Shown here: one piece after another, positions 1-64,000 of the stretch
Layout of the letters: the number at the start of each line of letters is the position of its first letter
Numbering within the stretch: the first letter of the stretch is position 1
Source of the DNA: a virus
Virus record (IMG/VR): IMGVR_UViG_3300048924_000191
Location: 1-64,000 of that record
Direction: 5' to 3' (one strand)
DNA: 64,000 nt
The notes under the pieces: generated by a model
Seen by the model: only the letters and a program-made list of their open reading frames with translations
Databases searched by the model: none
Told to the model about the DNA's origin: nothing
Translations under genes and position numbers: made by a program

Positions 1-218
1 TAGAAGATCGTATCGATGTCCCGAGCGGCATACAGCTTTTGGAACTCAGCGTCATCGATGACGCCGTTGGTGAGCTCGTGAAAATTGTTGTCGACGTGTC
101 GATCCCGATAGGCATCAGAATTAACCAGCAGCTCAGCGGCTTCGCCGCTGAGCTGTCGGATTGTGCCGTAGACGGTATCGAGGAGCATGTCGACAAAGAC
201 AAGTCCTCGTTGTTTCAT
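1..218 (-). CDS. hypothetical protein, N-terminal part only (gene runs off the left edge)
   Basis: Minus-strand ATG at 218-216 overlaps the stop of the upstream gene (TGATG). It reads MKQRGLVFVDMLLDTVYGTIRQLSGEAAELL... The + ORF 39..350 looks like its antisense shadow. Confidence 0.45.
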   Translation of the reverse strand, partial: MKQRGLVFVDMLLDTVYGTIRQLSGEAAELLVNSDAYRDRHVDNNFHELTNGVIDDAEFQKLYAARDIDTIF

Positions 219-739
219 CAGTCATCTCCAGCAGGAGGTGGAAGCTTCGGAGGAGTCAGCGCCCGCACCTTGTTGACGACATCAGTCATCGACAACAGAT
301 ACAGGAACATTGCCCAGGGGTTTGCCCGCATCATCTTGGCGTACGCCTGAGGCTCTGCCACGAACTGCGAAACTTCCCGGTTGACTTCTTTCGACCCCTT
401 CATCCAAGCGATCGTCTGCGCAAGGTACTCGACGAACTTGTCCGGGTAGTTCTGCGCAGGCGGTGCCAGGTGAGGCCAGAGCCTGAACATCATTTCACCC
501 GTCATCGCAATGATGAGGTCGATCCCATCCTCCCCGTGGTCGATGCGCAGGCTGTCCCAAAGCGCCGACAATGCCGTATCCGAGTGCAGTACCAAACGCC
601 ACCTGACGTTGTACTTGACCTCGAGCATCAACTTGAGGATTTGGGTCTGTCTCTCGTCGTGGTTGACGAAACGCAGGACGATACCTTCGCAGATATCAAC
701 GACCTGCGCTGCGTCGGAGATTGTCAGGTTTTGCGTCAT
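218..739 (-). CDS. hypothetical protein (173 aa)
   Basis: ORF track 218..739(-). Balanced composition, same strand as its neighbours. Its start overlaps the upstream gene end by 44 nt. Confidence 0.6.
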   Translation of the reverse strand: MTQNLTISDAAQVVDICEGIVLRFVNHDERQTQILKLMLEVKYNVRWRLVLHSDTALSALWDSLRIDHGEDGIDLIIAMTGEMMFRLWPHLAPPAQNYPDKFVEYLAQTIAWMKGSKEVNREVSQFVAEPQAYAKMMRANPWAMFLYLLSMTDVVNKVRALTPPKLPPPAGDD

Positions 740-1451
740 CTGGCACCACCGTGTTCTTGTCCAGGTTGTTGCCGATCAGCATGCAGTTCAGGTACACCGC
801 CATGGACAGTGTCGACTTACGCATACCCAGACCTTCGAGGTCCTTGAGTGAGACGCTACCGTTTTCGATCAGCTGTCGCCGATACTCACGATAGGCTTCG
901 GCGTTACCACCGCGCACACCCACAAACTCCGTGACGGTGTTGTCCAAACGCCGTCCCAGCAGAGAAGACATCTCAACCGACGAGATACGACTACCTTTGG
1001 AAAGGCTGGTCGGCTGGTCAGTCAAGTCATCCACTCGCTGGTTGTGCGAAGGGATGGAACTCTTCTTCATCTGGGTCTGCGCCTGACGACGAACCGGCAG
1101 GTCATAGACCGGATAGAAGTGCGGCGTCACGTATTCCTCGCCAGTAGCACCGTCCGTCATGATGAGGCGGTGTTCCAACTGCCGGCCCAGCTTCTTCACC
1201 AGGCGATAGTTGTTGGCGATCGAGACGCGCTTGCCGCTCATGTTCGGCACGATGATCGGGATGAAGTGACGTCGGGTGATTTCTTCAGGCGTGATTGCAG
1301 GACCTAAGCCCCGCACCCATTCCTCGAACATCGTATCCGACATCCCTGCAAACTGATCCTTAAGCAACTTCACGTTACTGTCATCGCCAGGGACGACTTC
1401 GGCAACGTAGGAGAGGATGAACTCCTCCACCTTCTTGCGCTTGGCATTCAT
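696..1451 (-). CDS. multisubunit RNA polymerase beta-subunit, extreme C-terminal fragment (split phage RNAP)
   Basis: Start moved to ATG 1451 (MNAKRKK), with GGAG 8 nt upstream, just after the stop of the previous gene. By eye it matches the bacterial RpoB C-terminus: TDGATGEEY vs DGRTGEQF, LTDQP vs VTQQP, KGSRISSVEMSSLLG vs GGQRFGEMEVWALE. The GRHGNKG catalytic region is absent. Confidence 0.55.
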   Translation of the reverse strand: MNAKRKKVEEFILSYVAEVVPGDDSNVKLLKDQFAGMSDTMFEEWVRGLGPAITPEEITRRHFIPIIVPNMSGKRVSIANNYRLVKKLGRQLEHRLIMTDGATGEEYVTPHFYPVYDLPVRRQAQTQMKKSSIPSHNQRVDDLTDQPTSLSKGSRISSVEMSSLLGRRLDNTVTEFVGVRGGNAEAYREYRRQLIENGSVSLKDLEGLGMRKSTLSMAVYLNCMLIGNNLDKNTVVPDDAKPDNLRRSAGR

Positions 1452-1456
1452 AGCGA

Positions 1457-1744
1457 TCACTCCGGAGGGAGATTGAACCGCACCAGGGTTGGTAGTACGT
1501 GAGACTTGAAGTACTTCAACCACATCCCTGGCGCAATGTCGTCGCGCAGGCAGCCACGTTCGTCCTGTGTCGGAAGCTTGGACTCAGCCAAGATCAACCG
1601 AAAGTGTTTATTGAGCGCTTTGATAGAGCCCTCATCGGACGTGCACTGCTTTCGGTCGAATTGTCTGGCAAAGCGATCTGCCAGTTCCGGTCGTTTGTCG
1701 CGCAGAGCGTCTTCGACGTCCTGCACCAGAGAGGTAGTTGCCAT
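1457..1744 (-). CDS. hypothetical protein (95 aa)
   Basis: ORF track. Tightly packed between two minus-strand genes. Charged, helical-looking sequence. Confidence 0.55.
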   Translation of the reverse strand: MATTSLVQDVEDALRDKRPELADRFARQFDRKQCTSDEGSIKALNKHFRLILAESKLPTQDERGCLRDDIAPGMWLKYFKSHVLPTLVRFNLPPE

Positions 1745-1756
1745 GGTTGCGGTTCC

Positions 1757-3223
1757 TTATTTCTTCGGTTCACTCCCTTGAGGCTCGGCCTCAGGCAGTT
1801 CCATTTGCTTGCGGGTTTTCGGATACCAATACGGGTGATACTTACCAACACGCATCAGCAGCAAGTCCATTGTGGAGAGATATGGGATATCCTTACCCTC
1901 TTCGACTGACATGCCCCAGAACCGGGTACTCAACAACAAGTCCCAGTCGTAGCCCAGCTTCTTGATATCTTCATACAACTGGGTAGGTTCACACACCAGA
2001 TCGAAGTCGAAATCGGTCCAGTAAGTGAACATCCAGTACATGTCGACCAAGATGCGTGCTGCAAGCACCATAGAGTAATTATCGCGGAAGGTCTGACGAA
2101 TCGTGTTGCGATTGACCTTCAAGTGCGGGGTCAGGGCCAAGGCATAGTTGGTGTTGTCACCAACCAGACCAAAGCGCCCAGCGTTTTCTTTCAGGAAGTC
2201 GAAGTTCGACATTTCTGGAGACAGGCCGTTCTTCTGAGAAACGACCATCGGCAGAGGTACACCGGAGATACCGAACTTGCCGCGTTGGTTGATCAGAGTC
2301 AGACGGATGAGGTCGATACCCTGGTCATCACCGTCGCCACGGGCGTACGGATATTGCGGCTTCTTGTCGACCATCATGGGTTCCATGGAGGTCACGACAT
2401 AACAGTTACCGGTGTGGAACGAGAGGTTTTCAGGCACTCGCTTGAGCTTGACATCGCCCTTCAAATGCTTGAGAACCTTGACGGTCGGTTTATGCGGATC
2501 GAGCTGATACGCTTGACCTACGTGTGCCGTACCGCAGAAGTAGATGCCGTACTTGGCGGTCAGGTCAGGAAGTTGTTCAACGATCTGACTCTTACCGCTG
2601 TTGACGCGCATTGCCAACATGTTCAGCTCTTTGGTACCGACTTCACCTTCGTCGAGCATCTGAGTGGCGTTCTCAGCCTTGAGGCCGGACAGCGAGTCCC
2701 AGAACTCGATCATCGGTGTCCAGTACTTGTACGGCTTACCGGTGGAGGTGTCGATGATCTCAAGGTCGATCTTCTTCTCATCCTTCTCACGCCCTTTGGC
2801 GAATTCCTTGAGAAGGTTGGTGACCTTGGTACCGTCGTAGTCAACCGACGAGGTGAAGAACAGACGACCTTCCGACATGAGGTTCTCAGGCACCTTCATG
2901 TTGGCCAGCTTGATGTGCATGGCCAGACGGGTCAGACGTTCAACACGTTCGTGGACCATGGTGGTCTCGGTATCGTGAACGTGCATCTGAGATTTTGGGA
3001 AGGCCCGCAGGACAGCAGCAGCCGATGCGGCAGCCAGTGCGGACTTGAACATGTTCGGCAGTGCAGCAATTACCCAGAACAGCGCGTATCCGCCGTTGAG
3101 GACGTGTTGACCCTTGTGGCCGATAACCCAGCTACCGGCTGAGATGTCGAGAATGGTACCCGTGTTAGGCATCGGATAGAAGGGGGCGGCCTTCTTCTTG
3201 TAAATGTCAGCGAACGTTGCCAT
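1757..3223 (-). CDS. UvsX/RecA-like recombinase (divergent)
   Basis: By-eye match to T4 UvsX: PMPNTGTILDISAG vs IPMMNIALSG. GGYALFWVIAALPNMFKSA vs GGMQSGLLILAGPSKSFKSN (degenerate Walker A ending FKS). HVHDTE vs FYDSE. EFWDSLSGLK vs FIDSLGNL. Confidence 0.55.
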   Translation of the reverse strand: MATFADIYKKKAAPFYPMPNTGTILDISAGSWVIGHKGQHVLNGGYALFWVIAALPNMFKSALAAASAAAVLRAFPKSQMHVHDTETTMVHERVERLTRLAMHIKLANMKVPENLMSEGRLFFTSSVDYDGTKVTNLLKEFAKGREKDEKKIDLEIIDTSTGKPYKYWTPMIEFWDSLSGLKAENATQMLDEGEVGTKELNMLAMRVNSGKSQIVEQLPDLTAKYGIYFCGTAHVGQAYQLDPHKPTVKVLKHLKGDVKLKRVPENLSFHTGNCYVVTSMEPMMVDKKPQYPYARGDGDDQGIDLIRLTLINQRGKFGISGVPLPMVVSQKNGLSPEMSNFDFLKENAGRFGLVGDNTNYALALTPHLKVNRNTIRQTFRDNYSMVLAARILVDMYWMFTYWTDFDFDLVCEPTQLYEDIKKLGYDWDLLLSTRFWGMSVEEGKDIPYLSTMDLLLMRVGKYHPYWYPKTRKQMELPEAEPQGSEPKK

Positions 3224-3331
3224 GTGTTTGAATTCCCCGGGGGTGCGGTTAAGTGATCCACAGAATAAGGACCGTCAGTAAAATAATAGTCTGGTATGAC
3301 TAAACACCATCTTCTTGGGATATCGTCCGTT

Positions 3332-4219
3332 ATGTCGAACTTCAATGAACTGTACAAACAGGTCTCGCAAGAGCACCTCTCTAAACTCGATGAGATCATC
3401 GCTCTGGGTTCTTCGGTATCGAACGAATCGAAGGCGTTGGCGTTCATCGACTCCACCAAATCCAAGTTCTTCGATTACGTCCAGCGCGTACATCACTTCC
3501 TCCAGTCGCTGAGCTTTGGCAACAAAGTGACTGCGCAGATCAACGCTACCGAGATGTTGCAGCGGTACGTGGCTGAGCCGTACAGCGAGAACCGCAAACT
3601 GACCTTCGAAGTCGCTCCAGGCTTTACCGGTAACCTGCCGAACTTCCTCAAGCTGATCGTTCACGACATCCTGCCGGCTGGCGTCGGTATCGAAACCACC
3701 CTCAAGGTGACCGTTACCCGTCTGGCTCAGATCCTGAACGAACCTGACCGCATGAAGGCTCAGTCCGGCATCCGTGATCTGGAGCAACACCTGACGCTGG
3801 TGAGCTCCGACAAGCTGGATGAAGTCAAGAGCTACTTCAAGGACGGTAGCAAGTCTCAGGCCAAGGTCAGCGACGTCATGGGTCGTAACGCCGACATGAC
3901 TGAAGTCTACCGACTGACCAACGTCTGGAACGAGACGCTTGGCAAGATCGACTTCAAGCGTGCTCAGGATCTGGTAACCCGTATCGGCGATCTGAGCGGT
4001 CACCTGAACAAGCTGCTGAACGAGGACGAAGGCGACAAGCCAGAAGTCTCGGGTCTCTCGGCTGGTCAGATGTCTGATCTGTTCTACCGTCTGGGCGTGA
4101 CCGTCACCGCGTGCAGTGTGCTGATCGAAATGGCTCGTCAACACTCCGAAGCCATGCAGCGCAACGTCGACAGCATCCTCGGTCAACTGCCGAAGAAGAA
4201 AGACGACGCAGCAGCATAA
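3332..4219 (+). CDS. hypothetical protein (295 aa), single-gene plus-strand unit
   Basis: ORF track 3296..4219. Start moved to ATG 3332 (MSNFNELYK) because codons 3296-3331 use locally rare codons (ata, ctt, ggg). A hairpin terminator follows directly. Confidence 0.6.
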   Translation: MSNFNELYKQVSQEHLSKLDEIIALGSSVSNESKALAFIDSTKSKFFDYVQRVHHFLQSLSFGNKVTAQINATEMLQRYVAEPYSENRKLTFEVAPGFTGNLPNFLKLIVHDILPAGVGIETTLKVTVTRLAQILNEPDRMKAQSGIRDLEQHLTLVSSDKLDEVKSYFKDGSKSQAKVSDVMGRNADMTEVYRLTNVWNETLGKIDFKRAQDLVTRIGDLSGHLNKLLNEDEGDKPEVSGLSAGQMSDLFYRLGVTVTACSVLIEMARQHSEAMQRNVDSILGQLPKKKDDAAA

Positions 4220-4227
4220 AGCAAAAC

Positions 4228-4260
4228 CATAGTGGCGTGGGCATTGCCCACGCCACTATG
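4228..4260. terminator. bidirectional hairpin terminator at a convergent junction
   Basis: Perfect 15-bp stem catagtggcgtgggc / gcccacgccactatg with loop att. It lies between the stop at 4219(+) and the stop at 4272(-). Confidence 0.7.
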
Positions 4261-4271
4261 CCGTCCGCAGC

Positions 4272-4682
4272 TTAGTGCCGGCGCACGCTTTCGAACACAG
4301 CTTGCATGTCTTGACGTAACGCTCGGCCATCACCGTATTTCATCCAGCGAGGTACTTCGTTCAGCACTTCCATTGCCAGGGCAGACATCGACGCATTACC
4401 CGCCTTGTACCTGGCGAACATGCCCGGCAGATCCAGTTTTCCCCAGATCATGTTCGAGCAGGCTGCCGGGAACCGCAATGCGCGATTGTCCTGAACCAGA
4501 TGGAACCGTTGGTTCACCTCGTCCAGTTCAGCCCGAGTAGGGTCCTTAACGCCCCGGAGTCGGAAGTATAACGAAGCGACGAACATCATCCGCTTCAAAC
4601 GACCAGCTGCCGATTCCGGGACATCAACACTCTCGGGGTGTCCCGTCTGGGCAATGACGGACACTTGCTTACCAGTACTCAT
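4272..4682 (-). CDS. hypothetical protein (136 aa)
   Basis: ORF track 4272..4763. Start moved to ATG 4682 (MSTGKQ), preceded by GAGGA and lying after the stop of the RNase H gene at 4711. Confidence 0.55.
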   Translation of the reverse strand: MSTGKQVSVIAQTGHPESVDVPESAAGRLKRMMFVASLYFRLRGVKDPTRAELDEVNQRFHLVQDNRALRFPAACSNMIWGKLDLPGMFARYKAGNASMSALAMEVLNEVPRWMKYGDGRALRQDMQAVFESVRRH

Positions 4683-4710
4683 AGAGAAATCCTCTACGGC
4701 TAGTGAGTGG

Positions 4711-6186
4711 CTACCCGATCTGACGATAGTACAGATTTGCTTCAGTCCTGGCCCATAACCCAATTTCGCCAGTCGTCAGCTCTACCAGTGTGGCGTATCT
4801 CCCCACTAACTCCGACTCTCTCCACGTCACGACCTTAACGGACTTGACTTCTTCAGAGATAGCCGCCAGCTGGTTCCTTGTGAGAATATCACCACCAAAG
4901 ATCAGGCGTACGTTTCCGATGAACGGTTTAGGTTCATCGCCCGAGACTTCCAGATTAAACTCGACGTCAATGTCGAGATACTTCACGATCTGTGTGTACT
5001 TCGGTTTGAGCTTAAGGGTTTGTTTCTTCCCTTGGGCCTCATACAGTAAGTCCGTCAGATCTGTAATCCGGTGGCTCGAGTCAGCCCCCAATACCTTGTC
5101 GAGATGCCTCGACAGACTTTCCCACATCGCCACTTGACGGAAGCCGAGACCTAAAGGCTTCTGCTCAGTCATGATGATGTTGTCCTTCGCATCCGTGATG
5201 TCCAGACGCTTCTTGTGAGACACCAAGAAGGTGGGTCCGTATTCCGTCAGGTCTTGATACGTCTTCGGCGAGAAGATGGCGTCGAGGTGACCCAAGACCA
5301 ACTTGCCGTGTTTCAATGGATCTCGATCGTAGGCTGCTACCCGCAGCTTCTCAAGTACAGGCTCCGGCTCCGGTACGTACACCACCCCCAGGAAGTTATC
5401 GGCATACGGCTTACCGGCCAGATCGTCTTCCTTGTCCTTACCGCCATGACAGCCGACGTAGTAGATGTGGGACCCATCCTCACGGACGTGGTTCTCGTCG
5501 CCTGTGTAGAAGTACCACCGAGGTGCCTGCAAGATGCGAGGACACTGACTGGCAGTCTTCCAATACCCTTGCGCTTCCTTGACGGTCGTGAAGATCCGAG
5601 CGTCTCGGTTACGACCCAACACCTTACCGCGAGTCGCCAACGCGTCTGCTTTGGAGTTACCCGGATCGCCCGAATGCCCCTTGACGTGGTTGATGGTCAA
5701 TGACTCCATCGATTCCATCAAGCCGTCGTACAGCTCTTTGGTTTCTTCCCACGTCTTGCGATACTTAACCGGCTCACCTCGAGGCGTCATCCAGTTACGC
5801 TTCAGCCATTTCTCGAGCCATTCGGTAGTACCCTGGATTGCAAACTTCGAATCCGACCGAATGAGTACATGAGTGATCTGAGGATTTTCCTTCAACCACT
5901 TGAGAGCATGGATCAGAGCGATCACTTCTACTTCGTTGTTACTGCCCCAATCACGACCGCCACCGAGGATATCGACGTACTGTGCGATCGTGACTTTGTT
6001 ACCGACGTTGTCTTCGAAGATATAACCCTTGTCCGACGGTATCGCTTTAGGATTGCCGGTACCACGTTTGGGCTCTTCGTCAAAATAGGTGTATCCGTGG
6101 ACTCCCCAACCGCCGATCCTCTTCTCGAGATCAAAACCACCATCGGCGTAGAGAATGGCTTTGGTAGCCACTGGTTGTTCGGACAT
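4711..6186 (-). CDS. RNase HI domain protein fused to a ~300-aa C-terminal domain of unknown function
   Basis: The first ~190 aa carry the RNase HI catalytic pattern: LYADGG (D), NNEVEVIALIHAL (E), IRSDSKF (D), VKGHSGDPGNSKADALA (H..D). The rest (4711..~5616) has no motif I recognise. Confidence 0.8.
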   Translation of the reverse strand: MSEQPVATKAILYADGGFDLEKRIGGWGVHGYTYFDEEPKRGTGNPKAIPSDKGYIFEDNVGNKVTIAQYVDILGGGRDWGSNNEVEVIALIHALKWLKENPQITHVLIRSDSKFAIQGTTEWLEKWLKRNWMTPRGEPVKYRKTWEETKELYDGLMESMESLTINHVKGHSGDPGNSKADALATRGKVLGRNRDARIFTTVKEAQGYWKTASQCPRILQAPRWYFYTGDENHVREDGSHIYYVGCHGGKDKEDDLAGKPYADNFLGVVYVPEPEPVLEKLRVAAYDRDPLKHGKLVLGHLDAIFSPKTYQDLTEYGPTFLVSHKKRLDITDAKDNIIMTEQKPLGLGFRQVAMWESLSRHLDKVLGADSSHRITDLTDLLYEAQGKKQTLKLKPKYTQIVKYLDIDVEFNLEVSGDEPKPFIGNVRLIFGGDILTRNQLAAISEEVKSVKVVTWRESELVGRYATLVELTTGEIGLWARTEANLYYRQIG

Positions 6187-6240
6187 TGCGAATTCCCTTC
6201 TAACTCGTTCTAGACCATTGCGAGGTTTTGTAGCTTTTGA

Positions 6241-6639
6241 CTATTCGCCTTGGGCTTGGGTACATTTGAAACGAGTCAGTAGGACGCCGAGCTCACCGCG
6301 TAGTTCGCCGACATGTTCGGCTAGGGCGTTGGCGATGGCTTCTTTGTCGTTCTCCCCGAACTTAGACAGATCGGGTAGGGCCGGATACTTGTAGCGCTCG
6401 ATCTCTTCTTTGGTCAACGGCTTGCATTTGTTACTGTCGACCTTGTTGATCGTCTTCTCAAACTCCTTGGCTGAAGCTAATCGTTTGCGCTGCTTGACCA
6501 TCTCTTCCTGAGACATCGACACGTTGATGTTGATGTTGGGTGTCAGTGGTGCACACGACCCCATCGCAAGGCTCACGATGAGTAACAGCGGGAGTTGGAG
6601 AAGTGGACGTCTTGCGACCGCTCTGTGGTTTATGATCAT
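6241..6639 (-). CDS. predicted lipoprotein (possible o-spanin)
   Basis: N-terminus MIINHRAVARRPLLQLPLLLIVSLAMGSC has a basic n-region, a hydrophobic core and a lipobox-like MGSC. It sits 15 nt downstream of a membrane-anchored coiled-coil gene. Confidence 0.45.
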   Translation of the reverse strand: MIINHRAVARRPLLQLPLLLIVSLAMGSCAPLTPNININVSMSQEEMVKQRKRLASAKEFEKTINKVDSNKCKPLTKEEIERYKYPALPDLSKFGENDKEAIANALAEHVGELRGELGVLLTRFKCTQAQGE

Positions 6640-6654
6640 GGCTCGTGGGTCCGA

Positions 6655-7095
6655 CTATTCGAAGGTCTTGAACCGAAGTTCGATTTGTGAACGTAAGCTC
6701 TGTGGCTGCTTCTTTTTCTTCGGCGCAGTCTTTGGCTGCACTACAGGCTCTGGGGGTTGTGGAAGATGATGTTCACTAGGACCTTCGGGACTTGGAGGAC
6801 CCAATCGCAGTTCGCGCAGTTCCTCCTCCAGTTTTGCTACCCTATCCTTGAGGTCCTGGTTGCTCTCCAATAAATGACTGTTGGTCAACTTCAAGCCGTC
6901 GTTGGCTCTAGCAGACTCGGTGGCAATTTCGGAAACGTGTGCGACCAAAATGAATAGGAAGAACACGCAGCCGGCTAAGATGGTTGCGACTTTATTTTCG
7001 AGCAGAAGCTCGCGCAACAACCGGTCTTTTAAAAGAATCTCCTTAAGAAAAGGTAGGAGAGACTTCAATACGAGAAGTACAGTAGAAGATCCCAC
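6655..7095 (-). CDS. membrane-anchored coiled-coil protein (possible i-spanin)
   Basis: One transmembrane segment (VATILAGCVFFLFILVAHV), then a heptad-like stretch (LLESNQDLKDRVAKLEEELRELR) and a Pro-rich tail. Confidence 0.45.
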   Translation of the reverse strand: MGSSTVLLVLKSLLPFLKEILLKDRLLRELLLENKVATILAGCVFFLFILVAHVSEIATESARANDGLKLTNSHLLESNQDLKDRVAKLEEELRELRLGPPSPEGPSEHHLPQPPEPVVQPKTAPKKKKQPQSLRSQIELRFKTFE

Positions 7096-7200
7096 CTCGT
7101 CATCCTCTTTGACGTCTTGAAAAATACTATGATTTTAGCCTATCCATTGTAACTTATTACATAGGTCCGCAGTCATATATTTCACGCCGAGGTGCGTAAC
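7096..7200. promoter_or_regulatory. AT-rich divergent intergenic region (candidate promoters both ways)
   Basis: Spacer between minus start 7095 and plus start 7201. Contains aaaaatacTATGatttt and aACTTATTAcat. No ORF. Confidence 0.35.
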
Positions 7201-8514
7201 GTGAAAATCTTTAAGGGCTTTGCTCAGATCGGTCCACTGACCGACAACGCTCCAAAGGTCGTGGCATCGGTGGGCGAACTGTCCACTCGTAGCCGTACCT
7301 TCGCTCGTGATCTTACCGAACACACTCACGGGGACTTCCTCGGCGAGATGTTGGTCGGTTTCTCCCACCGTACCGACGATACGCCAGATCGGATCTCTGA
7401 CGCTGATGCGTACAAAGTCCTGAAGGCGATCAACTGGGTCTACAACCAGGCACGTCTGTCGAAGTTCACCGAGAACCAGGTTGACTTCCAACAGCAGTTC
7501 ATTGCTGCGATGGGCGCTGAGTACGACTTGATCGGCTCTGGCTCGATGATTGCTTTCGGCAATTACTGGGCGCCTGAGTTCATCGAGATTGCTCCGTTCG
7601 AGCAGTCGGGTGAATTCCGTTGGAAGGTGTGGTTCGCTAACGAGTCGTTTGAGAACCAGTACGACGAGTTCCTGATCCTGGTGATTCCACCGATCGAAGA
7701 ACTCGATCGTTTCTTCGACGACTACAACGACGTCAAAGAGATGATTGCTAACGTCGAGCAGAGCGACATGTTCGACCGCTTGCGAATTGCTGTGGGTGAT
7801 TATCCACAGACTACGCAGCGCAACGATGTGTTCACTTGGCAAGACCGTAACGACAAGACCCTGAAGGTGGATACCAACTGGGTGACTGCGCACTACGGCC
7901 TGGCTGGCGACAACCTCGACGCCGTCAAGGAAGCGATCCGCGATTACATCATGGATCACACCACCCACACTCGGGATGAGTGGGCGGAGATCTTCCCCGA
8001 TATTTTTACTTCGACCGAGTTTATCATCACCCCACTCTGGAACGATTATGCGATCCCTAACCAGGTCAGGGAGACTGGGGTCTACTCGGGGAATATACCT
8101 TTCCAGAAGGCAATGGCACTGTGTCATCGCACTTGTAAAGGGGTTAGGTATACCGACCTGCACATCGACACCGTCATCAGCGGCATCGTGACCACGCACA
8201 AATCTGCGTCTGCTGCAATCGTCGGTGGTCCTGAGAACCGTGATGGCATCGACATGTTCTACGAGCGCTATCCGGACTACATCGGCGTACCGCCGCTGCA
8301 CCCTGACTTCATGCGCATGTCGGAAGAAACCCGCAACTTCGTCTACATGCTGTCGAAGATGTTGCTTGAGGCTGAAGAGATGACACTGAACTCTGGTGTC
8401 CCTCAAGGCTTCAACCGCGTGGTGCGTGATGGTGTGGTCTACATCGCCAAGTCGTACAAGAAGTTCCTCTACCTTGTGGTGACGAAGTACAGCGTTGAAC
8501 AACTGGAGGCCTAA
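7201..8514 (+). CDS. virion structural protein, tail/baseplate module by context (437 aa)
   Basis: ORF track 7192..8514. GTG 7201 preferred because GAGGTG lies 7 nt upstream. First gene of a plus-strand structural block. Confidence 0.6.
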   Translation: MKIFKGFAQIGPLTDNAPKVVASVGELSTRSRTFARDLTEHTHGDFLGEMLVGFSHRTDDTPDRISDADAYKVLKAINWVYNQARLSKFTENQVDFQQQFIAAMGAEYDLIGSGSMIAFGNYWAPEFIEIAPFEQSGEFRWKVWFANESFENQYDEFLILVIPPIEELDRFFDDYNDVKEMIANVEQSDMFDRLRIAVGDYPQTTQRNDVFTWQDRNDKTLKVDTNWVTAHYGLAGDNLDAVKEAIRDYIMDHTTHTRDEWAEIFPDIFTSTEFIITPLWNDYAIPNQVRETGVYSGNIPFQKAMALCHRTCKGVRYTDLHIDTVISGIVTTHKSASAAIVGGPENRDGIDMFYERYPDYIGVPPLHPDFMRMSEETRNFVYMLSKMLLEAEEMTLNSGVPQGFNRVVRDGVVYIAKSYKKFLYLVVTKYSVEQLEA

Positions 8515-8516
8515 AC

Positions 8517-9155
8517 ATGGCCAGAGTCACACCACCAATGAACTCAGTAGGACTCTTCATCCTACGAGCTCCTTACCGGGCTACGGCTACGGTTGCCTAC
8601 AAGGTAGATGCACACCGGAACTTCAAGGACATCATTGATCAGAAGATCGATCCGATGGATTTGGTGTACCGGCCTGTAGGGCTTGACGAAACGGCGTATG
8701 CATCTGACCAAGCAGCTGGGGCGGTTATCGTCACGCTGACGTCAGCTACTGAAGCGGCGATCCATGTACCGGACACGTACATCGAGTCGTATCCGGACAT
8801 GGGTGTGGTACCGCACAGTTGGGTGGTGGTATCGGCCAGCTGTGGAATGCTGCCTGACATGTACGACACCACTGCGTTGCAACAAGCGGTGAGTGACGCC
8901 ATCTCAGAGCACGTCGGTGTTCCTGCGCAGGTGTTCGTAGCCAGAGCACCGGTGACCTCAGCGATCACACAAGAACAGTACGTCCAAGACTTGAATGCAC
9001 GTAACGCTGCAATCAAGAACCGGACTTCAGTCTACGCAGAGAACCTGCGGTTGATCAACGATCTGGCAAACAGTCGTGCGAACGAAGCAGCCTTGATGGA
9101 ACTCGTCGAGCAGTTGCAAGCGCGCATCGAAGAGCTGGAAGGCACTCCTCCGTAA
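8517..9155 (+). CDS. hypothetical structural-module protein (212 aa) with C-terminal coiled coil
   Basis: ORF track. ATG lies 2 nt after the previous stop. The C-terminus LMELVEQLQARIEELEG is heptad-like. Confidence 0.6.
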   Translation: MARVTPPMNSVGLFILRAPYRATATVAYKVDAHRNFKDIIDQKIDPMDLVYRPVGLDETAYASDQAAGAVIVTLTSATEAAIHVPDTYIESYPDMGVVPHSWVVVSASCGMLPDMYDTTALQQAVSDAISEHVGVPAQVFVARAPVTSAITQEQYVQDLNARNAAIKNRTSVYAENLRLINDLANSRANEAALMELVEQLQARIEELEGTPP

Positions 9156-9162
9156 AGTAAGG

Positions 9163-9196
9163 GCATACAGCCGGGGCGAGTGCCCCGGCTGTATGC
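9163..9196. terminator. bidirectional hairpin, copy 1 of the repeated element
   Basis: gcatacagccggggc gagt gccccggctgtatgc, a 15-bp perfect stem, between stop 9155(+) and stop 9201(-). Confidence 0.7.
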
Positions 9197-9200
9197 TGTC

Positions 9201-9398
9201 TCAGTAGAGATACCACTTCATTTCGCGAACAAACGAATACCACCCAGCTCCTGCTAAGAGTCCTGTCATGACGGCGAGGGCTAAGTGCTCCCACCACGTC
9301 GGGATGATCAATAACGCAGACCACCGCAACAACAAGATCGACAGGTAAGAAGCGGCAATCCACATCGAGTAGTAGATGGCAGCGTGAGTCAGGTCCAT
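9201..9398 (-). CDS. small membrane protein (65 aa, 2 predicted TM segments)
   Basis: ORF track 9201..9422. Start moved to ATG 9398 (MDLTHAAIYY), preceded by GGAGG. Hydrophobic stretches: IYYSMWIAASYLSILLL and LALAVMTGLLAGAGWY. Confidence 0.5.
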   Translation of the reverse strand: MDLTHAAIYYSMWIAASYLSILLLRWSALLIIPTWWEHLALAVMTGLLAGAGWYSFVREMKWYLY

Positions 9399-9411
9399 GC
9401 AACCTCCAAGA

Positions 9412-9594
9412 TCAAATACCAAGCCACGCGGTTAACCCATACTTGATGGCGATATCCTCGAAAGTCCACGCGCAACCAACCGCTACAAATGCCGACAGGT
9501 AGAACCGACACAACCAGTCGTTGGGTTTGCACATCGATGGGACTACGAAGAACCAACCAAAGGCCAAGAACATAGTGATCAATGCAAACTTCAT
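9412..9594 (-). CDS. small membrane protein (60 aa, 2 predicted TM segments)
   Basis: ORF track. Its ATG overlaps the stop of the ATPase gene (ATGA). Hydrophobic stretches: FALITMFLAFGWFFVV and FYLSAFVAVGCAW. Confidence 0.5.
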   Translation of the reverse strand: MKFALITMFLAFGWFFVVPSMCKPNDWLCRFYLSAFVAVGCAWTFEDIAIKYGLTAWLGI

Positions 9595-12029
9595 GAGAAC
9601 TCCACATGTTGATTGTAGGTGTGCGGAAAGTTGATATTGCGGTCATCGAGGATGATGATCTCAGCACCCGGGAACGCAGTCTGCCCATCTAAGCTGTGAC
9701 TGATGATCAACACTTGCGAGAAGCGAGGATTGTCAATCAGGCTCTTCAGGAACGGAATCAGGTTCTGTCGGTGAGCGGCGTCGAACGTACCACCGAGCTC
9801 ATCGATCCACAGTGGGTAGTCAGTCAGGTCCATGCATTCATAGCCAGTCAGACGCATCGACTGATTGACGATGTCCTTTACGCTGGTACTACCTGCACTG
9901 ATATCTGGACGTGGCGTATCCCCAACGATCATCGGGAACTTGTAGTCAACTTCCGTCTCACCCGGTTCCCCAGCTTCGATGTGAAGTGAGTAACCCCAGA
10001 CCGATTCGATCACGTTGTTTGCACAACCCAGAATACGACCCAGTTGGTTCTGGATGTGTTCTGCGATCAGACCGTTTTTCGGAGACATGGCCGCAACCAG
10101 ACCGTCGTAACCTTCCTGCCGAACGAGCGCCTGCTTGAGTTTGTTCTCCAAGTCCTTAGCCAAGGTCTCGTAGGTTTCATTCTCATTGAGTGCAGCTTCA
10201 TGGATACCCAAGGTGACTTTCGTCTTCCTGATGAGTTCCATGATGGCGTGGTCACCTTGCAGGTTCATGTAGTCGATCAGTTTACCGCGCAGTGATTCGT
10301 ACGCACGTTCACAGTCTTCGACCTTACGTTCCCACTCAACCATCTTGAAGTAAGCTGTCTCGATACGAGCCTTGCGACGCTTCGCATCTCCAACTCGAGC
10401 GAACAACAAGTTGTACTCAGCCAATGCAGCATCGTAGTCAGCAAACGCACCTGCCAACTCACCAGCCTCAAGCTTCATGTTACGCAGCGCATTCTCGAGT
10501 GTGGTGATGTTACTTTCCAAACGTTGACGTTTAGCCGCTACGGTGACGTCGCCTTCGTAGATAGCAAACTTCGACAGAATCTCTTTGCCGAGGTCTTTCC
10601 ACCCGAACCGATCGAAGAACGAGAACAGACCACTGTACGTGCTGCTGTAACGATCCCTGAACTCATCCAGACGACGATACGCATTCAAGACAGCTACCAT
10701 GTCGCTCAGCTCTTCTTCGAGCTTACGCACTCGCATGGACTCGCTCTCTGCCAGCGCCTCGCCCTGATTGATCCGAGCTTGCAGTGCTTCCAACTCACCC
10801 GGCTTGATGCCTGGCTTGAAGCGACTGTGGCAATCAGGACATTCCACTTCTTCGCACTTGTGGATGTAGTCAGCATTCTGCTTGAGCGACTCAAGCAAAC
10901 CGACAATCTTGCCAAGACGGATCTCAGCCTGATGGATGGTTTCTTGCTTAGACGTAGCATCGGCTTCTGCTGGTTTCTCAGACGGAAGATCGGCGATAAT
11001 CCACCGAAGATCGTTTGCGATCTGAGAGGCAGGGATCAACAGCGACTCATGGATACCCGTACGCAATGTAGGTACCTCTGAGAGCTCCTCTCGCAGCCGT
11101 GCTAGCTCGTTCTCGATCGTCTCAGGGGAGACTTCGGTCAGAGCCGCTGCACGCCCTTTACGCTGCTCGCAGTCGGTCAGTCGTTGAGCACGTACATTGA
11201 GCTCGCCTTGCAGGGTATTGAGTTGAGCCTCAGCATCGGCCTTGAACTGAATCAGCTGATCCATACCCAAAGCCCCTTCAGTCTTCGGATACTCACAATC
11301 GAGGAACATGGCGATACTGTCGATGGTCCTTTCCAGATCCGACAACAGCTCGAACGGGTCACGCTCATCGGCATTGGACTTGGGTTCCATCATGAGCATG
11401 TCGAGGGTATCGTGCAGCTCTTTGGCTTTTGCTCGCATTGAAGCGATATCGTCAGGGTCCATCATCCGACGTTTAGCTTCAGCCAGCTCACTACGCAGAT
11501 ACTCGACAATCTTGTCGGTAGCGTTAGCCTGACGCTTGTAGTGGTTGTAGCGATCGAAAGCGTAGGTGAAGTCTTGCTCGCTGAACTTAGCGATCCAGTG
11601 CTGACGACGTTTGGCTTCCATCGCAGTGAACCGCGACTTCTCCTGACCGGTCAAGAACGCGTGCAGATCACGATCGTAACCACCAAGATACTGTTTGATC
11701 AGCTCCAACTGAACGGTGATGGTACCACCGCGGTTAAGGTTCTCCCCACCGTCGACGCTGAAGGTATAACGGTTCTTGTCACCGTACTCAGCAGTCTCGT
11801 GATAGTGACGGCCTTTGTGGTGGAACTTGACCGACCAGAAACCCGGCTTATCAAAGTTGTGAGGATCTGGTGGGATAGGAGAGAAACCCAACTCCAGCAG
11901 ACTGCTCTTACCGCTACTGTTAGTGCCCAGCACCATTTGAACCCGAGAGGTAGGACGAATAACAACTCGTTCCTTACCGTTAAGCGCTGTACGGTTACAA
12001 CGCTCAAGAATAATTTCTTCGTAAAACAC
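9591..12029 (-). CDS. Rad50/SbcC-like SMC-family ATPase with CxxC hook (812 aa)
   Basis: Walker A GTNSSGKSSLLE near the N-terminus. Long charged, coiled-coil-like middle containing ECPDCHSRF (zinc-hook-like CxxC). C-terminal Walker B and D-loop: PLWIDELGGTFD ... VLIISHS. GTG start with GGAG upstream. No SbcD/Mre11 gene is adjacent. Confidence 0.7.
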   Translation of the reverse strand: MFYEEIILERCNRTALNGKERVVIRPTSRVQMVLGTNSSGKSSLLELGFSPIPPDPHNFDKPGFWSVKFHHKGRHYHETAEYGDKNRYTFSVDGGENLNRGGTITVQLELIKQYLGGYDRDLHAFLTGQEKSRFTAMEAKRRQHWIAKFSEQDFTYAFDRYNHYKRQANATDKIVEYLRSELAEAKRRMMDPDDIASMRAKAKELHDTLDMLMMEPKSNADERDPFELLSDLERTIDSIAMFLDCEYPKTEGALGMDQLIQFKADAEAQLNTLQGELNVRAQRLTDCEQRKGRAAALTEVSPETIENELARLREELSEVPTLRTGIHESLLIPASQIANDLRWIIADLPSEKPAEADATSKQETIHQAEIRLGKIVGLLESLKQNADYIHKCEEVECPDCHSRFKPGIKPGELEALQARINQGEALAESESMRVRKLEEELSDMVAVLNAYRRLDEFRDRYSSTYSGLFSFFDRFGWKDLGKEILSKFAIYEGDVTVAAKRQRLESNITTLENALRNMKLEAGELAGAFADYDAALAEYNLLFARVGDAKRRKARIETAYFKMVEWERKVEDCERAYESLRGKLIDYMNLQGDHAIMELIRKTKVTLGIHEAALNENETYETLAKDLENKLKQALVRQEGYDGLVAAMSPKNGLIAEHIQNQLGRILGCANNVIESVWGYSLHIEAGEPGETEVDYKFPMIVGDTPRPDISAGSTSVKDIVNQSMRLTGYECMDLTDYPLWIDELGGTFDAAHRQNLIPFLKSLIDNPRFSQVLIISHSLDGQTAFPGAEIIILDDRNINFPHTYNQHVEFS

Positions 12030-12095
12030 GATGCTTCTCCGTGAGAGCCCTGTACTATATGAAGTTTCATTAACAAATAACCGAGGGAGATCCTG

Positions 12096-12968
12096 ATGGA
12101 CGCATCGGTGTTCAAGAAAGTGGCTATCGGGGTTGTTGCTGAAAACATCGAGGTGAAGTCGGGGACTGCCATCAACAACACCGTACGTGTGACACCCACA
12201 GAGTGGTTGTCGATGCGCGATGGTGAGTTGGCTAACAACCCTACCCCCATGACCTACAAGTCGCAGGACGCGCAGGGTGTGGAGACTCAGGGTGGGTTCA
12301 TCACCAACAACACGATCCCGTGCGAATGGTTACCTGCCGGCGCTAACCGGTTGACACCTCCAACGGTACGACGCGGTATGCGGGTGGAGCTATTCCAGAC
12401 TGCGGACGAGGCAAAGTACTACTGGCGTTACCTGGGTCTCGACGATCACTTGATGAAACTCGAAACCATCATCTTCGGTATCTCGGCTAACACCACCGAG
12501 CAGAAGCCTGGTGAGAAGATGCCGCTTGACCCCAAGAGCATGTATTGGTTCGAGATGTCCAGTCATTCGAAGAAGGTTGCGCTGCAGACATCTAAGGTCA
12601 GTGGTGAGTTCTGCTCGTACGAAATGTTCTTCGATCTGGCGGGCGGTGAGTTCAGTGTTAACGATGACCTCGGTAACTGGATGCTCCTGAACAGTAAGAA
12701 CCACCTGATTCATCTTCAGAACCAGGATGGTACCTTCGTCAAGTTAGACAAGAAGAATATCGAGATGTTCGCCCCACAGGACATCAATGCCAAGGCAACG
12801 CAGAACGTCAACGTTGAAGCGGGGAAAGATGTCAACATCAAGGCAGGTACCAACATCAATGCCAAGGCTGGCACTCAAGCCATGGTAGATGGTGGTGGTA
12901 GTGTGCTGACGCTACAAGGCGGCGGTACTACGCTCAAAACTCCACAGTTCGATATCACGACGGGGTAA
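12096..12968 (+). CDS. baseplate central spike protein (gpV/gp5/VgrG-like)
   Basis: The C-terminal repeats NVNVEAGKDVNIKAGTNINAKAGTQAMVDGGGSVLTLQGGGTTL are typical of a spike beta-helix. A PAAR-like gene follows directly. RBS GAGGGAG. Confidence 0.6.
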   Translation: MDASVFKKVAIGVVAENIEVKSGTAINNTVRVTPTEWLSMRDGELANNPTPMTYKSQDAQGVETQGGFITNNTIPCEWLPAGANRLTPPTVRRGMRVELFQTADEAKYYWRYLGLDDHLMKLETIIFGISANTTEQKPGEKMPLDPKSMYWFEMSSHSKKVALQTSKVSGEFCSYEMFFDLAGGEFSVNDDLGNWMLLNSKNHLIHLQNQDGTFVKLDKKNIEMFAPQDINAKATQNVNVEAGKDVNIKAGTNINAKAGTQAMVDGGGSVLTLQGGGTTLKTPQFDITTG

Positions 12969-12973
12969 TCGAA

Positions 12974-13243
12974 ATGTCTCTTCCAGTCTCGCTTGTCGGT
13001 ATGTCTCAAGCCGGTGGTGTGATCATGGGTCCTGGTGCAGTGCAGGTGCGCGTCAATGGTCTCCCAATATCGTTAGTCGGTGATGACGTCGCCAGTCACG
13101 GGCCGGGCATTCACCAAGGTCCAAAGATGGTTCAAGGCTCAGCCATGTTCCGTATCAACGGGATAGCGGTTGTCAGAACCACCAGTCTGGCGTCCTGTGG
13201 GCACGACGCAAACGGTTTCCCTAACGTTACCGTAGCGATATAG
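12974..13243 (+). CDS. PAAR-like spike tip protein (89 aa)
   Basis: Two PAAR-type segments: VRVNGLPISLVGDDVASHGPG and FRINGIAVVRTTSLASCGH. Small size and position directly after the spike gene. Confidence 0.6.
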   Translation: MSLPVSLVGMSQAGGVIMGPGAVQVRVNGLPISLVGDDVASHGPGIHQGPKMVQGSAMFRINGIAVVRTTSLASCGHDANGFPNVTVAI

Positions 13244-13249
13244 CCGCGA

Positions 13250-13281
13250 CATACAGCCGGGGCCAGTGCCCCGGCTGTATG
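13250..13281. terminator. bidirectional hairpin, copy 2 of the repeated element
   Basis: catacagccggggc cagt gccccggctgtatg, between stop 13243(+) and stop 13285(-). Confidence 0.7.
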
Positions 13282-13284
13282 CTG

Positions 13285-14559
13285 TCATTGCTCGATGTAC
13301 TCCGTCCCCATCTCCAACAGATACGCACTGGCGTAGAAGGTCGGGAAGCTCGACTCTCTCGCCGAGTTGACGTAGTTGTCTTCCTTTGCGTAAGGTCGAG
13401 TGTCGTGCGCCCAACGGTTAACCAGGTTCTTGTCGATCGAGATCACGAATTCACCATGGTCATCGTACGACACGTACTCTGGCAGAAAACCGTTCTCCAG
13501 CTGAAGCGGATACTTCGGTTGAGCGTGGTAGGTGTAGCGTCCAGCCAGACCGGTTTGCTCCAAGCCAATACGATCGCAGAAGAAGTTCTCGGCCTCAAGG
13601 AGGATGATGAACGACTGAGGGAGCTTGAGGATCGCACGTACCGCAGCATCGGAGTTGACGCGGTTCATGTCCATTGCGTCACCATGGATGCTCGGCGTAT
13701 CCAGGTGTTCTTCCACAGACGACATGTCGATGAACGGCTTGACGTTGTAGAACATGTCCATCAGTGGCAGCTTCCACCACTCGAGCATTATGTCGTGATC
13801 GCCCCGCACCGAATACTTCTCGTTGTTGAAGTGCAGGATACCCATCATCGAGATCAGCACGACTTTATCAGTCAGGTCGATGTCAGGCATGCTGAGCAGG
13901 ACACCACGACGCAACGGGTAATCGTTGTTCATGCTGTCTTTACCGATCGGACGAATCATCTCGTCAGTGATCGGATGGAAACTCATCTTGCCGACAGAAA
14001 GGAAGCTGTGCAGACCCAGCTGATTGCGGTTGGCGTAATGGATACTGCGTCCACCGCCTTTGATGACCACGCCTCTCGACGAATAGTCTGTGATATGGCA
14101 AAGGCCATTTACGGTGAACAGACCGTGTTCGTACAACTCTTTGTAGTCGCAACCTTCACGGGTAACGCGCAGGTCAGTGAGTTCTGCATCGAGCAGCAGG
14201 TTACCGTCACCGGACCATGGGTGGACTTTCTGTACATCGTACTTGGCAACCAGCAGGTCGCGATACTTCACCACACCGGCAGTGGCTTTGACGACGGTTT
14301 CGGAGATCGGTAGTGTCTTGTTGCCGTTGGCTTCCAACCATGCATCGACAGTCGTCGATGGATTGAGTTTGAAGATGATGTCGCTGACATCAGCCAGGTT
14401 CAGACTGACCTCGGTGGCGAACACGGGGTTCGACAGGATCAGGTGCACCACAGCGTAGTCGGTAAGCAATTCACGCAGTGGGGCGTGGTTGACTTGCGTC
14501 TCGATCAGCCGCTGATTCACGCCATAGCGGCGCACTAACGCTCGTTCGCACGTATACAT
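13285..14559 (-). CDS. hypothetical protein (424 aa), lone reverse-strand gene inside the baseplate/tail region
   Basis: ORF track. The opposite-strand ORF 13279..14313 has antisense-type composition (V/R/H/L rich). A hairpin lies at its 3' end and a divergent spacer at its 5' end. Confidence 0.65.
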   Translation of the reverse strand: MYTCERALVRRYGVNQRLIETQVNHAPLRELLTDYAVVHLILSNPVFATEVSLNLADVSDIIFKLNPSTTVDAWLEANGNKTLPISETVVKATAGVVKYRDLLVAKYDVQKVHPWSGDGNLLLDAELTDLRVTREGCDYKELYEHGLFTVNGLCHITDYSSRGVVIKGGGRSIHYANRNQLGLHSFLSVGKMSFHPITDEMIRPIGKDSMNNDYPLRRGVLLSMPDIDLTDKVVLISMMGILHFNNEKYSVRGDHDIMLEWWKLPLMDMFYNVKPFIDMSSVEEHLDTPSIHGDAMDMNRVNSDAAVRAILKLPQSFIILLEAENFFCDRIGLEQTGLAGRYTYHAQPKYPLQLENGFLPEYVSYDDHGEFVISIDKNLVNRWAHDTRPYAKEDNYVNSARESSFPTFYASAYLLEMGTEYIEQ

Positions 14560-14633
14560 CCCAGCACCTCGTTGGAAAATGATATGCTCGGCGTCCTAGA
14601 CGCCCAGTCTCATATTTTTAGTGGAGTCTTGTA

Positions 14634-16016
14634 ATGACTGACCCAATCCTCGAATACCTGTACCCGGAGGACATCACGGGTGCGGCCACAACCAACAAGG
14701 TAGGGCCGGAAAAACAAACGCTGAACCCGCCTGAAGAAGAGCTGGATTTCCACTGGATCATTCCGAAGGCAACCCCGTTCTTCCGCGACACCATGAAGCT
14801 GTTCGACGTTGCGACCGGTCGTGAGCTGATCCGCGGTACGGATTGGGCACCAGGTCACAAGTTCAACTCCGCTTCGTACGAACTCCAAGGCATCAAAGGT
14901 GGCGTGTACGGCTCCATCTTGTTCTACGACAAGACCCGTGGTGGTCAAGTCGAGTTGCGCGAATACCAGACCCTCGGCGGTAACTGGACGCTCAACGAAA
15001 CCAAGATCCTGGAGATGCTCGACGCCAAGGCTATCGACCCTCGTTTCGTTACCTACGAGGAAGTCAATGGCAAGCCGGAAGTCTTCCCGCCGATCGAACA
15101 CAACCACCCGGCAGATGACCTCACCGGGATGCGTGAGCAAGTGGAGGCCACCTACGACATCGCCGCTGCGATCCGTCAGCGCACTGAAGACTGGTTGGCT
15201 AACCCACCGATCCTGATGTCGCAATACTTCACCAAGGACGAAATCACTGTCCGTGAGATGGAGTCTCGAGAAACGGCGTACCAGTACACCGACATGCCGG
15301 CACTGGCTTTGCCTTTCCCAGAAACCAACACCAGCGGTGGCAGTCACGTAGCGACTTCCCTCGGTCTGGCTGAAACAGGTACTGGCGGTACGCTGCGCGT
15401 CGCTGCGGGGCTGAACATCAGTGTTGGTCAACAGATCAACGGTTTGGCTCGTTGCCGTACTCGTCAGTTCACCACGACGTTGTGGAACAGCCAGAGCCTC
15501 GAGACCAACTCGACGTACTATCTCCGGGCTACGGTCAGCGATATCGGCAGTCTGCTGCTCTACACTCAGAAGGGCGCAGACAACAACCCGATTCCGAGTA
15601 CCCTGAAAGGTACTCCGAACGCACAAACCGGTGGAGGCTTCGACAGTACGCAGCTCGACATGCTGTTGGCCAAGGTCGTTACTGGCGCCGTGGGTAGCGT
15701 TCCAGTTGTGACCAACCTCGCTAACGCCAAGGACCTGCTGACGGCCGTCACAGCGACTGGTGCGGCTACTGTCGATGGGGCCAACGCGGCTACCTATAGC
15801 GCAACCTTCGCACTGAACTGGGGTCGTAAGTACAACGATCACAGCATCTACGCGGTGGTCATTCAGAACAACTCAACGGTGCTGGTCGATGGTGGCGCTA
15901 ACTACGGTCGGACTGTTGTAGGCGATCGTTATTCCGTGACGGTGGGTGTCTCGACCAACTGGCAGCAGCCGCCATCGAGTCCAACTGGCACTATCACCGC
16001 TACCTTCCGCGGCTAA
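14634..16016 (+). CDS. tail fibre/baseplate-associated protein (460 aa)
   Basis: ORF track, GGAG RBS. The segment PPIEHNHPADDLTGMREQVEATYDIAAAIRQR is paralogous to one in the next gene. Confidence 0.6.
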   Translation: MTDPILEYLYPEDITGAATTNKVGPEKQTLNPPEEELDFHWIIPKATPFFRDTMKLFDVATGRELIRGTDWAPGHKFNSASYELQGIKGGVYGSILFYDKTRGGQVELREYQTLGGNWTLNETKILEMLDAKAIDPRFVTYEEVNGKPEVFPPIEHNHPADDLTGMREQVEATYDIAAAIRQRTEDWLANPPILMSQYFTKDEITVREMESRETAYQYTDMPALALPFPETNTSGGSHVATSLGLAETGTGGTLRVAAGLNISVGQQINGLARCRTRQFTTTLWNSQSLETNSTYYLRATVSDIGSLLLYTQKGADNNPIPSTLKGTPNAQTGGGFDSTQLDMLLAKVVTGAVGSVPVVTNLANAKDLLTAVTATGAATVDGANAATYSATFALNWGRKYNDHSIYAVVIQNNSTVLVDGGANYGRTVVGDRYSVTVGVSTNWQQPPSSPTGTITATFRG

Positions 16017-16031
16017 TAAAGGCGAGTCGAA

Positions 16032-16679
16032 ATGTCTGACATTATCTTCAAGTACCCGCTCGACCTGGCCTTGGATGGGATCTACAATCCCAATAACAAG
16101 GTCAAGGATGAAGAGCACACCATCGGCAACACTCGTGCGCGACTGTTCGCCGCTGACTACGGACCGTTCTACGGCACTACGGTGGCGATGCGCGATGCCG
16201 TCACGGGTTACGAGCTCAAAGACGGGGATTACCGTCTCCTGCATCCGTACCGTGAAGCGCGGGAACGTACTGGTCAGGCTGTCTACGCTGCCGTACAAAT
16301 CCTCAACGCTGACGTGGGGCCGAAGATCCTCTTCACTGCACAGATGGTCGGTGGTGAGTTCTCCTTCTCCACCTACGCCATCAAGCAGGCAATCACTGAA
16401 CTGCTGGCTGACGACCGCCCTATCTATTACGGCGATCTGGTCGGTATCCCATCGCAGTTCGTTCCTGCGCCGCACCTACACAGCGCCTATGACCTCTACG
16501 GCATGAAGGCGATTGTAGAAGCGACCTACGATGTGGCAGCGGCGGTCCGCGAAGGTGACCTGGCTTCTCGTCAACTACTCCTACAGCAGGTCGGCAGTAA
16601 GTTTGATGCGATCGATCAGTTCTGCATGGGTATCTCGGATCAGTTCCGAATCGCTGCGAATGAACTGGCTCTGCTGTAA
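16032..16679 (+). CDS. tail fibre-associated protein (215 aa), paralogous segment with 14634..16016
   Basis: PAPHLHSAYDLYGMKAIVEATYDVAAAVREG matches the HNHPADDLTGM...VEATYDIAAAIR segment of the upstream protein. Confidence 0.6.
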   Translation: MSDIIFKYPLDLALDGIYNPNNKVKDEEHTIGNTRARLFAADYGPFYGTTVAMRDAVTGYELKDGDYRLLHPYREARERTGQAVYAAVQILNADVGPKILFTAQMVGGEFSFSTYAIKQAITELLADDRPIYYGDLVGIPSQFVPAPHLHSAYDLYGMKAIVEATYDVAAAVREGDLASRQLLLQQVGSKFDAIDQFCMGISDQFRIAANELALL

Positions 16680-16701
16680 CCCTTAAAGGAAAATATCCGT
16701 C

Positions 16702-19635
16702 ATGTCGAAACCCTCCAGTACGATTATCGCAGAGGCTCTTGCGGAACTCGGCGGTGAGATGAGGCACTTCAAAGAAGAGCTGATCCTCGCCCTCGACAAA
16801 CCCACCGACTTTGCGGACTATGCTTTCTCGGCTGACACGCTGGAGGGCAAGACCCCTGCACAGATTCAGCAATTGCTGCTGGATGAAGTCACCAAACACA
16901 CCAGTAAGCTCGGTGTAAACGTCCACGGTATCAACGGCAATCAGGTCGGTAGTTACACCGGCCAAGAGTTCGAAGATCGACTGGACATGCTGATGGATAC
17001 TGAATCCGGCGTTCCGTTGGACTTCTACGGTGACCGTGAGTTCCTTCCGCCGTCAATTACCGGTTCCTTCGAGTCAGGCAGTAACACCACCCCTTGGGGT
17101 ATGGTGGCGATGATGTTGGAAGACAACGGTACGCTGATGGTATTGCGTACCGGTACGGACGGCGACACGGCGGGCTTGTTCTACTCGTATCTGCGCAATG
17201 CTCAGACCGAGACGGACATTGGCAACATCATCATGTCGAACGTACAGTACGAACCAGCCTTCATTCCCGCCGGCATGAAGTGCTTTGCGATCGTCCACGG
17301 TAGTCAGGACATTATCGTGGGTATTGTGGTCGACAAGGTGACCTTGGCCCGCACGGGTTACTTCGTCTCCGTCACGAACAACACGATGGACCACACCAAG
17401 CACACCGGAGTGTTCGTTCCTAACGGTTCGATCTTTGACGTCAAGTTTCACCAGACGTGGTCCTCGTCGATGGTCGGTGGTGTGACTGGCTACATCAAGA
17501 ACGGATGGTGCTATTTCCTCTGCAACCTCGATGTAGTCAATCAGTTCGGCTGGCGTGTGTGGAGAATCCCGGTAGCCAATCTGATCGCCGGTGTTTGGGG
17601 TGGTGTCGAGCAGGTTACTGGCTGGACGATCAACCGTGGGGGCGCCGGTGTGGTTTCGAGAAGCGACCTTGTCCTGTTCGACAACGTTCAGGACGCGTTT
17701 GCTCAGATTGGTAGTGCGCACATCAATCAGATCCCTGCGGCGGCATCGCCAGGTGTATTCCCGATGGTCCGTGAAGATGGTCGGGTCATCGTGATGCAAC
17801 AGAAATACTGGCAATACATCCCAACCGATCAGCGTGCTCAGCAGCAGGGGTTCGTGGGTTCGTGGACTATTGAGATCCCCGATAACAAAGTCATCGACTG
17901 TGCCAAGTACCACAACCAGAAAGTCGTCAGCACGTATGTCAGCGGTGTCGGTTTCTCCATCGGCGTCTGCCCTGCATGGGTTGGGGATTCCTACAATGCG
18001 TGGATGCGGTATGCCGGTGGTCAGGCTTGCGGTTCTTGGTACACGACCAAGTTCAATCAGATGTGGATGTGGGGGACGACAACTTACTACTCGAGTCGAG
18101 TCCTCTATCGTCTCCCCGGCCCTGATATCAATCAGGACCCGCTGGATTATTTCCAGATGCGGACAGGGGTTGGTCCTGGAGTACAGGGCGTCAACATCTC
18201 CGGGCGTCACGGATCGGCCTTGACCGTTGCCTTCCACTGCATCGGCAACATCGGTGATTTCCAGCTGACTGCGAAGAACTACATCAAACCGCTTGGGAAA
18301 CCATACGGCGACTACGCGGTTCGAGCGTTGATCACAGGTGAACCGACTTATCAGTACTCGTCGGTATCTGGCAAGTACGCGTACCGAGGTTTTGCTCCAA
18401 CTATCCAGCGTTATACCTTCGAAGAGCTCGGCGCTAGTGACATCACGGCAATCGTGATGTTGAACGAAGGACATTCTGGTGCGGAATGGCAAAGTCACGG
18501 GCGTTTCACGAAGAACACCGGTCAGTGGATCAAGGCAGGAAAGATCAATCCCGATCTGACTGTCTCTGGGGCGATCATCACCACTGGCGACTGCATGGAG
18601 TCGATCAACCAACAGATCTACAACGATCTGGTCTCCAAAGGCGTTACGTTCTACGGTGATCGCAACACATCGATGTGCTTTGAGCTGAACGTTCCTCAGA
18701 TGTACACCGATATGCCTCCGTTTGTCTTCGGTACGTATATCTCGGCAGACCAGTCAATCACCAACTTTGTCTACAGTTGTGCAATCACCGTAGGTAATCG
18801 TCAATCGATCAGTGCTGTGGCTATTCAGCCATCGACTCTGGCAAGGGCGATCGGATGGCAGGGCACAGGGCTTTCCGTAACGCCTATGGAAAACTGCGGG
18901 CAAAATGCGATCCGTCGTGTTAATGGTGGTTTTGTGGTTGGTGTGGTTCCGGCAAGTATTATCACCGTGGTCGGTGACGCTGAAACGTCTATCAACCTGT
19001 TGACGTATAACGGCACATGGGCGTTTCGAGGGACACCGGTCTGGAACCACTGGCAGGTTGCTCCGATGGGTTGGATTAACTTCCCTTCCCGTGGGCTGTA
19101 TTGGGGATTGTGCTCGGAGTTCATTCGTGGAGAAATCGACTGCGGGAGTAAACTACTCGGCGTGTTGATGGCAACTACCGACATGAACACCAGGACGATG
19201 GATAACGGTTACCCGTTGTTCCAGGACGGCAACAACTGTATCGTTCTCGTGTCTCAGAAAACGGTATCGGCCTGGACGATCTACTTCTCTGACCCGACAC
19301 CTGCCATGCTGGACGGCACTTATCAAGTCATCGCGAATACGACTTACGAGTTGAACCCCGCGGTCGATGCGAACAAGACGTTTTACATGTGGATCGTTAA
19401 AGTGAATGGCGTGCTGTCGTACCGCGTTATTCCTCAGAGTGCGGCTGCTCCAACCGGTGTGCAAGCTTCTTTGTATCTCGGTTACTTGACGACCACTGGG
19501 GCTGGTATCCAGAAGGTGGTGGCTGAGAAACGTGTAGCTGTCGGCGGTAACGTTCTGGCTCGTGCTTCTCAAGGGTCCGGTATTCCGCTCACCTCCGGTA
19601 CTCCGAACACTTACGGGCGCCTCAACTGGAAATAA
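16702..19635 (+). CDS. large tail fibre / receptor-binding protein (977 aa)
   Basis: The N-terminal SADTLEGKTPAQIQQLL...HTSKLGVNVHGINGNQVGSYT resembles the common tail-fibre motif (DxxTLxGK ... NPH ... QVG). The long C-terminal part is rich in G/W/Y/T. Confidence 0.65.
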   Translation: MSKPSSTIIAEALAELGGEMRHFKEELILALDKPTDFADYAFSADTLEGKTPAQIQQLLLDEVTKHTSKLGVNVHGINGNQVGSYTGQEFEDRLDMLMDTESGVPLDFYGDREFLPPSITGSFESGSNTTPWGMVAMMLEDNGTLMVLRTGTDGDTAGLFYSYLRNAQTETDIGNIIMSNVQYEPAFIPAGMKCFAIVHGSQDIIVGIVVDKVTLARTGYFVSVTNNTMDHTKHTGVFVPNGSIFDVKFHQTWSSSMVGGVTGYIKNGWCYFLCNLDVVNQFGWRVWRIPVANLIAGVWGGVEQVTGWTINRGGAGVVSRSDLVLFDNVQDAFAQIGSAHINQIPAAASPGVFPMVREDGRVIVMQQKYWQYIPTDQRAQQQGFVGSWTIEIPDNKVIDCAKYHNQKVVSTYVSGVGFSIGVCPAWVGDSYNAWMRYAGGQACGSWYTTKFNQMWMWGTTTYYSSRVLYRLPGPDINQDPLDYFQMRTGVGPGVQGVNISGRHGSALTVAFHCIGNIGDFQLTAKNYIKPLGKPYGDYAVRALITGEPTYQYSSVSGKYAYRGFAPTIQRYTFEELGASDITAIVMLNEGHSGAEWQSHGRFTKNTGQWIKAGKINPDLTVSGAIITTGDCMESINQQIYNDLVSKGVTFYGDRNTSMCFELNVPQMYTDMPPFVFGTYISADQSITNFVYSCAITVGNRQSISAVAIQPSTLARAIGWQGTGLSVTPMENCGQNAIRRVNGGFVVGVVPASIITVVGDAETSINLLTYNGTWAFRGTPVWNHWQVAPMGWINFPSRGLYWGLCSEFIRGEIDCGSKLLGVLMATTDMNTRTMDNGYPLFQDGNNCIVLVSQKTVSAWTIYFSDPTPAMLDGTYQVIANTTYELNPAVDANKTFYMWIVKVNGVLSYRVIPQSAAAPTGVQASLYLGYLTTTGAGIQKVVAEKRVAVGGNVLARASQGSGIPLTSGTPNTYGRLNWK

Positions 19636-19637
19636 CC

Positions 19638-20324
19638 ATGACGATCGAAGACCTGCTCTTGTATTGCAAGGTGCGCTTTGGGGAATACAAAGCCCAGATC
19701 TTCCGACTCATCAAATCGAAAGCAGGTCGAGTCCTCCACGCGGGGGACTCCGACAAGCTCGAAGGGTTGAGTTTGGCAGACCTCATCGCCATCATGCGTG
19801 GCGAAGTCAATACGCACGAAAACAACCACAACCTCCCTCACGGGGAAACACTCGCTCAATTGGGCGGGATCACGAAAGCTACGTTCGACCAAAGGGCGGC
19901 TAACTACTTCCCTAAGGACGGAGTGCCGATCAGCAAGCTGCCTGCTCCAACGGCCTTGCCGATCAGTGGGTCATCCATCACGGTCAACGCCTCGAACATT
20001 GTGTATTGTGGTCGTAAGGTCGCAGTACCTGCTCAGGCGTTGGCATTGAGTGGAACGGTGCGACAGTACATCAAGATCACGATGTCCGGACAACCTCCAG
20101 CCTACGGGATTCAGTACACGCTGAGTACCAACCCAGGCGAGGATATCCGCAACATGATTGTTGGGTGGGTTGACTATTCCAACGGATCGTACGTCCCGAC
20201 GTTCTTCGGATCGACAAGGATCGGTTATGCAGTGATCAGCACCACGCCTCGCGGCTTGGGTATCCCGACCTCGGCTGGTTCGCAAGCTGCGCCTAGTTCG
20301 ACCAACCCTGGCTGGTATTCGTAA
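19638..20324 (+). CDS. tail fibre-like protein (228 aa)
   Basis: AGDSDKLEGLSLADLIAIMRGEVNTHENNHNLPHGETLAQLGGIT is the same fibre N-terminal motif. ATG lies 2 nt after the previous stop. Confidence 0.6.
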   Translation: MTIEDLLLYCKVRFGEYKAQIFRLIKSKAGRVLHAGDSDKLEGLSLADLIAIMRGEVNTHENNHNLPHGETLAQLGGITKATFDQRAANYFPKDGVPISKLPAPTALPISGSSITVNASNIVYCGRKVAVPAQALALSGTVRQYIKITMSGQPPAYGIQYTLSTNPGEDIRNMIVGWVDYSNGSYVPTFFGSTRIGYAVISTTPRGLGIPTSAGSQAAPSSTNPGWYS

Positions 20325-20334
20325 GGAGGGTCAC

Positions 20335-21078
20335 ATGGCTGGTCCAAAAACAGCGTTAGCGCTATTTCGGAAGGTTACGTTTGCAGCGTACCACTTCCAA
20401 ATCAAGCGTGTCTTGAAAGAACGCGTCAGGAAACTCGCTACGAGGTCTGGTGATACGACCCTCCTCTTACCCAACTGGAGTGTCTTTGAGTTGCTGAAGG
20501 TCGCTAGAGCGGCTCTGGCAGCACACATCGCCAGGCGAGACAACCCTCACCAGGAAACGATGCGCTCGATCGGCTCGTATACCGACGCTGACATCGTCGC
20601 TAAGTTGTCGAAGAAGGTCCCGAACTCCATTGTCCCGGTCTCCTCGTACGGGGTGTTGGATTTCATGACCGACGCTGAAGTCGCAGCGGCGTGGGTACCG
20701 TCAGGGTTCACGCTGACCTGCAACCGGTCGATGAGGGCTATCCTTTCAGGTACGCCTTACGTCCTGCCGGCTGCTACCATCAACCTCTACACGGTCGATG
20801 CAAACCCTGCGAACAAAACGTTCAACATTTACTTAAGAGCGCAGTTCGGGTTGATCCGGTACGAGTGCCGGGCAGATACACCACCCGAATCGGTGTCGAT
20901 TATGTTCTTGGGTTCGATCACGACTAACGGAGCGGGTATCGTCAGTAAGTCGTTCTCGACCGTCTACAGACTCGACACATTCCGCCTCAGCCTGCAACCG
21001 GTCGGTTCTGCCATCCCTGTGGCGAGCGGACCTATCGATGCTCCAGCCAAGTTCCCTGCTAGCTGGAATCCCCTTTAA
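20335..21078 (+). CDS. tail fibre-like protein (247 aa)
   Basis: SGDTTLL...AAHIARRDNPHQETMRSIGSYT is the same motif class. Architecture is paralogous to 19638..20324. Confidence 0.6.
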   Translation: MAGPKTALALFRKVTFAAYHFQIKRVLKERVRKLATRSGDTTLLLPNWSVFELLKVARAALAAHIARRDNPHQETMRSIGSYTDADIVAKLSKKVPNSIVPVSSYGVLDFMTDAEVAAAWVPSGFTLTCNRSMRAILSGTPYVLPAATINLYTVDANPANKTFNIYLRAQFGLIRYECRADTPPESVSIMFLGSITTNGAGIVSKSFSTVYRLDTFRLSLQPVGSAIPVASGPIDAPAKFPASWNPL

Positions 21079-21090
21079 GGAAGCCTTACG

Positions 21091-21723
21091 ATGAAACAGC
21101 CTGTCCCAGAAGCACCCACTAACGTCCAGCACTCCAACCCGTACAACGACATCAGTCGCGGACTGTTCGTTATCCGCAACCCAGAGTCGTCGATCAAACT
21201 CGCTCGAGTGCATGCCGCTACCTGGGTGACCAAAGGACCGGCTGCTGGTATCGGTCATCTGCAGTTCCAGCTGATGGGTTATACCGCTCAGCCTACGACT
21301 GCAGAGGAATACGCAAACGGCGTTCTGCTGGATGCGCCAGACGGTACCAAGTGGTTCGACTGCCTTACCCGAGGACTGGTCACCAAACCGATCATGGCCG
21401 AGTATTGGGCCATCAACATCTTCTACGCTCACTACATCAACGTAGACGCGGAGAAGCTTTCTCAGGAAGAGATCGACAACGCCAACACACAGGCCGCTGT
21501 GTTTACCGCTACCATGGGTAAACCTTACGATCTGAAGGCCATCGATTTCCAAGTGTCGTTCCAAGCTGTCGGGGGTCAACCGATCTCCCGCATCAGCATG
21601 GCACTTGGGATCGACTATGAACTCAATGGCGCAGCCGAGCACATGGATATCGGCGATTTCCCAACAGTGGACTTCGACCCTGTGCGCTTTGCTGGTTTGA
21701 CAATCAGGAATCAACGGGAGTAA
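21091..21723 (+). CDS. hypothetical structural-module protein (210 aa)
   Basis: ORF track. Packed between the fibre genes and the endolysin. No motif recognised. Confidence 0.55.
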   Translation: MKQPVPEAPTNVQHSNPYNDISRGLFVIRNPESSIKLARVHAATWVTKGPAAGIGHLQFQLMGYTAQPTTAEEYANGVLLDAPDGTKWFDCLTRGLVTKPIMAEYWAINIFYAHYINVDAEKLSQEEIDNANTQAAVFTATMGKPYDLKAIDFQVSFQAVGGQPISRISMALGIDYELNGAAEHMDIGDFPTVDFDPVRFAGLTIRNQRE

Positions 21724-21726
21724 GTC

Positions 21727-22413
21727 ATGGCTACCAAGCCTGATGCAAGCGTTAAAAAGACCCAGGAGATGTTGAACAGTCTGGGCTTCAACTGCGGTAC
21801 GCCTGATGGGCTGTGGGGACCCAAGTCCCTCGGTGCGTACACGTCCCTCCTCAACGCCACAATCGATCCGTCCAAACCTCTTGGGGTACGGCGTGTCGGT
21901 TGGGGGCAGAAGTTCTCCGCACCTGCACTGACTCGTCTGGCGCAAATGGTCAAAGATCTGCGTTGCGAACCAGTGTCCATCAGTACCTTCATGGGCTGTA
22001 TGGCGTGGGAGACTGGTCGTAGTCTCAGCCCTGCGGAGAAGAACAAGATCTCCGGAGCTACGGGCCTGATCCAGTTCATGGAACCTACCGCCAAAGGCCT
22101 GGGTACCAGTCAAGCTGCGCTCGCGAAGATGAGCGTACTCGAACAACTGGAATACGTCTACCTGCACTTCAAGCCGTTCGCCGGTAAGCTGAAGAACGAT
22201 GGTGACGTTTACATGACCATCCTCCTGCCTCGTGCCGTCGGTAAAGCTGACGACTACGTGCTGTGGGACAAGTCTAACTATCCAACCGCGTTCTCGCAGA
22301 ACAAAGGTCTGGATCTGAACGACGATGGTCTGATCACCCGTACTGAGTGCATGCACAAGGTGCGTAACCTGATCGTCGAAGGCTTCCTGCCGAACAACGT
22401 TCTGGTCTGCTAA
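21727..22413 (+). CDS. endolysin: N-terminal peptidoglycan-binding domain plus C-terminal lytic transglycosylase-like domain
   Basis: VKKTQEMLNSLGFNCGTPDGLWGPKSLGAYTSL fits the PG_binding_1 consensus. CMAWETGRS...SGATGLIQFMEPTAKGLG fits the SLT/goose-lysozyme-type catalytic Glu plus GLMQ-like motif. Same layout as the phiKZ gp144-type lysins. Confidence 0.8.
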   Translation: MATKPDASVKKTQEMLNSLGFNCGTPDGLWGPKSLGAYTSLLNATIDPSKPLGVRRVGWGQKFSAPALTRLAQMVKDLRCEPVSISTFMGCMAWETGRSLSPAEKNKISGATGLIQFMEPTAKGLGTSQAALAKMSVLEQLEYVYLHFKPFAGKLKNDGDVYMTILLPRAVGKADDYVLWDKSNYPTAFSQNKGLDLNDDGLITRTECMHKVRNLIVEGFLPNNVLVC

Positions 22414-22429
22414 GCAAAAAAAAAGAAGA

Positions 22430-22462
22430 CATACAGCCCGGGCATTGTGCCCGGGCTGTATG
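22430..22462. terminator. bidirectional hairpin, copy 3 of the repeated element (compensatory variant)
   Basis: catacagcccgggc attgt gcccgggctgtatg. One stem position differs from copies 1 and 2 on both arms, preserving pairing. The A9 run upstream gives a U-tract for the minus-strand transcript. Confidence 0.7.
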
Positions 22463-22484
22463 CTGTTCGCCACCCGTTGAGATT

Positions 22485-23207
22485 TTAGACCGTGGTGTCA
22501 CACTTCCCTTCGCCGAGCACGGCAACCTTGCGCACCAACTCAGCCATGACTTCAGGGGTCTTGGCCAGATAGTCGAGTTCGACATGATCCAGGCGCAATG
22601 CACCGATCTGAATGTCGCGACGATAGGAAGTAATAACCACTTCGATCTCGACGATCTTGACGTTGACACTGCGGTTGATGTTCATCCATCCGCGTTCTTT
22701 GTCGACGTCCAGGTGAAGAGCGACCTCCTCGTTGTCGATACCCAGCTGTACCGAACAGCGCATTGCCCGCTGACACGCCGTCGATTCGACGAATTCCAGA
22801 GAGGAGTTGGTAGTCAGCATAACGCCACTGTTCGATGCTATCTTGACGTTCTTGAGTGTTGCGTTACGCACGTATTCGCCGAAAGCAATCTCGCCATCAG
22901 CGGGTGGGGAAAGGAGGGCAAACAGATTGACGCCAAACTTTCGTTCATCCTGAACCTCTCCAGAAATACACAGCGCATCGAGGTCCAGAGCGATGGTTTC
23001 GAACCGAGTGTTCATCGGTATCTCAGCCGGCTTCCAGTCGACCATTGCTTGTTTGAGATCGTTCAACCCTTTGACATAATCGTAGTGGTCGAAGTTATAA
23101 CCAGTAGTAGCGAGTGCGTGTTTGAGAATTTCCTCAACACGTTCCTTGGACACTTCTACTTGTTTATCCCCAAAAGAGAGGATGGCGTTAGGACGAGTTT
23201 CGTACAT
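22485..23207 (-). CDS. hypothetical protein (240 aa)
   Basis: ORF track 22485..23246. Start moved to ATG 23207 (MYETRPN) with AAGGTGA 7 nt upstream. The 13 upstream codons use locally rare codons (gta, cta, tta). Confidence 0.6.
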   Translation of the reverse strand: MYETRPNAILSFGDKQVEVSKERVEEILKHALATTGYNFDHYDYVKGLNDLKQAMVDWKPAEIPMNTRFETIALDLDALCISGEVQDERKFGVNLFALLSPPADGEIAFGEYVRNATLKNVKIASNSGVMLTTNSSLEFVESTACQRAMRCSVQLGIDNEEVALHLDVDKERGWMNINRSVNVKIVEIEVVITSYRRDIQIGALRLDHVELDYLAKTPEVMAELVRKVAVLGEGKCDTTV

Positions 23208-23469
23208 GTGTAAATCACCTTGTAGAGAATGATTGTTTACTTGCATGAAAGAGGTATTTTAATTAAGTAATTACCTTTCATTGATTTGCAGCATAAAGAC
23301 CCTCCCCTACCCCTGGCGGAGTAAAGCACTGGAGAAGTTCGCATCGTTACACTCGCTCACGTTTCTGGACCGTCAACTTCGCTTCGCTACGTTTCCTAAA
23401 GAATAAGGAAGAAGGCGTGTTACAAAAGATTCGATTACTTATTAACTGTTTACGGCATAAAGAAACCAA
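23208..23469 (-). promoter_or_regulatory. long non-coding spacer with AT-rich promoter-like segment
   Basis: The whole ORF-free gap between the two same-strand genes is about 300 nt (23208..23507); this feature covers the part up to the terminator hairpin. The AT-rich core ggtattttaattaagtaattacc (23253..23275) lies about 50 nt upstream of start 23207. The middle part (23290..23400) is GC-balanced and unassigned. Confidence 0.35.
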
Positions 23470-23495
23470 GACTACCTGGCCGAAACCAGGTAGTC
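23470..23495 (-). terminator. hairpin terminator downstream of the 976-aa gene
   Basis: gactacctgg ccgaaa ccaggtagtc, a 10-bp perfect stem 13 nt after stop 23508. A T-rich tract follows on the minus strand (ttggtttctttat). Confidence 0.6.
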
Positions 23496-23507
23496 GAGGT
23501 AATCACG

Positions 23508-26438
23508 TCAAACTTTAGGAGGTGTGGTATCGATACCAAGATCGAGGTCAGGAACCCCGGTATCGTCATCTTCCTTCTGAGTACCTTCGTCAGCTTGCTC
23601 CTGCTGCTGATCTTGATCGGCGTTAGCCGTGCTGTCATCGTCTTCCTTCTGAGCTTGAGTATCCTCTTCCTGAGGACCATCTTGATCAGTGGTATCCAGA
23701 ATGACATCGTCGTCTTGCTGAACGTTGTCGTCTGGTTGGTCGTTATCTCCAGGCTGAGTATCTGCCGGAGCTTCCTGACCGAAGGTTTCGTCACTGTCCA
23801 GAGGCTGGGCTTCAGCAATCGCCCGAGCCTTCTCATCCATATTTGCAACCGACTCGTTGCGAGTCTTACGACGGATGGCGTCTTTAGCAGCCCGCTTACT
23901 GTATTCAGCGAATGCAGCGTTCAGACCCTCTACGTGAGCTGCCATCTCTTCGTTCAGTTCCATCAGCGGCTTACCATCTTCGCCACTACCGAACACGTCC
24001 ATCTCACGGAACAGACCACGAGTACGCAAGAACTCACGCAACTTGACGCCTTTCCAAGCAGCGATCATCGACGGCAATGCTTCCCGCTGGATCTGGGTAG
24101 CGTAACCATCGAGGTATTCGTCCTTGACAAAGGCCGCGATGATCTTGTCGAGGAACTGATCGTACTTGTCGTAAATCTCCATGTGCTTCTCGAGGTTGTC
24201 GATATCAGGCGCAGGGAGTGTTACGGTGAGGTTGTTGATGAACTCTTGCAGGTAGACCTCATGGTCACCTTCGAAGTCTTCTGGCAACCACTTCTTGTTC
24301 TCCTCAATGATAGCCAACAGGTCATCGATGAGGATACCGTCGTTCATGGTCGAGATCCGAACGTAGTCGGTGAGCATCGGGTTGGTCTGACGCTGAACCA
24401 TCATCACCCGCTTAAGCAGCAGCAGGTTGTTGTTCACGGCCGTGGTCGCAAACTCAGGCTGGTTCATGTTGTCCACCATCTCTGGCGTCACGCTGAACAC
24501 GCGACATACGTCATCGCGAGCCTGATTGAGGGTGTCGGTATCGATAGCCACTTGCTGCGATTCACGCGGCTGGATAGACGTCTTGATTTCCGGGAAGCGA
24601 GGGTTACCCGACACCGACACGGAGTAGGACGTCATTTGCAGCGCTTCAGCAATACCCTGAGGACTGTTGATCGCCATCGGCAATTGGTTGAACGCCAGTG
24701 CCATTGCCTCGTTGACCAGGTAACCCACGGTCTCGGTAGGGTTCTTGTCGCTAGGGTCCAGCTCGATCACGATATCCTTCCCAGGAATCGCGTTGTTGAT
24801 CGAACCCATGACGTGTGCCACCATCAGGTTTGCACGCATAGCGCACAGGCCTTTGGCGTCTTCGAGTATGGATTTACCCACGCCATACTCGTTGAAGTCG
24901 TACGCCATGTAAACCATCATCTCGGCCGGTACATACAGCAGAGTGGTTTGTTGGTTCTTGAGCGTACGGGCAAGCATCAGCTTGTCGATATGCTCAGTAC
25001 GACCCAACTCGAATTGCCCACCCATCGCACCCGACTTCAGACGCGACATGAGGTCACGCTCGATCACGTCACCGCACAGCTGAGCCATCCGGTCAATCGC
25101 GATGTCAGAGGCGTTGGCAATACCACCGTTGATCGCACCAGCTGCCATGTTCAGCAACTCACCAGCGATCTGGTTACCAGAACCTACCTGCTCGCCACCA
25201 CCCAACATCCCACGACGTACATCGTCGTAGTAGTCAAGGGTTTTGACCGACGCCACTGGGAAGCCGTTACCGTCTTGGATCACCCAGTAGCCGATGTGGT
25301 TCTTACGGTCACCTGGGATACAAACAGGGATAACCGCTTGAGTCGGCAAGTGATACTTCAGTGGGTGACCTACGGTGTGGCCGCCGGACTGTTTGAGCGT
25401 TGGGAGCACTTCCATGCGGGAGCGCTTCGGCTGCTGAGGTTTGCGGAAGAACCGACTGTAGATCTGGTTGTCGGTGAGACCTTTCTTCTGCTTCTTCGAG
25501 TAGCCAGGCGACGTTTCCAACTGAGGATTCTTATCGTCCTTGTTGTTCTTGTCGTCATCCTGCGAAGACTCCGCTTCACGACGCAACCGGTCACGACGGC
25601 GGGATTCGAGCGTCAGTTCGCCGTAAGCGGTCTGCATCATCCGCTCACGCTTGAGTTCCTGTACGGCAGGAGCGCGTAGGGAAGCCAAGTTATCTGTTAC
25701 GCGGAACGGCAATGGTACGGTCTTCTTGACCTTACCTTCAGTGCTGATTTCAGCCTTGATGGTATGGTAATCGGCCATGTCCTGGAAACTGATCCGGGTT
25801 TTGGCCGACTCGAAACTCGCGTAATCGGTACCACCCGCCGTGGCGACTCGCAGGCCGAGCACGCCCTTAGGCCGGAACCAGCCATTCCACCATTCCCCGT
25901 CGTAGTTTGCCACCGACTCCATACTGGCGTCGTTGTTCGAACCGTTAACCATACGGTCGAGTGCAGCCTCTGGGATGATGAGGATTGGGTGAGCGCCGTG
26001 CAGAATCAACGCTTCGTCGATCCACTCGTGTAGCTTGTTGGGGGTCTGCTCTTCGTCAATGAAGTGCTCTTTGAGACGATCGGTCATCAAACCCGTCAGT
26101 TGACTATCCGTGCCCGTTACCTTGCCATCGAAGATGAGCGTGGTGGTGACCAAGTCACCCGGTGCGCAGATTGCACTGACAAGGATGTCTCGCGGCAGGT
26201 TAAGGTCCGGCATCACCTTGAAGATGTTGGCGATGTCAGACACGTCCCGCAAGTTGCGACGGAAGACGTCGGCTAGAGCCTGAACGTCAATCGATCGACC
26301 GCTACCGTTGTTATTGTTCGTCCTGGCAGCCGGCCCGGTGCGGTCCATGACCAGACGCTGCACGAGACGATTGTCGGCCTCACTACCTTTCTTGAATGGC
26401 TCGGCCCGACTTGGGAGCCTCGAATCATTATCGGCCAT
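23508..26438 (-). CDS. large virion protein (976 aa), candidate portal; function uncertain
   Basis: ORF track. Very acidic, low-complexity C-terminus (DNDQPDDNVQQDDDV...QKEDDDTGVPDLDLG). The portal call rests only on size and position beside structural genes. Confidence 0.55.
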   Translation of the reverse strand: MADNDSRLPSRAEPFKKGSEADNRLVQRLVMDRTGPAARTNNNNGSGRSIDVQALADVFRRNLRDVSDIANIFKVMPDLNLPRDILVSAICAPGDLVTTTLIFDGKVTGTDSQLTGLMTDRLKEHFIDEEQTPNKLHEWIDEALILHGAHPILIIPEAALDRMVNGSNNDASMESVANYDGEWWNGWFRPKGVLGLRVATAGGTDYASFESAKTRISFQDMADYHTIKAEISTEGKVKKTVPLPFRVTDNLASLRAPAVQELKRERMMQTAYGELTLESRRRDRLRREAESSQDDDKNNKDDKNPQLETSPGYSKKQKKGLTDNQIYSRFFRKPQQPKRSRMEVLPTLKQSGGHTVGHPLKYHLPTQAVIPVCIPGDRKNHIGYWVIQDGNGFPVASVKTLDYYDDVRRGMLGGGEQVGSGNQIAGELLNMAAGAINGGIANASDIAIDRMAQLCGDVIERDLMSRLKSGAMGGQFELGRTEHIDKLMLARTLKNQQTTLLYVPAEMMVYMAYDFNEYGVGKSILEDAKGLCAMRANLMVAHVMGSINNAIPGKDIVIELDPSDKNPTETVGYLVNEAMALAFNQLPMAINSPQGIAEALQMTSYSVSVSGNPRFPEIKTSIQPRESQQVAIDTDTLNQARDDVCRVFSVTPEMVDNMNQPEFATTAVNNNLLLLKRVMMVQRQTNPMLTDYVRISTMNDGILIDDLLAIIEENKKWLPEDFEGDHEVYLQEFINNLTVTLPAPDIDNLEKHMEIYDKYDQFLDKIIAAFVKDEYLDGYATQIQREALPSMIAAWKGVKLREFLRTRGLFREMDVFGSGEDGKPLMELNEEMAAHVEGLNAAFAEYSKRAAKDAIRRKTRNESVANMDEKARAIAEAQPLDSDETFGQEAPADTQPGDNDQPDDNVQQDDDVILDTTDQDGPQEEDTQAQKEDDDSTANADQDQQQEQADEGTQKEDDDTGVPDLDLGIDTTPPKV

Positions 26439-26469
26439 CTACACCTCTCCTGTACAGATCGGGGTCGCT

Positions 26470-28698
26470 ATGAATGCGTACTATAAGCTTTATTTGGACA
26501 GCGTCTTCAGACTGGCAACATCGCTAGTTCTCAAGAGCTCGATTACAGCCGACCGAATGAACAGTCGGTTGAAAACTCTTGGGTTCGATGTGAACCCTGA
26601 CGATCCTGCCAGTTGGAAGTACTACCGTAACCTTGCCGGCCTGTACCACACGGCCGACACGATGATGACCGTAACCTCGCTGGACACTCGCGAGATCATC
26701 GACTTCACCATCGAGAATCTGAAGGTACACCGGGCTACTCGCCGGGAGTACAAGTTCGGGTCGGACTACTACAAGGCCTTGCTCAAACGCTACCCAGATC
26801 AGTCAATCCTGATCGGGGGCATCATCGGCCCAATCGACACCGCGACGGCTATTGCGTCGAAAGATCATAACATCTTGTCTTACGACATGGCGTTGGTCGA
26901 ATCGAACGAACAGCAGTTGATTCCCGGTATCCAGCGCTACATCGACCTGATGTTCGTACGCTGGCACAACGCCGACTACAACCTGTTCGAGCCGTTCTAC
27001 TACACAATGATGTTGGCGGGTCTTGCAGGTCAGCTGGTTCCTGAGATACTCAACCTGCGTAAGCTGGCTACCAAGACCGATCAGGCGCATAGCTATCACA
27101 TCAGGCAATACCTGATGAGCTTCAGTCCGGTGGGTCGTGAGTTCGACTTCCTGACTCAGAAGCAGAAGCTGTATCTGTATCGGAACATCCGTTACCTGAA
27201 TCTGAACATCGGACGTCAGGAGATTCTGGATGAACTGACGCAGAAGATCCTGACCGATCGCGGTTTCTCGCTGGCTAAGTACATGATCGAGCACAACTAC
27301 GGCAAGATGCCGATCGATGCTCTTGATCCTGAGATCCGGTTGAATCGCATTACCGTCAACGGTATCGAGCCTGCGTTCGGCAGTAACTCCAAGACCGTGG
27401 CTGAAATGCTCGACATGGAACTGCCGCTGGCTAGGGACAACCCACTGCACTGGGAAGAAGCACTGGCAGACACCACTTGGAAGATGACCAACTCCTTGTG
27501 GAACAAGTTGCCAACCAAGGTGCTTGAGTCGAACGTCGTTGACCTGACTGACGCAGAACCGTTTACGTTGACGGAGGTGCTCCTTAACCACTGGATCTAC
27601 CTATCGCATTTCAACTACTTCAAGTCCGTCATCACGTTCACCAACCCTGCGAACGGCGATAAGTACAACCTGTCGGTGAAGGATGCCTTCATCTTCTATC
27701 TGTACGCCTACAACGCTTCTAACGCTATCAAGCTGAAGAAGGTCCCGACCATCAGTGCTAACCGTGTTCGCCGGATTCCTCCTGCGACCTGGAACGAGCT
27801 GCGGGGCATGGCAGACAAGAAGAAGGTGCCGGACTACTACGTCGACAAGATCATCGACGATCAGGTACCGATCATTCCCTACATCTCCACGGAAGCCTTC
27901 CGTGAAGCGTGTGTGGACATCCACAAGATCATGTTGGCCCATCGTGAGATGCGCTTCTACAACGGCGACTACATCGCTGAAGGTCAGTTGCACACGATCA
28001 TAGATCGTTGCTACATGGACATCCGCATCGATCTGGGTGAGAACGCGTACTACCAAGACTGGTTGGATGAGAAGGGGATTGACACCTCGGCAATGGGACG
28101 GCTGGAATACAGCCTAATCGCCGCTGAGATCTTCAAGACAGCCACCGGTGGGGATCTGGGCAACCAGACCACTACCCGTCAAGTGCACGCTGCCATGATC
28201 CGCATCATGCGCACGCTGTCCCCTTACTCCGTGCAGTTTATTGCACAGATCAACGACAGTCCGATCAAGATCATCGACGGGAAGTTCCCGACGCTTACGA
28301 TCCCACACATGAAGAGCTACTCGCACATTGATGTCGAGTTGGTGATTCCGGTCATTCAGGACATGAATGCTCGTGAGCACACGTACCACCACGTACCGGT
28401 TCCGGTGCCTCTGATGGGTGTGCGAATCACCGAAGAGAAGGCTCGGATGTTCGTGCCGGTCGAAGCGTTGATCAAGGTCAAGGCTACCACCACCAAGTAC
28501 ATGCCTACCGAAATCGCAGCGCCTAAGGTGTTTCTGCGAGACCCTGAGGTTGTGGACATCTCCACACTTGAATGGGACGGTGTGGTTGGGTACGAAGCCA
28601 TTCCACCGAAAGATTTGTCGGAGATGTTTACCGACAATCAATTGAGTGGGTATGAACAACTGACGGAATCTCGCCGACAATCGTTGCTGAGGGCCTGA
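26470..28698 (+). CDS. large virion structural protein (742 aa)
   Basis: ORF track 26308..28698. Start moved to ATG 26470 (MNAYYKLYL), since the upstream part would overlap the divergent gene. First gene of a plus block that continues into the paralog family. Confidence 0.6.
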   Translation: MNAYYKLYLDSVFRLATSLVLKSSITADRMNSRLKTLGFDVNPDDPASWKYYRNLAGLYHTADTMMTVTSLDTREIIDFTIENLKVHRATRREYKFGSDYYKALLKRYPDQSILIGGIIGPIDTATAIASKDHNILSYDMALVESNEQQLIPGIQRYIDLMFVRWHNADYNLFEPFYYTMMLAGLAGQLVPEILNLRKLATKTDQAHSYHIRQYLMSFSPVGREFDFLTQKQKLYLYRNIRYLNLNIGRQEILDELTQKILTDRGFSLAKYMIEHNYGKMPIDALDPEIRLNRITVNGIEPAFGSNSKTVAEMLDMELPLARDNPLHWEEALADTTWKMTNSLWNKLPTKVLESNVVDLTDAEPFTLTEVLLNHWIYLSHFNYFKSVITFTNPANGDKYNLSVKDAFIFYLYAYNASNAIKLKKVPTISANRVRRIPPATWNELRGMADKKKVPDYYVDKIIDDQVPIIPYISTEAFREACVDIHKIMLAHREMRFYNGDYIAEGQLHTIIDRCYMDIRIDLGENAYYQDWLDEKGIDTSAMGRLEYSLIAAEIFKTATGGDLGNQTTTRQVHAAMIRIMRTLSPYSVQFIAQINDSPIKIIDGKFPTLTIPHMKSYSHIDVELVIPVIQDMNAREHTYHHVPVPVPLMGVRITEEKARMFVPVEALIKVKATTTKYMPTEIAAPKVFLRDPEVVDISTLEWDGVVGYEAIPPKDLSEMFTDNQLSGYEQLTESRRQSLLRA

Positions 28699-28709
28699 GG
28701 ACAAGAACG

Positions 28710-29666
28710 ATGATTGCACCAGAGATCTTATTCAGGATGCATCCTGAAGATGCCGTCAGAGCCATGATTGGTGAGAAGGTAAAGCGTCCCATGAAGGCCG
28801 ACTACCTGAGGCTTGGTAAACCCAAGTCCTTGGGTGGTCTTCGTACCTCGGTGGAAGTGACGTTGGACCGCAGTAGAGCACCGGTGGAGTTGTGGGATCG
28901 GGAAGGGTCATACTTCTTCGAATACGATCGTACCGACATCGGTCAGTTCCTTCAAAGCACTAACAGAACCCTCAAAACGGCACTGCCTGTGGATGTGGTG
29001 AATATCCTGACGGCTATCCTGTCGCCGTTTGCTATCCCAGTGGATGAGCAGGACGTTGTACCTGCCGTCTTCCTCACGCTGGGACAAGCTGACATCAATG
29101 CTAACGACGATTCGTATCGTTGGGTAGGCGACACCACAGCTACGTTGATTGCGCGTGTCATCGAGCTTTCTACGCTGCTTAAGGTTGCTCGTCTGATCGT
29201 ACCGTTCGACAGGAACTACAAGTCGTCCACCGTCAAGGACAGTATCGCTTTGCAGTTGAGTATGGCGAACGCTACGGCGCTGGATGTACCGATCACTGCG
29301 GCGATGTTTGCTCTGTCTACTCCAGTGGTAAATGGATCGACCACGTCCGAGGATAACACCAAGGTAGATCTGACCTTCAACGGTCTACCCTACTCAGGCA
29401 CGGTCAGCGTCACGTACCAACGTCGTTCGTTTGGTAATACGTTCCGCAAGCCGGTCCAGCTTTCTGGCACACAACTGTCTAATAAACAGCAGCTTGCCAC
29501 CAAGCTTTCCGTCCAAATGGGATGTGAGATCCTCGCTGCGGACATCCGCAATGAGGTATTCCCTGCCCAATCTGTGGGGTCCGTACAGGACATCCCCGTC
29601 ACGTTTGACGACAGTTCGCTGGCTTATGTTGGCACTGTTCTGGTCAAGTACCGAAGAACTTCTTGA
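28710..29666 (+). CDS. paralog-family protein with two tandem copies of the shared module
   Basis: Copy 1: LRLGKPKSLGGLRTSVEVTL..FEYDRTDIG..NILTAILSPFAIPVDEQDV..SYRWVGDTTATL. Copy 2: ALSTPVVNG..TKVDLTF..VTYQRRSFG..LATKLSVQMGCEILAADI..SLAYVGTVLVKY. Confidence 0.6.
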   Translation: MIAPEILFRMHPEDAVRAMIGEKVKRPMKADYLRLGKPKSLGGLRTSVEVTLDRSRAPVELWDREGSYFFEYDRTDIGQFLQSTNRTLKTALPVDVVNILTAILSPFAIPVDEQDVVPAVFLTLGQADINANDDSYRWVGDTTATLIARVIELSTLLKVARLIVPFDRNYKSSTVKDSIALQLSMANATALDVPITAAMFALSTPVVNGSTTSEDNTKVDLTFNGLPYSGTVSVTYQRRSFGNTFRKPVQLSGTQLSNKQQLATKLSVQMGCEILAADIRNEVFPAQSVGSVQDIPVTFDDSSLAYVGTVLVKYRRTS

Positions 29667-29687
29667 GTTCGTTACGGATAAACAACC

Positions 29688-30266
29688 ATGTCTGACACGC
29701 TACGGTTATTGAAGTTCGACCCTGCCGTGGCATTGCTGATCATGGCCAACAACCACCTCAACATCAGGTTGCGTTCAGAGTTTGCGACGGTGGGTTCGCC
29801 CATCGTCAAGGACGATAACGGCCTGACCGAAGTCACGATTGCCACACGGGAATCGATTGACGAGGGTATTCGACGAGACTACACAGGTTCGATCCAATAT
29901 GTCTTCAAGCGTATTCACGTCGCTGACATCTTCTCGAATCTGGTACTCGACCTCACACCGCCAATCACGGTCAATGGGGTCTTGAGAAACATGTCGCTTG
30001 CGACTGGTCTTGTGATATCCCCAGATGACTTCGAGAACGCGTTGGTTGAGGGCAGTAGCTTTGTCCTCAAGGCCAAATCCGAATCACTGCGGTGGTTTGG
30101 TGAAACGACAGTAATGCTGAACGAGCCAGGCGTATCGATACAACTGGCCGAGGCATTCCCCAACAACGTTCTGGATGGTCTCGTACCGCCCGTATTCGAA
30201 GGACCGTTGAGTTTGAAGAAGGCGTCTGTCTTTACCAAACTTGCCGGGTTCAGCGCAGAAGGGTAA
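29688..30266 (+). CDS. paralog-family protein, class A (module only)
   Basis: FATVGSPIV..LTEVTIAT..YVFKRIHV..NGVLRNMSLATGLVISPDDF..SLRWFGETTVML..AFPNNVLDGLVPP. The last motif is nearly identical to the end of 48230..48742. Confidence 0.6.
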   Translation: MSDTLRLLKFDPAVALLIMANNHLNIRLRSEFATVGSPIVKDDNGLTEVTIATRESIDEGIRRDYTGSIQYVFKRIHVADIFSNLVLDLTPPITVNGVLRNMSLATGLVISPDDFENALVEGSSFVLKAKSESLRWFGETTVMLNEPGVSIQLAEAFPNNVLDGLVPPVFEGPLSLKKASVFTKLAGFSAEG

Positions 30267-30288
30267 GTGCGAGGCAGAGGGATGCGCG

Positions 30289-31332
30289 ATGCACCAAAGC
30301 AATGTGGCGAAGCTTGATCGCTTCAACAAGAAATCGAAGGAGTTGCTGGTCGACTTCATCAACGCCAAAAACAACCGAGGGTTGACGTCGGACCAGTTGG
30401 TCTTCGGCAAACCAAAGTTGGTGTCAGGCGACGGACTCTCCGAAGTCGATGTAAGCTTCGACGAGTCCACGGGATGGCCACACGATCAAAAGCGGCCTCT
30501 CGGGTATTATCGGATCAACCTTGAAGTGCTCATCGGCAATCAACCGCTGACGGTGCACGTCTTGGAAGACGGTGACGATGTGCTCCTCAAAGCCATCCAC
30601 GAACAGTACGGTCTGCTCTTGGAGAAGGAGTTGGTTACCATCCAGCTCGTTACCAGGAGTTTGCCAGACAGCTCTCCTCAGGACCAACTGAGTGGTTTCG
30701 AAGGAGAGGACGCGGAAGAAGAACCCACGGAGCCTGAAGTTCCTCCTTACCTGGATAACCGCAACTACCGCTTGACCTTCAAGGACGATCACTTGATCTT
30801 CTTTGGTGGACTGAGCGTGCAGACTCGCCGGTCAATCCAAGGTCTGGGTGGTACGATCGATTCACTCCTGGACCTGCGTGAGTATTACTCAGACGGGAAG
30901 TTCGATCTGCCGAAAGTCGATCTGGTGTTCCCAAGAGGTGAACTCTACGTCGATGAGACTGCGTACCCTGATTACGAGGACCGCAAAGCGACCAACGCGT
31001 ACCTGTACGAACTCAAGGCCGACTCCTTCATCCTTGACCAGGATGTCCTTCATTTGATCTTACAACGTCTCACCGGCGATGTTTGGGTCTCGAAAGATGA
31101 GAAGGGTCTGGACTTCAACCTGTTCGGTAGCAAAGTACTCTACAACGGGTTCGTCAAAGTCGACTACGGTCTGGAGCGTGGTTCCTACAACTATGTACTT
31201 GCCGTCGAGCTGGGCGTCAAGTGTGCGAACCTCACCGGCGTCGTCAAGATCGGTTATCAGTTCTCGAGCAGCAAGGTTCCTGGGAACATCTACCAGAACC
31301 AGGCTTCCGTTCTCCCTCTCTTCCCAAGGTAA
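30289..31332 (+). CDS. paralog-family protein, module plus acidic linker and extra C-terminal domain
   Basis: Start moved to ATG 30289 (MHQSNVAKL) after the stop at 30266, with GAGG upstream. LVFGKPKLVSGDGLSEVDVSF..GYYRINL..LLKAIHEQYGLLLEKELV..DQLSGFEGEDAEEE. Confidence 0.6.
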   Translation: MHQSNVAKLDRFNKKSKELLVDFINAKNNRGLTSDQLVFGKPKLVSGDGLSEVDVSFDESTGWPHDQKRPLGYYRINLEVLIGNQPLTVHVLEDGDDVLLKAIHEQYGLLLEKELVTIQLVTRSLPDSSPQDQLSGFEGEDAEEEPTEPEVPPYLDNRNYRLTFKDDHLIFFGGLSVQTRRSIQGLGGTIDSLLDLREYYSDGKFDLPKVDLVFPRGELYVDETAYPDYEDRKATNAYLYELKADSFILDQDVLHLILQRLTGDVWVSKDEKGLDFNLFGSKVLYNGFVKVDYGLERGSYNYVLAVELGVKCANLTGVVKIGYQFSSSKVPGNIYQNQASVLPLFPR

Positions 31333-31344
31333 GGATTCAGCCCC

Positions 31345-32235
31345 ATGAACCCGATTCAGGTAACGGCCTACGGCCTCAAAGCCATCATCCGTCTGCTGCT
31401 CGGCCACACCCCCGATGCCGACCCAAAGTCCACCGTCAACGAACGTCTGGACATCCTCGGCACCGCACGGCCGACCAACAACGAGAAGGTACGCCTTGGC
31501 GTACTGATCGCAGGTAACAAAGGCCACCGCTACGTCCCAGGTGAGGAAGGTATTGCACTGACCTCCATCCAAGACCACACGGCAACCAACGCATCGCTCT
31601 ACGGGCCGATGCCTCTCTGCGTACGCTCTGTGGACGATGACTTGTCCAAAGAGATGCGCGACAAGTACTGCCTGCGTAAAGAAAACACGCTCAACGGTCT
31701 GCCGGTGTACGAGTATTACGGCATGTGGGTCGACATCGATCCTGAAGACGTCAACGTGATCATGCGCAAGATCACTCGCGAACCTAACCAGCCGCCAGTC
31801 ATCGAGATCTTCCATCCGGATACCGAAGACCTGTACCCGACGCCGATCGCTCTCCCGACCACTGGTGCGGTGACTACCACCGACGTTTCCATCAGTTGCA
31901 GTGCGGTACTCACGGTTACCATGCCGGAGAACATCCTCGAAGAGTTCATCAACTCTGCGAAGCTGAAGTACAACGGTGACGAACGTTACGCCGTACTGTC
32001 TGAGTTTGCACTCTGCCTGAGCGCACAACGCACCGTGTCGATCAACACCACCAGCGGCCAAGCCAACTTCCTGGAATCGATCGGCACCCAGATCTACAAC
32101 TTCGCGATGGACCACAAGGCCGTCTACTACAACACTCAGGAACTGACTATCGATTTCGACATCGGTAACCAGATCCCGCTGCTGGGTACTCAGTCCATCC
32201 CGACCATGCAAACGATCGGTGTGACTGTCCCCTAA
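31345..32235 (+). CDS. hypothetical virion-module protein (296 aa)
   Basis: ORF track. Well-behaved composition. No motif recognised. Confidence 0.55.
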   Translation: MNPIQVTAYGLKAIIRLLLGHTPDADPKSTVNERLDILGTARPTNNEKVRLGVLIAGNKGHRYVPGEEGIALTSIQDHTATNASLYGPMPLCVRSVDDDLSKEMRDKYCLRKENTLNGLPVYEYYGMWVDIDPEDVNVIMRKITREPNQPPVIEIFHPDTEDLYPTPIALPTTGAVTTTDVSISCSAVLTVTMPENILEEFINSAKLKYNGDERYAVLSEFALCLSAQRTVSINTTSGQANFLESIGTQIYNFAMDHKAVYYNTQELTIDFDIGNQIPLLGTQSIPTMQTIGVTVP

Positions 32236-32253
32236 TAGCCAAGGGGAATGAAG

Positions 32254-32886
32254 ATGCGAGAGTTAAGCGACGAAGACTGGACCATGCGGTACGTGGGTAT
32301 CGACAACGGTACCAACACCGTGGGATACGTGACGTTGGATGGAGATCTTCGTACTGGCGTAGGTACTGTTTCTCGAGCGGAGTGTTTGGTCGCAGAGAAG
32401 ACAGCGTACGATCGGTACGAGGGCCTTGCCAATAATCGTGGACAACCCGCTGCCAGGATGCGCGTTATCAAGGACTTCACTTACGAGTACATCGATGATG
32501 AAGACCCTGACGAAGTTGGCGCCGAATCTCCATTCTCGCATCTTCATGCACATTCGTTTGCGTCACTGACGACTTCGATGAATGTGTTGGATGATGCGGT
32601 GTGGCGGTACCGCCCAGCCCTGCCGTTTGAAAAGGTACCACCCGGTCGTGCCAAGAGAGCCGTCTGCCCGGAAGGACAGTACTCGAACAAAAAGGAAGAC
32701 ATTCGTAAGTTCATTCTAGCGAACCCAAACATCGTAGCCGGCGAAGGCATCGATCTGGAATCACTGTCTGAACACGAGATAGACGCCATAGCTGTAGCGT
32801 GGTATCTTTTCATGCGGACGCTTACCGTCATGCGTATGTCTGTTGCCGCAAATAACATGAGCGCCAAAAAGCGTTCACGTAAATGA
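32254..32886 (+). CDS. RuvC-like Holliday junction resolvase
   Basis: By-eye match to RuvC: YVGIDNGTNTVGYV vs ILGIDPGSRVTGYG, DEVGAESPF vs DYFAIEQVF (catalytic E), EHEIDAIAVAWYLF vs ADAADALAIAITHC. ATG 32254 preferred over 32248 because AAGGGGA is 6 nt upstream. Confidence 0.65.
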   Translation: MRELSDEDWTMRYVGIDNGTNTVGYVTLDGDLRTGVGTVSRAECLVAEKTAYDRYEGLANNRGQPAARMRVIKDFTYEYIDDEDPDEVGAESPFSHLHAHSFASLTTSMNVLDDAVWRYRPALPFEKVPPGRAKRAVCPEGQYSNKKEDIRKFILANPNIVAGEGIDLESLSEHEIDAIAVAWYLFMRTLTVMRMSVAANNMSAKKRSRK

Positions 32887-33318
32887 ATGGAAGAATCCGG
32901 GGGTTCTATGAACGTGAAATCTGCTATCGGTCTGATGGCGAGGAACCCGGCGGTGGACTTTCCGTGGCAGCCGGCCCTGATCAATCTGATCAATGGTTTT
33001 GTTCCCGCGGATCGTCAGTTGGACCCACTCACCGCAGAGGCGAAGGAAGTTCAGGAAGCCATCGGCTCGATGGACGCCTCGCTGCAGGAGATGGTCTATA
33101 ATTCTAACTTGGATTCGGTCAATGTAATCGATCCTGTGCCAGCACCAGTCGCTGTGATTAAAAATAGCCGTTCTAACCTCCTGCTGTTGTTTGCCTTCAC
33201 GTTGTGCGCTTGCGCACTGATGATGGTGTGGAAGGTAGGTGACGGAGCGACCGGAGCCGATGTAGTTGAGATTCTGAAGCTGATTCTGAGTGTCGTTACT
33301 GACCAGCCTGCGACTTGA
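32887..33318 (+). CDS. hypothetical protein with C-terminal transmembrane segment (143 aa)
   Basis: ATG abuts the previous stop. TM-like segment: NLLLLFAFTLCACALMMVW. Confidence 0.5.
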   Translation: MEESGGSMNVKSAIGLMARNPAVDFPWQPALINLINGFVPADRQLDPLTAEAKEVQEAIGSMDASLQEMVYNSNLDSVNVIDPVPAPVAVIKNSRSNLLLLFAFTLCACALMMVWKVGDGATGADVVEILKLILSVVTDQPAT

Positions 33319-33326
33319 CCTGAAAG

Positions 33327-33362
33327 GCATACAGCCGGTGGCGCAAGCCACCGGCTGTATGC
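33327..33362. terminator. bidirectional hairpin, copy 4 of the repeated element (2-bp compensatory insertion)
   Basis: gcatacagccggtggc gcaa gccaccggctgtatgc, between stop 33318(+) and stop 33370(-). Confidence 0.7.
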
Positions 33363-33369
33363 TGTCTCT

Positions 33370-33660
33370 TTATGTTGCAGGGTCTGCGTAGAAAGATCCG
33401 AAGAACTCTCGCTGAAGAACATCCTGAGCGTCTCGACATTTCATCGCATCGTAAAACCAAGAACTATCACCCCAGTCCATGTGTCCGATAGTCCCCACAT
33501 TGAAGTAAGGTTTACCGACGTAGAACAGGATCTTCTCTTCCTTGATCTTCGCTTGCTGCTCAGCCCACCACGTTTCCTTGTAGATGGGCTTGACCACCTC
33601 ATTTCGCGACATGTTGCCATGCAGCATCCGAAGAGCGGTGGTGAGACTTCCCCTAAACAT
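33370..33660 (-). CDS. hypothetical protein (96 aa), third gene of the CYTH-like cluster
   Basis: ORF track. Its ATG lies inside CTATGTTTAG, overlapping the upstream stop by 8 nt. Confidence 0.45.
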   Translation of the reverse strand: MFRGSLTTALRMLHGNMSRNEVVKPIYKETWWAEQQAKIKEEKILFYVGKPYFNVGTIGHMDWGDSSWFYDAMKCRDAQDVLQREFFGSFYADPAT

Positions 33661-33835
33661 AGCGCAGAGGACGAATCGGGTCGTTGGCAGCGCGCTGTTT
33701 CACCAGCCAGTACTTGAGGATCTGGAGCGTAGATCGGGACTTCCCACAGTTACGACCACCGTGAACTATCGGGATTCGATTACCAGCCAGTTGGTGGATG
33801 GTCAGCTGCAGGATGGGCGCCTTGAGATTAAACAT
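33653..33835 (-). CDS. mini-ORF (60 aa) carrying a perfect Walker A P-loop
   Basis: RIPIVHGGRNCGKSRSTLQIL reads as a beta-strand, then GxxxxGKS, then a helix. It is too short for a complete NTPase fold. It overlaps both neighbours by 8 nt. Confidence 0.4.
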   Translation of the reverse strand: MFNLKAPILQLTIHQLAGNRIPIVHGGRNCGKSRSTLQILKYWLVKQRAANDPIRPLRYV

Positions 33836-34472
33836 AGACGTTCTCCGTGCGGAAGTACTTCTCGTACAGCTCCGCGATCTTTTCCTTAGGACCGGTACCG
33901 TCCGCCTTCATTTCCGGCGAGATGATAATCACCTCATCGTGAGTGAACGGAACCGGGAAGTTCTTGACGTCAGGACGTGGATCGTCAGGATTCAGTTCGA
34001 TATCGACCTTAGCCCATGGAACGATCTTGCCTTCCTTGTTCAGGAACAGGTCGACTTCCCACTTGAACTCGATACCATTCTCGAACGAACCTGGAATGAT
34101 GAACCGAGTCTTGATCAGGCCTTGATCGGCCATCAACTTGAACTGCTCCAGCTGTTCCTCGCGAGAAGGGTCCGGTACCTCGACTTTGCCCTTATCACCG
34201 GCATTGGTCTTGGTACAGAACTCGTACTCGACGCGGTCATCTGGATGGATGGTCTTACGAACGCGCAGGGAGCCGTCTGAGGCGTTTTTAGGAGTCTTGG
34301 GTACGTAGATACCCCATTGCTCCTGACCCTCGTGGGAGACGGCCATGGACTTGATCTGCTCGACATCAAAACCCTTCAAGTAGACTTCGAGTTCGTACTC
34401 GAGATTCTTACTTTCGAATTCTGCAGTCGGTTCGTTGAACGCCAGCTGGTCAATCAGACACGGTTTGAACAT
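33828..34472 (-). CDS. CYTH / triphosphate-tunnel-metalloenzyme-like protein (214 aa)
   Basis: Alternating charged beta-strand pattern typical of TTM barrels: LEYELEVYLK, LRVRKT, VEYEFCTKT, KTRFII, FKWEVDLF, AKVDIEL. The canonical ExExK is not exact. Confidence 0.4.
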   Translation of the reverse strand: MFKPCLIDQLAFNEPTAEFESKNLEYELEVYLKGFDVEQIKSMAVSHEGQEQWGIYVPKTPKNASDGSLRVRKTIHPDDRVEYEFCTKTNAGDKGKVEVPDPSREEQLEQFKLMADQGLIKTRFIIPGSFENGIEFKWEVDLFLNKEGKIVPWAKVDIELNPDDPRPDVKNFPVPFTHDEVIIISPEMKADGTGPKEKIAELYEKYFRTENVYV

Positions 34473-34493
34473 GGGTAAAGTCCTCAGGACGAC

Positions 34494-34524
34494 AAAAAAA
34501 ATACGTCACCTTATTAGGGTGACG
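34494..34524 (-). terminator. intrinsic terminator (hairpin plus U-tract) for the 654-aa gene
   Basis: On the minus strand, cgtcacc ctaataa ggtgacg is followed by tATTTTTTTT. It lies about 110 nt after stop 34636. Confidence 0.6.
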
Positions 34525-34635
34525 CCGCAGACTCTCAGAAGAGAGCCCACGGGTCGTCCATCTATTCCAAGTTGGTTACTGGGATTACTCCCATCGATAT
34601 CGGTTTGGTAAGTGGGACTCCCTGACGAGACGCCC

Positions 34636-36600
34636 TTACTTGATCACACTGAGGACAAAGTTCTCAATGCGGTTCGAGAAAGGCGTAACCTCGATCAGGT
34701 AGTTGTCCGAAGTCGACAGGAGCACGCGCGCGTTCACCGAACCGGGGAGGCTGCGGCTGAGCGCTTCGAAGATCTTGCGGATGGATTGCGACAGGTTGCG
34801 CTGCTGCGCCATGGTCACGGAGAGACCCGTGTCTTGCACGTTGGCGGAGAGCACGTTGGAGAGACCCAGCTCGTCCAGAGAACCATCGACCGAGATCACT
34901 TCCAGGAAGTCCAGGAACACAACCGACGGCAGGTCGGCAGCGCCTTCGTGCAGATCACCCACGGTGTCAGCAACGTCTTCCTTGGAAGCATAGGCGCAGG
35001 CCATGCTGGTGATGTAGCGGCTGCGATCGCCGAGAAGAGAGGCGAATTCCGCACTACGGCGTTGGGCAATTACGCCCAGCAGCTGCTCGAAGTTCTTGGC
35101 GAAGTTCATCTGCTTGACGGACGCGAACTGGAACTGGTACTTCAGCGAGCGCAGAACCATTTCGGTGAAACGCTCGTTCAGCTTGTTCCAGATGGATTCG
35201 TTGAACTGAGGACGCAGGTCGTTCATGAGCTTTGCCGCTGCAACCAGAGAAGGCGCTGCAGCTACCTGATCAATCAGGTCCATCTGCGACCAGTCACTGG
35301 CGTTCATCGGCGTACGCATGTAACCCAGGAAGACGTCGACTTCTTTCTTGTCGGCCAGCATGCGAGCACGACCGGCGAAGGTTGCAGTGACGATACTGTC
35401 GACAGGACGACCTTCGGTCAGCTGTGGGATTACCGCGACGATTTCATCCAGCTTGTCAACCAGGTTGACGGACTTGGCAGGAGCAGCCGACGGTGCGTCG
35501 ACGTGGTCCAGCGTGTCGCCAGTGCTGCGGGCAGCTTTCAGGCTGACTGCGGCGGAGCGGCGTTCTGGGTTTTCTTCGCCACGAGCATCGCGGACTTCTT
35601 GGTTCAGATAGCTGTTTTCTTTGGTCACGTCTTCCAACTCCTCTCGTACATTTCCATCTGCGTCCTTCACGTAGTACTTCACATAAAGGTTAAGATCATG
35701 CCAGGACGGAATAAAGCCGGCATTATCGTCATCGTCCGATGCATGGGTACTGGTGATCTCCCACTTGCTGCGGTGAGCCACTACCCAGTGTTCGCCTGCC
35801 ACCCAGAACTCCCCGAATGGGTCGGCCTTGGTGAAGTCAGGTCCTTCTACCCGGTGCTTCTTCTGATGCACCAAGCTTTCGACCGAGTCCGGATGAGGGC
35901 GTTCATCAGAACTACGATCGCGGTCACGCTCACGTTCCCGCTCAACAGGACGCTCTTCGCGTTCTGGTTTGCGGTTATCGTCAGAGTCACCGTTGAAGCC
36001 ATCTTCCAGCTGAGTGATCAGCGACCACGGATCGGAATCATCCGCATCGGAAGTGCGACGTTTGGAATCACGGCTCTTGCGCTCGCCACGGCTACCGCTG
36101 CCGTAGTCATCACTGCTACGGTCACCACGGCGATCACCGCGGTCACGGCTACCACGACGGCTGCCACCACCGTAATCGTCACGACGATCGTCATCGCGGT
36201 CGTCTTCATCACGACGACGGCGATTCCCACGAGACGGACGGCAGACTTCGAGGAAACGCTCCTCGGCATCTTTCATCTGATCGTAGGTACGGTTGGACAG
36301 TTCATCAGCCAGTTTACGGTCGGCCAGAATGACCGACGCAAAGTGACCATCGACGATGTCTGCAATCGCATCTTCCAGGGCTTCGGCATCAGACTTGCGG
36401 TCGTCAGCGTACTTGCGGAAGATCTCACGCTCAGAGTCTGCGATCACATCGATGAGCTCATTGAAAGCAGCGCATCGCCAACCACGGTCGGACATCATCT
36501 TGTAGTACGCGTCTCGAAGATCCGAGTCTCGCGCTTTGTCCTTGATATACCTGGTAGCCTCGTCATACGCGGCATCCCAGAATTTGTTTTCTCGACTCAT
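34636..36600 (-). CDS. hypothetical protein (654 aa) with an internal ~118-aa Arg/Asp/Glu/Ser mixed-charge low-complexity region
   Basis: ORF track. Residues ~121-238 read RPSRGNRRRRDEDDRDDDRRDDYGGGSRRGSRDRGDRRGDRSSDDYGSGSRGERKSRDSKRR...ERERERDRDRSSDE. Ordinary globular-looking sequence flanks it. The gene starts 25 nt downstream of the RNAP beta-N gene. Confidence 0.65.
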   Translation of the reverse strand: MSRENKFWDAAYDEATRYIKDKARDSDLRDAYYKMMSDRGWRCAAFNELIDVIADSEREIFRKYADDRKSDAEALEDAIADIVDGHFASVILADRKLADELSNRTYDQMKDAEERFLEVCRPSRGNRRRRDEDDRDDDRRDDYGGGSRRGSRDRGDRRGDRSSDDYGSGSRGERKSRDSKRRTSDADDSDPWSLITQLEDGFNGDSDDNRKPEREERPVERERERDRDRSSDERPHPDSVESLVHQKKHRVEGPDFTKADPFGEFWVAGEHWVVAHRSKWEITSTHASDDDDNAGFIPSWHDLNLYVKYYVKDADGNVREELEDVTKENSYLNQEVRDARGEENPERRSAAVSLKAARSTGDTLDHVDAPSAAPAKSVNLVDKLDEIVAVIPQLTEGRPVDSIVTATFAGRARMLADKKEVDVFLGYMRTPMNASDWSQMDLIDQVAAAPSLVAAAKLMNDLRPQFNESIWNKLNERFTEMVLRSLKYQFQFASVKQMNFAKNFEQLLGVIAQRRSAEFASLLGDRSRYITSMACAYASKEDVADTVGDLHEGAADLPSVVFLDFLEVISVDGSLDELGLSNVLSANVQDTGLSVTMAQQRNLSQSIRKIFEALSRSLPGSVNARVLLSTSDNYLIEVTPFSNRIENFVLSVIK

Positions 36601-36625
36601 TTATTGCTCCAACCACAAGGGATGT

Positions 36626-38314
36626 TTAGTGACGCCGTATCGCCTCATCGATGTGCTCAACCACCGCAGCCATCGATTCCTTCTTCCGGATTGTAAAATT
36701 CGCATCCAGATCCATCGTCATGTTTGCGGTATTCTTCGCCAGCGGGCCGTTCTTCGGCAGCAGCGTGTGGTTACCGGTTTCCATAGACGACGAGTGAAGG
36801 TGAGACTGGGGATCGTTCACGTTGATGTTTTGCGGCTTACGCTGACCGGAGGTCTGCGATTGCATCACCAACCGACTGACGATCTTCGGAATGAGGTTAT
36901 CGCCCGGCGTGGACACGCTGGACATGAACGGCTTGATAGACGTTTTCCTCAAATCGAATATCTTGGTCGGCATGAAGTATTTGCCGAGGATCTTGTTGAA
37001 GTCATCGACTCCGTGCTTACGCTTACGGTTGTTGATGATCTCGAACAGACACAAGAAGATCTGCTCAAAGATATCCCGCAGGACATAAGGGGCGGTCACG
37101 AGCCGTTTCCCATACATCGATCCGATGTCGCGACTCCCGTTCTCAAGCATCTCGCTCATGTGTTGCAGAACGTAGACGAAGAGTTCGTAGAGATCTTCAA
37201 TAACCAACGCTTCTTCCTCGAACAGCATGCGTTGTGCTTCCATGTCGATATAATCATCGAGGTTCGACAGGTGGGTTTCCATGTTCTCAACCAGCTTGGC
37301 AGGACCGAGCTGATCACCAGCCAGAACATAACCCAACCACAGCAGCCACAGCCAAGTACCACCGAGTTCTTCGATGTCGGTGCGCTCTGGGAAGTGGTCC
37401 ACGATGTAGAAGAACGACGCCACGAAGGTTTGCACCAGCGGCGTGAACTGCGCACGTGGGATCACCAAAGCAATTGGCGAGCGGATGGTGGAGTACGCGA
37501 CTTTCGTCTTGAGCGTAGACGGCTTGACGCCATCAGACTCAAAGACGCAATACTTCTTGAGGTCTGGAGGATTGGCCTTGAGTTCATCGACCGTTGTGAT
37601 AGTGACATCACAGCGACCGAAGCGCTTGAAGGTTTCCTTCATTCCGTACTTCGCGAACAGGTAGTGCGGCAGCGTCGTCACGACGCGACCCAGAGCGATG
37701 GTGTCGCTCTTACCGGTCCGGTTGTTGATACCCCCGCGGTTATGAACCCAGGTATAGGCGATGTCCGTAGACAGCTGCTCCCCGGTTTCAAAAGGCTTTT
37801 CAGCCCCATAGTCGCGGTCCATCGTGACGGTACCGATCTCGTACCGGAAAGTGATAGGAGCTCGGTTTGTCCTGATGAACACCGAGTCCGGTCCAATGGA
37901 GAAGCACGGGTCTGTAGCAACCGGGCTCATTGAGAACTCCTTCCCCAGAATCCTGAAGAGGTTTCCCCGCCGTGGAGCGGGGAGGTAGAAGTATCTCGGG
38001 TACAACATTTTCCCATTGAACGCGAACTGGTATTTCACCAGGTATACGTCACTGACGGCTAGATCACTGGTCGGGACGCTGCGGTCGCCCCTCGACATCA
38101 CTGTAGCCATTACCCGGACTGCCTCCAATGGATGGCAGCGATACGACCCAATAAACTCGAAGCCTTCCGGGTAACTCTTCTCGGCACAGCGAATGCGTTG
38201 GTCGACCAGCTCTTTTGCATTGAGCAAGCTTTTACAAGCCAGCCCATCGACGATGTCCATGTTGAACTTGGGCATGTCTTCCTGCATCTCGAGATCTAAC
38301 TCAATGTCTGGCAT
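36626..38314 (-). CDS. multisubunit RNA polymerase beta-subunit, N-terminal fragment (split phage RNAP)
   Basis: The C-terminal part aligns by eye to RpoB around the FMDQ...ETPEG region. PFMSSVSTPGDNLIPKIVSRLVMQSQTSGQRKPQNINVNDPQSHLHSSSMETGNH vs [54 protein letters not shown]. The protein ends about 40 aa later. Confidence 0.5.
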   Translation of the reverse strand: MPDIELDLEMQEDMPKFNMDIVDGLACKSLLNAKELVDQRIRCAEKSYPEGFEFIGSYRCHPLEAVRVMATVMSRGDRSVPTSDLAVSDVYLVKYQFAFNGKMLYPRYFYLPAPRRGNLFRILGKEFSMSPVATDPCFSIGPDSVFIRTNRAPITFRYEIGTVTMDRDYGAEKPFETGEQLSTDIAYTWVHNRGGINNRTGKSDTIALGRVVTTLPHYLFAKYGMKETFKRFGRCDVTITTVDELKANPPDLKKYCVFESDGVKPSTLKTKVAYSTIRSPIALVIPRAQFTPLVQTFVASFFYIVDHFPERTDIEELGGTWLWLLWLGYVLAGDQLGPAKLVENMETHLSNLDDYIDMEAQRMLFEEEALVIEDLYELFVYVLQHMSEMLENGSRDIGSMYGKRLVTAPYVLRDIFEQIFLCLFEIINNRKRKHGVDDFNKILGKYFMPTKIFDLRKTSIKPFMSSVSTPGDNLIPKIVSRLVMQSQTSGQRKPQNINVNDPQSHLHSSSMETGNHTLLPKNGPLAKNTANMTMDLDANFTIRKKESMAAVVEHIDEAIRRH

Positions 38315-38321
38315 GACGAAC

Positions 38322-39428
38322 CTATGTTGGTTTCAGTTTGTTAATGAACCCGATGACCCCAACGACGGCAGCCATCATTCCGCCCACCAGTTTTATCCAG
38401 TCGGCCAAGTTTCGGGTATTCTCTTTGACCTGCTCCTCTTGGAACCGTCTTCGAGTCACCTCTTCTTTGTACTCGCGGAATTCTTTCTCCCGGACGTGCT
38501 CCTCCCGAGTTACAGTTTCCCGCATTTGCAACTCATCAATCTTCTGCCGATGAACTGTCTCCGCCAGCTCTCGTTTCAGCAGTGTCTCACGATCACCTTC
38601 GATCACAGCGTCCTCAGCTGTCTTACACAGACGGAAAAGAGTATCCGCTGTTTCGAAGTCGTAATGTTTGTGACACATGTCTTTGGTATCAGTCCGCGCA
38701 TTGATGGCGCTTACTGGGTTACGGCACACCAGGTGCACACCCGACGGCATAGTCGGGTCCCGTTCTATCGGAACGGGATAAACCTCGCCCCCGAGGAACA
38801 GATACCGGTCAGATCGATGTTGGACAGGACTGTTGTCTACAGCCTTGAGAGAAAACACAAGCGTTTTGTTGCTGATGTGCGGCACCGCTCCACGGAAAGA
38901 TCGCTTGACCGCTTCCGTTGGACCGAAGGGATGTTCTACGCGCTTGTCCCGATTGCCATCCGGAACTAACTGTAAGTCCAACTCCTCCAGATAAACGATA
39001 CCACCCAGTGCCTCCAGTGCTCCCCACTTCAGAGATACCAGCACAGTAACGGTGACGTGCCCGAGCTTACTGCCGTTCGAGAACATCTTCACCTGATCGT
39101 CGAAAGCCAACATGATCTCACGAACGACCTTACTGTTGCTCAGGATGTTATCCCGTATCTCATCTGTGATTGTGCGAAGATCCTTGATCGGAACCCGCCA
39201 TTCCAGTTCTACGTCGAATCGCTCGCTACTTCCGTGGCTTACCGGCTGGCCCGGCAAGTACGTATTGACACCTAGGCGAGTCTTATGCCAAATCCCCGTT
39301 GTCGTACGATTGAAACACCTCATACGGAAATCCGTAGAGGCGATTGTGTCGTCGATCACTCTGCTACATTTCAGCGTCTCAACACTGCATACGTCGAGCA
39401 CGGAAACTTGGCGACCTTTCGACTCCAT
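38322..39428 (-). CDS. hypothetical protein (368 aa) with charged coiled-coil region and C-terminal membrane anchor
   Basis: ORF track. C-terminus: ...REEHVREKEFREYKEEVTRRRFQEEQVKEN..WIKLVGGMMAAVVGVIGFI (tail-anchor-like). Confidence 0.6.
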   Translation of the reverse strand: MESKGRQVSVLDVCSVETLKCSRVIDDTIASTDFRMRCFNRTTTGIWHKTRLGVNTYLPGQPVSHGSSERFDVELEWRVPIKDLRTITDEIRDNILSNSKVVREIMLAFDDQVKMFSNGSKLGHVTVTVLVSLKWGALEALGGIVYLEELDLQLVPDGNRDKRVEHPFGPTEAVKRSFRGAVPHISNKTLVFSLKAVDNSPVQHRSDRYLFLGGEVYPVPIERDPTMPSGVHLVCRNPVSAINARTDTKDMCHKHYDFETADTLFRLCKTAEDAVIEGDRETLLKRELAETVHRQKIDELQMRETVTREEHVREKEFREYKEEVTRRRFQEEQVKENTRNLADWIKLVGGMMAAVVGVIGFINKLKPT

Positions 39429-39544
39429 AGTTTAGAACTCCCCTGTAGGAATTTACCGATCGAATCGCTCCATTTTTATTTCCCACTTACCGATTTAGTA
39501 ATGTACTACTGTAAATCGTTTGTTCTAAAAGAGCATAAAGGGCA

Positions 39545-39576
39545 TAGAGCAGGTGGGCGCAAGCCCACCTGCTCTA
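39545..39576 (-). terminator. hairpin terminator downstream of the candidate capsid gene
   Basis: tagagcaggtgggc gcaa gcccacctgctcta, a 14-bp perfect stem 40 nt after stop 39617. On the minus strand it is followed by TATGCCCTTTATGCTCTTTT. Confidence 0.7.
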
Positions 39577-39616
39577 CTATCACCTAATTGCTAGATGACT
39601 CCTCAACCCTTGCGAG

Positions 39617-41884
39617 TTAAGGCTGACCGCCGGTACCAGTACCGTCGTCTACACCGTTACCACCGGTGCCACCAGTCCCGCCACCAGTGCCCCCAGTGCC
39701 ACCACCGGTGCCACTTCCGTCAGCTTCGGTGACGGTTGCCGCGACACGAAAAGGCATGGTTTCTTCCAGCAGTTCGTCCACGCCGAGCACGTTGAACTTC
39801 ACGATGATCGGCAGCAGGAAGTAGTGTTGGAAGCGCGGCTGTACGACCGCTTCAACACGCGGGGTGTTGTCACGGGTAACAGTCATGCTGGAAACCAGCG
39901 ACGGAGTCAGGAGCATCACGCCCGAAGACAGGATGTCGATACCGTCGACGTCACGGGACAGCGACATGTACAGCGTGTCGGCCAGACGCGCATCGACGTC
40001 GGCTTCCAGCTGGTACGGCAGGTCCGCACCCAGGGTACGGCTGTCGCCGGTGATGGTGAGGAAGCGTTTGATCTTCTGCGAGGTTGCGCAGATGAACTTC
40101 CACTTGTTGGTGATCTCACCACCGTCCAGGAACCGGCAGGCGTTTTCGTAGTTGGTACGCTGCAGGATGTCGAAGGCAACCGAACGCATGGCGTTGGTCA
40201 GAACCTCGATACCGTTTTCCACGTTGGCAACGGTTTCTTGCGACTGAGTATCGTCCTTCAGGTTGATATTCAGTTCCTGGCAGTAGGCGTTGACCAGGTG
40301 ACGGCCGATACCTTCGATTGCCAGAGCGTTGATTTCGAAGTCGCCCTTGGTCAGGTCGCCACGCAGGCCGCCGTTCGACAGACGCATCAGACGCTCGTGG
40401 TAGGCTTGCAGCACGCCGACCGCTTCGTTGTTGATGTAGTTGCCGACCGCGAAGACCAGGTGATCCATGATGGTCTGGTCACGCTCTTCGCCGACTGGGT
40501 ACGGTACGAAGAACGGTGCGCGGGTACGGGTCATCAGGCGCTCGCCGACCGGACGGACGTTGAGCATCAGACCCAGGTGACGGTGGTTGGTGTTGGTCAG
40601 ACGAGCGTCTGGCCACCAGCCGGCCACGGCGATATCTTCGAAACCGGTAACGATCGACTGACCAACGGTGCCGGCCAGAGGAATCACGTCGCCTGCTTCG
40701 TTGACGATCGACATCACTTCAACGATACCTGGGTTCACCGAGATACCGCCACGTTCAACGTCGACCTTACCGTTCAGGGTGGTCTTCAGACGAACGGTGT
40801 ACTTGCCTGCAGTGATGATGTCCCAGACACCGCCAGTCAGCGCGTTACCGTTGGCGTCCTTGGTGTCCTTGTCCACGAACAGGGAGGTCAGGTCGAAGTT
40901 CAGCTTCAGCGCACGGCCGCCTTGTTCAGCGGTTTTCAGCCAGCGGCTGTATGGCAGACCCAGGGTGTCGAAACGCAGCGCAGCGCCGCCCAGCGACAGG
41001 ATGATCCAGGCCACACCGATGTTGCGGTCCAGAGCTTCGGTGTAGTCGGCCTGACCGGCACGGCTCACGGTGTCCAGGTTGCCCAGGCCGAAGAGGTTGA
41101 TCTCTTTCTGCACCAGCAGCGCCGAAGTGGTAACGGTACGCTTGCCGACAGTGTGCGGGAACGGAGTCACCAGGCTGGTCGGAACGAACATCGCCTTGGT
41201 GGCGTCGTTGTAGGTCGGCAGGATCGCGGTGCTGTTGTCGTTCAGCACGGTGTAGTCGATCGAGGAGTCGATCACACGGCGGAAACCGAAGTCCGAAGGA
41301 GTACCGTCGGTAGCGTGACGCACCAGGTTCTCAACGAACAGGTTCGGAACCATGATGTCCACACCGCCCTGATCCGGAGACAGAGCCACGGTACGGAAGA
41401 ACATTTCCATGGCCGCGCCTTGACGGGCGATCTTGTAGTTCAGGCCGATCGAGACGTTCAGGAACTCGTTCAGGTTCTGGTTGTCGAAGGATTCGGTGGA
41501 GTAGACGGAGTCGTACTCGCGACCTTCCAGCGAAGCCATGCCGATGCCGTCGCCCAGCTTGCCGATACCTTCACCCTTTTGAGCGTGCAGGTAGGCTTTC
41601 GGATCGGCGGCAAATGCGGCGATCAGAGAAGCGGCGGTCATGCCGACAGGGTTCAGGTACCCTTCTTTGTTTTCCATCGAAGGCTCGAGGACCTTCTTCA
41701 GGTTGCCAGCGATCTGGTTGAGATCGATGTCGGCCCACTTGACCGAACCGCCACCAACGCCTTCGATAACCTGTTTGCTCTCGGTCGAATAACCGCTGCC
41801 GTTGAACAGGTGGTCTTTCAGCGTCGCAGCGCTGGCAATGCCGGCGGATTCGCGAAACGCGGACTTGAGTTTCAATACGCTCAT
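39617..41884 (-). CDS. candidate major capsid protein (755 aa) with Gly/Thr-rich C-terminal tail
   Basis: ORF track 39617..41947. Start moved to ATG 41884 (MSVLKLKSAF) with GGAG upstream. Size matches jumbo-phage (phiKZ-type) capsid proteins. It has its own structured leader and a strong terminator, and its codon usage looks strongly biased. No sequence-level confirmation is possible here. Confidence 0.5.
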   Translation of the reverse strand: MSVLKLKSAFRESAGIASAATLKDHLFNGSGYSTESKQVIEGVGGGSVKWADIDLNQIAGNLKKVLEPSMENKEGYLNPVGMTAASLIAAFAADPKAYLHAQKGEGIGKLGDGIGMASLEGREYDSVYSTESFDNQNLNEFLNVSIGLNYKIARQGAAMEMFFRTVALSPDQGGVDIMVPNLFVENLVRHATDGTPSDFGFRRVIDSSIDYTVLNDNSTAILPTYNDATKAMFVPTSLVTPFPHTVGKRTVTTSALLVQKEINLFGLGNLDTVSRAGQADYTEALDRNIGVAWIILSLGGAALRFDTLGLPYSRWLKTAEQGGRALKLNFDLTSLFVDKDTKDANGNALTGGVWDIITAGKYTVRLKTTLNGKVDVERGGISVNPGIVEVMSIVNEAGDVIPLAGTVGQSIVTGFEDIAVAGWWPDARLTNTNHRHLGLMLNVRPVGERLMTRTRAPFFVPYPVGEERDQTIMDHLVFAVGNYINNEAVGVLQAYHERLMRLSNGGLRGDLTKGDFEINALAIEGIGRHLVNAYCQELNINLKDDTQSQETVANVENGIEVLTNAMRSVAFDILQRTNYENACRFLDGGEITNKWKFICATSQKIKRFLTITGDSRTLGADLPYQLEADVDARLADTLYMSLSRDVDGIDILSSGVMLLTPSLVSSMTVTRDNTPRVEAVVQPRFQHYFLLPIIVKFNVLGVDELLEETMPFRVAATVTEADGSGTGGGTGGTGGGTGGTGGNGVDDGTGTGGQP
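39620..39718 (-). repeat. GGT/GGC-ACC trinucleotide-type repeat encoding GSGTGGGTGGTGGGTGGTGGNGVDDGTGTGGQP
   Basis: Reiterated ccaccggtgcc / ccaccagtgcc units are visible on the plus strand at the 3' end of the capsid ORF. Confidence 0.7.
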
Positions 41885-42051
41885 GTGTTGCTCCAAATAG
41901 CTATTTGGTAGAATTATCAAAGCTTTGATTTTGGGATTGACGCCCACCCGGTATTAGTCGACTAGCACCGGCAACCCCGCGTCCCTCTGAGCGTTAATTC
42001 GATCACCGTAAAAAATTACGGTATTCGCCATAACATCATATCGGCGAATCA
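41885..42051 (-). promoter_or_regulatory. structured leader/intergenic region upstream of the candidate capsid gene
   Basis: Two perfect palindromes: ccaaatagctatttgg (41893..41908, next to the SD) and atcaaagctttgat (41916..41929). Two hairpins: accgtaaaaaattacggt (42005..42022) and attcgcc-N13-ggcgaat (42023..42049). Confidence 0.5.
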
Positions 42052-42624
42052 CACATCCTTCGAATTATTGTTACCGTCCGAAGGTTCGCCACCACCATCT
42101 GGAGTAATGACCGGTGGCTGTACCAGACGATGCAGGTTTTCGTCAGCCGTGTTGATGTGGTCATTATTTACAGAAAGTAGATATCGTTTGAACGAGTCCG
42201 AATCGAACGCCTGAGCCCGACCCCGATAGGTATCGAGCGCTACCAAAAGTTCTTTGGTCAGATCCTTCGCTTCGGCATCCCCACCCTTCTCGAGGATGAA
42301 GATCCCACCACGACCATCGTCATGTACTTCGAAGTGCGCCAGGTGGAAGTGTGGTACAGCTTTGTTCTCAGGGTTTTGTCCGAAGAGTGCGAATACCGCA
42401 TCTTCCTCAGAATATTGTCCTTCGATGTCCGCAGCAGGGAAGGTAAAGTCCTTTACCCGCATCAATTCGAACTTGGTACGAAGGAGATTGTTGGCCAACT
42501 TGTAGAGCTTCACATCTTGTTTCGATACTATGCTCTCGAGATTGGCGAGACTCGAATTATAGTGGCTGATAACAGAACCCAGCCACTTTGGAACGAACCT
42601 GATTTCCAGCGGGTTGTTCATCAC
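42049..42624 (-). CDS. hypothetical protein (191 aa) upstream of the capsid gene
   Basis: ORF track. Same strand as the capsid gene. No motif recognised. Confidence 0.6.
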   Translation of the reverse strand: MMNNPLEIRFVPKWLGSVISHYNSSLANLESIVSKQDVKLYKLANNLLRTKFELMRVKDFTFPAADIEGQYSEEDAVFALFGQNPENKAVPHFHLAHFEVHDDGRGGIFILEKGGDAEAKDLTKELLVALDTYRGRAQAFDSDSFKRYLLSVNNDHINTADENLHRLVQPPVITPDGGGEPSDGNNNSKDV

Positions 42625-42670
42625 AGATTCCCCACAAATTAATGATTGCCTGACGTGAGGCAGTGAAGAA

Positions 42671-44215
42671 ATGGAAGTAAAGCTTCGTTTAGCTAAAGCG
42701 ATTGGTCTTGCATACTACGCTAGCCATAGTCAGAACGGCCCGCATGATTCGACAGCCAATCTGATCGAAAAGATCCTGAACCACCTCAAGCTCCCCGAGG
42801 ATAAAGGGACAGAGCGAGAACGCTCGTCACTAATTAAAGCACGCAGCATTGTTGTCTGGATGAAGTCGCGCGGCTTCGAACAGCCGTTCGATCTGAACGA
42901 CCTGATGACCAGACTCCGGGCGGCCTCGGGTGAGGATGATCGCCTATATGATCTATTTAGCCGCAGCCTCCTGCTGGTCGATGACCCGGATGCGGCACGC
43001 GATAAAGTTCGTGACATCTCTTCGGAAATGCATGAGTTCATCGCAGTTGAAGAATTCGAAAACCTACTGCGTCGTGCTTCACGTCAGCTCGGGTTTGACC
43101 GTGAGAAGATCGAGGATGTTCGCTCCTTCCGTGAAGAGCTGATCCTCAAACTTCAAGCATTGCCGTTTGAGAACCGCGCTGGTGCTGGTAGTGCATTCCG
43201 TTGTCTGGACATTACCAACCTTGAGAGCGTGGCTGACGTCTTCCACAAGGCGCAGTTGGCTGTAGATCCACGGGCTATCCTCAAGCTGGCTTATAAAGCA
43301 CTGAACCGGATGACCGGCTCTCAGGGCGGTGCCCGTCGCGGTGAGTATTCCAACGTATCGGCATTACCTGGTCAGAACAAGACAGGTAACCTGCTCGACA
43401 CGTTTGTGGCGATGAACATCTTCAACGAACCCGTCCTGTTCGATGAAACGAAGAAGCCGCTCAACATCTACGTCACCATCGAAGACAAGCTCGAACTCGT
43501 CATGGAGAAGCTGTACGTTCTTCTGATGCAGCACGAGTTTGGTTTGCCGGTTGTAGTCAACGCAGTCTCTCCAGCAGAGATGGCCGAGTACGTCCACCGC
43601 CGTCTGTCCAAGAACGGTCACCATGTTCGAATCATGGAACTGCCGGGCGGTACTTCGTCTGACGCATTCCTTGACGAGATGCGTGCGTTCCAGGACCAAG
43701 GCTTTGAGATCATTTCGATTGGTCTTGACTACACCAACCTGATCGGTAAGCAGGGTATTCCTGCACAGGTAGCGGGTGACGAGACTCAGCTGTTGGTCCG
43801 TAAGGTCCGTAGCTGGACTTCGCCTAACGACATCTATACCTACTCAGCCCACCAGCTTTCGACCGATGCCAAGACGCTGGCTCGTCAGTTCCCTGACGAT
43901 TACCTCAAGCGTCTGCAAGGTAAAGGTTACTACGAAGGCTGTAAGAAGTTGGACACTGAGTTCGACTACGAGTACATGGTTGCCAAGACCAAACACGGTG
44001 GCGAGTGGTGGCAAGAGTTCAACTGGTGTAAACACCGTAAGGTAGGCACCACGCTCGAGCAGGACAAGTACTTCGCAATGAAGTTCCAAGAGTACCCAAT
44101 GCTCGGCTTGAAGTACGACCAAGACTTGGAAGTGGATCTGTCCTACTCCAAAGTCGGTGGTCGAAACAACGTGAGTCAGGGCGGGTATGACTTCGCAAAC
44201 TTTGATGACGATTGA
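42671..44215 (+). CDS. DnaB-like (SF4, RecA-fold) replicative helicase
   Basis: SALPGQNKTGNLL is Walker A-like (GK replaced by NK). IISIGLDYTNLI resembles the DnaB Walker B (vviDYlql). IYTYSAHQLSTDAK resembles the DnaB SQLSR motif. Single-gene plus unit with a hairpin after it. Confidence 0.5.
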   Translation: MEVKLRLAKAIGLAYYASHSQNGPHDSTANLIEKILNHLKLPEDKGTERERSSLIKARSIVVWMKSRGFEQPFDLNDLMTRLRAASGEDDRLYDLFSRSLLLVDDPDAARDKVRDISSEMHEFIAVEEFENLLRRASRQLGFDREKIEDVRSFREELILKLQALPFENRAGAGSAFRCLDITNLESVADVFHKAQLAVDPRAILKLAYKALNRMTGSQGGARRGEYSNVSALPGQNKTGNLLDTFVAMNIFNEPVLFDETKKPLNIYVTIEDKLELVMEKLYVLLMQHEFGLPVVVNAVSPAEMAEYVHRRLSKNGHHVRIMELPGGTSSDAFLDEMRAFQDQGFEIISIGLDYTNLIGKQGIPAQVAGDETQLLVRKVRSWTSPNDIYTYSAHQLSTDAKTLARQFPDDYLKRLQGKGYYEGCKKLDTEFDYEYMVAKTKHGGEWWQEFNWCKHRKVGTTLEQDKYFAMKFQEYPMLGLKYDQDLEVDLSYSKVGGRNNVSQGGYDFANFDDD

Positions 44216-44247
44216 TCGGCAGAAGTAAACAAAAAAAAAAGAAAGCG

Positions 44248-44275
44248 AGAGGAGTGGGCTTGCGCCCACTCCTCT
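44248..44275. terminator. bidirectional hairpin terminator at a convergent junction
   Basis: agaggagtgggc ttgc gcccactcctct, a 12-bp stem. The A10 run upstream supplies a U-tract for the minus-strand transcript. Confidence 0.7.
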
Positions 44276-44281
44276 ATGCCG

Positions 44282-45073
44282 TCACTCGTTCGAGTCAGAG
44301 CGAGACATAGCTTTCGATATCAATCCAGGTTCCAGGTTGTTCCCGGGATGCCCGGACTCATCACCGAGCGACTTACGTCGTTCTTCGAAGACTTGTTGGC
44401 AATACCGTTCTGCGGTAGCGGTAGCGGCCTGATGTCCGTTAGATCCCTCCACTATAACTGCCTTCAACCCGCTAGCCAGACGTGCGGCTTCTTCTGGTTC
44501 GATGAGTTTACCGGTAGTCATGTCGTATCCGTATCCCAACTCGAGCGCTACCTCGAGAGGAACCTCTTGGGTTTTCGGATAGGTATCGGCAACGTCGATA
44601 TCGCTGACGAGCTCGGTGAGACGAGTACCCAGATAAGGTTCCTTTATCGGCGTCGGATCTATGTCAAACGATTGACCGCGAAGTTGACACAGGCGAAGAT
44701 CTTCAGGAAGCGCCAGAATCGGATCGAGCTTATAACGCCCCATGCCGAGATATATCGCACCGTTGTGGAAACTGCGATCCAGCGTCATGTCGACGTAACC
44801 TTGTTCACAGTCCTGATTCAAGCCACGACTACGGGCGATGAAGAGCAGGATGTCCCGAACCATACTCACCGCAGTCGCGCGAGTCCGTTTGGCCTGGTCT
44901 CGCATGTCCTGCTTCAGATCACGCGCAATTAGAGTAATCTCCAGCGTTGCTTTCAGGAGATGTCTGGCGTGATCCTCTAGGAGGGCGAAGAACAGTTCTG
45001 GAGGACCTTCAACCAGCTGTTCTTTCTGGGCATGTAGAATCAAACTCATTGTGTCGTTTGCGTTACGAGTCAT
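44282..45073 (-). CDS. hypothetical protein (263 aa)
   Basis: ORF track. ATG lies 10 nt after the upstream stop. Confidence 0.6.
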   Translation of the reverse strand: MTRNANDTMSLILHAQKEQLVEGPPELFFALLEDHARHLLKATLEITLIARDLKQDMRDQAKRTRATAVSMVRDILLFIARSRGLNQDCEQGYVDMTLDRSFHNGAIYLGMGRYKLDPILALPEDLRLCQLRGQSFDIDPTPIKEPYLGTRLTELVSDIDVADTYPKTQEVPLEVALELGYGYDMTTGKLIEPEEAARLASGLKAVIVEGSNGHQAATATAERYCQQVFEERRKSLGDESGHPGNNLEPGLISKAMSRSDSNE

Positions 45074-45083
45074 GCTGATATCC

Positions 45084-45926
45084 TTACGCCGCTTTCGGCC
45101 AGAGAAGAGGGTTGATCACATCGATGTCGAGGATCTCGAACAAGCGACATGCGAACGGAGCGATCTGATACGAGAATTCGAATCCGGACCGACGGATGAA
45201 CTCGTGGAGATCCGTCAGCCTGCCGCAGGCTTGAATCACCTCAGGTGTCATCTGGCCGAAGTGACTCAGACGAAGATCGACGGCCTTGGTGAACAACTCT
45301 TGCGCCTCAACCACCAGAGCGTAGAAGAACGCTTCACGCTCTTCAGGTAACCCAGAAGCCGGGAGGTAATTTTCAGGAACATCGAACTTGGCGATGAACG
45401 TCTGGAAGTCCGAGATCTTTGCGTCTACCACCTTGACTGACTGACCGATCGCGCGGTATTCGTCAGGGTTGGTGTGGGCCATGGTTCCCAGCGTGCGGCG
45501 GATGCGCACCAACTCACCCAACTCTCGATAGATGAAGTTCCAGAACCGCAACGTCTCATCGACAGGTCTGGTAGTGTACTCCGACAGAGTCGCTACCTTG
45601 TCCCAGGGCAATTGACGTTCGAGCTTTCTGCCGGTTAGGCGTTCGAGGCTGTCTGGATCGCCCAACAGCTGACGGCGGATCAAACCGGTATGGAAACGAG
45701 GTCTCACTGGTTCGGCGCTGGCGATGGCGCTGGACATGACCTGCTCGATTTCGGCAGACGTTGCTTTGGCATACTCTAATCCGGAAACGATTCGTTCTGG
45801 ATCGAGACCGCGTTCCGCCGCTAGGTCGAGATAAAGACCTGCGCGCCGATGGATGAGCGTACTGTTGACCAATTTGGCCAGACGTTCGACTTGTTCCGGC
45901 ATTACGCGAATGGCGCGTTTCTTCAT
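45084..45926 (-). CDS. hypothetical protein (280 aa)
   Basis: ORF track 45084..45971. Start moved to ATG 45926 (MKKRAIRV) with AAGGAA upstream, 10 nt after the upstream stop. Confidence 0.6.
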   Translation of the reverse strand: MKKRAIRVMPEQVERLAKLVNSTLIHRRAGLYLDLAAERGLDPERIVSGLEYAKATSAEIEQVMSSAIASAEPVRPRFHTGLIRRQLLGDPDSLERLTGRKLERQLPWDKVATLSEYTTRPVDETLRFWNFIYRELGELVRIRRTLGTMAHTNPDEYRAIGQSVKVVDAKISDFQTFIAKFDVPENYLPASGLPEEREAFFYALVVEAQELFTKAVDLRLSHFGQMTPEVIQACGRLTDLHEFIRRSGFEFSYQIAPFACRLFEILDIDVINPLLWPKAA

Positions 45927-45936
45927 GATTCGTTCC

Positions 45937-46131
45937 TTAGTCTTTACAGACTGTGTATGGGACTTCGACATTGATGACGATAGCCCCGCGTTTGAGTTCG
46001 GTCGCCTGAATACAACCAGGCGATTTGGCAGATTGATCTTGAGCGATGAGCGTGACTAACAACCCCACCGAGAACAGCGCGGACAGGGCCCAGATCGCGG
46101 CTTCCTGCCCGTCGATTTCCTTACGAAACAT
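45937..46131 (-). CDS. small membrane protein (64 aa)
   Basis: ORF track 45937..46170. Start moved to ATG 46131 (MFRKEIDG). TM segment: AAIWALSALFSVGLLVTLIA. Confidence 0.45.
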   Translation of the reverse strand: MFRKEIDGQEAAIWALSALFSVGLLVTLIAQDQSAKSPGCIQATELKRGAIVINVEVPYTVCKD

Positions 46132-46282
46132 ACCCACCCCTCGTAGCAATGTAGTAGAGCATGCCGACAACGGCCGATACGAGGATTATCGCAATGCTGA
46201 TATCCCGCACGGTCAGATAGAACTCTTGGCGCTTACGCTTCTGTTCTATCTCGTCAAGCTGTTTCTCAAGATCTGCACTCAT
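46121..46282 (-). CDS. small membrane protein (53 aa), not in the ORF track
   Basis: Hand translation: MSADLEKQLDEIEQKRKRQEFYLTVRDISIAIILVSAVVGMLYYIATRGGYVS. Its ATG overlaps the upstream stop (ATGA), and its stop overlaps the downstream start (TATGTTTCGTAA). Confidence 0.4.
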   Translation of the reverse strand: MSADLEKQLDEIEQKRKRQEFYLTVRDISIAIILVSAVVGMLYYIATRGGYVS

Positions 46283-46788
46283 GCACGAGCTCCCAGAAGA
46301 GGTTCAAGTACCCCAGCTTTCACTTCGGCGAAATCGAGTTTGAGCTGGGTACGTATCTCGACCATGGTGTCACGGTCGTATTTGTACAGGTCCAGCCATT
46401 CTTTAACGCAGCCGTCGTTGAACGCCTTGGCGTGCTTCTCGTCAGTGAAGAACCGACGAGTATGCGAGACAGGGTCCCACACCACGTACAGGTCGTTGAC
46501 GACCCGAGGAGTGTAACCTTTACGCACCCGCGGCAGCAGACGACGGTGGAGCAGGAAGTTCAGCGACAGCTCACGAGCCAGGCTCGCTTGCTCCAGCGCG
46601 GTTTGTGCACCGACAGTCTTGATTGGAAAGTAAGCTTGTGCCCACTCCCCCTTGCTGTCAACCACAGTGGCAACCCAACGACGACGAGGGAAGTCGTAAT
46701 GCACGCCAGTAGGTGGGGTGAGTACACGAGTTACGCCACCTTCAACAGCGACGACTTTACCGGTTTGCAATTTCCAAATCTGAGCCAT
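46279..46788 (-). CDS. hypothetical protein with AP2-like DNA-binding segment (169 aa)
   Basis: GVHYDFPRRRWVATVVDSKGEWAQAYFPIKTVGAQTALEQASLAREL resembles the AP2/integrase-type DNA-binding fold (R-W-A-I .. G .. F .. EEA..A). This is a weak by-eye call. Confidence 0.5.
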   Translation of the reverse strand: MAQIWKLQTGKVVAVEGGVTRVLTPPTGVHYDFPRRRWVATVVDSKGEWAQAYFPIKTVGAQTALEQASLARELSLNFLLHRRLLPRVRKGYTPRVVNDLYVVWDPVSHTRRFFTDEKHAKAFNDGCVKEWLDLYKYDRDTMVEIRTQLKLDFAEVKAGVLEPLLGARA

Positions 46789-46837
46789 TTAGTTTGTCCT
46801 CCCGGACGATAAGTGAACCAAATACAACTAACGAGGA

Positions 46838-47146
46838 TTACCAGCCGCGGTGGCGTTGTGCCAGAGCTGGGTTGAAACGACGCGCTTGCGTGACCGCTAC
46901 GTGAGGGCCGAACAGTTGCGTGTAAATCTCTTCATCTTCGCACAGACGGCGAATGCACTGCTCGAACTCCTGACAGAAGCCAGGAGCCGGTTTGTACGGC
47001 AGGTAACCGAAGACACGGATCTTGGTCCGAGACCCATCTTCAAAGATGATGGGTACGGTACCAGCCCGGTGACTATTCTCCGGCAGCACCTCGTCGATCG
47101 CGCCGAGAGTCAGTGGAGCGCCGAGTACCCTTACGTTGACGACCAT
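46838..47146 (-). CDS. hypothetical protein (102 aa)
   Basis: ORF track 46838..47248. Start moved to ATG 47146 (MVVNVRV) with AGAGGTG upstream. Confidence 0.5.
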   Translation of the reverse strand: MVVNVRVLGAPLTLGAIDEVLPENSHRAGTVPIIFEDGSRTKIRVFGYLPYKPAPGFCQEFEQCIRRLCEDEEIYTQLFGPHVAVTQARRFNPALAQRHRGW

Positions 47147-47537
47147 GTTTATCACCTCTTTCCAAATTGGCTTGTATTTGCTCGAACTCATCCGGGTCGG
47201 TATGTGGTTCATCGAGCACATCACGAATACGTTGCAGTTCTTCTTCAAACTCAGCGACTTGATCGGTCATGTCGGTAGAGTTCTGTTCTACCTTCACACG
47301 CACCTCAGCAATACGCTCTTCAGCAGCAGCCATCCGAACGTCATGCGCTTCAGCCGCTGCAGACATTTCCTGAGCGGCGGTGACGATCAGATCGCTGTTC
47401 TCAGTTTGAAGTTCCTTGGTCTTAGCCTTTGCTTCACGCAGAGCTTTAAAGCTCTTAGCGGCGCGGAATGCGGTGTAGAGCCCAGCAACGGAAAGGCCTA
47501 CACAAGCCGTAATACGAATAGCAGCAGAAATGTTCAT
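47073..47537 (-). CDS. membrane-anchored coiled-coil protein (154 aa)
   Basis: N-terminal TM segment (AAIRITACVGLSVAGLYTAF), then a heptad-like region. Its 3' end overlaps the next gene by 74 nt. Confidence 0.5.
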   Translation of the reverse strand: MNISAAIRITACVGLSVAGLYTAFRAAKSFKALREAKAKTKELQTENSDLIVTAAQEMSAAAEAHDVRMAAAEERIAEVRVKVEQNSTDMTDQVAEFEEELQRIRDVLDEPHTDPDEFEQIQANLERGDKHGRQRKGTRRSTDSRRDRRGAAGE

Positions 47538-47574
47538 TGCGTTGTCCTCCCGGACGATGTTCGCAGAAATTAAA

Positions 47575-48081
47575 TCAATTAACGAGCAGCTTCCCGAATT
47601 TCGTCAGGGATTCTTCGAGCTCACTGCTATCGAGGTTGCGGTCAATTGTTTCGCACAACCCAACGATCGGTGCGCCAAGCGTAATGAGCTTGGTGAGGAT
47701 AACGCTGATGGTGTCAGCGATATCGGGTGGGACATGATAGTACCCACCACGCAGGTGTATCTCACCATTGTTGAAGATCACGATCGCCCCATGTCCGCCG
47801 ACGATAAATAGGCCTTGAAGACCTCGGTCGTCGATGAAAGCCATCTTCGCTCCGAGACGATCTTCCCGATCCTGCACAAAGACTTTAACGCCGTTGGTGA
47901 CGTACTGCACCATCGTCAAGTTATCGCCGAGGAAGAAGTACGACTTGGCGATAACGAACGCAGCCCGGAACGACGGTCCCCATTCTCCAGGACTCTTCAT
48001 GGCAGCGATCATCGCGCTGCGCACACCTACGTTGTTGAGCACTTCGTTCGCTTGCTGCAACTGCTGAGCAAATTTATCCAC
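47575..48081 (-). CDS. hypothetical protein (168 aa)
   Basis: ORF track. GTG start with AGGAGG upstream. First gene of the minus block. Confidence 0.6.
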   Translation of the reverse strand: MDKFAQQLQQANEVLNNVGVRSAMIAAMKSPGEWGPSFRAAFVIAKSYFFLGDNLTMVQYVTNGVKVFVQDREDRLGAKMAFIDDRGLQGLFIVGGHGAIVIFNNGEIHLRGGYYHVPPDIADTISVILTKLITLGAPIVGLCETIDRNLDSSELEESLTKFGKLLVN

Positions 48082-48229
48082 GTTGACCTCCTAGGTCGGT
48101 GTGAGATCCGTAAGGATCGGTTTAATGGTTCGGTCTGAGTATGTACGATTATAAATAAGTTAAATGAACTAATCTGAAGAGGTCGTATTCGACCCATTAG
48201 AATCCATTAACCCGGACAAGAGGTCAGAT
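48082..48229. promoter_or_regulatory. AT-rich divergent intergenic region (candidate promoters both ways)
   Basis: 148-nt spacer. AT-rich core: gagtatgtacgattataaataagttaaatgaactaatc. Small hairpins: gatccgtaaggatc and ggtcgtattcgacc. Confidence 0.35.
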
Positions 48230-48742
48230 ATGACCGAGAAGCAGATTCTGCTCGACCACTTGGTTTTGAAGAACAAAGCTGTACTCGACCAATATAAAGT
48301 CACGCTGCGTACTTCCGACCTTGACTTCAGTGACCCAGAAGCAGGTAACTGGGAGAGCGGTGACAATACTCGAATCATCGCCACCATGCGTCCCTCGAGG
48401 AAGGTGACAGGTAGCAATATCTATTACTACTCCAGGAACGACATGCAAGCCGCTTTTGCGGCGATTGGTTATGAAGAGGTACCGTGCGCCATCGAAGGTA
48501 CTCCAGACGTCGGTAAGGTCCTCTCAGAGCTTGCCAGGCACTACAACTTCCAGTTCGACCCGAACCACGTCCTCGATGTTCAACAAGTCGATGACCAGTT
48601 CTCGTTTGGTGTAAGTTCTAAGTGTTTGCTCTGGATCGGCACGCTCACCGTGAAGATCGTAGAAGGGTACGGAATCCCTCTCGATGTGGCGTTTCCCAAC
48701 AACGTTCTGGATGGATTCATACCGCCAGAGTTCGTGGGGTAA
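48230..48742 (+). CDS. paralog-family protein, class A (module only)
   Basis: ..DNTRIIATMRP..IYYYSRNDM..VLSELARHYNFQFDPNHVLD..CLLWIGTLTVKI..AFPNNVLDGFIPPEF. Confidence 0.6.
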   Translation: MTEKQILLDHLVLKNKAVLDQYKVTLRTSDLDFSDPEAGNWESGDNTRIIATMRPSRKVTGSNIYYYSRNDMQAAFAAIGYEEVPCAIEGTPDVGKVLSELARHYNFQFDPNHVLDVQQVDDQFSFGVSSKCLLWIGTLTVKIVEGYGIPLDVAFPNNVLDGFIPPEFVG

Positions 48743-48751
48743 ATTCTATGT
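48741..48751 (+). promoter_or_regulatory. AAATTCTATGT motif overlapping the stop codon (candidate internal promoter)
   Basis: The same 11-mer recurs at 49315..49325, in the same position relative to the preceding stop codon. Confidence 0.3.
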
Positions 48752-48778
48752 CCCTTTTATCAAGCAGAGAACCAGGTT

Positions 48779-49315
48779 ATGGCCACTGATTACACCCTTG
48801 ACGAAGACAGTGTCGTCATCGATTTGATCCGCACGCAGAACCCTGGCCAGGTCCTCACGTCCAGCCTGGTGACGTTCGGCTTCCCCAACGTAAACGTCCC
48901 AAGTCAGCAGTTCCCTCACGATACGCTGATTGTTGCGACGGCAATACCTGGACGCCGATATTCAGGGAGTCAGTCTTTCAACTACAACCGGGTGCCGATT
49001 GCTGAGTTCGTTGACCCCCGACTCCCCAACCAGACCACGTTCGTTATCGCTAATGAACGTACGCTGGCGGACCTGTTGCCTGTGATCAATGAGCGGTACG
49101 ACATCCGTCTGACTGCTGACAAGATCATCAACCATTCGATCCCCAATTTCCAGGATCAGGGAATTGCAGAGTTTGAGGTGGAGCTCGAAATCGCCCCGAA
49201 CTCGAAAGTGTACAAGGACGCAATGGTGATCAAGCTTGTTCCTGAGCTGATCCCGCTGTCGGCTGTTATCAAGAATCGCCAACTCGATGGCCTTACTTAC
49301 CAGCCTCCCGCCTGA
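48779..49315 (+). CDS. paralog-family protein, class A
   Basis: VIDLIRTQNPG..LVTFGFPNV..DTLIVATAIPGRRYSGSQSFNYNRVPI..LLPVINERYDIRLTADKI..NRQLDGLTYQPPA. Confidence 0.6.
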   Translation: MATDYTLDEDSVVIDLIRTQNPGQVLTSSLVTFGFPNVNVPSQQFPHDTLIVATAIPGRRYSGSQSFNYNRVPIAEFVDPRLPNQTTFVIANERTLADLLPVINERYDIRLTADKIINHSIPNFQDQGIAEFEVELEIAPNSKVYKDAMVIKLVPELIPLSAVIKNRQLDGLTYQPPA

Positions 49316-49325
49316 AATTCTATGT
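49315..49325 (+). promoter_or_regulatory. AAATTCTATGT motif overlapping the stop codon (candidate internal promoter)
   Basis: Second copy of the 11-mer seen at 48741..48751. Confidence 0.3.
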
Positions 49326-49372
49326 GACGTCTGTGACTCACTTACCCCACCTTCAACAAGAGAACGGTCCCC

Positions 49373-49918
49373 ATGGCTGACAATCTTACCTTAGAATCGA
49401 AGAAGGTTCTTTGCGACATGATCAACCGCAACAACGTGGAGTCCGGCTCCTCGTTGACGCCTGAGTTGGTGGATTTCGGTATCCCCTCTCAGTCGAACGA
49501 TGCGAAGAATACCGACATCACCGTTATTGCAAAATCCGGCTCTGGTTACACCGGTCAGGAAGTCATCAACTACAACCGCCTGCACCTGACCACCGAAATC
49601 GGTAACCCGTACGTGGCCTCGGCGGTTGGTCGTAACCTGATCTTCCCGATCGGTGAAGCGCTCAAGATCGCAGACATCGTTCCGGCCATCAACGCTCGTC
49701 TGGCCATCAACCTGCAAGCGGCTGACTTCACCGACGGCGATCTGCCTGAGTTCACCGGCACGCCGAACGAGATCCTGGACGTCCAGCTGTTGGTAAAGGC
49801 TGACTCGCTCTGCTACCGCGGCAGCTTGACCTTCCAACTCAAGGCCGAAGACATCCTGCTGTCGACCGTCATCGTGAACAAAGTGATGGATGGCCTGACC
49901 TACCAGCCTCCTGCTTGA
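49373..49918 (+). CDS. paralog-family protein, class A
   Basis: LCDMINRNNVE..LVDFGIPSQ..NTDITVIAKSGSGYTGQEVINYNRLHL..IVPAINARLAINLQAADF..SLCYRGSLTFQL..NKVMDGLTYQPPA. Confidence 0.6.
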   Translation: MADNLTLESKKVLCDMINRNNVESGSSLTPELVDFGIPSQSNDAKNTDITVIAKSGSGYTGQEVINYNRLHLTTEIGNPYVASAVGRNLIFPIGEALKIADIVPAINARLAINLQAADFTDGDLPEFTGTPNEILDVQLLVKADSLCYRGSLTFQLKAEDILLSTVIVNKVMDGLTYQPPA

Positions 49919-49946
49919 TTTCACCCCGATCAGACATAAAGCACAC

Positions 49947-49979
49947 AGACGAGGGGTGGGTTAACCCCACCCCTCGTCT
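49947..49979 (+). terminator. hairpin inside the co-directional paralog array
   Basis: agacgaggggtggg ttaa cccacccctcgtct (14-bp perfect stem plus a closing tt/aa pair, taken here as the loop). It lies between stop 49918 and start 50006 and separates the class A trio from the class B quintet. Confidence 0.6.
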
Positions 49980-50005
49980 ATTCTGCCCGATCTAGGAGAC
50001 GCAAC

Positions 50006-50803
50006 ATGTTTCTACTACCTGGCGGAGCGGAGAAAGCTCTGACTGATGCCATTCACGCAGCCAACCCGCTCGCCGGTGACGTGCATGTCGATGACCTGTA
50101 CTTCGGCCTGATCACCAAATCGGCTGACCAGTCGGGTGCTGTAGAAGTACCTGTAGTGGCGATGTACAACAGCGACTTCGAAGGCTACATCCGCTTCAAA
50201 TACGACCGTCTCGATCTGGGGCGTGCGTACCAGGGGATCAAACCTCAAGTCAAGCGTGTGGGTTATCCTACACTCTATCGACTGTTACCCATCATCAACG
50301 AAACGCTGGGTCTGTCACTGACTGAGCGTGACGTGGTCGACGTGGCCATTACCTGGTTGGGTGAGAACGAGCAGGTGAACATCCCTATCGTCTCCAAACC
50401 TGACTCGCTGGGTTACGAGGGACAGTTCCTTGTTGAATACACTCGGGTACGTCCGGAGTTGGCTTCGATTGCCAACCGAATCCTCGATGTGTTGAAACAT
50501 CCGTTGGACCCGAAGTTGGGACAACGTTCGATGTCGATGAACACTTGGGGGATCGACTTCACTGACGATCAAGCGTCCCTGTTGACTAACGCAGGTGCTT
50601 GGCGTTATCCCGATCAAGTACGCAAGGTGATGGAAGGTCATGGGTTCTTCAACTGGCCTCAAGCACCTTGGTACTCCCTGATCGTTTCGGCTACGTCGGA
50701 TATCCCCACTGCCAACAAGGAATACACGCACGTTATCATTCAACCGAACGTGTCGTACCCGAATCACATTGGCGACGCTTACTTCCACTATAACCGGTCA
50801 TAA
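50006..50803 (+). CDS. paralog-family protein, class B (module plus LHYN-type C-terminal domain)
   Basis: LTDAIHAANPL..LYFGLIT..AVEVPVVAM..FKYDRLDLG..LLPIINETLGLSLTERDV..SLGYEGQFLVEY..ends AYFHYNRS. Confidence 0.6.
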   Translation: MFLLPGGAEKALTDAIHAANPLAGDVHVDDLYFGLITKSADQSGAVEVPVVAMYNSDFEGYIRFKYDRLDLGRAYQGIKPQVKRVGYPTLYRLLPIINETLGLSLTERDVVDVAITWLGENEQVNIPIVSKPDSLGYEGQFLVEYTRVRPELASIANRILDVLKHPLDPKLGQRSMSMNTWGIDFTDDQASLLTNAGAWRYPDQVRKVMEGHGFFNWPQAPWYSLIVSATSDIPTANKEYTHVIIQPNVSYPNHIGDAYFHYNRS

Positions 50804-50815
50804 AGAGGGCTCGAT

Positions 50816-51649
50816 ATGAGCTTGTACCCTGATCCGCTAGAAGCCGTGGTAGAGTCCATCGAGACTCTCAACCCTGGCGTACAGCTGGCCGTAAACGAAT
50901 ACAACTTCGATCCTTCGATGGCGATTCCGGAAGAGGCTTCGGGTGTCAACACCCAGATCCATATCTCGGCCAAAGGTGCATCCACTCCATACGCCGGCGC
51001 TGTGGACATCAAACACATCCGCCTCAAGCTGTCTGACCTGACTACGCTGATCCCGTCAGAGATTGCCGTGAGTGGTATCACTACTACTCTTGATCTGGCG
51101 TTGGCGATCAACAAGTTCTACGGCACCAACTTCACCACTGCGGATATCGTGACCAGCGATGCTGAGTTGGTAGATGGCGCTGGCGATGTCACCCTGGTAG
51201 CTAAGGCCACTTCGCGTGGCTGGATCGGCCAGGTAACGTTCCATGTGACGAAGGGACGGATTCCTCTCACCGACGTCATTACTGTGACGCGTTTGCCCGG
51301 ACTCAACTACCCAGACCCGTACGAAGCCAAGCCTTTCGGTATTGCGTATACCTACTGGCGCGATTACTCCCTACAGCACGCTATCCTGGACGTTCTCCAG
51401 ACAGGTGCACAAGGAGACCTCGAAGCGGTCAAAGACGCCATGGTCAACACCACAGGCGATGCCTGGGTCACTACCGGCTCTAGCCGTTACTCTCTCGAGG
51501 GTGCGGAGATCCTTTACGTCGGCGATACCGCGGGCTATCCAGAGTTCAATCAGAACTACGAGAAAGGCGTCGTGGTTAAATTGAGTGCAGCCTGTCTGGG
51601 TTATTCCGGTCGTCTTTTCCTGCACTACAATCTGCCAGAAGTCCTCTAA
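50816..51649 (+). CDS. paralog-family protein, class B
   Basis: VVESIETLNPG..NTQIHISAKG..IKHIRLKL..LALAINKFYGTNFTTADI..SRGWIGQVTFHV..TRLPGLNYP..ends LFLHYNLPEVL. Confidence 0.6.
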   Translation: MSLYPDPLEAVVESIETLNPGVQLAVNEYNFDPSMAIPEEASGVNTQIHISAKGASTPYAGAVDIKHIRLKLSDLTTLIPSEIAVSGITTTLDLALAINKFYGTNFTTADIVTSDAELVDGAGDVTLVAKATSRGWIGQVTFHVTKGRIPLTDVITVTRLPGLNYPDPYEAKPFGIAYTYWRDYSLQHAILDVLQTGAQGDLEAVKDAMVNTTGDAWVTTGSSRYSLEGAEILYVGDTAGYPEFNQNYEKGVVVKLSAACLGYSGRLFLHYNLPEVL

Positions 51650-51660
51650 GGAGATAGGTG

Positions 51661-52440
51661 ATGGATAGCGGTGACAAGATCCGCGAGCTTATCAACCTCG
51701 CCAATGACCCTCCGAAGTTATTCACAACGCGTAACCTTCGTCTCGATGTTCCAGTCCCCGATGCGGGTGATGGTTGGAACACCAAGATGGAAGTGGAAGG
51801 TATCCCAGGCCGTGGTTATTACGGCACTGAGGAGATCTACTACAAGCGCATCCCGCTCGAACTGGTAGAACGTTCCACTCCGCTGCGTTCGATCGCTCCA
51901 CTGACGCCACAGCTCGTCCTGGACCTGTTCAACGGTGCTACCGGCCTGTACATCACACTGGAAGATGTCGAACCCTTCACGCCTCCTCAATTGGAGGACG
52001 GTGATTCGGGACAAGTCGACATCGTAGCAGTTCCATTGTCGATGGGCTTTACTGGTACTGCGACGATCCTGCTGGAGTACGGTAAGGCTTGGTTGGATAC
52101 GGTCGTTTCCGTTCGCGTGCTGCCGGTGCTGAAACATCCGATCGTCGTATTGAATCGGATGTCTACAAGGATGTTGACGTGGGGTATGGACTTCACTTCA
52201 CTGCGCGACGCCATCCGGCCTGACAGTAAAGGTGATTACTCCAACTGGGACGCTCTCCAAGCCGCTTGCGTGGAGCTGAACATCCCGACCTGGATGAAGA
52301 ACAAGATCACCGACCAACCGACGTCAGCGGTGCCTGACAGCAACCAACTGTTTGACCGTGTAGTGATTCAGGCAAGCGTATCCAGTGAAGGAATGGATGG
52401 CAAGGTCTACCTGCACTACAACAACCTGGAAGAGGTTTAA
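51661..52440 (+). CDS. paralog-family protein, class B
   Basis: ATG 51661 preferred (AAGGAG 7 nt upstream) over GTG 51658. IRELINLANDP..NTKMEVEGIPGRGYYGTEEIYYKRIPL..SMGFTGTATILL..ends VYLHYNNLEEV. Confidence 0.6.
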   Translation: MDSGDKIRELINLANDPPKLFTTRNLRLDVPVPDAGDGWNTKMEVEGIPGRGYYGTEEIYYKRIPLELVERSTPLRSIAPLTPQLVLDLFNGATGLYITLEDVEPFTPPQLEDGDSGQVDIVAVPLSMGFTGTATILLEYGKAWLDTVVSVRVLPVLKHPIVVLNRMSTRMLTWGMDFTSLRDAIRPDSKGDYSNWDALQAACVELNIPTWMKNKITDQPTSAVPDSNQLFDRVVIQASVSSEGMDGKVYLHYNNLEEV

Positions 52441-52442
52441 CC

Positions 52443-53390
52443 ATGCCACTATTCACCAAGCCGTCTCAAGCCTTGGTTTATGACCTCATCAATGAGGCGA
52501 ACCCGGACCTTCCGATCGTGCTCTCGCCAGCTAACTTTAAGTTGGGTGCCCCAGCCGCTGGTACGGTGCCTGGCCGTCCTGAGCTGAACACGGTAGTAAC
52601 CGGCTCGGCTATCGGTACCGACTACATTGGTCGTAAACCGCTCAACTACCAACGCCTCTCGCTCAACAGCCTGTTCCGTGGGATGGTGGTGCAGATCAAC
52701 AAGTATTCGGCTAACCAGAACTCTGGCTCGTCGGGTGCTATCGTATTCACCCTGTATCAGCTCCTGCCGATCATCAACACGCTGTACGGCATGAACCTCA
52801 CTGAAGACGACGTGACCAACGTCAACATCACGCGGGGTACGGCGCAAGAGAACGGTTTCTACACCTCGACCGTGACCGTGAATGCCAAGGCGACCTCGCT
52901 GGGCTACATCGGTTCGTTCGCACTGAAATGGCGCGGCGCTCCACAAGACCTCGAGTCGATGATCACCGTGACCGATCTCGCTGCTCGTCTGTTCCCAGGC
53001 GGTAACACCTTCGATGGCACTCACCCAGTCGTTGTCAACAACATGGCGTACAACATCGATTGGACGTCGTTCATCGCTACTGCACCGTGGGGTAACTTCC
53101 CAGGTAACCCAGTGGCTGGTAACGATACCCCAGCGTTCGGTAACCGGTTCATCGCAGAACTCAACCGTCTGTACGGTAAGGGTCTGGTGGGTTCGGTCAA
53201 CAACGCGCCTGCATACGCTTACATGGATTGGGGCGGTGTCGTATACGACCTCAGCACTCAAGCCGGTCGAGACGCCTGCCCTCTGGCTAACTCCAAGTAC
53301 TACAACCGTGTGCTGGTCTGGACTATCCCAGATTACGACACCGCGCGTGGTTCGGGTATCGGCCAACACTTCATCCACTTCAACGTCTGA
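52443..53390 (+). CDS. paralog-family protein, class B
   Basis: VYDLINEANPD..FKLGAPAA..NTVVTGSAIGTDYIGRKPLNYQRLSL..LLPIINTLYGMNLTEDDV..SLGYIGSFALKW..ends HFIHFNV. Confidence 0.6.
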   Translation: MPLFTKPSQALVYDLINEANPDLPIVLSPANFKLGAPAAGTVPGRPELNTVVTGSAIGTDYIGRKPLNYQRLSLNSLFRGMVVQINKYSANQNSGSSGAIVFTLYQLLPIINTLYGMNLTEDDVTNVNITRGTAQENGFYTSTVTVNAKATSLGYIGSFALKWRGAPQDLESMITVTDLAARLFPGGNTFDGTHPVVVNNMAYNIDWTSFIATAPWGNFPGNPVAGNDTPAFGNRFIAELNRLYGKGLVGSVNNAPAYAYMDWGGVVYDLSTQAGRDACPLANSKYYNRVLVWTIPDYDTARGSGIGQHFIHFNV

Positions 53391-53401
53391 GGATAGACTC
53401 C

Positions 53402-54274
53402 ATGGCGTACATGACTCAGTCACTCCCCGACGTCCTGGCGGCTATCAACGCCGCCAACTCGACGACGTACAAGGTCACCGAAATCGACTTCGGCGCACCT
53501 CAAGCGTTGTCGGGTACGTGGAAGGGGCAAGCAACATCCCGCAACACCGGTATCCGCATCACCGCCAAGGCCGGCAGTCCGTATCAGGGCAAACGCGATC
53601 TGACCTACGATCGACTGAACTTGGGTTCGCTGAATGCAACTAACCTCCCGGGGTTCAAGTGCTCGGCGTACAATGTCACCACCGTCTACACATTGCTGCC
53701 GATGTTGCAGTACTGGACCGGTATCCAGTTCACCACCGACGATCTGGAAGACGCGCCGCTGGTAGACAATGGTGACGATACCCATTCCGTCACTCTGACG
53801 GCCAAGACCACCAGCCTGGGCTGGATCGGTACCGCGCCACTGACCATCACCAAGGGCGCTGCCCCGCTGGATGCGTTGATCACAGTGACCTCGCTGAACG
53901 GTTTGAACTACCCAACCGCCAGTGATCAGGACACTTACGGTGCGATGTACCTGTACCCGTACGATTACACCAACTACTTCAGCACGCTGTCCCCAATCGC
54001 ACCAGGTACCCTCACCAGCACGCAAGCAGATGCCCTCGTGGCCATGCTCCTGGCTACCGACATCGGCGCCGGCAAGGCGCTGTGGGCGAACAACCCTGGT
54101 GCGACGGCGTGGAACCTGGCGAACGCAACGGTGGTCAGCAACGGTCTCAACAACCCGACCCTGCCAACCAACCCATCGTACAAATACGTGATGGGTCTGC
54201 GCCTCGATCCGGCTGTGTTGACTCCTGCGGGTCTGATGTACCTCCACTACAACGATCCATTCGACGCGTCGTAA
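53402..54274 (+). CDS. paralog-family protein, class B
   Basis: VLAAINAANST..IDFGAPQA..NTGIRITAKAGSPYQGKRDLTYDRLNL..LLPMLQYWTGIQFTTDDL..SLGWIGTAPLTI..SLNGLNYP..ends MYLHYNDPFDAS. Confidence 0.6.
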   Translation: MAYMTQSLPDVLAAINAANSTTYKVTEIDFGAPQALSGTWKGQATSRNTGIRITAKAGSPYQGKRDLTYDRLNLGSLNATNLPGFKCSAYNVTTVYTLLPMLQYWTGIQFTTDDLEDAPLVDNGDDTHSVTLTAKTTSLGWIGTAPLTITKGAAPLDALITVTSLNGLNYPTASDQDTYGAMYLYPYDYTNYFSTLSPIAPGTLTSTQADALVAMLLATDIGAGKALWANNPGATAWNLANATVVSNGLNNPTLPTNPSYKYVMGLRLDPAVLTPAGLMYLHYNDPFDAS

Positions 54275-54281
54275 GGGGTCA

Positions 54282-54309
54282 TAGACGAGCGCCGGTGGGC
54301 GCTCGTCTA
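54282..54309 (+). terminator. hairpin inside the co-directional paralog array
   Basis: tagacgagcgcc ggtg ggcgctcgtcta, a 12-bp perfect stem. It separates the class B quintet from the mixed class C/adaptor block. Confidence 0.6.
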
Positions 54310-54331
54310 CTAACCAATTGGGAGATTATCC

Positions 54332-55357
54332 ATGCTTCGCGCCATCTTCGGTTTCGACCACATCGCAAAGAACGTGAGCGACACGTGGCTGCCAAACTGC
54401 GGTTATGTTTTTAGCAAGACCGCCTCAGGCACCAACCGTGGGGTCATCATTACACCTGACGGATCGTTGGCTGCGACACCCTCTACCGGCAACACGCCGT
54501 ACGTTCAGGTGTTCCACGATCTGTCCAAACACCTGGTTGCGCCTGTTAGCACATTCACCATCGGTATCCGCGCTAAACAGTTGGCGTTAGGCAATAGTGG
54601 TGGTTTCCTATACCTAGCCGCTGAGGCAGTCCCTACCTCGTTCATGTTGCTGTTGAACTTTCAGCAATTGACGAATATCGGCGTTGTGGGTGGCGAGAAC
54701 TATATTGAGATCACATTCGATCTGATAGCAGCTACCGCCACCTACTACATCGACGACGTGTTCTTTACCAGCATCTCCATCAACACGATCTCGTTGGCTA
54801 ACCTAAGAGCCGGCATCGTCCAGGTGGTCTACACGCTGAGCTACCCGGCCAACGTGGCGGGTATCACGGCAGTGCGTGACATCTACCTGACCGACAACTA
54901 TCCAGGTGATGGTTACGTGGGTCGTCTGGGTCCTCGCAAGATATTCCCTGTTACGCTTGACAGCGCCTCAGGAACTGATTGGACCACCAGCGATGGGTCT
55001 GGGCTTCTGACTGCTCTAAACGTCCCTATCGAGACGGCTGGAGCTGCTACCATGACCTCCGGCGTCAGCAAGGCACCACTGGTGGTGGGATTGAACCCAG
55101 GGTCTCTACCAGCGAACGCCAACGTCGATGGCGTATTCGTCATGATGGCCGGTAAGGTAGATCAGGCCGGCGCACTGACAGGTCTCTCGGCAACCAACGG
55201 CGGGAAGACCATTCTCGCTCAGTCGAAGGCGATCGGCACGGCGTTCAAGTACGGCAACCCATTCGGTGTGTTCACCCGCGCCCCTAATGGCAGTCGCTGG
55301 ACTGCTGCTTCCATCGACGCGACCACGCTCTCATTGACTCCAGACGTAGCGAGTTAA
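54332..55357 (+). CDS. class C protein: N-terminal strand motif plus jelly-roll-like domain plus conserved C-terminal domain
   Basis: MLRAIFGFDH..YIEITFDLIAATATYYIDDVFF..VRDIYLTD..VGRLGPRKIFPVTLDSASGTDWT..WTAASIDATTLSLTPDVAS. Paralogous to 57278, 58330 and 59995. Confidence 0.6.
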   Translation: MLRAIFGFDHIAKNVSDTWLPNCGYVFSKTASGTNRGVIITPDGSLAATPSTGNTPYVQVFHDLSKHLVAPVSTFTIGIRAKQLALGNSGGFLYLAAEAVPTSFMLLLNFQQLTNIGVVGGENYIEITFDLIAATATYYIDDVFFTSISINTISLANLRAGIVQVVYTLSYPANVAGITAVRDIYLTDNYPGDGYVGRLGPRKIFPVTLDSASGTDWTTSDGSGLLTALNVPIETAGAATMTSGVSKAPLVVGLNPGSLPANANVDGVFVMMAGKVDQAGALTGLSATNGGKTILAQSKAIGTAFKYGNPFGVFTRAPNGSRWTAASIDATTLSLTPDVAS

Positions 55358-55360
55358 GCC

Positions 55361-56377
55361 ATGTCATTAACCGTACGGGCAGTGCAAGCTTACGCGCTCG
55401 GTAAACCACTGGCAGCTTCCACGGTTCGGTCGATCACCGCTTATGCGCTGGTTGATACGAACCCGGTGGTTCCTGGTCCACCGGCGCCTACTGATTACAA
55501 GGCCGATCAGATCGACATCTTGTACGATCTGATCGAGAAGAGTAACCCGGGTTTCAAAGCGCAATATCCGAAAGGTACCGTGCAGTTCAGTGCGGTGACG
55601 GCGGTTCCCACGGTACCTGGGGATGGGTACAAGACCGATACGTCGATCTTGGTGTCTCCGGCACCTGGTAGTTCGGCACTGGGTCGTCAGACGGTTCGTT
55701 ATCGCCGTATCGATTTCGGTACCATCTTCAAGCACATGACGCTGACCCTGAACGATTACGTCGCTTCAGGTACGTTGTCAGCGGCGACGTGGAAAGCTTC
55801 GTTTGCCTCGAAGTTTGGGATCAAGATTCCTGCTGCAGACATTGCCAACACGACAGCGCTGACTAGCGGTGTGTTGACCAACATCAACGTGATCGCCACC
55901 AGCTGGTGCTATAAAGGTACTGTGCAGTTGACGTGGACGGTAGGACCTCGTCCTTTCACCTCCATCGTCACGGATGCAAACCGTGCGCTGGTTGGGCGGT
56001 TTTACCCAGGCAATAACAACGACTTCACCACCCCCGGCCGTAAACCGCAGGGTGAGATGTTGGTCTACTGTCAGGACGCCAGTGTTATCTCGTCGTTCCT
56101 GGAAGCGTTCACTAGCGCTTCTGTTCTCGCCTCGTCCCACAGCACAGTTATCAACTTGGTTAACTGGCTGCTGGCTAACACGAAGCGCACGGATTGGAAC
56201 GTCGGTGATTCCTCCTCTGGATCAGGTGGTGTAACCGGACTGACCTGGTATCGGTACACGCTGCCCAATGCCGCTATCCCAGATGCCAACTCCGCCAAGT
56301 ACAACCGTTGTGTCGTCTTGCAAAGCGTGGCCGGTAGTTGGTTCGCTGGCAAGATCATCATCCACTACAACGTGTAG
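55361..56377 (+). CDS. paralog-family protein: 2 tandem strand-motif repeats plus module plus LHYN-type end
   Basis: TVRAVQAYALGKPLAAS / TVRSITAYALVDTNPVV, then ILYDLIEKSNPG..TSILVSPAPG..VRYRRIDFG..SWCYKGTVQLTW..ends KIIIHYNV. Confidence 0.6.
   Translation: MSLTVRAVQAYALGKPLAASTVRSITAYALVDTNPVVPGPPAPTDYKADQIDILYDLIEKSNPGFKAQYPKGTVQFSAVTAVPTVPGDGYKTDTSILVSPAPGSSALGRQTVRYRRIDFGTIFKHMTLTLNDYVASGTLSAATWKASFASKFGIKIPAADIANTTALTSGVLTNINVIATSWCYKGTVQLTWTVGPRPFTSIVTDANRALVGRFYPGNNNDFTTPGRKPQGEMLVYCQDASVISSFLEAFTSASVLASSHSTVINLVNWLLANTKRTDWNVGDSSSGSGGVTGLTWYRYTLPNAAIPDANSAKYNRCVVLQSVAGSWFAGKIIIHYNV
55370..55471 (+). repeat. 2 x 51-nt coding tandem repeat (17-aa units)
   Basis: Units TVRAVQAYALGKPLAAS and TVRSITAYALVDTNPVV. 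Confidence 0.6.
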
Positions 56378-56385
56378 GGTCCGTC

Positions 56386-56880
56386 ATGGGTATTTTCGTA
56401 TCAAGCCAGGCGGACTTGATTGCGATGATCAACGTTGCGAGCGGTGTCAACTTCACCGCTTCCGACTTGGTCTTCGGCAAACCAAGAGCCGCTACCTCCG
56501 CTGAGATCACTCAGTTCGGAAAGAACAGCGCTGTCGCTGTGCGGGCCTCCGATACCACGACGTTGGTGGCCGGATTCACGACCTTCTTCTACGACCGACT
56601 GGATCTGAAGACGCTAGAGCTCTTTGACTTGACCACATGCTTCTGTGCAGACGGACTGGCCAAAGACGCGTGGTTGGGTACCGTCATCGGTTACCTCAAC
56701 GTCCCGTTCACGCCGACACATCTGGTCGAACACAGCTCGACTACGGTGAACGGTAAAGTGAATGTCCAACTGGAAGCCACGACCGATAGCCTGGGTTGGT
56801 TCGGCACAGGGACGTTGGTGTTCGGTGGTTATCCAGATATCTCGACAGCCTTCACTGACAACAAATTGACAGGCTTCTAA
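56386..56880 (+). CDS. paralog-family protein, module only (N-half of a split class B architecture)
   Basis: Start moved to ATG 56386 (MGIFVSSQADL). LIAMINVASGV..LVFGKPRA..NSAVAVRAS..FFYDRLDL..SLGWFGTGTLVF..ends DNKLTGF. Confidence 0.55.
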   Translation: MGIFVSSQADLIAMINVASGVNFTASDLVFGKPRAATSAEITQFGKNSAVAVRASDTTTLVAGFTTFFYDRLDLKTLELFDLTTCFCADGLAKDAWLGTVIGYLNVPFTPTHLVEHSSTTVNGKVNVQLEATTDSLGWFGTGTLVFGGYPDISTAFTDNKLTGF

Positions 56881-56895
56881 GCCGAGGAATCGATC

Positions 56896-57273
56896 ATGAA
56901 TGATTGGCCGAACTACCTGATCCGTCAGGACTTCACCGAACCAGGTGAGGTGCTGAGTGTGATCCCGCTGGGCCTACTCAACGAGGCGGATCAGCGACTG
57001 ATGGCCCAAGTGCTGTCTGAGTACGCACCGCAAGTCGATAAAGACAAGTGGAACATGGACGAGCACGGCACGGAATATAGCCTGAATGGCGCTGAGGTCA
57101 TCTACAACGGTCTCAACCATCGCGACCTGCCAACCTTCAGCACGTACAAGTACGCCCTCGGGTTGCGCTTCCCAGAACGTTCTACGGCACCCGTAGGTAC
57201 TATCTTCCTGTGCTGGCATGAGCCGGTGGAGGAAGAGCCAGTTGCTGAAACACCACCTGTGAGTGAGGAGTGA
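56896..57273 (+). CDS. stand-alone LHYN-type C-terminal domain (C-half of a split class B architecture)
   Basis: ..EYSLNGAEVIYNGLNHRDLPTFSTYKYALGLRFPERSTAPVGTIFLCWHEP aligns with the end of 53402..54274 (WNLANATVVSNGLNNPTLPTNPSYKYVMGLRLDPAVLTPAGLMYLHYNDP). Confidence 0.55.
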   Translation: MNDWPNYLIRQDFTEPGEVLSVIPLGLLNEADQRLMAQVLSEYAPQVDKDKWNMDEHGTEYSLNGAEVIYNGLNHRDLPTFSTYKYALGLRFPERSTAPVGTIFLCWHEPVEEEPVAETPPVSEE

Positions 57274-57277
57274 TCTC

Positions 57278-58312
57278 ATGCTTCGTGCAATGTACGGTTT
57301 TGATCACTGTGTCAGAACTCCAGCACCTGCCGTTGGTGCTGTGAACAACCCTTCGGTAGGTTTCGGTTACGCCAATGCCACACTGCTGAACCCTACCCTC
57401 ATGGCGGTGGACAGTAACGGTTTTCTTGGCGGTTACTCCTCAGCTCAGAACGTCAACCTGGCGTTCGACATGACGGGTCTGATTCCACCTAACCCGACCA
57501 AGGTCACGTTCGGTTGGCGTGTAAAGACCCTCCAAGTCTACGGCGCTGCTCACGCGATGATCTCGTTCTCGGTCCCAGGTACGCCTAACGATACGACTGC
57601 GTACATCATCCAGATGGCAGCAGCCAACGCCCCGTGGCTGCCAACGGTAGGTAACGAGGTCTACGTCGAGCTGACTTACGACTTCGTGACGTTCACGCCT
57701 ACCCTCACAGTCAACGGCGTCCCTGTGACTGCTACGATCGGTAGCGCTCCTAACACCGCTCAGAAGGCTGCGTTCGTGTCGGGTGCCTGGACGATCAACT
57801 TCACGCTCGCCAACACCGTGAACGCCCGTTATGCCTACCGCGACATCTACATCGTCGATGCGGTGGCGGGTGACGGCATGGTGGGTCCGCTCGGTCCTCA
57901 GAAGCTGTTTCCAATCACCTTGGACGCCGCAGCAGGGGCTGGCTGGACACCTTCGTCTGGTACGCTGTTGGATGTGTTGAACGCTGCCTTGCCAGCTAAC
58001 CCAACTGCCACTTCGCCAAGCGACAAGACTCCATTGGTCACCAGCCTTAAGACCAGTGCTCCTGAAGGTAGTCGTGTCACTGCGGTGAGTCTGTCGTTGT
58101 CGGGGACCAGTAGTGGTGACGGGGCATCGACCAGTAAGGTTGAGATCACCCAAAACAGTCAGAGCTTCTCACCGAAGTTTCCCGTCGTGGCGAAGACTAC
58201 CACCTACGGTGCGCCAATCGGGATCTTCCCGAAAGCGCCTGATGGCACCTCGTGGGATCTGGCAAAAATCGATGCGACCACCCTCAAGCTGACCCCTGAC
58301 ACCGCCGCCTGA
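57278..58312 (+). CDS. class C protein (jelly-roll-like plus conserved C-terminal domain)
   Basis: Start moved to ATG 57278, GAGGAG upstream. MLRAMYGFDH..VYVELTYDFVTFTPTLTVNGVPV..YRDIYIVD..VGPLGPQKLFPITLDAAAGAGWT..WDLAKIDATTLKLTPDTAA. Confidence 0.6.
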   Translation: MLRAMYGFDHCVRTPAPAVGAVNNPSVGFGYANATLLNPTLMAVDSNGFLGGYSSAQNVNLAFDMTGLIPPNPTKVTFGWRVKTLQVYGAAHAMISFSVPGTPNDTTAYIIQMAAANAPWLPTVGNEVYVELTYDFVTFTPTLTVNGVPVTATIGSAPNTAQKAAFVSGAWTINFTLANTVNARYAYRDIYIVDAVAGDGMVGPLGPQKLFPITLDAAAGAGWTPSSGTLLDVLNAALPANPTATSPSDKTPLVTSLKTSAPEGSRVTAVSLSLSGTSSGDGASTSKVEITQNSQSFSPKFPVVAKTTTYGAPIGIFPKAPDGTSWDLAKIDATTLKLTPDTAA

Positions 58313-58329
58313 TTCGAGGATTTATCATC

Positions 58330-59298
58330 ATGGCAGTTAGAGCAATTATCGGGTTCGACCACCTGCCGCAGAACGACACGAGCTGGATTAACTACGCCAG
58401 CCACGACATGACGCGCGCCGCAGACTTGTCGGCCCAAAACACCATCGTCAACGGATGGCTGGTCAGTAACGCTACTGCATCGGGCGCTGAGCGCGTAACC
58501 ATTCCTCTCGACAAATACCTGGTCGCTCCGGTAGCCAAGATCTGGTTCGGTATCCGCTGCCGTTCTACTCTCAACGCGCGTGGCGGTGCAGGCATCATCT
58601 ACCTGAACGGCACCTACGTGTTGTTGGATACGTTGATCGGCGTCACGGGTACTACCACGTACCTTGAGTTCTCCTACGACGTTGCCAGTGGTGCTGTAGA
58701 ACGTTGGATCAATGGCGTCAAACAGGCTAACGGTACCAGTCCTGGTGCAGGTCTGCGTAACCTCACGTTCGGCTTGGAAGCCAAGGGTAGTCTCAACGGT
58801 CGATACGACTGGCGTGATATCTACGTCGTCGATGATCAGGGAGCTGCACAAGGTTTGCCGGTAGGTCCTCTTGGCGCTCAGGTGACTTACCCCATCACTT
58901 TGGATGCGGCTTCGGCTTCGGACTGGACCACCACTCCGAGTGGTGCCACCCTGCTCGAAGCGTTGAACGAGCCTGGTGCGGTCCCTACGGCTAAAATCGC
59001 AACGTCGGCTTCCAACGCTCCTCTGACGGTGAGTCTCAAGTCCTCAATGCCTGCGGGTGTCGTGGTCAATGCCATCGAACTCATGGGCGGTGGTCGTTCG
59101 ACCACGACCAGTACGGCGAAAGTCGCGGCGAAGATCTCGACGGGCGGTACGGATGTTGCAGGTCTGACGCCCGTTGCGCCGATCACCAACTATGCGTACA
59201 GTCTTGGGTTCGGTGTGTTCCACAAGGCTCCGAATGGCACCCCGTGGACCAATACCAACATCGACGCTACGGATCTTGTCCTGACGCCTGATGTTTAA
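58330..59298 (+). CDS. class C protein
   Basis: MAVRAIIGFDH..TYLEFSYDVASGAVERWINGVKQ..WRDIYVVD..VGPLGAQVTYPITLDAASASDWT..WTNTNIDATDLVLTPDV. Confidence 0.6.
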   Translation: MAVRAIIGFDHLPQNDTSWINYASHDMTRAADLSAQNTIVNGWLVSNATASGAERVTIPLDKYLVAPVAKIWFGIRCRSTLNARGGAGIIYLNGTYVLLDTLIGVTGTTTYLEFSYDVASGAVERWINGVKQANGTSPGAGLRNLTFGLEAKGSLNGRYDWRDIYVVDDQGAAQGLPVGPLGAQVTYPITLDAASASDWTTTPSGATLLEALNEPGAVPTAKIATSASNAPLTVSLKSSMPAGVVVNAIELMGGGRSTTTSTAKVAAKISTGGTDVAGLTPVAPITNYAYSLGFGVFHKAPNGTPWTNTNIDATDLVLTPDV

Positions 59299-59309
59299 GG
59301 GGATTCTCC

Positions 59310-59981
59310 ATGCCAGTCAATATTGCAAACATCCAAGGCTACGCATTGACGCGCCTAGCCTCGCCGGTGAACATCGCCAACATTCAGGGTTACGTGCTGG
59401 CTAACCCACCTGCGCCCGTCCAACTGCGAGACATCCGTGGTTACGTGATGGTGACTGCGCCAGCGCCCGTTCAGTTGCGGACCATCAATGGCTACGCCAT
59501 GGTCCCGTTCCAGGACTTGCCGAAAGGTAAGACGGCAGCAGTGGCATTGATGGACATGATCCTCGTTCGGTTGAAGAGTGCCCGTCCAGCCTCGCACTTC
59601 AATTTGGGTGCTGTGGAGCTCGGTACCGAGACCGACTACAACGCCAAGGTGAAGTTGACACCGAATGCGGTAGCCTTATTGTCAGGGGAGATGTACTTCC
59701 ACTACAACCGGATTTATCTGTCACGGATGCCGAGTCTGAGTTCGATCGTGATCGGGAGCGCGGCTAACACCCACGCCCTGATTCCAGCGATCAACACTCT
59801 CACCGGCATGCAACTCACCACGAACGACATCGTGAATGAGGACATTCCAGCAGGGTACGTGGAAGTCACTCTGACTGCAGCGGCTACCAGTTATCTGTTC
59901 ATTCCAGGGACTCAGTGCCAAGTGGGTAACACACCGTCGCTGGCAGCTCAGTTCAAAACTGACACGATCCTCTGGTCGTAA
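59310..59981 (+). CDS. paralog-family protein: 4 tandem strand-motif repeats plus module
   Basis: Four 17-aa units, then LMDMILVRLKSARP..VELGTET..KVKLTPN..YFHYNRIYL..ALIPAINTLTGMQLTTNDI..TSYLFIPGTQCQV. Confidence 0.6.
   Translation: MPVNIANIQGYALTRLASPVNIANIQGYVLANPPAPVQLRDIRGYVMVTAPAPVQLRTINGYAMVPFQDLPKGKTAAVALMDMILVRLKSARPASHFNLGAVELGTETDYNAKVKLTPNAVALLSGEMYFHYNRIYLSRMPSLSSIVIGSAANTHALIPAINTLTGMQLTTNDIVNEDIPAGYVEVTLTAAATSYLFIPGTQCQVGNTPSLAAQFKTDTILWS
59313..59516 (+). repeat. 4 x 51-nt coding tandem repeat (17-aa units)
   Basis: PVNIANIQGYALTRLAS / PVNIANIQGYVLANPPA / PVQLRDIRGYVMVTAPA / PVQLRTINGYAMVPFQD. Confidence 0.75.
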
Positions 59982-59994
59982 GGAAAAACAAACC

Positions 59995-61086
59995 ATGAAG
60001 ATTCATGCGATGTACGGTTTGGACCTGCCGACCACGAACGCGACAGGCAACGGCAGTAACGTACTTATCACTCGGCTGCCAAACGGGCCGTGGCAGTCGA
60101 TGTCGACAAACAGCGAAACCAATTTCAGTATCCAGGTTTGGACGGATGGATGGCTGAGAATGGGGATCGGTGCCGGAGCTCCGAACTTTGGCAACTATCG
60201 ATTCCGCGCCGTAGCTGACATCAAGGAAATGATCCCAGTCGTTACACCAACCTCGAACTTGTACTTTGGCGTTCGGGTAAAGGCCGGTACCGGATACACC
60301 GGCAGTACTGTGGTGACGTTGTCTTCCGCGGTAGACATCAATAACCTGGTCAACCTGTTCCAGATCACGGATCTGCCCGGTTACGTGATCGATAAGTCGT
60401 ACTACGTAGAGTTTAACTTGAACTTTGCGAACAACACTATCGATCGCCGTGTCGATGGTAAACCACTGGCGCAGATGGCCATGCCTGCTTGGATGGCCAC
60501 CGCAGTATCTGCGTCGCCTGGCGGTACCAGCGTTTATGTGGGTATCGGTGCCAGCTTCTCGTACAGTATCAGTCAGGGCCAAACCCACTACTTCTGGTGG
60601 CGTGATTTCTACTGCGTCGAGTGGGAGGCTGGGGAACTCGCTCAGTTTCTGGGTCCTCAGGTGGTGGAAAAGGTACCTGTCGATACAGTGGCGGCTACTG
60701 CCTGGACTGCTAGTACTGGCACTGCGACTTCGGTCTTGAAGACGGGGTACAGTAACCCATCCACTGCCATCGGCGCTCCAACCCTCACCACCGACGATGC
60801 GATGACGCCGGGTAGTATCACCTACAACCCCACCAACATTCCAGTGAATGCCGTTCTCAACGGTATCCTCGTGAAGGGACGCTCAGCAGTGAGTGTAAAT
60901 GCCACGGGCAACTTGGGCGTCTCCGCTACGGTCGGTGGGGTGGAGTCTTCGGATGCCAACGTAGCGATGGTAGCTGCGCAGACGTTCTACGACCGGATGT
61001 TGTTCCTCACTAAAACCCCAGGCGGGCTACCATGGACTCAGCCAGCGTTGGCGGGCCTTACCGTCAAAGCCAAACCGAAGGTGTAA
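59995..61086 (+). CDS. class C protein (most divergent member)
   Basis: MKIHAMYGLDL..YYVEFNLNFANNTIDRRVDGKPL..WWRDFYCVE..FLGPQVVEKVPVDTVAATAWT..WTQPALAGLTVKAKPKV. Confidence 0.6.
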   Translation: MKIHAMYGLDLPTTNATGNGSNVLITRLPNGPWQSMSTNSETNFSIQVWTDGWLRMGIGAGAPNFGNYRFRAVADIKEMIPVVTPTSNLYFGVRVKAGTGYTGSTVVTLSSAVDINNLVNLFQITDLPGYVIDKSYYVEFNLNFANNTIDRRVDGKPLAQMAMPAWMATAVSASPGGTSVYVGIGASFSYSISQGQTHYFWWRDFYCVEWEAGELAQFLGPQVVEKVPVDTVAATAWTASTGTATSVLKTGYSNPSTAIGAPTLTTDDAMTPGSITYNPTNIPVNAVLNGILVKGRSAVSVNATGNLGVSATVGGVESSDANVAMVAAQTFYDRMLFLTKTPGGLPWTQPALAGLTVKAKPKV

Positions 61087-61089
61087 TCC

Positions 61090-62292
61090 ATGGCTAACCC
61101 TAAATTCGTACTTCGATCGCTTGACGTGTTTGCGATGTACGGCGTGAATAATCTTCCGCCGTTTGGTACCCCTGGTCCTGCTGCGATTCTTACAGCGATC
61201 AACAAGGAGCAGGGCATCACACTCACCTCAGCACAGGTCACGGTTGGTGCGCCTGTAGCAACGACAGGCGACACGTTGTTCAATACCTCGGTGACACTGA
61301 CATCAATCCCTAACAAGGGGTTTAAAGGGACGTTCACGGCTCGATACAACCGAGTCAGTGGCAGTCTGTCAGCGGTGTTGAACAACCTCACCATTCCCGG
61401 TGATGGAGCTTTCACGGTAGGTACCACTCACGACCTTATCCCTCTGATCAACACAGCCACGGGCTTGACGTTGGTTACTGGAGACATCGTGAATGAGGCC
61501 ATTCCGGTTGGGACAAACTCGGTCGATCTGAAAGCTGCTTCCACGAGTTACTTCTTCCTGCCTGGGTCGACCTTCAAGGTTTACGCAGGTGAGATCGCAG
61601 GTGAGCCGTGGATGTTGTTCGACGTGAACTCGTTGACTGACGTCAAGACCACAGGTTCGACGGGTACGCTGGCAAGTGCAGCGCAGGACAACACGTACTT
61701 GATTGATGGGGAACCTACCCTGAAGATCACCGGTACGGGTTCCCTGACGATCAACCTCGGTCAGTTGTTTGATTCGAGTATTCCTGAATGGACGCTGGAA
61801 TGGTCGAGTCGTTTGAACACGACCACCACAGGCTACGCTAACCTGCTCCGTCTTGGCAGTGCGACGGCGTACCAGCTGGTGCAACGGACTTCCGATTCTG
61901 GTTTCGGTCTGAGGATACAGCAAGGTATCGACTTCTCGACACAAGCCGGTGCATGGAACTTCCCGTTCGGCAGCGTTGCGAAGAACGGCGTGCTGACTCG
62001 TTACGCCGCTCAGAAGAAGAATGGTCTCATCACCATGTTTGTGGACGGTAAAGCTACCAACATGGCCAATGGTACCGGTTCGACCTACAACAGTAAATCG
62101 TTTTCCGCAGGCGCCGGTGTTGCAGCGTGTGACCGGATTACCCTGGGACTTCTGGCGCAAAACATCAGTCATGTTCGTCTCAGTAAGTTCGCTCGGTATC
62201 CGATCGACTACACGCCGAAACCGTTCAAGTCTGCTCCAACGCTTGCGCAAGCTGCACCGAACACCGATCTCTCTGGATTCGATCCAGCATAA
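61090..62292 (+). CDS. paralog-family protein: strand motif plus module plus LamG/concanavalin-like C-terminal domain
   Basis: LDVFAMYGVNN..ILTAINKEQG..VTVGAPVA..NTSVTLTSIPNKGFKGTFTARYNRV..LIPLINTATGLTLVTGDI. A LamG-like pattern follows: EWTLEWSSRLN..LITMFVDGK..ISHVRLSKFARY. Ends NTDLSGFDPA. Confidence 0.6.
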   Translation: MANPKFVLRSLDVFAMYGVNNLPPFGTPGPAAILTAINKEQGITLTSAQVTVGAPVATTGDTLFNTSVTLTSIPNKGFKGTFTARYNRVSGSLSAVLNNLTIPGDGAFTVGTTHDLIPLINTATGLTLVTGDIVNEAIPVGTNSVDLKAASTSYFFLPGSTFKVYAGEIAGEPWMLFDVNSLTDVKTTGSTGTLASAAQDNTYLIDGEPTLKITGTGSLTINLGQLFDSSIPEWTLEWSSRLNTTTTGYANLLRLGSATAYQLVQRTSDSGFGLRIQQGIDFSTQAGAWNFPFGSVAKNGVLTRYAAQKKNGLITMFVDGKATNMANGTGSTYNSKSFSAGAGVAACDRITLGLLAQNISHVRLSKFARYPIDYTPKPFKSAPTLAQAAPNTDLSGFDPA

Positions 62293-62297
62293 AGCAG

Positions 62298-62330
62298 CAT
62301 ACAGCCGGGGCGCAATGCCCCGGCTGTATG
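62298..62330. terminator. bidirectional hairpin, copy 5 of the repeated element
   Basis: catacagccggggc gcaat gccccggctgtatg, between stop 62292(+) and stop 62346(-). Confidence 0.7.
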
Positions 62331-62345
62331 TCGTTGCCGTAAGGA

Positions 62346-62870
62346 TTAAGCCTCGGCGTCGAAACCACTCAGGTCAGTGGTAGTCGCCGCTTCATCCAAA
62401 GGGACGTCAGCGTCCGGGATGTCCAGGACGGCGGCGTAGGTGCCGGTGTACAGCAAGCTGGACACGTTGGCGACCACGTCGGCCGAACCCGGGGTATCTT
62501 CGTTCACTGGGCGAACGATGTTCGACAGAGTGAATTCGGATTCCAGCAGACCCAGAGCGGTAGCGATCTTGGTCTTGACCTGTGGGTCGGTGTCGGAAGC
62601 TGCGATCACCACCGGAATATCTTTGGCGGCAGCGATTGCCTGGCCGGAAGCCAGAGCCAGACGGGTGTAGGAGAAAGTCTGCGAACCAGAGAAACCCTGG
62701 TTGGCGATTGCGGTGAAGGTCACCGAGGTGTTACGACCGCCAGTACCGGCAGCGGCCGAAGGCGCACCGACGGTAACTTTGGCCAGAGTGGCGTTCAGAC
62801 CGGCGTTCGCACTGTTGACCAGTGCCAGGACGTTCTCCTGAGCCGTGATGGACGGGTTGATCTTTGCCAT
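62346..62870 (-). CDS. paralog-family protein, class A, encoded on the opposite strand
   Basis: ORF track 62346..63068. Start moved to ATG 62870 (MAKINPSITAQ). VLALVNSANAG..VTVGAPSA..NTSVTFTAIANQGFSGSQTFSYTRLAL..SSLLYTGTYAAVL..ends TTDLSGFDAEA. Confidence 0.6.
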   Translation of the reverse strand: MAKINPSITAQENVLALVNSANAGLNATLAKVTVGAPSAAAGTGGRNTSVTFTAIANQGFSGSQTFSYTRLALASGQAIAAAKDIPVVIAASDTDPQVKTKIATALGLLESEFTLSNIVRPVNEDTPGSADVVANVSSLLYTGTYAAVLDIPDADVPLDEAATTTDLSGFDAEA

Positions 62871-62930
62871 GGTATCGATCTCTCGAAAAGTAGCGAGGGA
62901 TTTCGCTACATAGGATTCACGGCATAGAGC

Positions 62931-62958
62931 CCACCTGAGGGCGCAAACCCTCAGGTGG
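62931..62958 (-). terminator. hairpin between two minus-strand genes
   Basis: ccacctgaggg cgcaaa ccctcaggtgg, an 11-bp stem just after stop 62965. On the minus strand it is followed by GCTCTATGCC. Confidence 0.6.
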
Positions 62959-62964
62959 TGAAGA

Positions 62965-63978
62965 TTACTCTTCTTGCTTAACGCCCAGCAGACCAGCCTG
63001 CTGGCGACGCAGAGCGCGAGACTTGAGCGCTTCCATGGCCTGATACATACCGGCCAGAGCAACGTCATTCTCTTCGCAGTGCATCTCGCCTTGGTTGAAG
63101 TGCTCCAGGCGATGGATCTGTACAGCCAGCAGACTTTCGAAGGTCACGCCGGTGTGGCCGATCTGGTCAACTGGACCGGACTGGAATTGAATCAGGTTGC
63201 CGGTCTGAGGACGGATACCGCCAACGCCTTCAGTGGCGAAACCGTTGATCAGGTAGAAGTCGTACGAGTCAGGGAAGTCGGTAGGAACCATCCGACGGAC
63301 CTGGATGCTGGTATCGATACCCTCGACCTTGTGGGTCGTGATCGGCGCATCTTCCGAGAACTTCGGTGCAGGCTTACCTTCAGCCGGGAAGTCGAACAGA
63401 GTCGACAGCTCATGCTGGAAGCCGTTGGTGTGGTCAGCGATATAAACCGGCACACCGCCCTTACCTGCGTGTTCGACCATCCAGACGTTATCGATCAGGA
63501 TTTCGAACTTGTCGCCGTAGGTGTCGGTGGCGAACTTCACCAGACCGGCCTTGAGCGTTTCCAGCAGCGCAGGACGATCGAAGTCGGCCTTCAGGTCAGC
63601 TTCGGTAACCAGACGAGTCACTTCGGTTTGAAACGCAGCGAAGAATTCTTTCTCTTGCGCTTTCTCACGCTCTACGAACTCAGGGTCCAGGCGTGGATCG
63701 GCCGGTGCCGGGATGTGGTCGTAGCGCTCGGTGTCTTCGATCTCCGCTTGACTGCGGAACCAGATCGGACTATCAACGCTTACGGCAGTGCCAGCAGCAG
63801 CGTAACCGTAGGCCAGTTCACCGGTAGCTTCCAGTCTGACGAATTCATCCGGGGTGATCTGGATGAAGTACTCGACGCCAGTCTTGCGATGACGAACCTT
63901 GTCGCCGCGCGAGTACTTGCTGAGCTTCACAGGAGCTTGTGGTTCCTGGGTTTGTTCTTGCGGTTGGGCTTGTTCCAT
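62965..63978 (-). CDS. hypothetical protein (337 aa)
   Basis: ORF track. Gln/Glu/Pro-rich N-terminus. No motif I can name. Confidence 0.6.
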   Translation of the reverse strand: MEQAQPQEQTQEPQAPVKLSKYSRGDKVRHRKTGVEYFIQITPDEFVRLEATGELAYGYAAAGTAVSVDSPIWFRSQAEIEDTERYDHIPAPADPRLDPEFVEREKAQEKEFFAAFQTEVTRLVTEADLKADFDRPALLETLKAGLVKFATDTYGDKFEILIDNVWMVEHAGKGGVPVYIADHTNGFQHELSTLFDFPAEGKPAPKFSEDAPITTHKVEGIDTSIQVRRMVPTDFPDSYDFYLINGFATEGVGGIRPQTGNLIQFQSGPVDQIGHTGVTFESLLAVQIHRLEHFNQGEMHCEENDVALAGMYQAMEALKSRALRRQQAGLLGVKQEE

Positions 63979-64000
63979 GGGAACGATTTCCTTTGGTGGA

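Follow-up and report, generated by a model that had tools for sequence, protein, structure and literature searches.

A predicted CYTH/TTM-fold enzyme gene followed by a probably inserted orphan gene and a small putative accessory gene in a phiKZ-type jumbo phage

Enzymes of the CYTH/TTM superfamily form an eight-stranded antiparallel beta-barrel tunnel with a C-terminal plug helix and an N-terminal ExExK motif, and some CYTH clusters lack this motif (PMC8233210). CYTH enzymes have been reported across jumbo phages and a nucleotide-degrading role was proposed for them (Iyer et al. 2021, PMC7824862). In the laboratory, "P-loop prototypes" designed from ancestral reconstructions show that polypeptides of about 40-55 aa with a strand, a P-loop and a helix can bind phosphate ligands (bioRxiv 10.1101/2020.07.30.228619; PMC10119929). 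Phage "morons" and similar accessory insertions are extra, small, lineage-restricted and fast-evolving genes found between genes that are adjacent in relatives.

We analyzed a 64,000-nucleotide stretch of viral DNA (the window; IMG/VR record IMGVR_UViG_3300048924_000191, positions 1 to 64,000) with a three-gene unit that bears comparison with each of these systems. Like the CthTTM/NeuTTM-type CYTH triphosphatases (PF01928, cd07761) and AtTTM3, its first protein is predicted to form an eight-stranded tunnel followed by a C-terminal helix, with an acidic pair on both the first and the last strand and basic residues in RxR, K and KxR positions. The family in the window differs in falling below the Pfam threshold, in having ExExE or ExExV in place of ExExK, and in carrying about 25 extra N-terminal residues. 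With the jumbo-phage CYTH and MazG-like triphosphatases (PMC7824862) it shares being a CYTH-superfamily enzyme in a jumbo phage, but here the gene has a fixed place downstream of a polymerase-family gene that is syntenic with the non-virion RNA polymerase subunit gene of phage DT01. The second protein resembles the P-loop prototypes in its hydrophobic stretch, GxxxxGKS loop, predicted helix, length of about 60 residues and lack of a Walker B motif, whereas it is a natural orphan with putative ligand binding and a C-terminal tail conserved above the loop. As a moron-like gene it is unusual in having neither promoter nor terminator of its own; its expression would be borrowed through a duplicated stop/start overlap. 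The best explanation overall, with a probability of about 0.7, is a TTM-fold enzyme gene, an inserted orphan 60-aa gene and a 96-aa accessory gene, all separately translated. The data show the gene structure, the fold, the indel with its edges, the selection and the orphan status; the enzymatic activity, the coupling mechanism and the roles of both small proteins are what we infer within this explanation.

Layout of the three-gene unit and its neighborhood

The first-pass annotation of this DNA, made by a model from the letters alone, described three minus-strand ORFs (214, 60 and 96 aa) chained by the sequence CTATGTTTAR. All coordinates were verified against the window and both stop/start overlaps were confirmed (Table 1). 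At each junction the next ATG lies 5 nt ahead of the preceding stop, resulting in an 8-nt overlap. The degenerate 10-mer occurs at only two sites in the whole window, the two junctions, with 0.14 expected, and an exact 9-mer is repeated at a spacing of 175 nt. The repeat alone is unremarkable because short direct repeats are commonplace at this distance (120 exact 10-mer pairs within 600 nt compared with 37 in shuffles). It is considered real because both copies fall exactly on gene junctions and match both edges of a 175-bp indel.

Table 1. Positions of the features of the three-gene unit in the window
Feature	Position	Strand	Comment
CYTH/TTM-fold triphosphatase gene (predicted), 214 aa	33828..34472	minus	ends ..NVYV
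60-aa orphan gene, MFNLK..GGRNCGKS..RYV	33653..33835	minus	purifying selection, tail AANDPIRPLRYV
96-aa small gene, MFRGS..	33370..33660	minus	stops just ahead of terminator
Junction 1, CTATGTTTAA	33828..33837	minus	TTM stop and 60-aa start
Junction 2, CTATGTTTAG	33653..33662	minus	60-aa stop and 96-aa start
175-bp segment	33653..33827	minus	length includes the unique part and a single copy of the duplicated junction
Walker-A-like loop GGRNCGKS	33737..33760	minus	residues 26-33 of the 60-aa ORF
EF-Tu N-terminal look-alike KPYFNVGTIGHMDWG	33469..33513	minus	residues 50-64 of the 96-aa ORF
Terminator-like hairpin and T-run closing the upstream 654-aa gene	34503..34525	minus	8-bp stem, 5 GC pairs, then ATTTTTTTTG
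17-bp GC-rich hairpin	33326..33363		-36.3 kcal/mol, z = -8.9

The 214/60/96 arrangement is present on contigs from four separate samples. In one of these contigs 28 of the 1103 bases of the unit differ and all three frames remain open. The same layout on contigs from several samples rules out an assembly artefact or a sequencing frameshift. Among GenBank phages no near-identical DNA to the locus was found.

The hairpin that closes the upstream gene separates the unit from the preceding genes. At the other end, the GC-rich hairpin begins about 10 nt past the 96-aa stop, is common to the convergent plus-strand genes, and has a counterpart at the equivalent position in all relatives aligned. Its sequence is that of a predicted bidirectional terminator. 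A scan of positions 33000-35000 with Rfam returned chance-level matches on the terminator hairpin and nothing else. The sequence also suggests translational coupling and a putative promoter.

The phage was described at first pass as having its own RNA polymerases, and this is supported. It is a phiKZ-type jumbo phage with a PhiKZ-type major capsid protein and a match to PHROG 2943 ("polymerase"), the latter encoded two genes upstream of the TTM gene. In DT01 the gene at the equivalent position carries the annotation of a phiKZ gp123-like non-virion RNA polymerase subunit. The three-gene unit sits at the end of a conserved block ordered as major capsid protein, 368-aa gene, PHROG 2943 gene, ~640-aa protein and TTM gene. 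Across a wide set of phiKZ-like phages the TTM gene is consistently placed two genes after the polymerase-family gene. The 654-aa upstream protein had a sub-threshold match to Cas12a (E 0.014) in the PADLOC/NCBIfam search.

The 214-aa protein

The initial reading of the 214-aa ORF as CYTH/TTM-like is corroborated by a fold search, by its alternating charged residues, and by the note "CthTTM like (cd07761)" on the DT01 ortholog, which has 30% identity (E 9e-18) and the same synteny. Its AlphaFold model (pLDDT 82.7, pTM 0.77) has eight main strands and a C-terminal helix at residues 196-207; within the roughly 25 extra N-terminal residues confidence is low, residues 1-6 and 11-22 being modelled at pLDDT below 50. 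Among solved structures the best matches are without exception TTMs, namely AtTTM3 (5a68, E 1.8e-4), 3v85, 5a67 and a Ziziphus adenylyl cyclase, with mouse ThTPase ranked lower. These top matches span E values from 1.8e-4 to 1e-3 with TM-scores of only about 0.4. Matches to viral predicted structures that carry a CYTH annotation have E values of 1e-5 to 1e-12 and TM-scores of 0.46-0.71. By this model the protein is a divergent CYTH/TTM-fold enzyme.

Sequence searches detect the relationship poorly. Pfam CYTH (PF01928) gave no match for the window protein at E values up to 10, and the DT01, RP12, RSL2 and Goslar orthologs also score below its gathering threshold. CYTH is the Pfam family most often matched by the homologs, yet by only 4 of 29 (best E 0.042). 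A profile of the TTM family searched against PDB found nothing relevant and the fold search alone succeeded.

Ten charged residues (R70, R72, K88, E98, K121, R123, D141, K155, D157 and E159) are invariant in the TTM family alignment, and E139 is kept in more than 90% of homologs. In the N-terminal motif every one of the 32 sequences has E27, and over 90% have E25. Both glutamates of the hallmark are present and its lysine is absent, replaced by E29 in the clade of the window (ExExE) and by V, T or L in RSL2, FLC9 and Goslar. The conserved charged residues map to the eight main predicted strands or immediately precede them; E25 comes two residues ahead of the first strand. Basic and acidic residues alternate along the predicted strands and include an acidic ExE-type pair for putative metal binding, as expected of the opposing charged patches that would line the tunnel; the set of such residues is complete.

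CyaB-type class IV cyclases have HF four residues ahead of ExExK and an alanine in place of the second Glu of the acidic pair, and thiamine triphosphatases have a W/Y-x-R-x-R motif (PMC8233210). Before E25 the window protein reads S18-F19-E20-S-K-N-L, with no HF at the needed spacing, and both its pairs keep acidic residues; an assignment to the CyaB type was rejected and a cyclase role appears unlikely. It was not assigned as a thiamine triphosphatase either, since it reads S68-L-R70-V-R72 and has a small residue where Trp or Tyr would be needed. As the protein lacks the motifs of both types, it is probably a hydrolase. We predict that it would remove the terminal phosphate of a triphosphate substrate by the usual metal-dependent mechanism. 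The fixed position of the gene near a polymerase-family gene allows a role at RNA 5' ends equally beside nucleotide degradation.

The 60-aa gene and the 175-bp indel

The 60-aa ORF is a lineage-restricted orphan gene under purifying selection. Its pN/pS is about 0.35 (pS 0.67-0.75, pN 0.24-0.28), with 35-37 differences at third codon positions and 14-19 at positions 1 and 2. A close variant has five synonymous changes and one non-synonymous change. The other frames of the same segment hold stops. G26, G27, C30, G31, K32 and S33 are invariant in the orthologs while their codons vary synonymously. The loop reads GGRNCGKS, GGNRCGKS or GGRSCGKS in the three lineages, so that GxxxxGK[ST] is found in every ortholog. 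The Walker-A-like motif noted at first pass is therefore real. The most conserved part of the protein is an invariant 12-residue C-terminal tail, AANDPIRPLRYV, rather than the loop.

Could the ORF be spurious or non-functional, with its Walker A arising by chance? About 1-4 copies of GxxxxGK[ST] are expected in six frames of 64 kb by a rough estimate, and the window has only three, one of them in a non-coding frame. The ORF also lacks a significant family match, and AlphaFold on three sequences returned an uninformative model of two helices and a loop (pLDDT 53). However, the selection is clear and confined to the ORF's own frame, which stays open across lineages with saturated synonymous sites, and the motif residues and the tail are invariant despite synonymous codon differences. 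We regard a spurious frame with a chance motif as very improbable.

As proposed before, the protein is far too short for an NTPase. It has 60 residues, no Walker B, no hydrophobic strand followed by D/E, and no complete alpha/beta core. Matches to P-loop families were all insignificant (Pfam AAA_14, E 0.17; PHROG terminase, E 0.064; PDB RecD, E 0.89; PADLOC PDC-S01, E 0.034), with none in NCBIfam. Searches of one set of 5.8 billion proteins and another of 1.84 billion representative proteins, the latter an exhaustive phmmer search, found only its own orthologs, P0030 and P0036. There was no tblastn match in phage genomes, and scanning IMG/VR and JGI metagenomes with DNA patterns of the mini-gene gave 0 matches. 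It is most likely a small binding protein in which the glycine-rich loop would hold an anion and the invariant C-terminal tail would dock onto a partner, either a host factor or the TTM enzyme. It may also be a minimal subunit, as suggested at first pass. Speaking against a tie of the small proteins to the enzyme, the TTM gene of other phages occurs by itself or joined to C-terminal extensions of no kinship.

The distribution of the gene points to its origin. The site is filled in the window and in L035-L038, L025/L026 and L004, which represent the three closest phage lineages. In the next-closest (L006, L027 and L030) the site is empty and the TTM gene directly overlaps the homolog of the 96-aa gene at the same junction, GTCTATGTTTAGRGGA. 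Alignments with L006 and L030 have a clean gap of 175 columns. This indel is flanked by a duplicated 8-10-bp junction, and the sequence of junction 2 is that of the TTM/96-aa junction in the empty-site genomes. In the TTM tree the filled genomes form a clade (232 of 300 bootstraps) nested in a six-member group (286 of 300), and neither the other members of the group nor any outgroup has the 60-aa ORF.

We propose that in an ancestor of the three sampled lineages 175 bp would have been inserted exactly at the stop/start overlap of the TTM gene and the third gene, duplicating the 8-10-bp junction (Y)ATGTTTAR. With the duplicated junction the newcomer would gain, in a single event, a start codon, a stop codon and translational coupling to both of its neighbors. 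Such a duplication would account for the junctions being alike and for the ORFs starting with MF and ending with (Y/H)V. The three proteins would then be made separately by termination followed by re-initiation at the overlapping ATGs.

No second copy of the 175-bp segment is present in the window and no homolog was found in public collections. A transposable element or MITE was rejected: the 8-10-bp flanking direct repeat is present, yet there are no terminal inverted repeats.

Alternatively, the gene could derive from a 175-bp tandem duplication across the TTM/96-aa junction, or from a partial duplication of the 96-aa gene, followed by divergence past recognition. By frame arithmetic, duplicating 175 bp across the junction would by itself yield an in-frame MF..YV ORF with identical junctions. 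Weak hints of kinship with the 96-aa protein include the MF start, a hydrophobic stretch, His14 and GN, the sole hhalign match being QLAGN to MLHGN. At the DNA level two of six Smith-Waterman comparisons with shuffles reached p = 0.003 and p = 0.007, uncorrected for the six tests. These nominal alignments, however, are heavily gapped, differ between genomes and are not colinear with the model. The hhalign probability is only 0.1-0.2% against both flanking genes, and nothing in AANDPIRPLRYV corresponds to the conserved TTM C-terminus ELYEKYFRTxNV. A duplication is therefore unlikely.

It is also conceivable that the 60-aa gene is ancestral and has disappeared several times. Precise deletion is favored by direct repeats of 8-10 bp, so its repeated occurrence between those flanking the insert could mimic a single gain, and the bootstrap for the insert-carrying clade is only 77%. 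Against this, at least 2-3 independent losses would be needed instead of one gain, none of the outgroups among the ~25 loci carries the ORF, and no homolog exists elsewhere in the protein sets searched. We find repeated loss quite unlikely and favor the single insertion.

The first-pass annotation had offered two further readings, a split or decaying gene made of the 60-aa and 96-aa ORFs and a product joined by +1 recoding. Neither is supported. The two ORFs are adjacent and overlapping and both have P-loop-like segments (GGRNCGKS and the EF-Tu-type NVGTIGHMDWG), as might be expected for the halves of a P-loop NTPase gene. No fused ortholog was found among about 30 related loci, though, and where the 60-aa ORF is absent the 96-aa homolog stands alone with the same MF(R/Y)GS start. 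Purifying selection acts on the two ORFs separately, each in its own frame, the 156 aa in total are too short and lack a Walker B, and contigs from several samples exclude a sequencing frameshift. Profile comparison found no similarity between the two small proteins. The annotation itself had said that its finding would weaken if related genomes always kept the two ORFs separate and unrelated to P-loop NTPases, and this is the outcome. A split gene is thus hardly credible.

Programmed +1 frameshifting at GTT TAR could give TTM-60aa, 60aa-96aa or TTM-96aa fusions. Every downstream ORF is in the +1 frame of the upstream one, a single junction sequence is used twice, and the distant TTM homologs of RSL2, FLC9 and Goslar have long C-terminal extensions. 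The sequences of those extensions, however, show no relationship to the small ORFs, and in many relatives the TTM gene ends right at the terminator. Re-pairing of a Val-tRNA from GUU onto UUU is poor. The ATG is conserved in nine of nine junctions although the Tyr or His codon that it overlaps could end in C, and no fused product was found in any database searched. With this evidence frameshifting is scarcely plausible, and separate translation of the three proteins is preferred.

The 96-aa protein and the significance of the unit

The 96-aa family is fast-evolving and variable in length. The source annotation starts the gene at an internal Met (85 aa) but conservation favors the overlapping ATG. 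The sole invariant feature of the family is NVGTIGH (V55-H60 being invariant), which matches the N-terminal strand and P-loop start of EF-Tu, a feature that the first-pass annotation had not pointed out. Residues 45-67 match positions 5-27 of the EF-Tu model with E values of 0.019-0.07 in NCBIfam and 3.7e-4 to 0.02 in PDB. The GK[ST] of a true P-loop is gone (GHMDWGDS) and some homologs end right after the motif (GTIGHRG). A complete G1 (GHVDHGKT) with G2-G5 in a G domain of about 200 aa is lacking from the 96-aa ORF. It is predicted to be an accessory protein, and it is not a GTPase.

Tiny proteins whose framework is the first 25-35 residues of EF-Tu are encoded by numerous phages that are not related to one another. 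PHROG 27465, 12626 and 28329 are small phage proteins of this kind with unknown function, including Aggregatibacter phage S1249 D11S_2248, Vibrio phage henriette VPDG_00052 and Erwinia phage Kwan gp217. They share with the 96-aa ORF the NVGTIGH(V)D core and a recurrent change of His to Trp or Tyr at the DHGK position. The 96-aa ORF differs in its N-terminal 45 residues, which are specific to the phage group of the window, and in its loss of GK[ST]. Its match to PHROG 27465 (E 0.01) is to the motif alone, and tblastn against phage genomes gave only motif-level matches. The EF-Tu-like small proteins elsewhere have no TTM gene nearby. A literature search for phage mimics of the EF-Tu N-terminus found nothing relevant, the peptide string leading only to papers on the plant immune elicitors elf18/elf26.

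Lit and type IV Thoeris both cleave EF-Tu, and Avs7 incorporates it (PMC13581612). One speculative idea, which we consider a long shot, is that both small genes would encode free-standing "strand plus P-loop" decoys against host factors or immune systems that depend on, cleave or co-opt such NTPases. The 96-aa protein would copy the EF-Tu N-terminus (NVGTIGH.D.G), and the 60-aa protein would resemble a Walker A segment of the AAA+/SF1 type (LAGNxxPxVxGGxxCGKS). The idea is compatible with the data, as both peptides are constrained at the protein level and EF-Tu-like mini-proteins recur in unrelated phages. If it were true, an insertion that duplicates the junction would offer an easy route to adding one new decoy after another downstream of an expressed gene.

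Current understanding is not overturned by the three-gene unit, the functions of which remain predicted. CYTH enzymes were already known in jumbo phages and one ortholog was already labelled CthTTM-like. What is new for the TTM enzyme is its fixed place two genes downstream of the polymerase-family gene that is syntenic with DT01's non-virion RNA polymerase subunit gene, a setting in which a role at the 5' triphosphate ends of RNA deserves attention. The 60-aa gene provides a clean natural example of a phage gaining a gene without a promoter, through duplication of an 8-10-bp overlap. Its product is a natural protein of 60 residues with a Walker A loop under selection, an object mainly studied so far as designed P-loop prototypes. 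The tiny EF-Tu-like phage proteins could point to a shared strategy of host interference.

The TTM-family enzyme and its phage

GenBank phages contain no near-identical DNA to the window. The window's genes include those for a major capsid protein of PhiKZ type (PF25620, E 1.8e-134) and for a protein of 562 aa belonging to PHROG 2943 ('polymerase', E 5.5e-116). Homologs of the 214-aa protein at about 30% identity are found in the Ralstonia/Burkholderia phages RSL2, RSF1, RP12, and FLC4-9, in Xanthomonas phages, in Pseudomonas phage DT01, and in Escherichia phage Goslar. Besides the window's own, the homolog set comprised 28 proteins of 207-244 aa on contigs of up to 248 kb, mostly metagenome or read-archive assemblies. 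Synteny around the gene was kept in all 8 of the homolog loci looked up. DT01 has the gene order of the window: a phiKZ gp123-like non-virion RNA polymerase subunit, a 641-aa protein, the 214-aa homolog, and a convergent RuvC block. The corresponding 654-aa protein of the window contains a long middle region of low complexity, rich in Arg/Asp/Gly/Ser (..RRRRDEDDRDDDRRDDYGGGSRRGSRDRGDRRGDRSSDDYGSGSRGERKSRD..), and gave a single, marginal match, to PHROG 36323 of unknown function (E 8.6e-4). Relatives encode a protein of ~620-650 aa at the same position.

The first-pass annotation had placed the 214-aa protein among the CYTH/triphosphate tunnel metalloenzymes (TTMs), and fold search, invariant charged columns, and the depositors' note on the DT01 ortholog, 'CthTTM like protein (cd07761)', bear this out. 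Pfam and NCBIfam gave no match for the window protein, a PDB sequence-profile search with its family returned nothing, and its PHROG (14791) is labeled 'unknown function'. Pfam CYTH was the family most often matched by the homologs, below threshold (4/29, best E 0.042). The AlphaFold model, made with 29 homologs, is of reasonable confidence (pLDDT 82.7, pTM 0.77) and comprises eight main strands plus a helix at the C-terminus. Its best solved matches are all TTMs, namely AtTTM3 (5a68, E 1.8e-4; 3v85; 5a67), an adenylyl cyclase from Ziziphus sharing this fold, and, lower down, mouse thiamine triphosphatase. TM-scores to solved TTMs are modest (~0.4). Among viral predicted structures, the model matches its own jumbo-phage orthologs, that of RP12 being named 'CYTH domain-containing', and unrelated phage CYTH proteins (E 1e-5 to 1e-7, TM-scores 0.46-0.68); giant-virus mRNA 5'-phosphatases match more weakly. 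The invariant charged columns (E25/E27/E29, R70/R72, K88, E98, K121/R123, (E139)/D141, K155/D157/E159) form the alternating pattern of charged residues that a tunnel would be expected to show.

Published signatures are ExExK for the superfamily members, an HF motif with Ala in the acidic pair for CyaB-type enzymes, and W/YxRxR for thiamine triphosphatases (PMC8233210). The 214-aa protein has both glutamates of ExExK and lacks the lysine. Neither an HF motif nor Ala in the acidic pairs is present, evidence against a CyaB-type cyclase, and a serine at the Trp/Tyr position of W/YxRxR speaks against a thiamine triphosphatase. On fold and active-site pattern we class the protein as a divergent superfamily member and, as it lacks the cyclase and thiamine triphosphatase motifs, predict a hydrolase. 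CYTH triphosphatases have already been reported scattered across jumbo phages, with nucleotide-pool roles suggested (Iyer et al., PMC7824862). A candidate role on RNA 5'-triphosphates would be equally plausible, because the TTM gene keeps its place two genes after the one for the polymerase-family protein. In FLC9 (L001:3854-5818), RSL2 (L002:3956-5476), and Goslar (L003:3893-4786) a longer protein bears the TTM domain as its N-terminal third or half, followed by a long, mostly acidic, low-complexity C-terminal extension unrelated to the small ORFs of the window.

The three-gene unit and its probable 175-bp insert

The three ORFs had been described as a chain with CTATGTTTAR-type overlaps, and all coordinates and both stop/start overlaps were confirmed. 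The two small genes after the TTM gene appear to be accessory and translationally coupled. The promoter presumably lies in the spacer ahead of the unit, which is of comparable length in relatives (155-173 nt).

Features of the window region and small EF-Tu-like proteins of other phages
Feature	Position	Strand	Remarks
654-aa gene	34636-36600	minus	between polymerase-family gene and TTM gene
Spacer	34473-34635		~160 nt, upstream gene to TTM start; includes terminator-like hairpin
Terminator-like hairpin with T-run	34525..34503	minus	ahead of the unit
TTM ORF, 214 aa	34472..33828	minus	first ORF of the unit
Junction 1, CTATGTTTAA	33828-33837	minus	stop of 214-aa ORF and ATG of 60-aa ORF, 8-nt overlap
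60-aa ORF	33835..33653	minus	second ORF of the unit
Junction 2, CTATGTTTAG	33653-33662	minus	stop of 60-aa ORF and ATG of 96-aa ORF, 8-nt overlap
96-aa ORF	33660..33370	minus	third ORF of the unit
Motif KPYFNVGTIGHMDWG	33469-33513	minus	within 96-aa ORF
17-bp GC-rich hairpin	33326-33363		after unit, common to convergent plus-strand genes; -36.3 kcal/mol, z = -8.9
Walker A match, ..VLGTNSSGKSSLLELG..	~11927	minus	within ORF 9591-12029, 812 aa
Aggregatibacter phage S1249 D11S_2248			59 aa; EF-Tu N-terminal segment
Vibrio phage henriette (henriette 12B8) VPDG_00052			59 aa; ..GHVDYGKPTLTAIL..
Pseudomonas phage Dolphis gp88			EF-Tu N-terminal segment
Erwinia jumbo phage Kwan gp217 (Kwan/Wellington)			..GHVDWGMSPLTAAV..
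Shewanella phage 1/4 S14_184			EF-Tu N-terminal segment
Pseudomonas jumbo phage HRDY3, unannotated frame	L039 ~1887-2345; PQ015379.1 near 210.2 kb		..GKPHINVGTVGHIDWGLHPLAQALDRV..

The degenerate junction 10-mer occurs in the window only at these two sites (expected 0.14), and an exact 9-mer is repeated 175 nt apart. Alone this repeat is poor evidence, since short-range pairs abound in the window (120 exact 10-mer pairs within 600 nt vs 37 in shuffles). It gains meaning because the copies occupy two consecutive gene junctions and because of the comparison with relatives.

The 60-aa ORF is carried by the three closest lineages: the window with its variants L035-L038, L025/L026 (TTM 73% identical), and L004 (69%). 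The next-closest loci, L006, L027, and L030 (65-66%), are without it. In these the TTM gene, ending ..NVYV, overlaps the 96-aa homolog (MF(R/Y)GS..) through the same GTCTATGTTTAGRGGA. When the DNA is aligned, L006 and L030 show a clean gap of 175 columns, from right after TATGTTTA to before G(A/G)GGA, indicating an insert bordered by a duplicated 8-10-bp junction. This duplication by itself accounts for the identical junctions, the MF start of both downstream ORFs, and the (Y/H)V end of both upstream ORFs.

In a neighbor-joining tree of TTM proteins, the genomes with the insert group together as one clade (232/300 bootstraps), nested in a six-member group (286/300) whose remaining members, like all outgroups, are without the ORF. 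One gain would be the simplest history; loss by precise deletion between the flanking repeats is a possible alternative. The most likely route of entry is an exact insertion with duplication of the junction, and selection has since maintained the gene. The insert lacks terminal inverted repeats and occurs as a single copy, and profile comparison found neither flanking gene similar to the 60-aa ORF. Two DNA alignments of the insert to its flanks were nominally significant, yet non-colinear and not reproducible.

The 60-aa ORF

Between the three lineages, synonymous sites of the 60-aa ORF are saturated (pS 0.67-0.75) with pN at 0.24-0.28, and 35-37 differences fall at third positions vs 14-19 at first and second positions. 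The alternative frames are full of stops. A variant with 28 differences across the 1103-base unit has five synonymous changes and one non-synonymous change in this ORF. Its non-synonymous rate is about 4x that of the TTM gene (pN 0.28 vs 0.07, L025 vs L004). Three islands are conserved, LAGN, GGxxCGKS, and a wholly invariant 12-residue tail, AANDPIRPLRYV, and their codons vary synonymously. The 214/60/96 layout is common to contigs from four samples, so it is no sequencing frameshift. These patterns indicate a real gene.

Among 5.8 billion proteins, a word-indexed search recovered just a 98% variant, and an exhaustive phmmer search of 1.84 billion representatives just the L025-type ortholog; nothing was found in phage genomes, IMG/VR, or JGI metagenomes. 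Matches to P-loop families were all insignificant (AAA_14 E 0.17, terminase 0.064, RecD 0.89), and the AlphaFold model, of low confidence (pLDDT 53), is uninformative. Elsewhere in the window a Walker A match inside a gene occurs just once, in the 812-aa ORF, which is probably a genuine ATPase.

Three explanations had been offered for the 60-aa ORF. A gene split or decaying together with the 96-aa ORF is contradicted, as there is no fused form, the 96-aa gene occurs without the 60-aa ORF, and each frame is constrained separately. A product joined by +1 recoding finds no support: 9/9 junctions preserve the ATG though its codon could end in C, and a GUU-to-UUU shift would not re-pair. A minimal subunit is a possible reading, with the tight coupling suggesting that the ORF is co-expressed with the TTM enzyme; in other phages, however, the TTM gene stands alone or has unrelated C-terminal extensions, so any putative partnership would be recent and optional. 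The comparisons point to a lineage-specific orphan gene that was inserted and is not part of a larger gene. As a working model, we take it to be a small binding protein, not an NTPase, that would act through a putative glycine-rich loop able to bind anions and a putative docking tail.

The 96-aa ORF and EF-Tu-like phage proteins

Members of the 96-aa family are small and plastic in length (37-112 aa), and several relatives lack the gene; some members end directly after GTIGHRG or GTIGHVS. Closer members are under purifying selection (pN 0.19-0.39 vs pS 0.60-0.86). In the source annotation P0031 an internal Met is taken as the start, giving 85 aa. Conservation of the N-terminal MFRGS..LHGN across relatives supports the ATG overlapping the previous stop. 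The only invariant stretch, V55-H60, lies inside KPYFNVGTIGHMDWG. Against the PDB, the family profile matched almost only the EF-Tu N-terminus (E 3.7e-4 to 0.02, 87 sequences), and the NCBIfam matches of the ORF were four EF-Tu models and nothing else. Motif codons vary synonymously, so constraint acts at the protein level; GK[ST] is gone in most members, which means that the protein is no GTPase.

The motif is shared with small hypothetical proteins of unrelated phages that carry the first 25-35 residues of EF-Tu (L040:1366-1665, L041:1471-1650, L042:789-1067, L043:376-747, L044:565-744, and L039 ~2000-2100 in HRDY3). None of these adjoins a TTM gene. They are held in PHROGs 27465, 12626, and 28329 as 'unknown function', and a His-to-Trp/Tyr change at the DHGK position (DWG or DYG) recurs among them. 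The HRDY3 frame, similar to EF-Tu residues ~9-36 and located between two annotated genes, could represent either a small gene missed in annotation or a decayed remnant of tuf. A literature search found no description of the group. Several defence systems are known to target EF-Tu or to contain it (PMC13581612), so a decoy role for the mini-proteins would be a reasonable idea.

The finding is real and more ordinary than first proposed, a known kind of enzyme within a known kind of phage. Of interest are the mechanism of a junction-duplicating insertion, a natural 60-residue protein preserving a Walker A loop, and a family of EF-Tu-like mini-proteins.

Follow-up and report, generated by a model that had tools for sequence, protein, structure and literature searches.

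The 64,000-nt stretch of viral DNA analysed here (the window) carries sixteen paralogous virion-protein genes that belong to DUF7941 (PF25613), a family of the phiKZ-like jumbo phages. All 16 ORFs, each present where the original prediction had placed it, match PF25613 in Pfam (E-values from 1e-11 to 1.5e-58, exceeding the gathering score of 27 bits in every case) and phrog_1037/2935, 'virion structural protein', in PHROG. All-vs-all BLASTP connects the set with E-values down to 1e-30, the ordered motifs by which the ORFs had been grouped are seen in the alignment, and the large paralog set proposed for this phiKZ-like jumbo phage is a genuine family of virion-type proteins. Paralog identity within the window is only 20–35% by BLASTP, and the duplications are therefore old, with each copy retained. 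The module count is 17, since one ORF (28710–29666) holds two; a six-frame translation of the window searched with a module-built profile gave no additional members. The ATG starts originally chosen at 30289, 51661, 56386 and 62870 (minus strand) fall within slightly longer mechanical ORFs, and are more plausible than the mechanical starts.

Gene organisation of the array

The main array (48230–62870) lies beside replication genes. It opens with three class A genes, which encode the module and its closing motif only, on the plus strand at 48230..48742 (Pfam 7.5e-15), 48779..49315 (4.6e-29) and 49373..49918 (1.3e-28), the last with an ortholog at the matching array position in the metagenomic relatives L006 and L007 and in Burkholderia phage FLC9. 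A hairpin scan places a perfect 14-bp-stem hairpin at 49947..49979, closing this block; L006, L007 and FLC9 each have a hairpin there too, with different stem sequences. Class B genes, in which the module is followed by a ~100-aa C-domain with an HYN/HFN end, follow on the same strand at 50006..50803 (1.1e-37, full profile, comprising N-domain, linker and C-domain), 50816..51649 (4.4e-47), 51661..52440 (2.4e-36), 52443..53390 (1.9e-35) and 53402..54274 (1.5e-58, the family's best representative in the window), closed by a perfect 12-bp-stem hairpin at 54282..54309. The remaining class B gene, 55361..56377 (+, 3.2e-28), has a 44-aa N-terminal extension with two 17-aa repeats.

Directly downstream, a class B gene is split in two. 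Its first half, 56386..56880 (+, 1.2e-11), encodes the N-module only, and the second, 56896..57273 (+), a stand-alone C-domain that matches phrog_1037 at positions 183–286 (E 4.6e-7) and the C-domain of 53402 by BLASTP (E 2e-13); its C-domain HMM score of 3e-35 is expected by construction because the sequence is one of the seven building the model. The pair is also split in L006, L007 and FLC9. This stand-alone C-domain had been overlooked. Further on, 59310..59981 (+, 2.2e-13) encodes a module after four 17-aa repeats (51-nt spacing), and 61090..62292 (+, 3.2e-18; phrog_3545 at aa 177–384) a module, a ~210-aa domain and a C-terminal closing motif. A pattern scan puts this motif (TDLSGFDPA) at residue 394, where HMM positions 148–164 align to aa 384–400 as a sub-threshold second domain only (iE 16); it matches the C-terminal TDLSGFDAEA of the class A gene on the minus strand at 62346..62870 (1.7e-17; phrog_4862 3e-15). 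A perfect 14-bp-stem hairpin (62298..62330) separates these convergent genes at the array end.

Four genes of a paralog family unrelated to DUF7941 (fam2), likewise overlooked in the original prediction, lie within the array on the plus strand at 54332..55357, 57278..58312, 58330..59298 and 59995..61086, the last being the most divergent. They are linked by BLASTP (1e-14 to 1e-41), and the AF2 model of the first (pLDDT 90, pTM 0.88), compared with the PDB and BFVD using Foldseek, is a two-domain all-β protein with a predicted ConA-like lectin fold. What connects fam2 to DUF7941 is gene neighbourhood and one fusion only, FLC9 gp314, in which a fam2 domain is joined to partial DUF7941 modules.

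The other three members are located between homologues of the phiKZ gp128 baseplate wedge protein (26308..28698, +; tblastn 36% identity, E 5e-104) and of phiKZ gp139/Goslar gp32, the spoke protein (31345..32235, +; 33% identity, E 3e-36). The first, 28710..29666 (+), contains the two tandem modules originally noted (aa 7–162 and 169–317, seen as two stretches by Pfam and with a local HMM) and ends without a closing motif; in pairwise comparison phiKZ gp127 matches it best (phmmer of gp127, E 4.7e-7). Class A gene 29688..30266 (+, 5e-13) has two copies of the closing motif (VLDGLVPP and KLAGF), while 30289..31332 (+, 6.9e-14, profile positions 5–274) combines a module bearing an acidic insertion with a divergent C-domain, the C-terminal part by itself matching DUF7941 positions 130–274.

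Domain architecture and the phiKZ gp127 fold

DUF7941 proteins consist of a ~155-aa α/β N-domain of orphan fold, a flexible linker and, in half, a ~100-aa HYN-ending C-domain. Four contexts had been proposed for the module, of which three stand: alone in class A (29688, 48230, 48779, 49373, 56386 and 62346 on the minus strand), with the C-domain in class B (50006, 50816, 51661, 52443, 53402 and 55361), and with the other extensions of 28710, 30289, 59310 and 61090. The fourth, a LamG-like domain, is not confirmed: the extra domain of 61090–62292 has no Pfam match at E<10 and no PDB sequence match, and its homologues bear PF25613 alone.

The AF2 model of 53402–54274 (overall pLDDT 87) contains confident N- and C-domains (pLDDT ~90–93), the latter ending in HYN, joined by a linker at residues 156–180 with a pLDDT of 55–65. 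The near-invariant L165, G167, L168, Y170 and P171 sit in this low-confidence segment, and the closing L-x-G-L motif of the original prediction is, on this model, the conserved flexible linker, with the peptide h-x-x-L-[DNSTP]-G-[LF]-x-[YP]-P. Among the best 150 representatives of the family, 27 have 2–4 modules on a single chain, and in these the closing motif abuts the next module. A Foldseek search of the PDB with the 53402 model returned phiKZ gp127 (9xqd_0) as the sole significant neighbour (E 4.8e-6, probability 1.0), with an N-domain TM-score of 0.66 normalised on gp127, and a profile of 12 window members matches the same PDB entry (9xqd chain 0, 'PHIKZ127') over residues 11–290 at E 3.5e-20.

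Relatives in other jumbo phages

SPN3US paralog family B, phiKZ gp126/gp127/gp143 and Goslar gp22/gp23 and their relatives all belong to this family. In phiKZ there are only about three members, matched by the module profile at E 8.5e-18 (gp127), 2.6e-13 (gp126) and 2.3e-11 (gp143). The similarity to gp127 spans the full length including the terminal HYN, and the set adjoins the gp128 wedge gene as in the window, although the gene beside the gp128 homologue here encodes the tandem two-module protein and not a class B protein as in phiKZ. Goslar (gp22/gp23 and eight paralogs; PF25613; 10.64898/2026.04.21.720040) shares the order of N-domain, disordered linker and C-domain, with gp22 the counterpart of class B and gp23 of class A; in both phages some members carry extra domains and members flank the gp32/gp139 spoke gene. 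Goslar has 10 members in its whole genome compared with 16 in 64 kb here, and its reported extra domains are glycoside hydrolase or LRR where those of the window are neither. The window is further set apart by the interleaved genes of a separate lectin-fold family and by the class B gene split into two ORFs.

SPN3US family B (gp83, gp138–154, gp161 and gp237; Thomas 2016, Ali 2017) has 20–21 members, so the sixteen copies are not a record. Its array of 17 consecutive same-strand genes, 11 of which are matched by the window module profile, is similarly long and mixes ~18-kDa and ~30-kDa members; the best match of 53402, gp143 (36% identity), lies inside it. It differs in its higher copy number and in that its proteins have been put experimentally in the head fraction, and its array yielded no fam2 lectin-fold genes. 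The closest cultured relative is the gp303–gp326 region of FLC9 (LC667451), which has the same order of class A genes, class B genes and split pair (gp318 and gp317), fam2 genes, and hairpins at matching intergenic positions. Identities to the window are only 30–48%, and in FLC9 the fam2 genes form a cluster behind the DUF7941 core rather than being interleaved with it, three being fused to long extensions.

Putative assembly and location in the virion

The original prediction likened the module to the N-terminal attachment domain of phiKZ gp131–135, topped by alternative C-terminal receptor heads. Both paralog sets of phiKZ-like phages are associated with the outer baseplate and have a common N-domain with variable C-termini, and a few DUF7941 members do have extra C-terminal domains (61090, FLC9 gp310). 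The module profile shows no similarity to gp131–135, however, even with filters off (E 0.27–1.4), the fold search returns gp127 alone, and the literature keeps SPN3US families B and C (gp131-like, forming the baseplate fibre base) apart (PMC5694885). The window also has its own gp131-like N-domain genes on the plus strand at 14634–16016 and 16032–16679 (phrog_13857, phrog_2163; tblastn 1.7e-25 to the gp131 N-terminus and 1e-22 to those of gp135/gp134). Kinship with gp131–135 is thus refuted at the level of homology, as far as sequence comparison reaches, and we regard this model as very improbable. The picture of one attachment part with different heads fits a minority only, 12 of the 16 ORFs being the module alone or with the family's own C-domain; the threefold expansion used the wrong reference, given about 3 DUF7941 genes in phiKZ, 10 in Goslar and 20–21 in SPN3US. 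Recent work does put family members at the outer baseplate (phiKZ gp127), and the Goslar preprint proposes a role for them in host recognition. A reading of the array as a rapidly evolving host-range cassette of recent duplicates, its interchangeable receptor-binding genes freely changing in number and order, seems to us distinctly unlikely. Copy number does range from 3 to 21 across phages and the array ends differ among relatives, with 48230 lacking an ortholog in L006 or FLC9 and 59995, 61090 and 62346 (minus strand) replaced or rearranged. Yet array genes have positional orthologs in both metagenomic relatives and FLC9, which speaks for their non-redundancy, the core from 49373 to 56896 holds its order and one-to-one orthology out to FLC9 despite the low identity, the divergence among window paralogs marks ancient duplications, and most members have no recognisable binding domain.

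A less easily dismissed alternative, though still an unlikely one in our view, places the DUF7941 paralogs at the head, as fibres or decorations on the capsid or as head proteins that are internal or ejected, rather than in baseplate filaments. Every SPN3US family B protein was detected in the particles that two different tailless mutants make, 64_112(am27) and the head-only 255(am107), and the family was counted among the head proteins (PMC5105663, PMC5694885, PMC10052503), an assignment left unaddressed by the Goslar preprint (10.64898/2026.04.21.720040); gp141 and gp160 are very abundant, beyond the needs of a baseplate site alone. These proteomics data argue against filaments on the baseplate, and the position of the main array, away from baseplate genes and with the major capsid gene ~6 kb upstream, also counts against them. 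Long self-assembling filaments could, however, co-purify with head-only particles, and prohead-protease processing is not reported for family B. Three window members keep synteny with wedge and spoke genes, as do phiKZ gp126/127 and Goslar gp31/33/34. The 9xqd model puts the N-domain of phiKZ gp127 in the outer baseplate, where gp127 ends the gp139 band of the star lobe (PMC13250141), a placement obtained by docking an AlphaFold N-domain model into a ~4.4 Å map.

We favour, at a probability of roughly 55% for the whole explanation, DUF7941 proteins that polymerise head to tail into heteropolymeric filaments at the rim of the baseplate and aid host binding. Goslar gp22 makes filaments in vitro, the one protein for which this has been seen, AF3 predicts head-to-tail dimers, and each virion contains ~580 copies of gp22 and ~2140 of gp23 (10.64898/2026.04.21.720040). 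Taken with the naturally occurring tandem fusions and the conservation of the disordered linker, this suggests that a protomer would use its linker (and C-domain) to dock onto the N-domain of its neighbour, the paralogs assembling into flexible filaments anchored at the baseplate outer rim; retention of the closing motif behind the inserted domain of 61090 counts for polymerisation. More speculatively, abundant module-only paralogs may be the bulk subunits, with extra-domain members and the four lectin-fold proteins presenting glycan-binding surfaces that would increase host capture. The family is already described and still poorly understood, and the array is a new example of it; what is novel here is the four interleaved lectin-fold paralogs, the split N-domain/C-domain gene pair conserved out to Burkholderia phage FLC9, the gene-by-gene orthology of the array core, and the conserved hairpins by which the array is divided into three blocks.

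Membership and architecture of the DUF7941 array

The sixteen ORFs that the original prediction had built on one module, most of them in the array at 48230-62870, are present where they were placed. Their paralogy is borne out by all-versus-all BLASTP, which joins the 16 ORFs at E-values down to 1e-30, and the ordered motifs are seen in a MAFFT alignment of 17 modules. Every one of the 16 matches Pfam PF25613 (DUF7941), at 45-199 bits against a curated gathering score of 27 bits, and every one also matches PHROG 1037, 2935 or 3589, each a 'virion structural protein'. Coordinates, BLASTP, motifs and Pfam and PHROG matches thus confirm the observation, with the exception of the LamG-like domain assigned to 61090-62292, a label without support from any sequence method; the extra domain has no match in Pfam or among PDB sequences, and homologs of this ORF carry only PF25613.

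The Pfam DUF7941 model has 276 positions, of which 1-170 correspond to the 160-aa module and 180-276 to the 'LHYN' domain. Six of the ORFs are class A (module plus the closing motif, a linker peptide) and six are class B, with an added C-domain ending in HYN. The four variants comprise a tandem of two modules (28710-29666) and three ORFs that carry, respectively, an acidic insertion, four 17-aa repeats at the N-terminus and an additional domain of ~210 aa. A module profile run against the six-frame translation of the window found no further copies. The G+C content of the window is about 54%, and long antisense ORFs are present (34612-36696(+)/34636-36600(-), 52449-53423(-) and 53420-54247(-), for example 324 aa opposite 52443-53390), probably as a by-product of base composition.

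The original prediction overlooked 56896-57273, a stand-alone C-domain directly 3' of the module-only gene 56386-56880, which matches the family through PHROG 1037 only. Two related metagenomic contigs (L006 and L007) have pairs of 164 aa and 123-129 aa at the corresponding place, and in the closest cultured relative, Burkholderia phage FLC9, the counterpart is gp318 plus gp317. This conservation rules out a frameshift or assembly error and argues that the split of the class-B gene is functional.

Lectin-fold paralogs and hairpins within the array

A second paralog family, likewise overlooked, is interleaved with the DUF7941 genes. Its four members (54332-55357, 57278-58312, 58330-59298 and 59995-61086) match one another by BLASTP at 1e-14 to 1e-41; they have no Pfam family at E<10, no match among PDB sequences, and only a weak match to phrog_2448 among PHROGs. 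An AlphaFold (AF2) model of 54332 is two-domain and all-beta (pLDDT 90, pTM 0.88), and Foldseek returned 215 PDB matches at E<1e-3, the top neighbours being mostly legume lectins, ERGIC-53, botulinum toxin (BoNT) Hc/NTNH and CBM22. The family is accordingly predicted, from this model, to adopt a concanavalin-A-like lectin or jelly-roll beta-sandwich fold akin to carbohydrate-binding modules. Among predicted viral structures (BFVD), the nearest, with TM 0.7+, come from several unrelated phages, often several per phage, and are annotated as 'virion structural' or uncharacterised; structural twins at this level occur in Achromobacter, Serratia and Providencia phages. FLC9 has six copies, some fused to long proteins, and in its gp314 the fold is fused to partial DUF7941 modules. 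As candidates tried with hhalign, neither the lectin-fold proteins as divergent DUF7941 members (probability 0.15%) nor the C-terminal domain of 61090 as a relative of the lectin-fold family (0.9%) was supported.

Perfect hairpins with 12-14-bp stems at 49947-49979, 54282-54309 and 62298-62330 split the array into blocks of class-A, class-B and mixed genes. Those at 49947-49979 and 54282-54309 are both of the form AGACGAG...CTCGTCT, with 0.01 such cases expected by chance, and L006, L007 and FLC9 have hairpins of different stem sequence in the two corresponding intergenic gaps. Since position is kept while the stems differ, they are probably functional terminators or attenuators, and probably set different expression levels for the three blocks. 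Sigma-70 and terminator scans of the sequence did not rise above shuffles, and a promoter-like motif, 'TTCTATGT', 5' of two class-A genes is not significant (2 matches versus 1.0 expected).

TRF detected no tandem repeats in the DNA of the array, and the 17-aa N-terminal repeats, present in four copies in 59310 (59310-59510) and two in 55361 (55361-55460) at 51-nt spacing, leave only a weak 51-nt periodicity at the DNA level. Their consensus is V/L-R/A-x-I-x-G/A-Y-A/V-L/M, and the repeat could be a docking strand. A similar motif forms the first beta-strand of the lectin-fold family (M-LRAIxGFDH) and stands at the start of 61090.

Relatives and baseplate setting

Among 50,697 phage records there is no megablast match to the array. 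A JGI metagenome contig of 243 kb encodes a 100% identical protein, and the phage is known only from metagenomes. Among cultured phages, the class-B ORF 53402-54274 has its closest counterpart in FLC9 (48% identity), ahead of those in SPN3US-like and Erwinia jumbo phages (about 36%); its best SPN3US match is gp143, within the run gp138-gp154 (tblastn, 36% identity, E 4e-29). The module profile matches 11 of 17 SPN3US array genes, and by these sequence comparisons the 16 ORFs are homologous to SPN3US paralog family B (gp138-154). In a 2026 preprint on phage Goslar (10.64898/2026.04.21.720040) the family is named by its Pfam domain, ten Goslar members are listed, phiKZ gp126, gp127 and gp143 are identified as members, and an architecture of N-domain, disordered linker and C-domain is described. 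Goslar gp22 and gp23 are present at about 580 and 2140 copies per virion, and purified gp22 forms filaments (10.64898/2026.04.21.720040). Presence in the virion has been shown for homologs in SPN3US, Goslar and phiKZ; the window's phage is uncultured.

When a profile of 12 window members was scanned against 1.84 billion representative proteins, 3833 representatives scored at E<=1e-3, and the family is therefore large. They include a 2709-aa surface protein of Mollicutes-like type that has a signal peptide, is rich in K and N and bears BspA-type 'NWDTS' repeats. Of the module it carries only the C-terminal half (profile positions ~77-145), in about 19-23 tandem copies, and this half is therefore a separable sub-domain. 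This also accounts for the DUF7941 matches reported in Spiroplasma (PMC13375240), and jumbo phages are thus not strictly the only setting of the domain.

The 12-member profile also reaches PDB 9xqd chain 0, 'PHIKZ127' (E 3.5e-20, residues 11-290 including the terminal HYN); a single-sequence PDB search with 53402 gave no match to any entry. An AF2 model of 53402 built on a 55-sequence alignment has an overall pLDDT of 87, with ~90 for residues 1-155, 55-65 for 156-180 and ~93 for 181-290, and shows the architecture of globular N-domain, disordered linker and optional globular C-domain. The low-confidence linker contains the near-invariant residues L165, G167, L168, Y170 and P171, the pattern to be expected of a peptide that becomes ordered only when bound to a partner. 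Foldseek matches this model to the phiKZ gp127 N-domain (9xqd_0, E 4.8e-6, prob 1.00, TMt 0.66) and to no other structure at E<1e-3; as modelled, the fold is otherwise an orphan, as the Goslar authors likewise found.

Much of a phiKZ-like baseplate module is covered by the window, given its homologs of phiKZ gp157 (brace ring, 7192-8514), gp164 ('baseplate assembly protein' in the phiKZ record, 12096-12968), gp129 (23508-26438(-)), gp128 (wedge, 26308-28698), gp139 (spoke, 31345-32235), gp123 ('polymerase' annotation, 36626-38314(-)) and gp120 (major capsid protein, 39617-41947(-)), and the phage may be a jumbo phage of the phiKZ-like, chimallivirus type. In phiKZ five gp139 dimers form a band outward from the wedge protein gp128, and gp127 is its end (PMC13250141). 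In the window, the DUF7941 ORFs 28710, 29688 and 30289 occupy precisely the interval from the gp128 homolog to the gp139 homolog, and 28710 is the best pairwise match to phiKZ gp127 (phmmer).

The array had been likened to the phiKZ paralogs gp131-135, and this analogy does not hold. When the window's module profile was run on the phiKZ proteins without HMMER filters (hmmsearch --max), gp127, gp126 and gp143 gave E-values of 8.5e-18, 2.6e-13 and 2.3e-11, against 0.27-1.4 for gp131-135, and pairwise phmmer agrees, with gp131-135 at E>=0.03 and no consistent match. The window has its own gp131-like N-domains in 14634-16016 (E 1.7e-25 to the phiKZ gp131 N-terminus) and 16032-16679 (E 1e-22 to the gp135/134 N-termini), and these two genes are, by sequence similarity, the phage's real counterpart of that set. 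The literature splits the families as well: the SPN3US papers keep gp131-like proteins apart as family C (PMC5694885). In the phiKZ atlas the N-termini of gp131/133/134/135 make up a hetero-hexameric fibre base.

Proposed filaments, head association and host binding

The location (head versus baseplate) and function of DUF7941 proteins are disputed. The Goslar authors propose that the proteins polymerise head-to-tail into a 'fibre cloud' with its anchor at the peripheral baseplate (10.64898/2026.04.21.720040), and we infer that filaments of this kind at the baseplate rim are the best-supported reading of the array. The linker or C-domain of one protein would dock on the N-domain of the next, and paralogs would join into flexible heteropolymeric filaments. 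Indirect support for head-to-tail association comes from the conserved disordered linker and from chains of 2-4 modules in which the closing motif abuts the next module; such chains occur in 27 of the 150 best family representatives (of 3833), 28710 being the window's own example. In 61090 the closing motif is retained behind the inserted domain, at the very end of the protein. The serious rival, which we consider rather unlikely, is that DUF7941 proteins are head-associated. Particles from two different tailless mutants of SPN3US contained every family-B protein, and these proteins were assigned to the head (PMC5105663, PMC5694885, PMC10052503), a result not discussed in the Goslar preprint (10.64898/2026.04.21.720040). 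Filaments co-purifying with heads, or another attachment site for the array-encoded members, could reconcile these data with baseplate-rim filaments.

The paralogs are only 20-35% identical, and are thus old, and from 49373 to 56896 the core has one-to-one positional orthologs down to FLC9, which speaks for each copy having a distinct role of its own and against interchangeable, redundant copies. A further proposal, to which we give little credence, is that the array encodes an ordered heteropolymer of fixed subunit order, an adhesive fibre programmed from multiple subunits, in contrast to classical trimeric tail fibres. Each diverged paralog's linker may then fit only one partner's N-domain, the stand-alone C-domain 56896-57273 and the motif-less tandem 28710-29666 may serve as cap and anchor, and the four lectin-fold proteins may be displayed along the filament via the 17-aa strand-like repeats. 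As for the baseplate-rim filaments, the co-encoded lectin-fold family and its fusion to partial DUF7941 modules in FLC9 gp314 suggest a role in host recognition.

The array is real, well described and no new kind of system, and its copy number, a roughly threefold expansion in the original prediction, is not unprecedented. What is modestly new is that lectin-fold paralogs are interleaved with it, that its split gene and hairpins are conserved, and that its core has positional orthologs. Few virion proteins of phiKZ-like jumbo phages are as abundant or as often duplicated as those of the DUF7941 family, and this phage with its FLC9-like relatives provides a compact test case, having a conserved non-redundant core, a split pair, tandem fusions and lectin-fold proteins, features on which the head-to-tail filament model could be tested and with which host-binding components could be sought.

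Follow-up and report, generated by a model that had tools for sequence, protein, structure and literature searches.

Tandem 17-residue units on DUF7941 proteins and their linkage to neighbouring lectin-like genes in a jumbo-phage locus

Results

The block described here occupies positions 54332 to 62292 of a 64-kb sequence from a phiKZ-like giant phage, hereafter the window (IMG/VR record IMGVR_UViG_3300048924_000191, positions 1 to 64,000), and encodes on the plus strand four class C proteins interspersed with proteins of the DUF7941 family. Class C1 (54332..55357, 341 aa) opens with the N-terminal strand MLRAIFGFDH (54332-54361), C2 (57278..58312, 344 aa from an ATG whose equivalent also starts its orthologues) with MLRAMYGFDH (57278-57307), C3 (58330..59298, 322 aa) with MAVRAIIGFDH (58330-58362) and C4 (59995..61086, 363 aa) with MKIHAMYGLDL (59995-60027). 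A first-pass annotation of the window had proposed that one short motif opens all four class C proteins and recurs in their neighbours. The peptides it quoted were all located at the genes named, and the class C proteins do have a common start, M-x-φ-R/H-x-φ-φ-G-φ-D-H, which is kept in about 50 homologues, including those of Burkholderia phage FLC9 after start correction. C1-C4 are mutually homologous; comparison with the phrog_2448 profile gives E = 4.5e-6 for C1, 4e-7 for C3, 8e-3 for C4 and no hit for C2.

An AlphaFold2 model of C1 (pLDDT 88, pTM 0.86) predicts that the class C fold is a two-domain, ConA/legume-lectin-like β-sandwich of the jelly-roll type. Foldseek searches with this model returned legume lectins, BoNT Hc, GH16 and CBMs (E about 1e-5 to 1e-6) as well as phage virion proteins (TM up to 0.77, E down to 4e-18). 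Residues 2-6 of C1 form a strand, and the model incorporates the class C N-terminus into the fold as a β-strand (pLDDT about 89). Identity among C1-C4 is 27% overall but 49% over the N-terminus (first 12 alignment columns), 44-46% at the inter-domain hinge and 41% at the C-terminus, against variable domain bodies. Such conserved ends and hinge around variable bodies are the pattern expected of exchangeable receptor-binding heads on a fixed attachment frame, and the class C proteins are probably virion components.

Three neighbouring proteins, named by their start positions, bear the 17-aa units that are the subject of this study. Family matches assign to all three a DUF7941 N-terminal domain (NTD), a chimallivirus fibre module: PF25613 bit scores are 99.4 (55361), 50.8 (59310) and 66.6 (61090) against a cut-off of 27, with E = 3e-28 over residues 45-337 of 55361 and E = 2e-13 for 59310, and phrog_1037, 'virion structural protein', is matched with E = 8e-33, 4e-16 and 1e-21, respectively. 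Pfam and PHROGs scans of the three proteins returned only DUF7941-type families and phrog_3545. 55361 (55361..56377, plus strand, 338 aa) is a full-length DUF7941 protein whose N-terminal extension consists of two units; 59310 (59310..59981, plus strand, 223 aa) is NTD-only and has four; and 61090 (61090..62292, plus strand, 400 aa) has one N-terminal unit, then the NTD and a jelly-roll-like C-terminal half. The C-terminal tail of 61090, NTDLSGFDPA, is of the DUF7941 type. Between C1 and C2, two genes together encode a further DUF7941 protein, the first (56386-56880) only its NTD and the second (56896-57273) only its CTD; they occupy 56386..57273 on the plus strand and carry no units.

The NTD of 59310 is modelled at pLDDT 80-91, and the model has a single significant match in the PDB (E = 2.5e-4, TM 0.60 on target). 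This is the 150-residue chain 9xqd_0 from the outer peripheral baseplate of phiKZ, which is the phiKZ gp127 NTD according to the Goslar preprint (bioRxiv 10.64898/2026.04.21.720040). DUF7941 has been described as a baseplate-anchored module that forms head-to-tail filaments at the chimallivirus peripheral baseplate (bioRxiv 10.64898/2026.04.21.720040; PMC13250141), where the linker of one protomer docks on the NTD of the next in AF3 models and negative-stain EM (bioRxiv 10.64898/2026.04.21.720040). DUF7941 paralogues of the window have a conserved linker motif, L..φφTVTxLxGLNYP, and NTD-only members terminate in ...LxGF(D). The carriers being DUF7941 NTDs, this context suits the branched fibre that the first-pass annotation had imagined.

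As that annotation had described, 59310 contains four clean tandem units, residues 2-69 being exactly four 17-aa units placed head-to-tail: a1, PVNIANIQGYALTRLAS (59313-59363); a2, PVNIANIQGYVLANPPA (59364-59414); b1, PVQLRDIRGYVMVTAPA (59415-59465); and b2, PVQLRTINGYAMVPFQD (59466-59516). The same period recurs in 55361, where two copies beginning at V5 and V22 have the cores LTVRAVQAYAL (55367-55399) and STVRSITAYAL (55418-55450). A single unit was correctly recognised in 61090, but the peptide chosen for it, LDVFAMYGVNN, is out of register; relatives support FVLRSLDVFAM (61105-61137, residues 6-16), five residues upstream, which aligns with the first of three 17-aa-spaced units in the related loci L008 and L010 (SLRSVDVYVAV). 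Units have a conserved Gly-aromatic centre and are separated by a Pro-rich segment. Against all six-frame ORFs of the 64-kb window, a unit profile HMM matches only 55361 (twice, from residues 5 and 22) and 59310 (four times). Scanning the first 70 residues of 67 crude genes with the looser pattern of the first reading gives nine occurrences, all in this block, against 1.5 ± 1.2 (maximum 5) in 200 shuffles, which is more than chance would give.

Tandem Repeats Finder reports no DNA-level repeat. Over their first 12 residues, units 1 and 2 of 59310 agree at 11, of which 9 are encoded by different codons, and across a1 and a2 as a whole the protein is nearly identical while most synonymous sites differ; the repeat is thus maintained at the protein level. 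Purifying selection on unit cores is as strong as on the folded domain (pN 0.25 in cores, 0.23 in the NTD and 0.40 in inter-unit linkers, with pS saturated at ~0.7). A search of other jumbo phages, which the first reading had suggested, recovered the units in ~25 related phage loci and in FLC9, with up to nine units per protein and the 17-aa spacing nearly always kept: it is exact in 43 of 60 inter-unit spacings, across arrays that share little sequence, and the FLC9 array has eight units at positions 5, 22, 39 ... 124. Similar arrays occur in proteins of phages in which neither class C nor DUF7941 genes are recognisable (P0073, with GH16; P0060, with discoidin and TIG), and the array is internal or C-terminal in P0073, P0060 and P0062. 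No Pfam repeat family was found on array-rich proteins, and a PDB search with a profile of the four-unit array gave no match below E = 1.

In the AlphaFold2 monomer of 59310, residues 1-56, which span the first three units, are disordered (pLDDT below 50), a typical trait of peptides whose folding is coupled to binding. Residues 58-64, in the last unit, form a strand (pLDDT about 62) that in the model presumably pairs with the protein's own NTD, an arrangement that would fit units binding DUF7941 rather than heads.

Class C N-termini and tandem units are two motif families, with only the core φ-R-x-φ-x-G-aromatic in common. The unit HMM gives no match to class C N-termini, and at +2/+3 the families are systematically distinct, class C having D/E-H/N and the units A/V-L/M. 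Profile-profile comparison gives z = 3.2 and p = 0.0014 under a column-permutation null with the register set post hoc, which points to a weak resemblance.

The first reading noted that multi-copy proteins directly follow class C genes, and all the related loci examined bear this out. A DUF7941 protein carries units only where its gene lies immediately 3' of a class C gene or is fused to one. Across about 20 non-redundant loci, 51 DUF7941 proteins have class C as immediate upstream neighbour or fusion partner, and 48 of them begin with an extension of 12 aa or more, compared with 4 of 161 other DUF7941 proteins (Fisher p about 5e-39); the 3 + 4 exceptions are artefacts of a DUF7941 HMM built with 55361 included and of some starts over-extended to an upstream ATG. 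Since the related loci are syntenic relatives, perhaps 6-8 independent events, not 51, lie behind this association. In the loci examined, the unit count is never lower than the number of adjacent class C genes. One gene is accompanied by one or two units, two genes by two, three (L008, L010) or four, five by six (L036) and six by eight (FLC9). L035 has six units after two class C genes and nine after two (+1), and one of its class C genes has no unit-bearing gene downstream.

Gains and losses follow the same line. C1 accompanies the two 55361 units in the window, L005, L008, L017, L019 and L021, and both are missing from at least nine loci, where the 55361 orthologue begins MADPGTPATNYK, measures about 300 aa and has no extension. 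In L005, C3 is missing, and of the units precisely the two a-type ones are missing with it. Throughout loci with gained or lost units and class C genes, the set of DUF7941 paralogues is constant. In L017, C2 is followed by two b units, C3 by two a units and C7 by its own pair; in L014, C3 is fused to an a-type unit and an NTD, C1 to a unit and DUF7941, and a C2-like gene precedes a b-like unit. Judged by these sequence patterns, particular unit subtypes accompany particular class C subtypes. Single-ORF fusions of class C, unit and DUF7941 are found twice in L014 and in L017/P0070, and in natural fusions the unit starts 2-8 residues after the last class C strand.

Discussion

What do the units do? 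We favour, tentatively and at somewhat less than an even chance, the reading that they are pegs tethering lectin-like heads to a fibre subunit, so as to give branched multi-head fibres. The 17-aa units would be short, intrinsically disordered docking peptides at the N-terminus of the DUF7941 fibre subunit, each of which would take up one class C head by extending its β-sandwich with a further strand, a geometry that we infer; the likely docking edge would be the head's conserved terminal strands. With its heads in place, the subunit would be inserted by its DUF7941 NTD into the head-to-tail DUF7941 filament and the network of the peripheral baseplate, and unit-by-unit capture followed by NTD insertion would yield one fibre subunit with several receptor-binding heads. 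In the window, C1 would be carried by 55361, C2 and C3 by 59310 and C4 by 61090. New heads would come as cassettes, a class C gene with its own peg-coding sequence joined in-frame to the 5' end of a DUF7941 gene. Binding between head and unit is putative, and gain or loss of units with particular class C genes against a constant DUF7941 set is better explained by pegs for heads than by a scheme in which both are plugs. The docking element of the first-pass annotation keeps its footing in that the units show conservation and selection, lie at N-termini, lack order on their own, and are portable with a copy number that varies; its same-strand form does not. The ratio of units to heads, which varies from 1 to 3, speaks against pegs, and the near-invariant 17-aa spacing exceeds what independent pegs need and hints at a regular co-folded structure. 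The arrays of P0073 and P0060, the L035 class C gene that no unit-bearing gene follows and the modelled strand in the last unit of 59310 count against pegs as well.

The same-strand form deserves separate treatment, although we consider it unlikely. Units, class C N-termini and the DUF7941 inter-domain linker would all be one plug strand, φ-x-φ-x-x-φ-x-G-φ-x-φ, received by the groove of the DUF7941 NTD at the interface responsible for head-to-tail filament assembly; a protein with several units would be a branching node for several DUF7941 subunits, and heads would plug into DUF7941 directly. The linker motif and the NTD-only termini common to the paralogues lend this support, as do the Goslar docking of linker on next NTD (bioRxiv 10.64898/2026.04.21.720040), the strand that part of the last 59310 unit forms beside the NTD, and profile-profile scores of the linker under column permutation against class C N-termini (z = 3.3, p = 0.0006) and units (z = 2.3, p = 0.026), the Gly-anchored register being the best of the shifts tried. 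However, this register was picked after inspection, and the p-values are modest once corrected for about nine registers. Units differ at +2/+3 from both linkers and class C N-termini, and the latter are modelled within the fold with no free tail, whereas the units are disordered. Seventeen extended residues span ~6 nm, less than the ~7 nm reported between filament protomers (bioRxiv 10.64898/2026.04.21.720040). A common receptacle fails to predict that units are confined beside class C genes, scale with their number and are lost with them; no DUF7941 paralogue co-varies with unit presence, and the paralogue set is unchanged where units and class C genes come and go. The original claim that heads and adaptors plug the same strand into one receptacle is not supported in the form given.

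The regular spacing can also be read as a fibrous shaft, which seems to us improbable. The array would fold only on oligomerisation into a regular β-structure, a β-spiral or β-solenoid with the pattern strand, Gly turn, strand, Pro-rich loop, making a short stalk, longer or shorter according to copy number. Class C N-termini would then resemble the units by coincidence, or else the heads would contribute one rung. A period that holds across divergent arrays, FLC9 included, the conserved Gly-aromatic centre, the Pro-rich inter-unit segment, the internal or C-terminal arrays of P0073, P0060 and P0062, the likeness to the 15-17-aa triple β-spiral repeat of adenovirus and reovirus fibres, and disorder in a monomer model, usual for fibre shafts, all favour it. 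Yet one or two units, as in 61090, 55361 and L014, do not suffice for a shaft, two subtypes in one array follow different class C genes, the array profile has no solved-structure match or Pfam repeat family, and the restriction to genes downstream of class C is left unexplained. Least probable of all is that the two features are unrelated, class C N-termini being the first β-strand of an old phage β-sandwich and units a separate DUF7941 extension, with their similarity and part of the gene-order rule mere by-products of class C-DUF7941 fusion/fission ancestry and no present interaction: the fold does occur in many non-jumbo phages (TM-score up to 0.75-0.77), the VpV262 ORFO homologue has a hydrophobic N-terminal strand (MAILDFNTG) without the GFDH signature and no unit-bearing neighbour, and the unit HMM misses class C N-termini, but purifying selection on unit cores equals that on the folded domain, copy number follows class C gene number in the independent lineages FLC9, L035, L036 and L017, and units are deleted together with their class C gene at precise boundaries.

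Host recognition by chimalliviruses (phiKZ, Goslar and relatives) is an open problem that this block addresses. The 2026 cryo-EM studies left the peripheral baseplate and fibres unresolved and proposed a DUF7941 "fibre cloud" (bioRxiv 10.64898/2026.04.21.720040; PMC13250141). The block suggests that separately encoded lectin-like heads may join the DUF7941 network via short tandem peptides, and it offers a simple sequence rule to find head-carrier pairs in any jumbo-phage genome. Extended to a portable cassette, pegs for heads would mean a lectin-like gene with its own 17-aa peptides, a subtype recognition code (a with C3, b with C2), copy number setting heads per subunit, and multi-specific branched filaments that are re-programmable. 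This extension is possible but rather doubtful; if true, host-recognition filaments would be built from linear-motif interactions instead of folded adaptor domains, a natural case of multivalent assembly by linear β-strand motifs. If the pegs are specific, peptide and head swapped as a cassette would provide a compact, transplantable handle for host-range engineering. Partners and peptides are defined to the residue, so the head-peg question is directly testable.

Comparison with known systems

Among viral attachment proteins, the triple β-spiral of the adenovirus fibre shaft and reovirus σ1 repeats every 15-17 aa, with alternating hydrophobics, a turn at Gly or Pro and a loop that varies. The present units have a like length, alternation and turn, but their arrays can be a single unit, their subtypes are linked to different neighbour genes, the DUF7941 domain is not known to trimerise, and the arrays gave no sequence or structure match and no regular fold in AlphaFold2. 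Linear peptides add β-strands to folded partners in donor-strand complementation of chaperone-usher pili and in the tandem β-zipper that FnBPA forms on fibronectin F1 modules, where repeats bind several partner modules. Units would resemble these peptides as short amphipathic strands with a conserved Gly, disordered alone and folding by completing or extending a partner β-sheet; those are, however, cellular or adhesin systems without sequence relationship.

Closer in organisation are the anchor-branch systems of receptor-binding proteins (RBPs), namely the hepta- and undecapeptides of K1-5/SP6, G7C gp63.1-gp66 and the 'conserved peptide' of Klebsiella KP32/KP34 RBP2 (PMC6872550, PMC13352976). 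Several exchangeable RBPs hang on one carrier there, as putatively here; secondary RBPs, like class C, have a short conserved N-terminal segment and are otherwise variable; and RBP genes adjoin the carrier gene. The RBPs dock there on a folded branching domain of the T4 gp10 type, which was absent from the Pfam/PHROGs scans of 55361, 59310 and 61090 and from the 59310 structure search; the carrier here has instead tandem 17-aa linear peptides of variable copy number on DUF7941. The first reading knew of no described equivalent: this carrier-side peptide array is without a described counterpart, whereas the N-terminal peptides of K1-5/SP6, G7C and KP32-type secondary RBPs come nearest (PMC6872550, PMC13352976).

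Finally, the unit-bearing proteins share DUF7941, with PF25613 above threshold, with the Goslar gp22/gp23 and phiKZ gp126/gp127 filaments, and the modelled 59310 NTD matches the phiKZ outer-baseplate chain 9xqd_0. Some DUF7941 members have carbohydrate-binding domains (bioRxiv 10.64898/2026.04.21.720040; PMC13250141). In the Goslar and phiKZ papers the docking element is the linker after the NTD and heads are covalently fused after the DUF7941 module; neither N-terminal 17-aa arrays nor separate upstream lectin-like proteins are described there (bioRxiv 10.64898/2026.04.21.720040; PMC13250141). In Goslar and phiKZ assembly a disordered segment docks on the folded domain of another protein, and the same is proposed here for units and heads.

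Gene order and anatomy of the repeats

The genes from 54332 to 62292 form a series on the plus strand. Four of them encode class C proteins, the lectin-like heads C1 (54332-55357, 341 aa), C2 (57278-58312, 344 aa, starting at an ATG internal to a longer GTG ORF), C3 (58330-59298, 322 aa) and C4 (59995-61086, 363 aa). The carriers of the 17-aa N-terminal peptide repeat, or unit, are 55361 (55361-56377, 338 aa) with two copies, 59310 (59310-59981, 223 aa) with four, and 61090 (61090-62292, 400 aa) with one, FVLRSLDVFAM. Between 55361 and C2, the N-terminal domain (NTD; 56386-56880, 164 aa) and C-terminal domain (CTD; 56896-57273, 125 aa) of DUF7941, a chimallivirus fiber module, are encoded by separate genes. 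This split is kept in all related loci, and is also seen in Burkholderia jumbo phage FLC9 (gp318/gp317).

Every peptide quoted in the first-pass annotation is present in the sequence, and its repeat counts hold: residues 2-69 of 59310 are four exact 17-aa units, and the two copies in 55361 are likewise spaced by 17 aa. The repeat exists at the protein level, because Tandem Repeats Finder returned no tandem repeat in the DNA and shared residues are encoded by different codons; units 1 and 2 of 59310 are identical at 11 of their first 12 residues, nine of these 11 through different codons. A DNA-level repeat or recent duplication is ruled out by the same empty search and by differences between units at most synonymous sites. 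C1 and 55361 (55355-55363), and likewise C4 and 61090 (61084-61092), share a frame with a stop and one codon between them. Programmed readthrough from class C into the next gene is ruled out; since relatives have gaps of 2, 3 or 5 nt, the arrangement represents tight coupling.

Elsewhere in the window are replication genes and, at 39617-41947 (-), the gene for a phiKZ-type major head protein; further genes encode a large virion structural protein (23508-26438, -), a DnaB-like helicase (42671-44215, +) and an SbcC-like protein (9591-12029, -). The source is a jumbo phage of ~244 kb with no close GenBank relative; megablast returned no near-identical GenBank phage, and FLC9 is the nearest by tblastn, at 24-26% identity.

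Conservation of the units

The N-terminal enrichment expected from the first-pass annotation was borne out across the window. When 67 crude genes were scanned over their first 70 residues, the pattern from that annotation matched nine times, always inside this block, compared with 1.5 ± 1.2 (maximum 5) in 200 shuffles. With a profile HMM of the units, made from 30 orthologues, the only matches among all six-frame ORFs of the 64-kb window were to 55361 (twice) and 59310 (four times). In the 29 relatives of 59310, which share 44-75% identity and come from metagenomic contigs of ~250 kb, units start at residues 3, 20, 37 and 54, with a copy number of 4, 3 or 2. They fall into subtype a (φ-N/K-φ-A/S-x-φ-Q-G-Y-A-L) and subtype b (φ-x-L-R-x-φ-x-G-Y-A-M). 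Across 36 orthologue pairs with saturated synonymous sites (pS ~0.7), pN was 0.25 in unit cores, 0.23 in the folded NTD block and 0.40 in inter-unit linkers; the unit cores are under constraint equal to that on the folded domain.

The annotation had also suggested looking for the 17-aa repeat in other jumbo phages. It does occur in FLC9, and also in arrays retrieved by profile search. The N-terminus of FLC9 gp310 carries eight units, at residues 5, 22, 39, 56, 73, 90, 107 and 124, with a period of 17. An exhaustive search of 1.84 billion representative proteins with the unit profile yielded 31 matches. Most of them have 4-9 units preceding a DUF7941 domain; in one, P0070, class C is fused to two units and DUF7941.

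The carriers are DUF7941 proteins

All three carriers match Pfam DUF7941 (PF25613) above threshold as well as phrog_1037 "virion structural protein", and so do at least eight unit-less neighbors (48230, 48779, 49373, 50006, 50816, 51658, 52443 and 53402). DUF7941, characterized in 2026, is specific to chimalliviruses; its attachment site is the peripheral baseplate (phiKZ gp126/gp127), and some members bear carbohydrate-binding domains (bioRxiv 10.64898/2026.04.21.720040; PMC13250141). It forms head-to-tail filaments, as predicted by AF3 and seen by negative stain, with the linker of each protomer docked on the NTD of the one that follows (bioRxiv 10.64898/2026.04.21.720040). In the paralogues of our window the NTD is followed by a common linker motif, L..φφTVTxLxGLNYP (48230-54274, 56386-56880, 61090-62292 and 62346-62870 (-)), which is probably the docking strand of that published model. 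NTD-only members terminate exactly in this motif at ...LxGF(D), with the ends ...NNVLDGFIPPEFVG, ...LDGLTYQPPA, ...DNKLTGF, ...NTDLSGFDPA and ...TTDLSGFDAEA.

Sequence matching to solved structures was uninformative for class C, for DUF7941 and for the array. In the AlphaFold2 monomer model of 59310, the NTD is predicted with confidence (pLDDT 80-91). The sole significant PDB match of the model is chain 9xqd_0, 150 residues long, from the outer peripheral baseplate of phiKZ. Units 1 to 3 (residues 1-56) are modelled as disordered (pLDDT <50), and residues 58-64 (TINGYAM, unit 4) form a low-confidence strand.

The class C heads

Class C proteins match no Pfam family and, among PHROGs, only phrog_2448, weakly. 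The model of C1 is confident (pLDDT 88, pTM 0.86); it shows a pair of β-sandwich domains, and LRAIF at the N-terminus is a strand (pLDDT ~89). Foldseek related it to legume lectins, botulinum Hc, GH16 and CBMs in the PDB, and also to many virion proteins, uncharacterized and from non-jumbo phages (TM up to 0.77). Their fold, the position of their genes and a BFVD homologue that bears the name "virion structural protein" are our grounds for assuming that class C proteins are in virions. Identity among the four paralogues is 27% overall, and reaches 49% in the first 12 columns, 44-46% in the inter-domain hinge and 41% in the last 35 columns. The homologous fold of Vibrio phage VpV262 starts with MAILDFNTG and has no unit-bearing neighbor, so the N-terminal hydrophobic strand is probably an old part of the class C fold; hhalign of A2 against VpV262 ORFO was not significant. 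The GenBank starts of FLC9 gp313 and gp312 appear to lie too far downstream (L001, the FLC9 locus, 10439-11539, 11639-12652 and 6924-10394), and in-frame upstream sequence restores the family N-terminus as MTLRALWSYDH and (M)ALRDYWGMDN.

Units accompany class C genes

Class C genes, DUF7941 genes and units were annotated in the window, FLC9 and ~25 related loci, and throughout this set the proposal that multi-copy proteins directly follow class C genes was upheld. Every unit-bearing DUF7941 protein is encoded directly downstream of a class C gene or fused to one, and paralogues elsewhere are unit-less. Of the 51 DUF7941 proteins directly after or fused to class C, 48 have 12 aa or more of extra N-terminal sequence, versus 4 of 161 others, counts whose weight is limited by the few independent events among related loci; the seven exceptions are artefacts of our own HMM and of start-codon choice.

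In the annotated loci, the unit count is never below the number of adjacent class C genes. One such gene accompanies one or two units in several loci, and two accompany two, three or four (three in L008 and L010); FLC9 has six genes (gp311-gp316) and eight units. Larger arrays occur in two more distant jumbo-phage contigs: L036 (4564-10819) has five genes with six units, and L035 (4973-11960) has two genes with six units and two (plus one downstream) with nine units of period 18-19 aa. A strict 2:1 stoichiometry of units to heads is ruled out, as the ratio spans 1 to 3.

Units and heads are also gained and lost together. C1 occurs together with the unit pair of 55361 in six loci, and both are absent in at least nine; in the nine loci without C1 the 55361 orthologue starts at MADPGTPATNYK, exactly at the expected end of the units. 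In L005, C3 is missing along with exactly the two units of subtype a. The DUF7941 paralogue set is constant across these loci. In rearranged loci, unit subtypes remain with particular class C types. In L017 C2 is followed by two b units, C3 by two a units and a further class C type by its own pair; in L014 C3 is fused to one unit of subtype a and an NTD, a C2-like gene precedes a b-like unit, and C1 is fused to a unit and DUF7941. True in-frame class C-DUF7941 fusions are found in L014 and L017. In fusions the unit starts 2-8 residues past the last β-strand of class C.

We tentatively prefer, at slightly less than an even chance, that the units are pegs on a DUF7941 fiber subunit that tether lectin-like heads, because this would explain the gene-order and count rules, why units and heads come and go together, how subtypes pair, the existence of fusions, and why the units are disordered when free and are under selection. 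Docking would proceed by strand addition beside the conserved terminal strands of the head, as the position of the unit in fusions suggests.

Resemblance among strand motifs and alternative readings

The first-pass annotation had treated class C N-termini and units as one motif. A loose profile likeness stands, and the identity does not, as the unit HMM misses class C N-termini. BLOSUM profile-profile comparison with column permutation gave z = 3.2 (p = 0.0014) in a register that was set on the Gly after inspection and scores best of seven shifts, and the Gly-aromatic pair is followed by D/E-H/N in class C and A/V-L/M in units. By the same scoring, the DUF7941 linker resembles the class C N-terminus (z = 3.3, p = 0.0006) and, to a lesser degree, the unit (z = 2.3, p = 0.026). 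Frequency-PSSM cross-scoring of the three was weak (z = 1.1-2.8), BLOSUM scoring being somewhat stronger. This resemblance, together with the behavior of unit 4 in the 59310 monomer model, is what would be expected if units, class C N-termini and linkers all plugged into a common groove of the DUF7941 NTD. The link to class C genes does not follow from such a receptacle, and we consider this main rival unlikely.

A regular fibrous repeat is a still less probable explanation. The near-invariant 17-aa period (spacing is exactly 17 in 43 of 60 cases in divergent arrays) and the few arrays in other contexts, namely GH16 (P0073), discoidin plus TIG (P0060) and P0062/P0063, point to a shaft, but one- and two-unit arrays and subtype pairing are left unexplained. 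That the class C N-terminus and the unit are two unrelated features, the former merely the first β-strand of its fold without present interaction, is the most improbable reading. These readings are only partly exclusive: a single regular sheet could form by co-folding of units with head strands.

P0073, with six tandem AKLRISSxSGFA units, belongs to the tail-fiber cluster of an unrelated phage without DUF7941 (L037, 4919-6160 and 7515-8954), in which the gene two upstream carries, close to the N-terminus of its product, one copy of that unit (AAKLRISKVTGFATAKV). The contrast between one copy and many copies thus recurs in a different system. P0062 (L038, 700-4400) carries twelve C-terminal 17-aa units, φSKφφAYAVφ..PP... 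On its flanks lie at least three paralogues, 311-320 aa long, with the N-terminus MTILWCGGEDIDF and the C-terminus ...NPxTxxxFTxxEIxALQVA. These termini are reminiscent of those of class C; hhalign of A2 against the paralogues was not significant.

Comparison with known systems

The papers on DUF7941 mention neither unit arrays nor upstream lectin-like genes (bioRxiv 10.64898/2026.04.21.720040; PMC13250141). The nearest known systems are the branched receptor-binding protein (RBP) assemblies of K1-5/SP6, G7C and KP32/KP34. There, each secondary RBP docks by a short conserved peptide at its N-terminus, and the socket is a folded T4 gp10-like domain (PMC6872550, PMC13352976). No such domain was found here by Pfam and PHROGs scans or by structure search with 59310. 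Tandem linear peptides on the carrier, which are not described for those assemblies (PMC6872550, PMC13352976), are a feature of this block.
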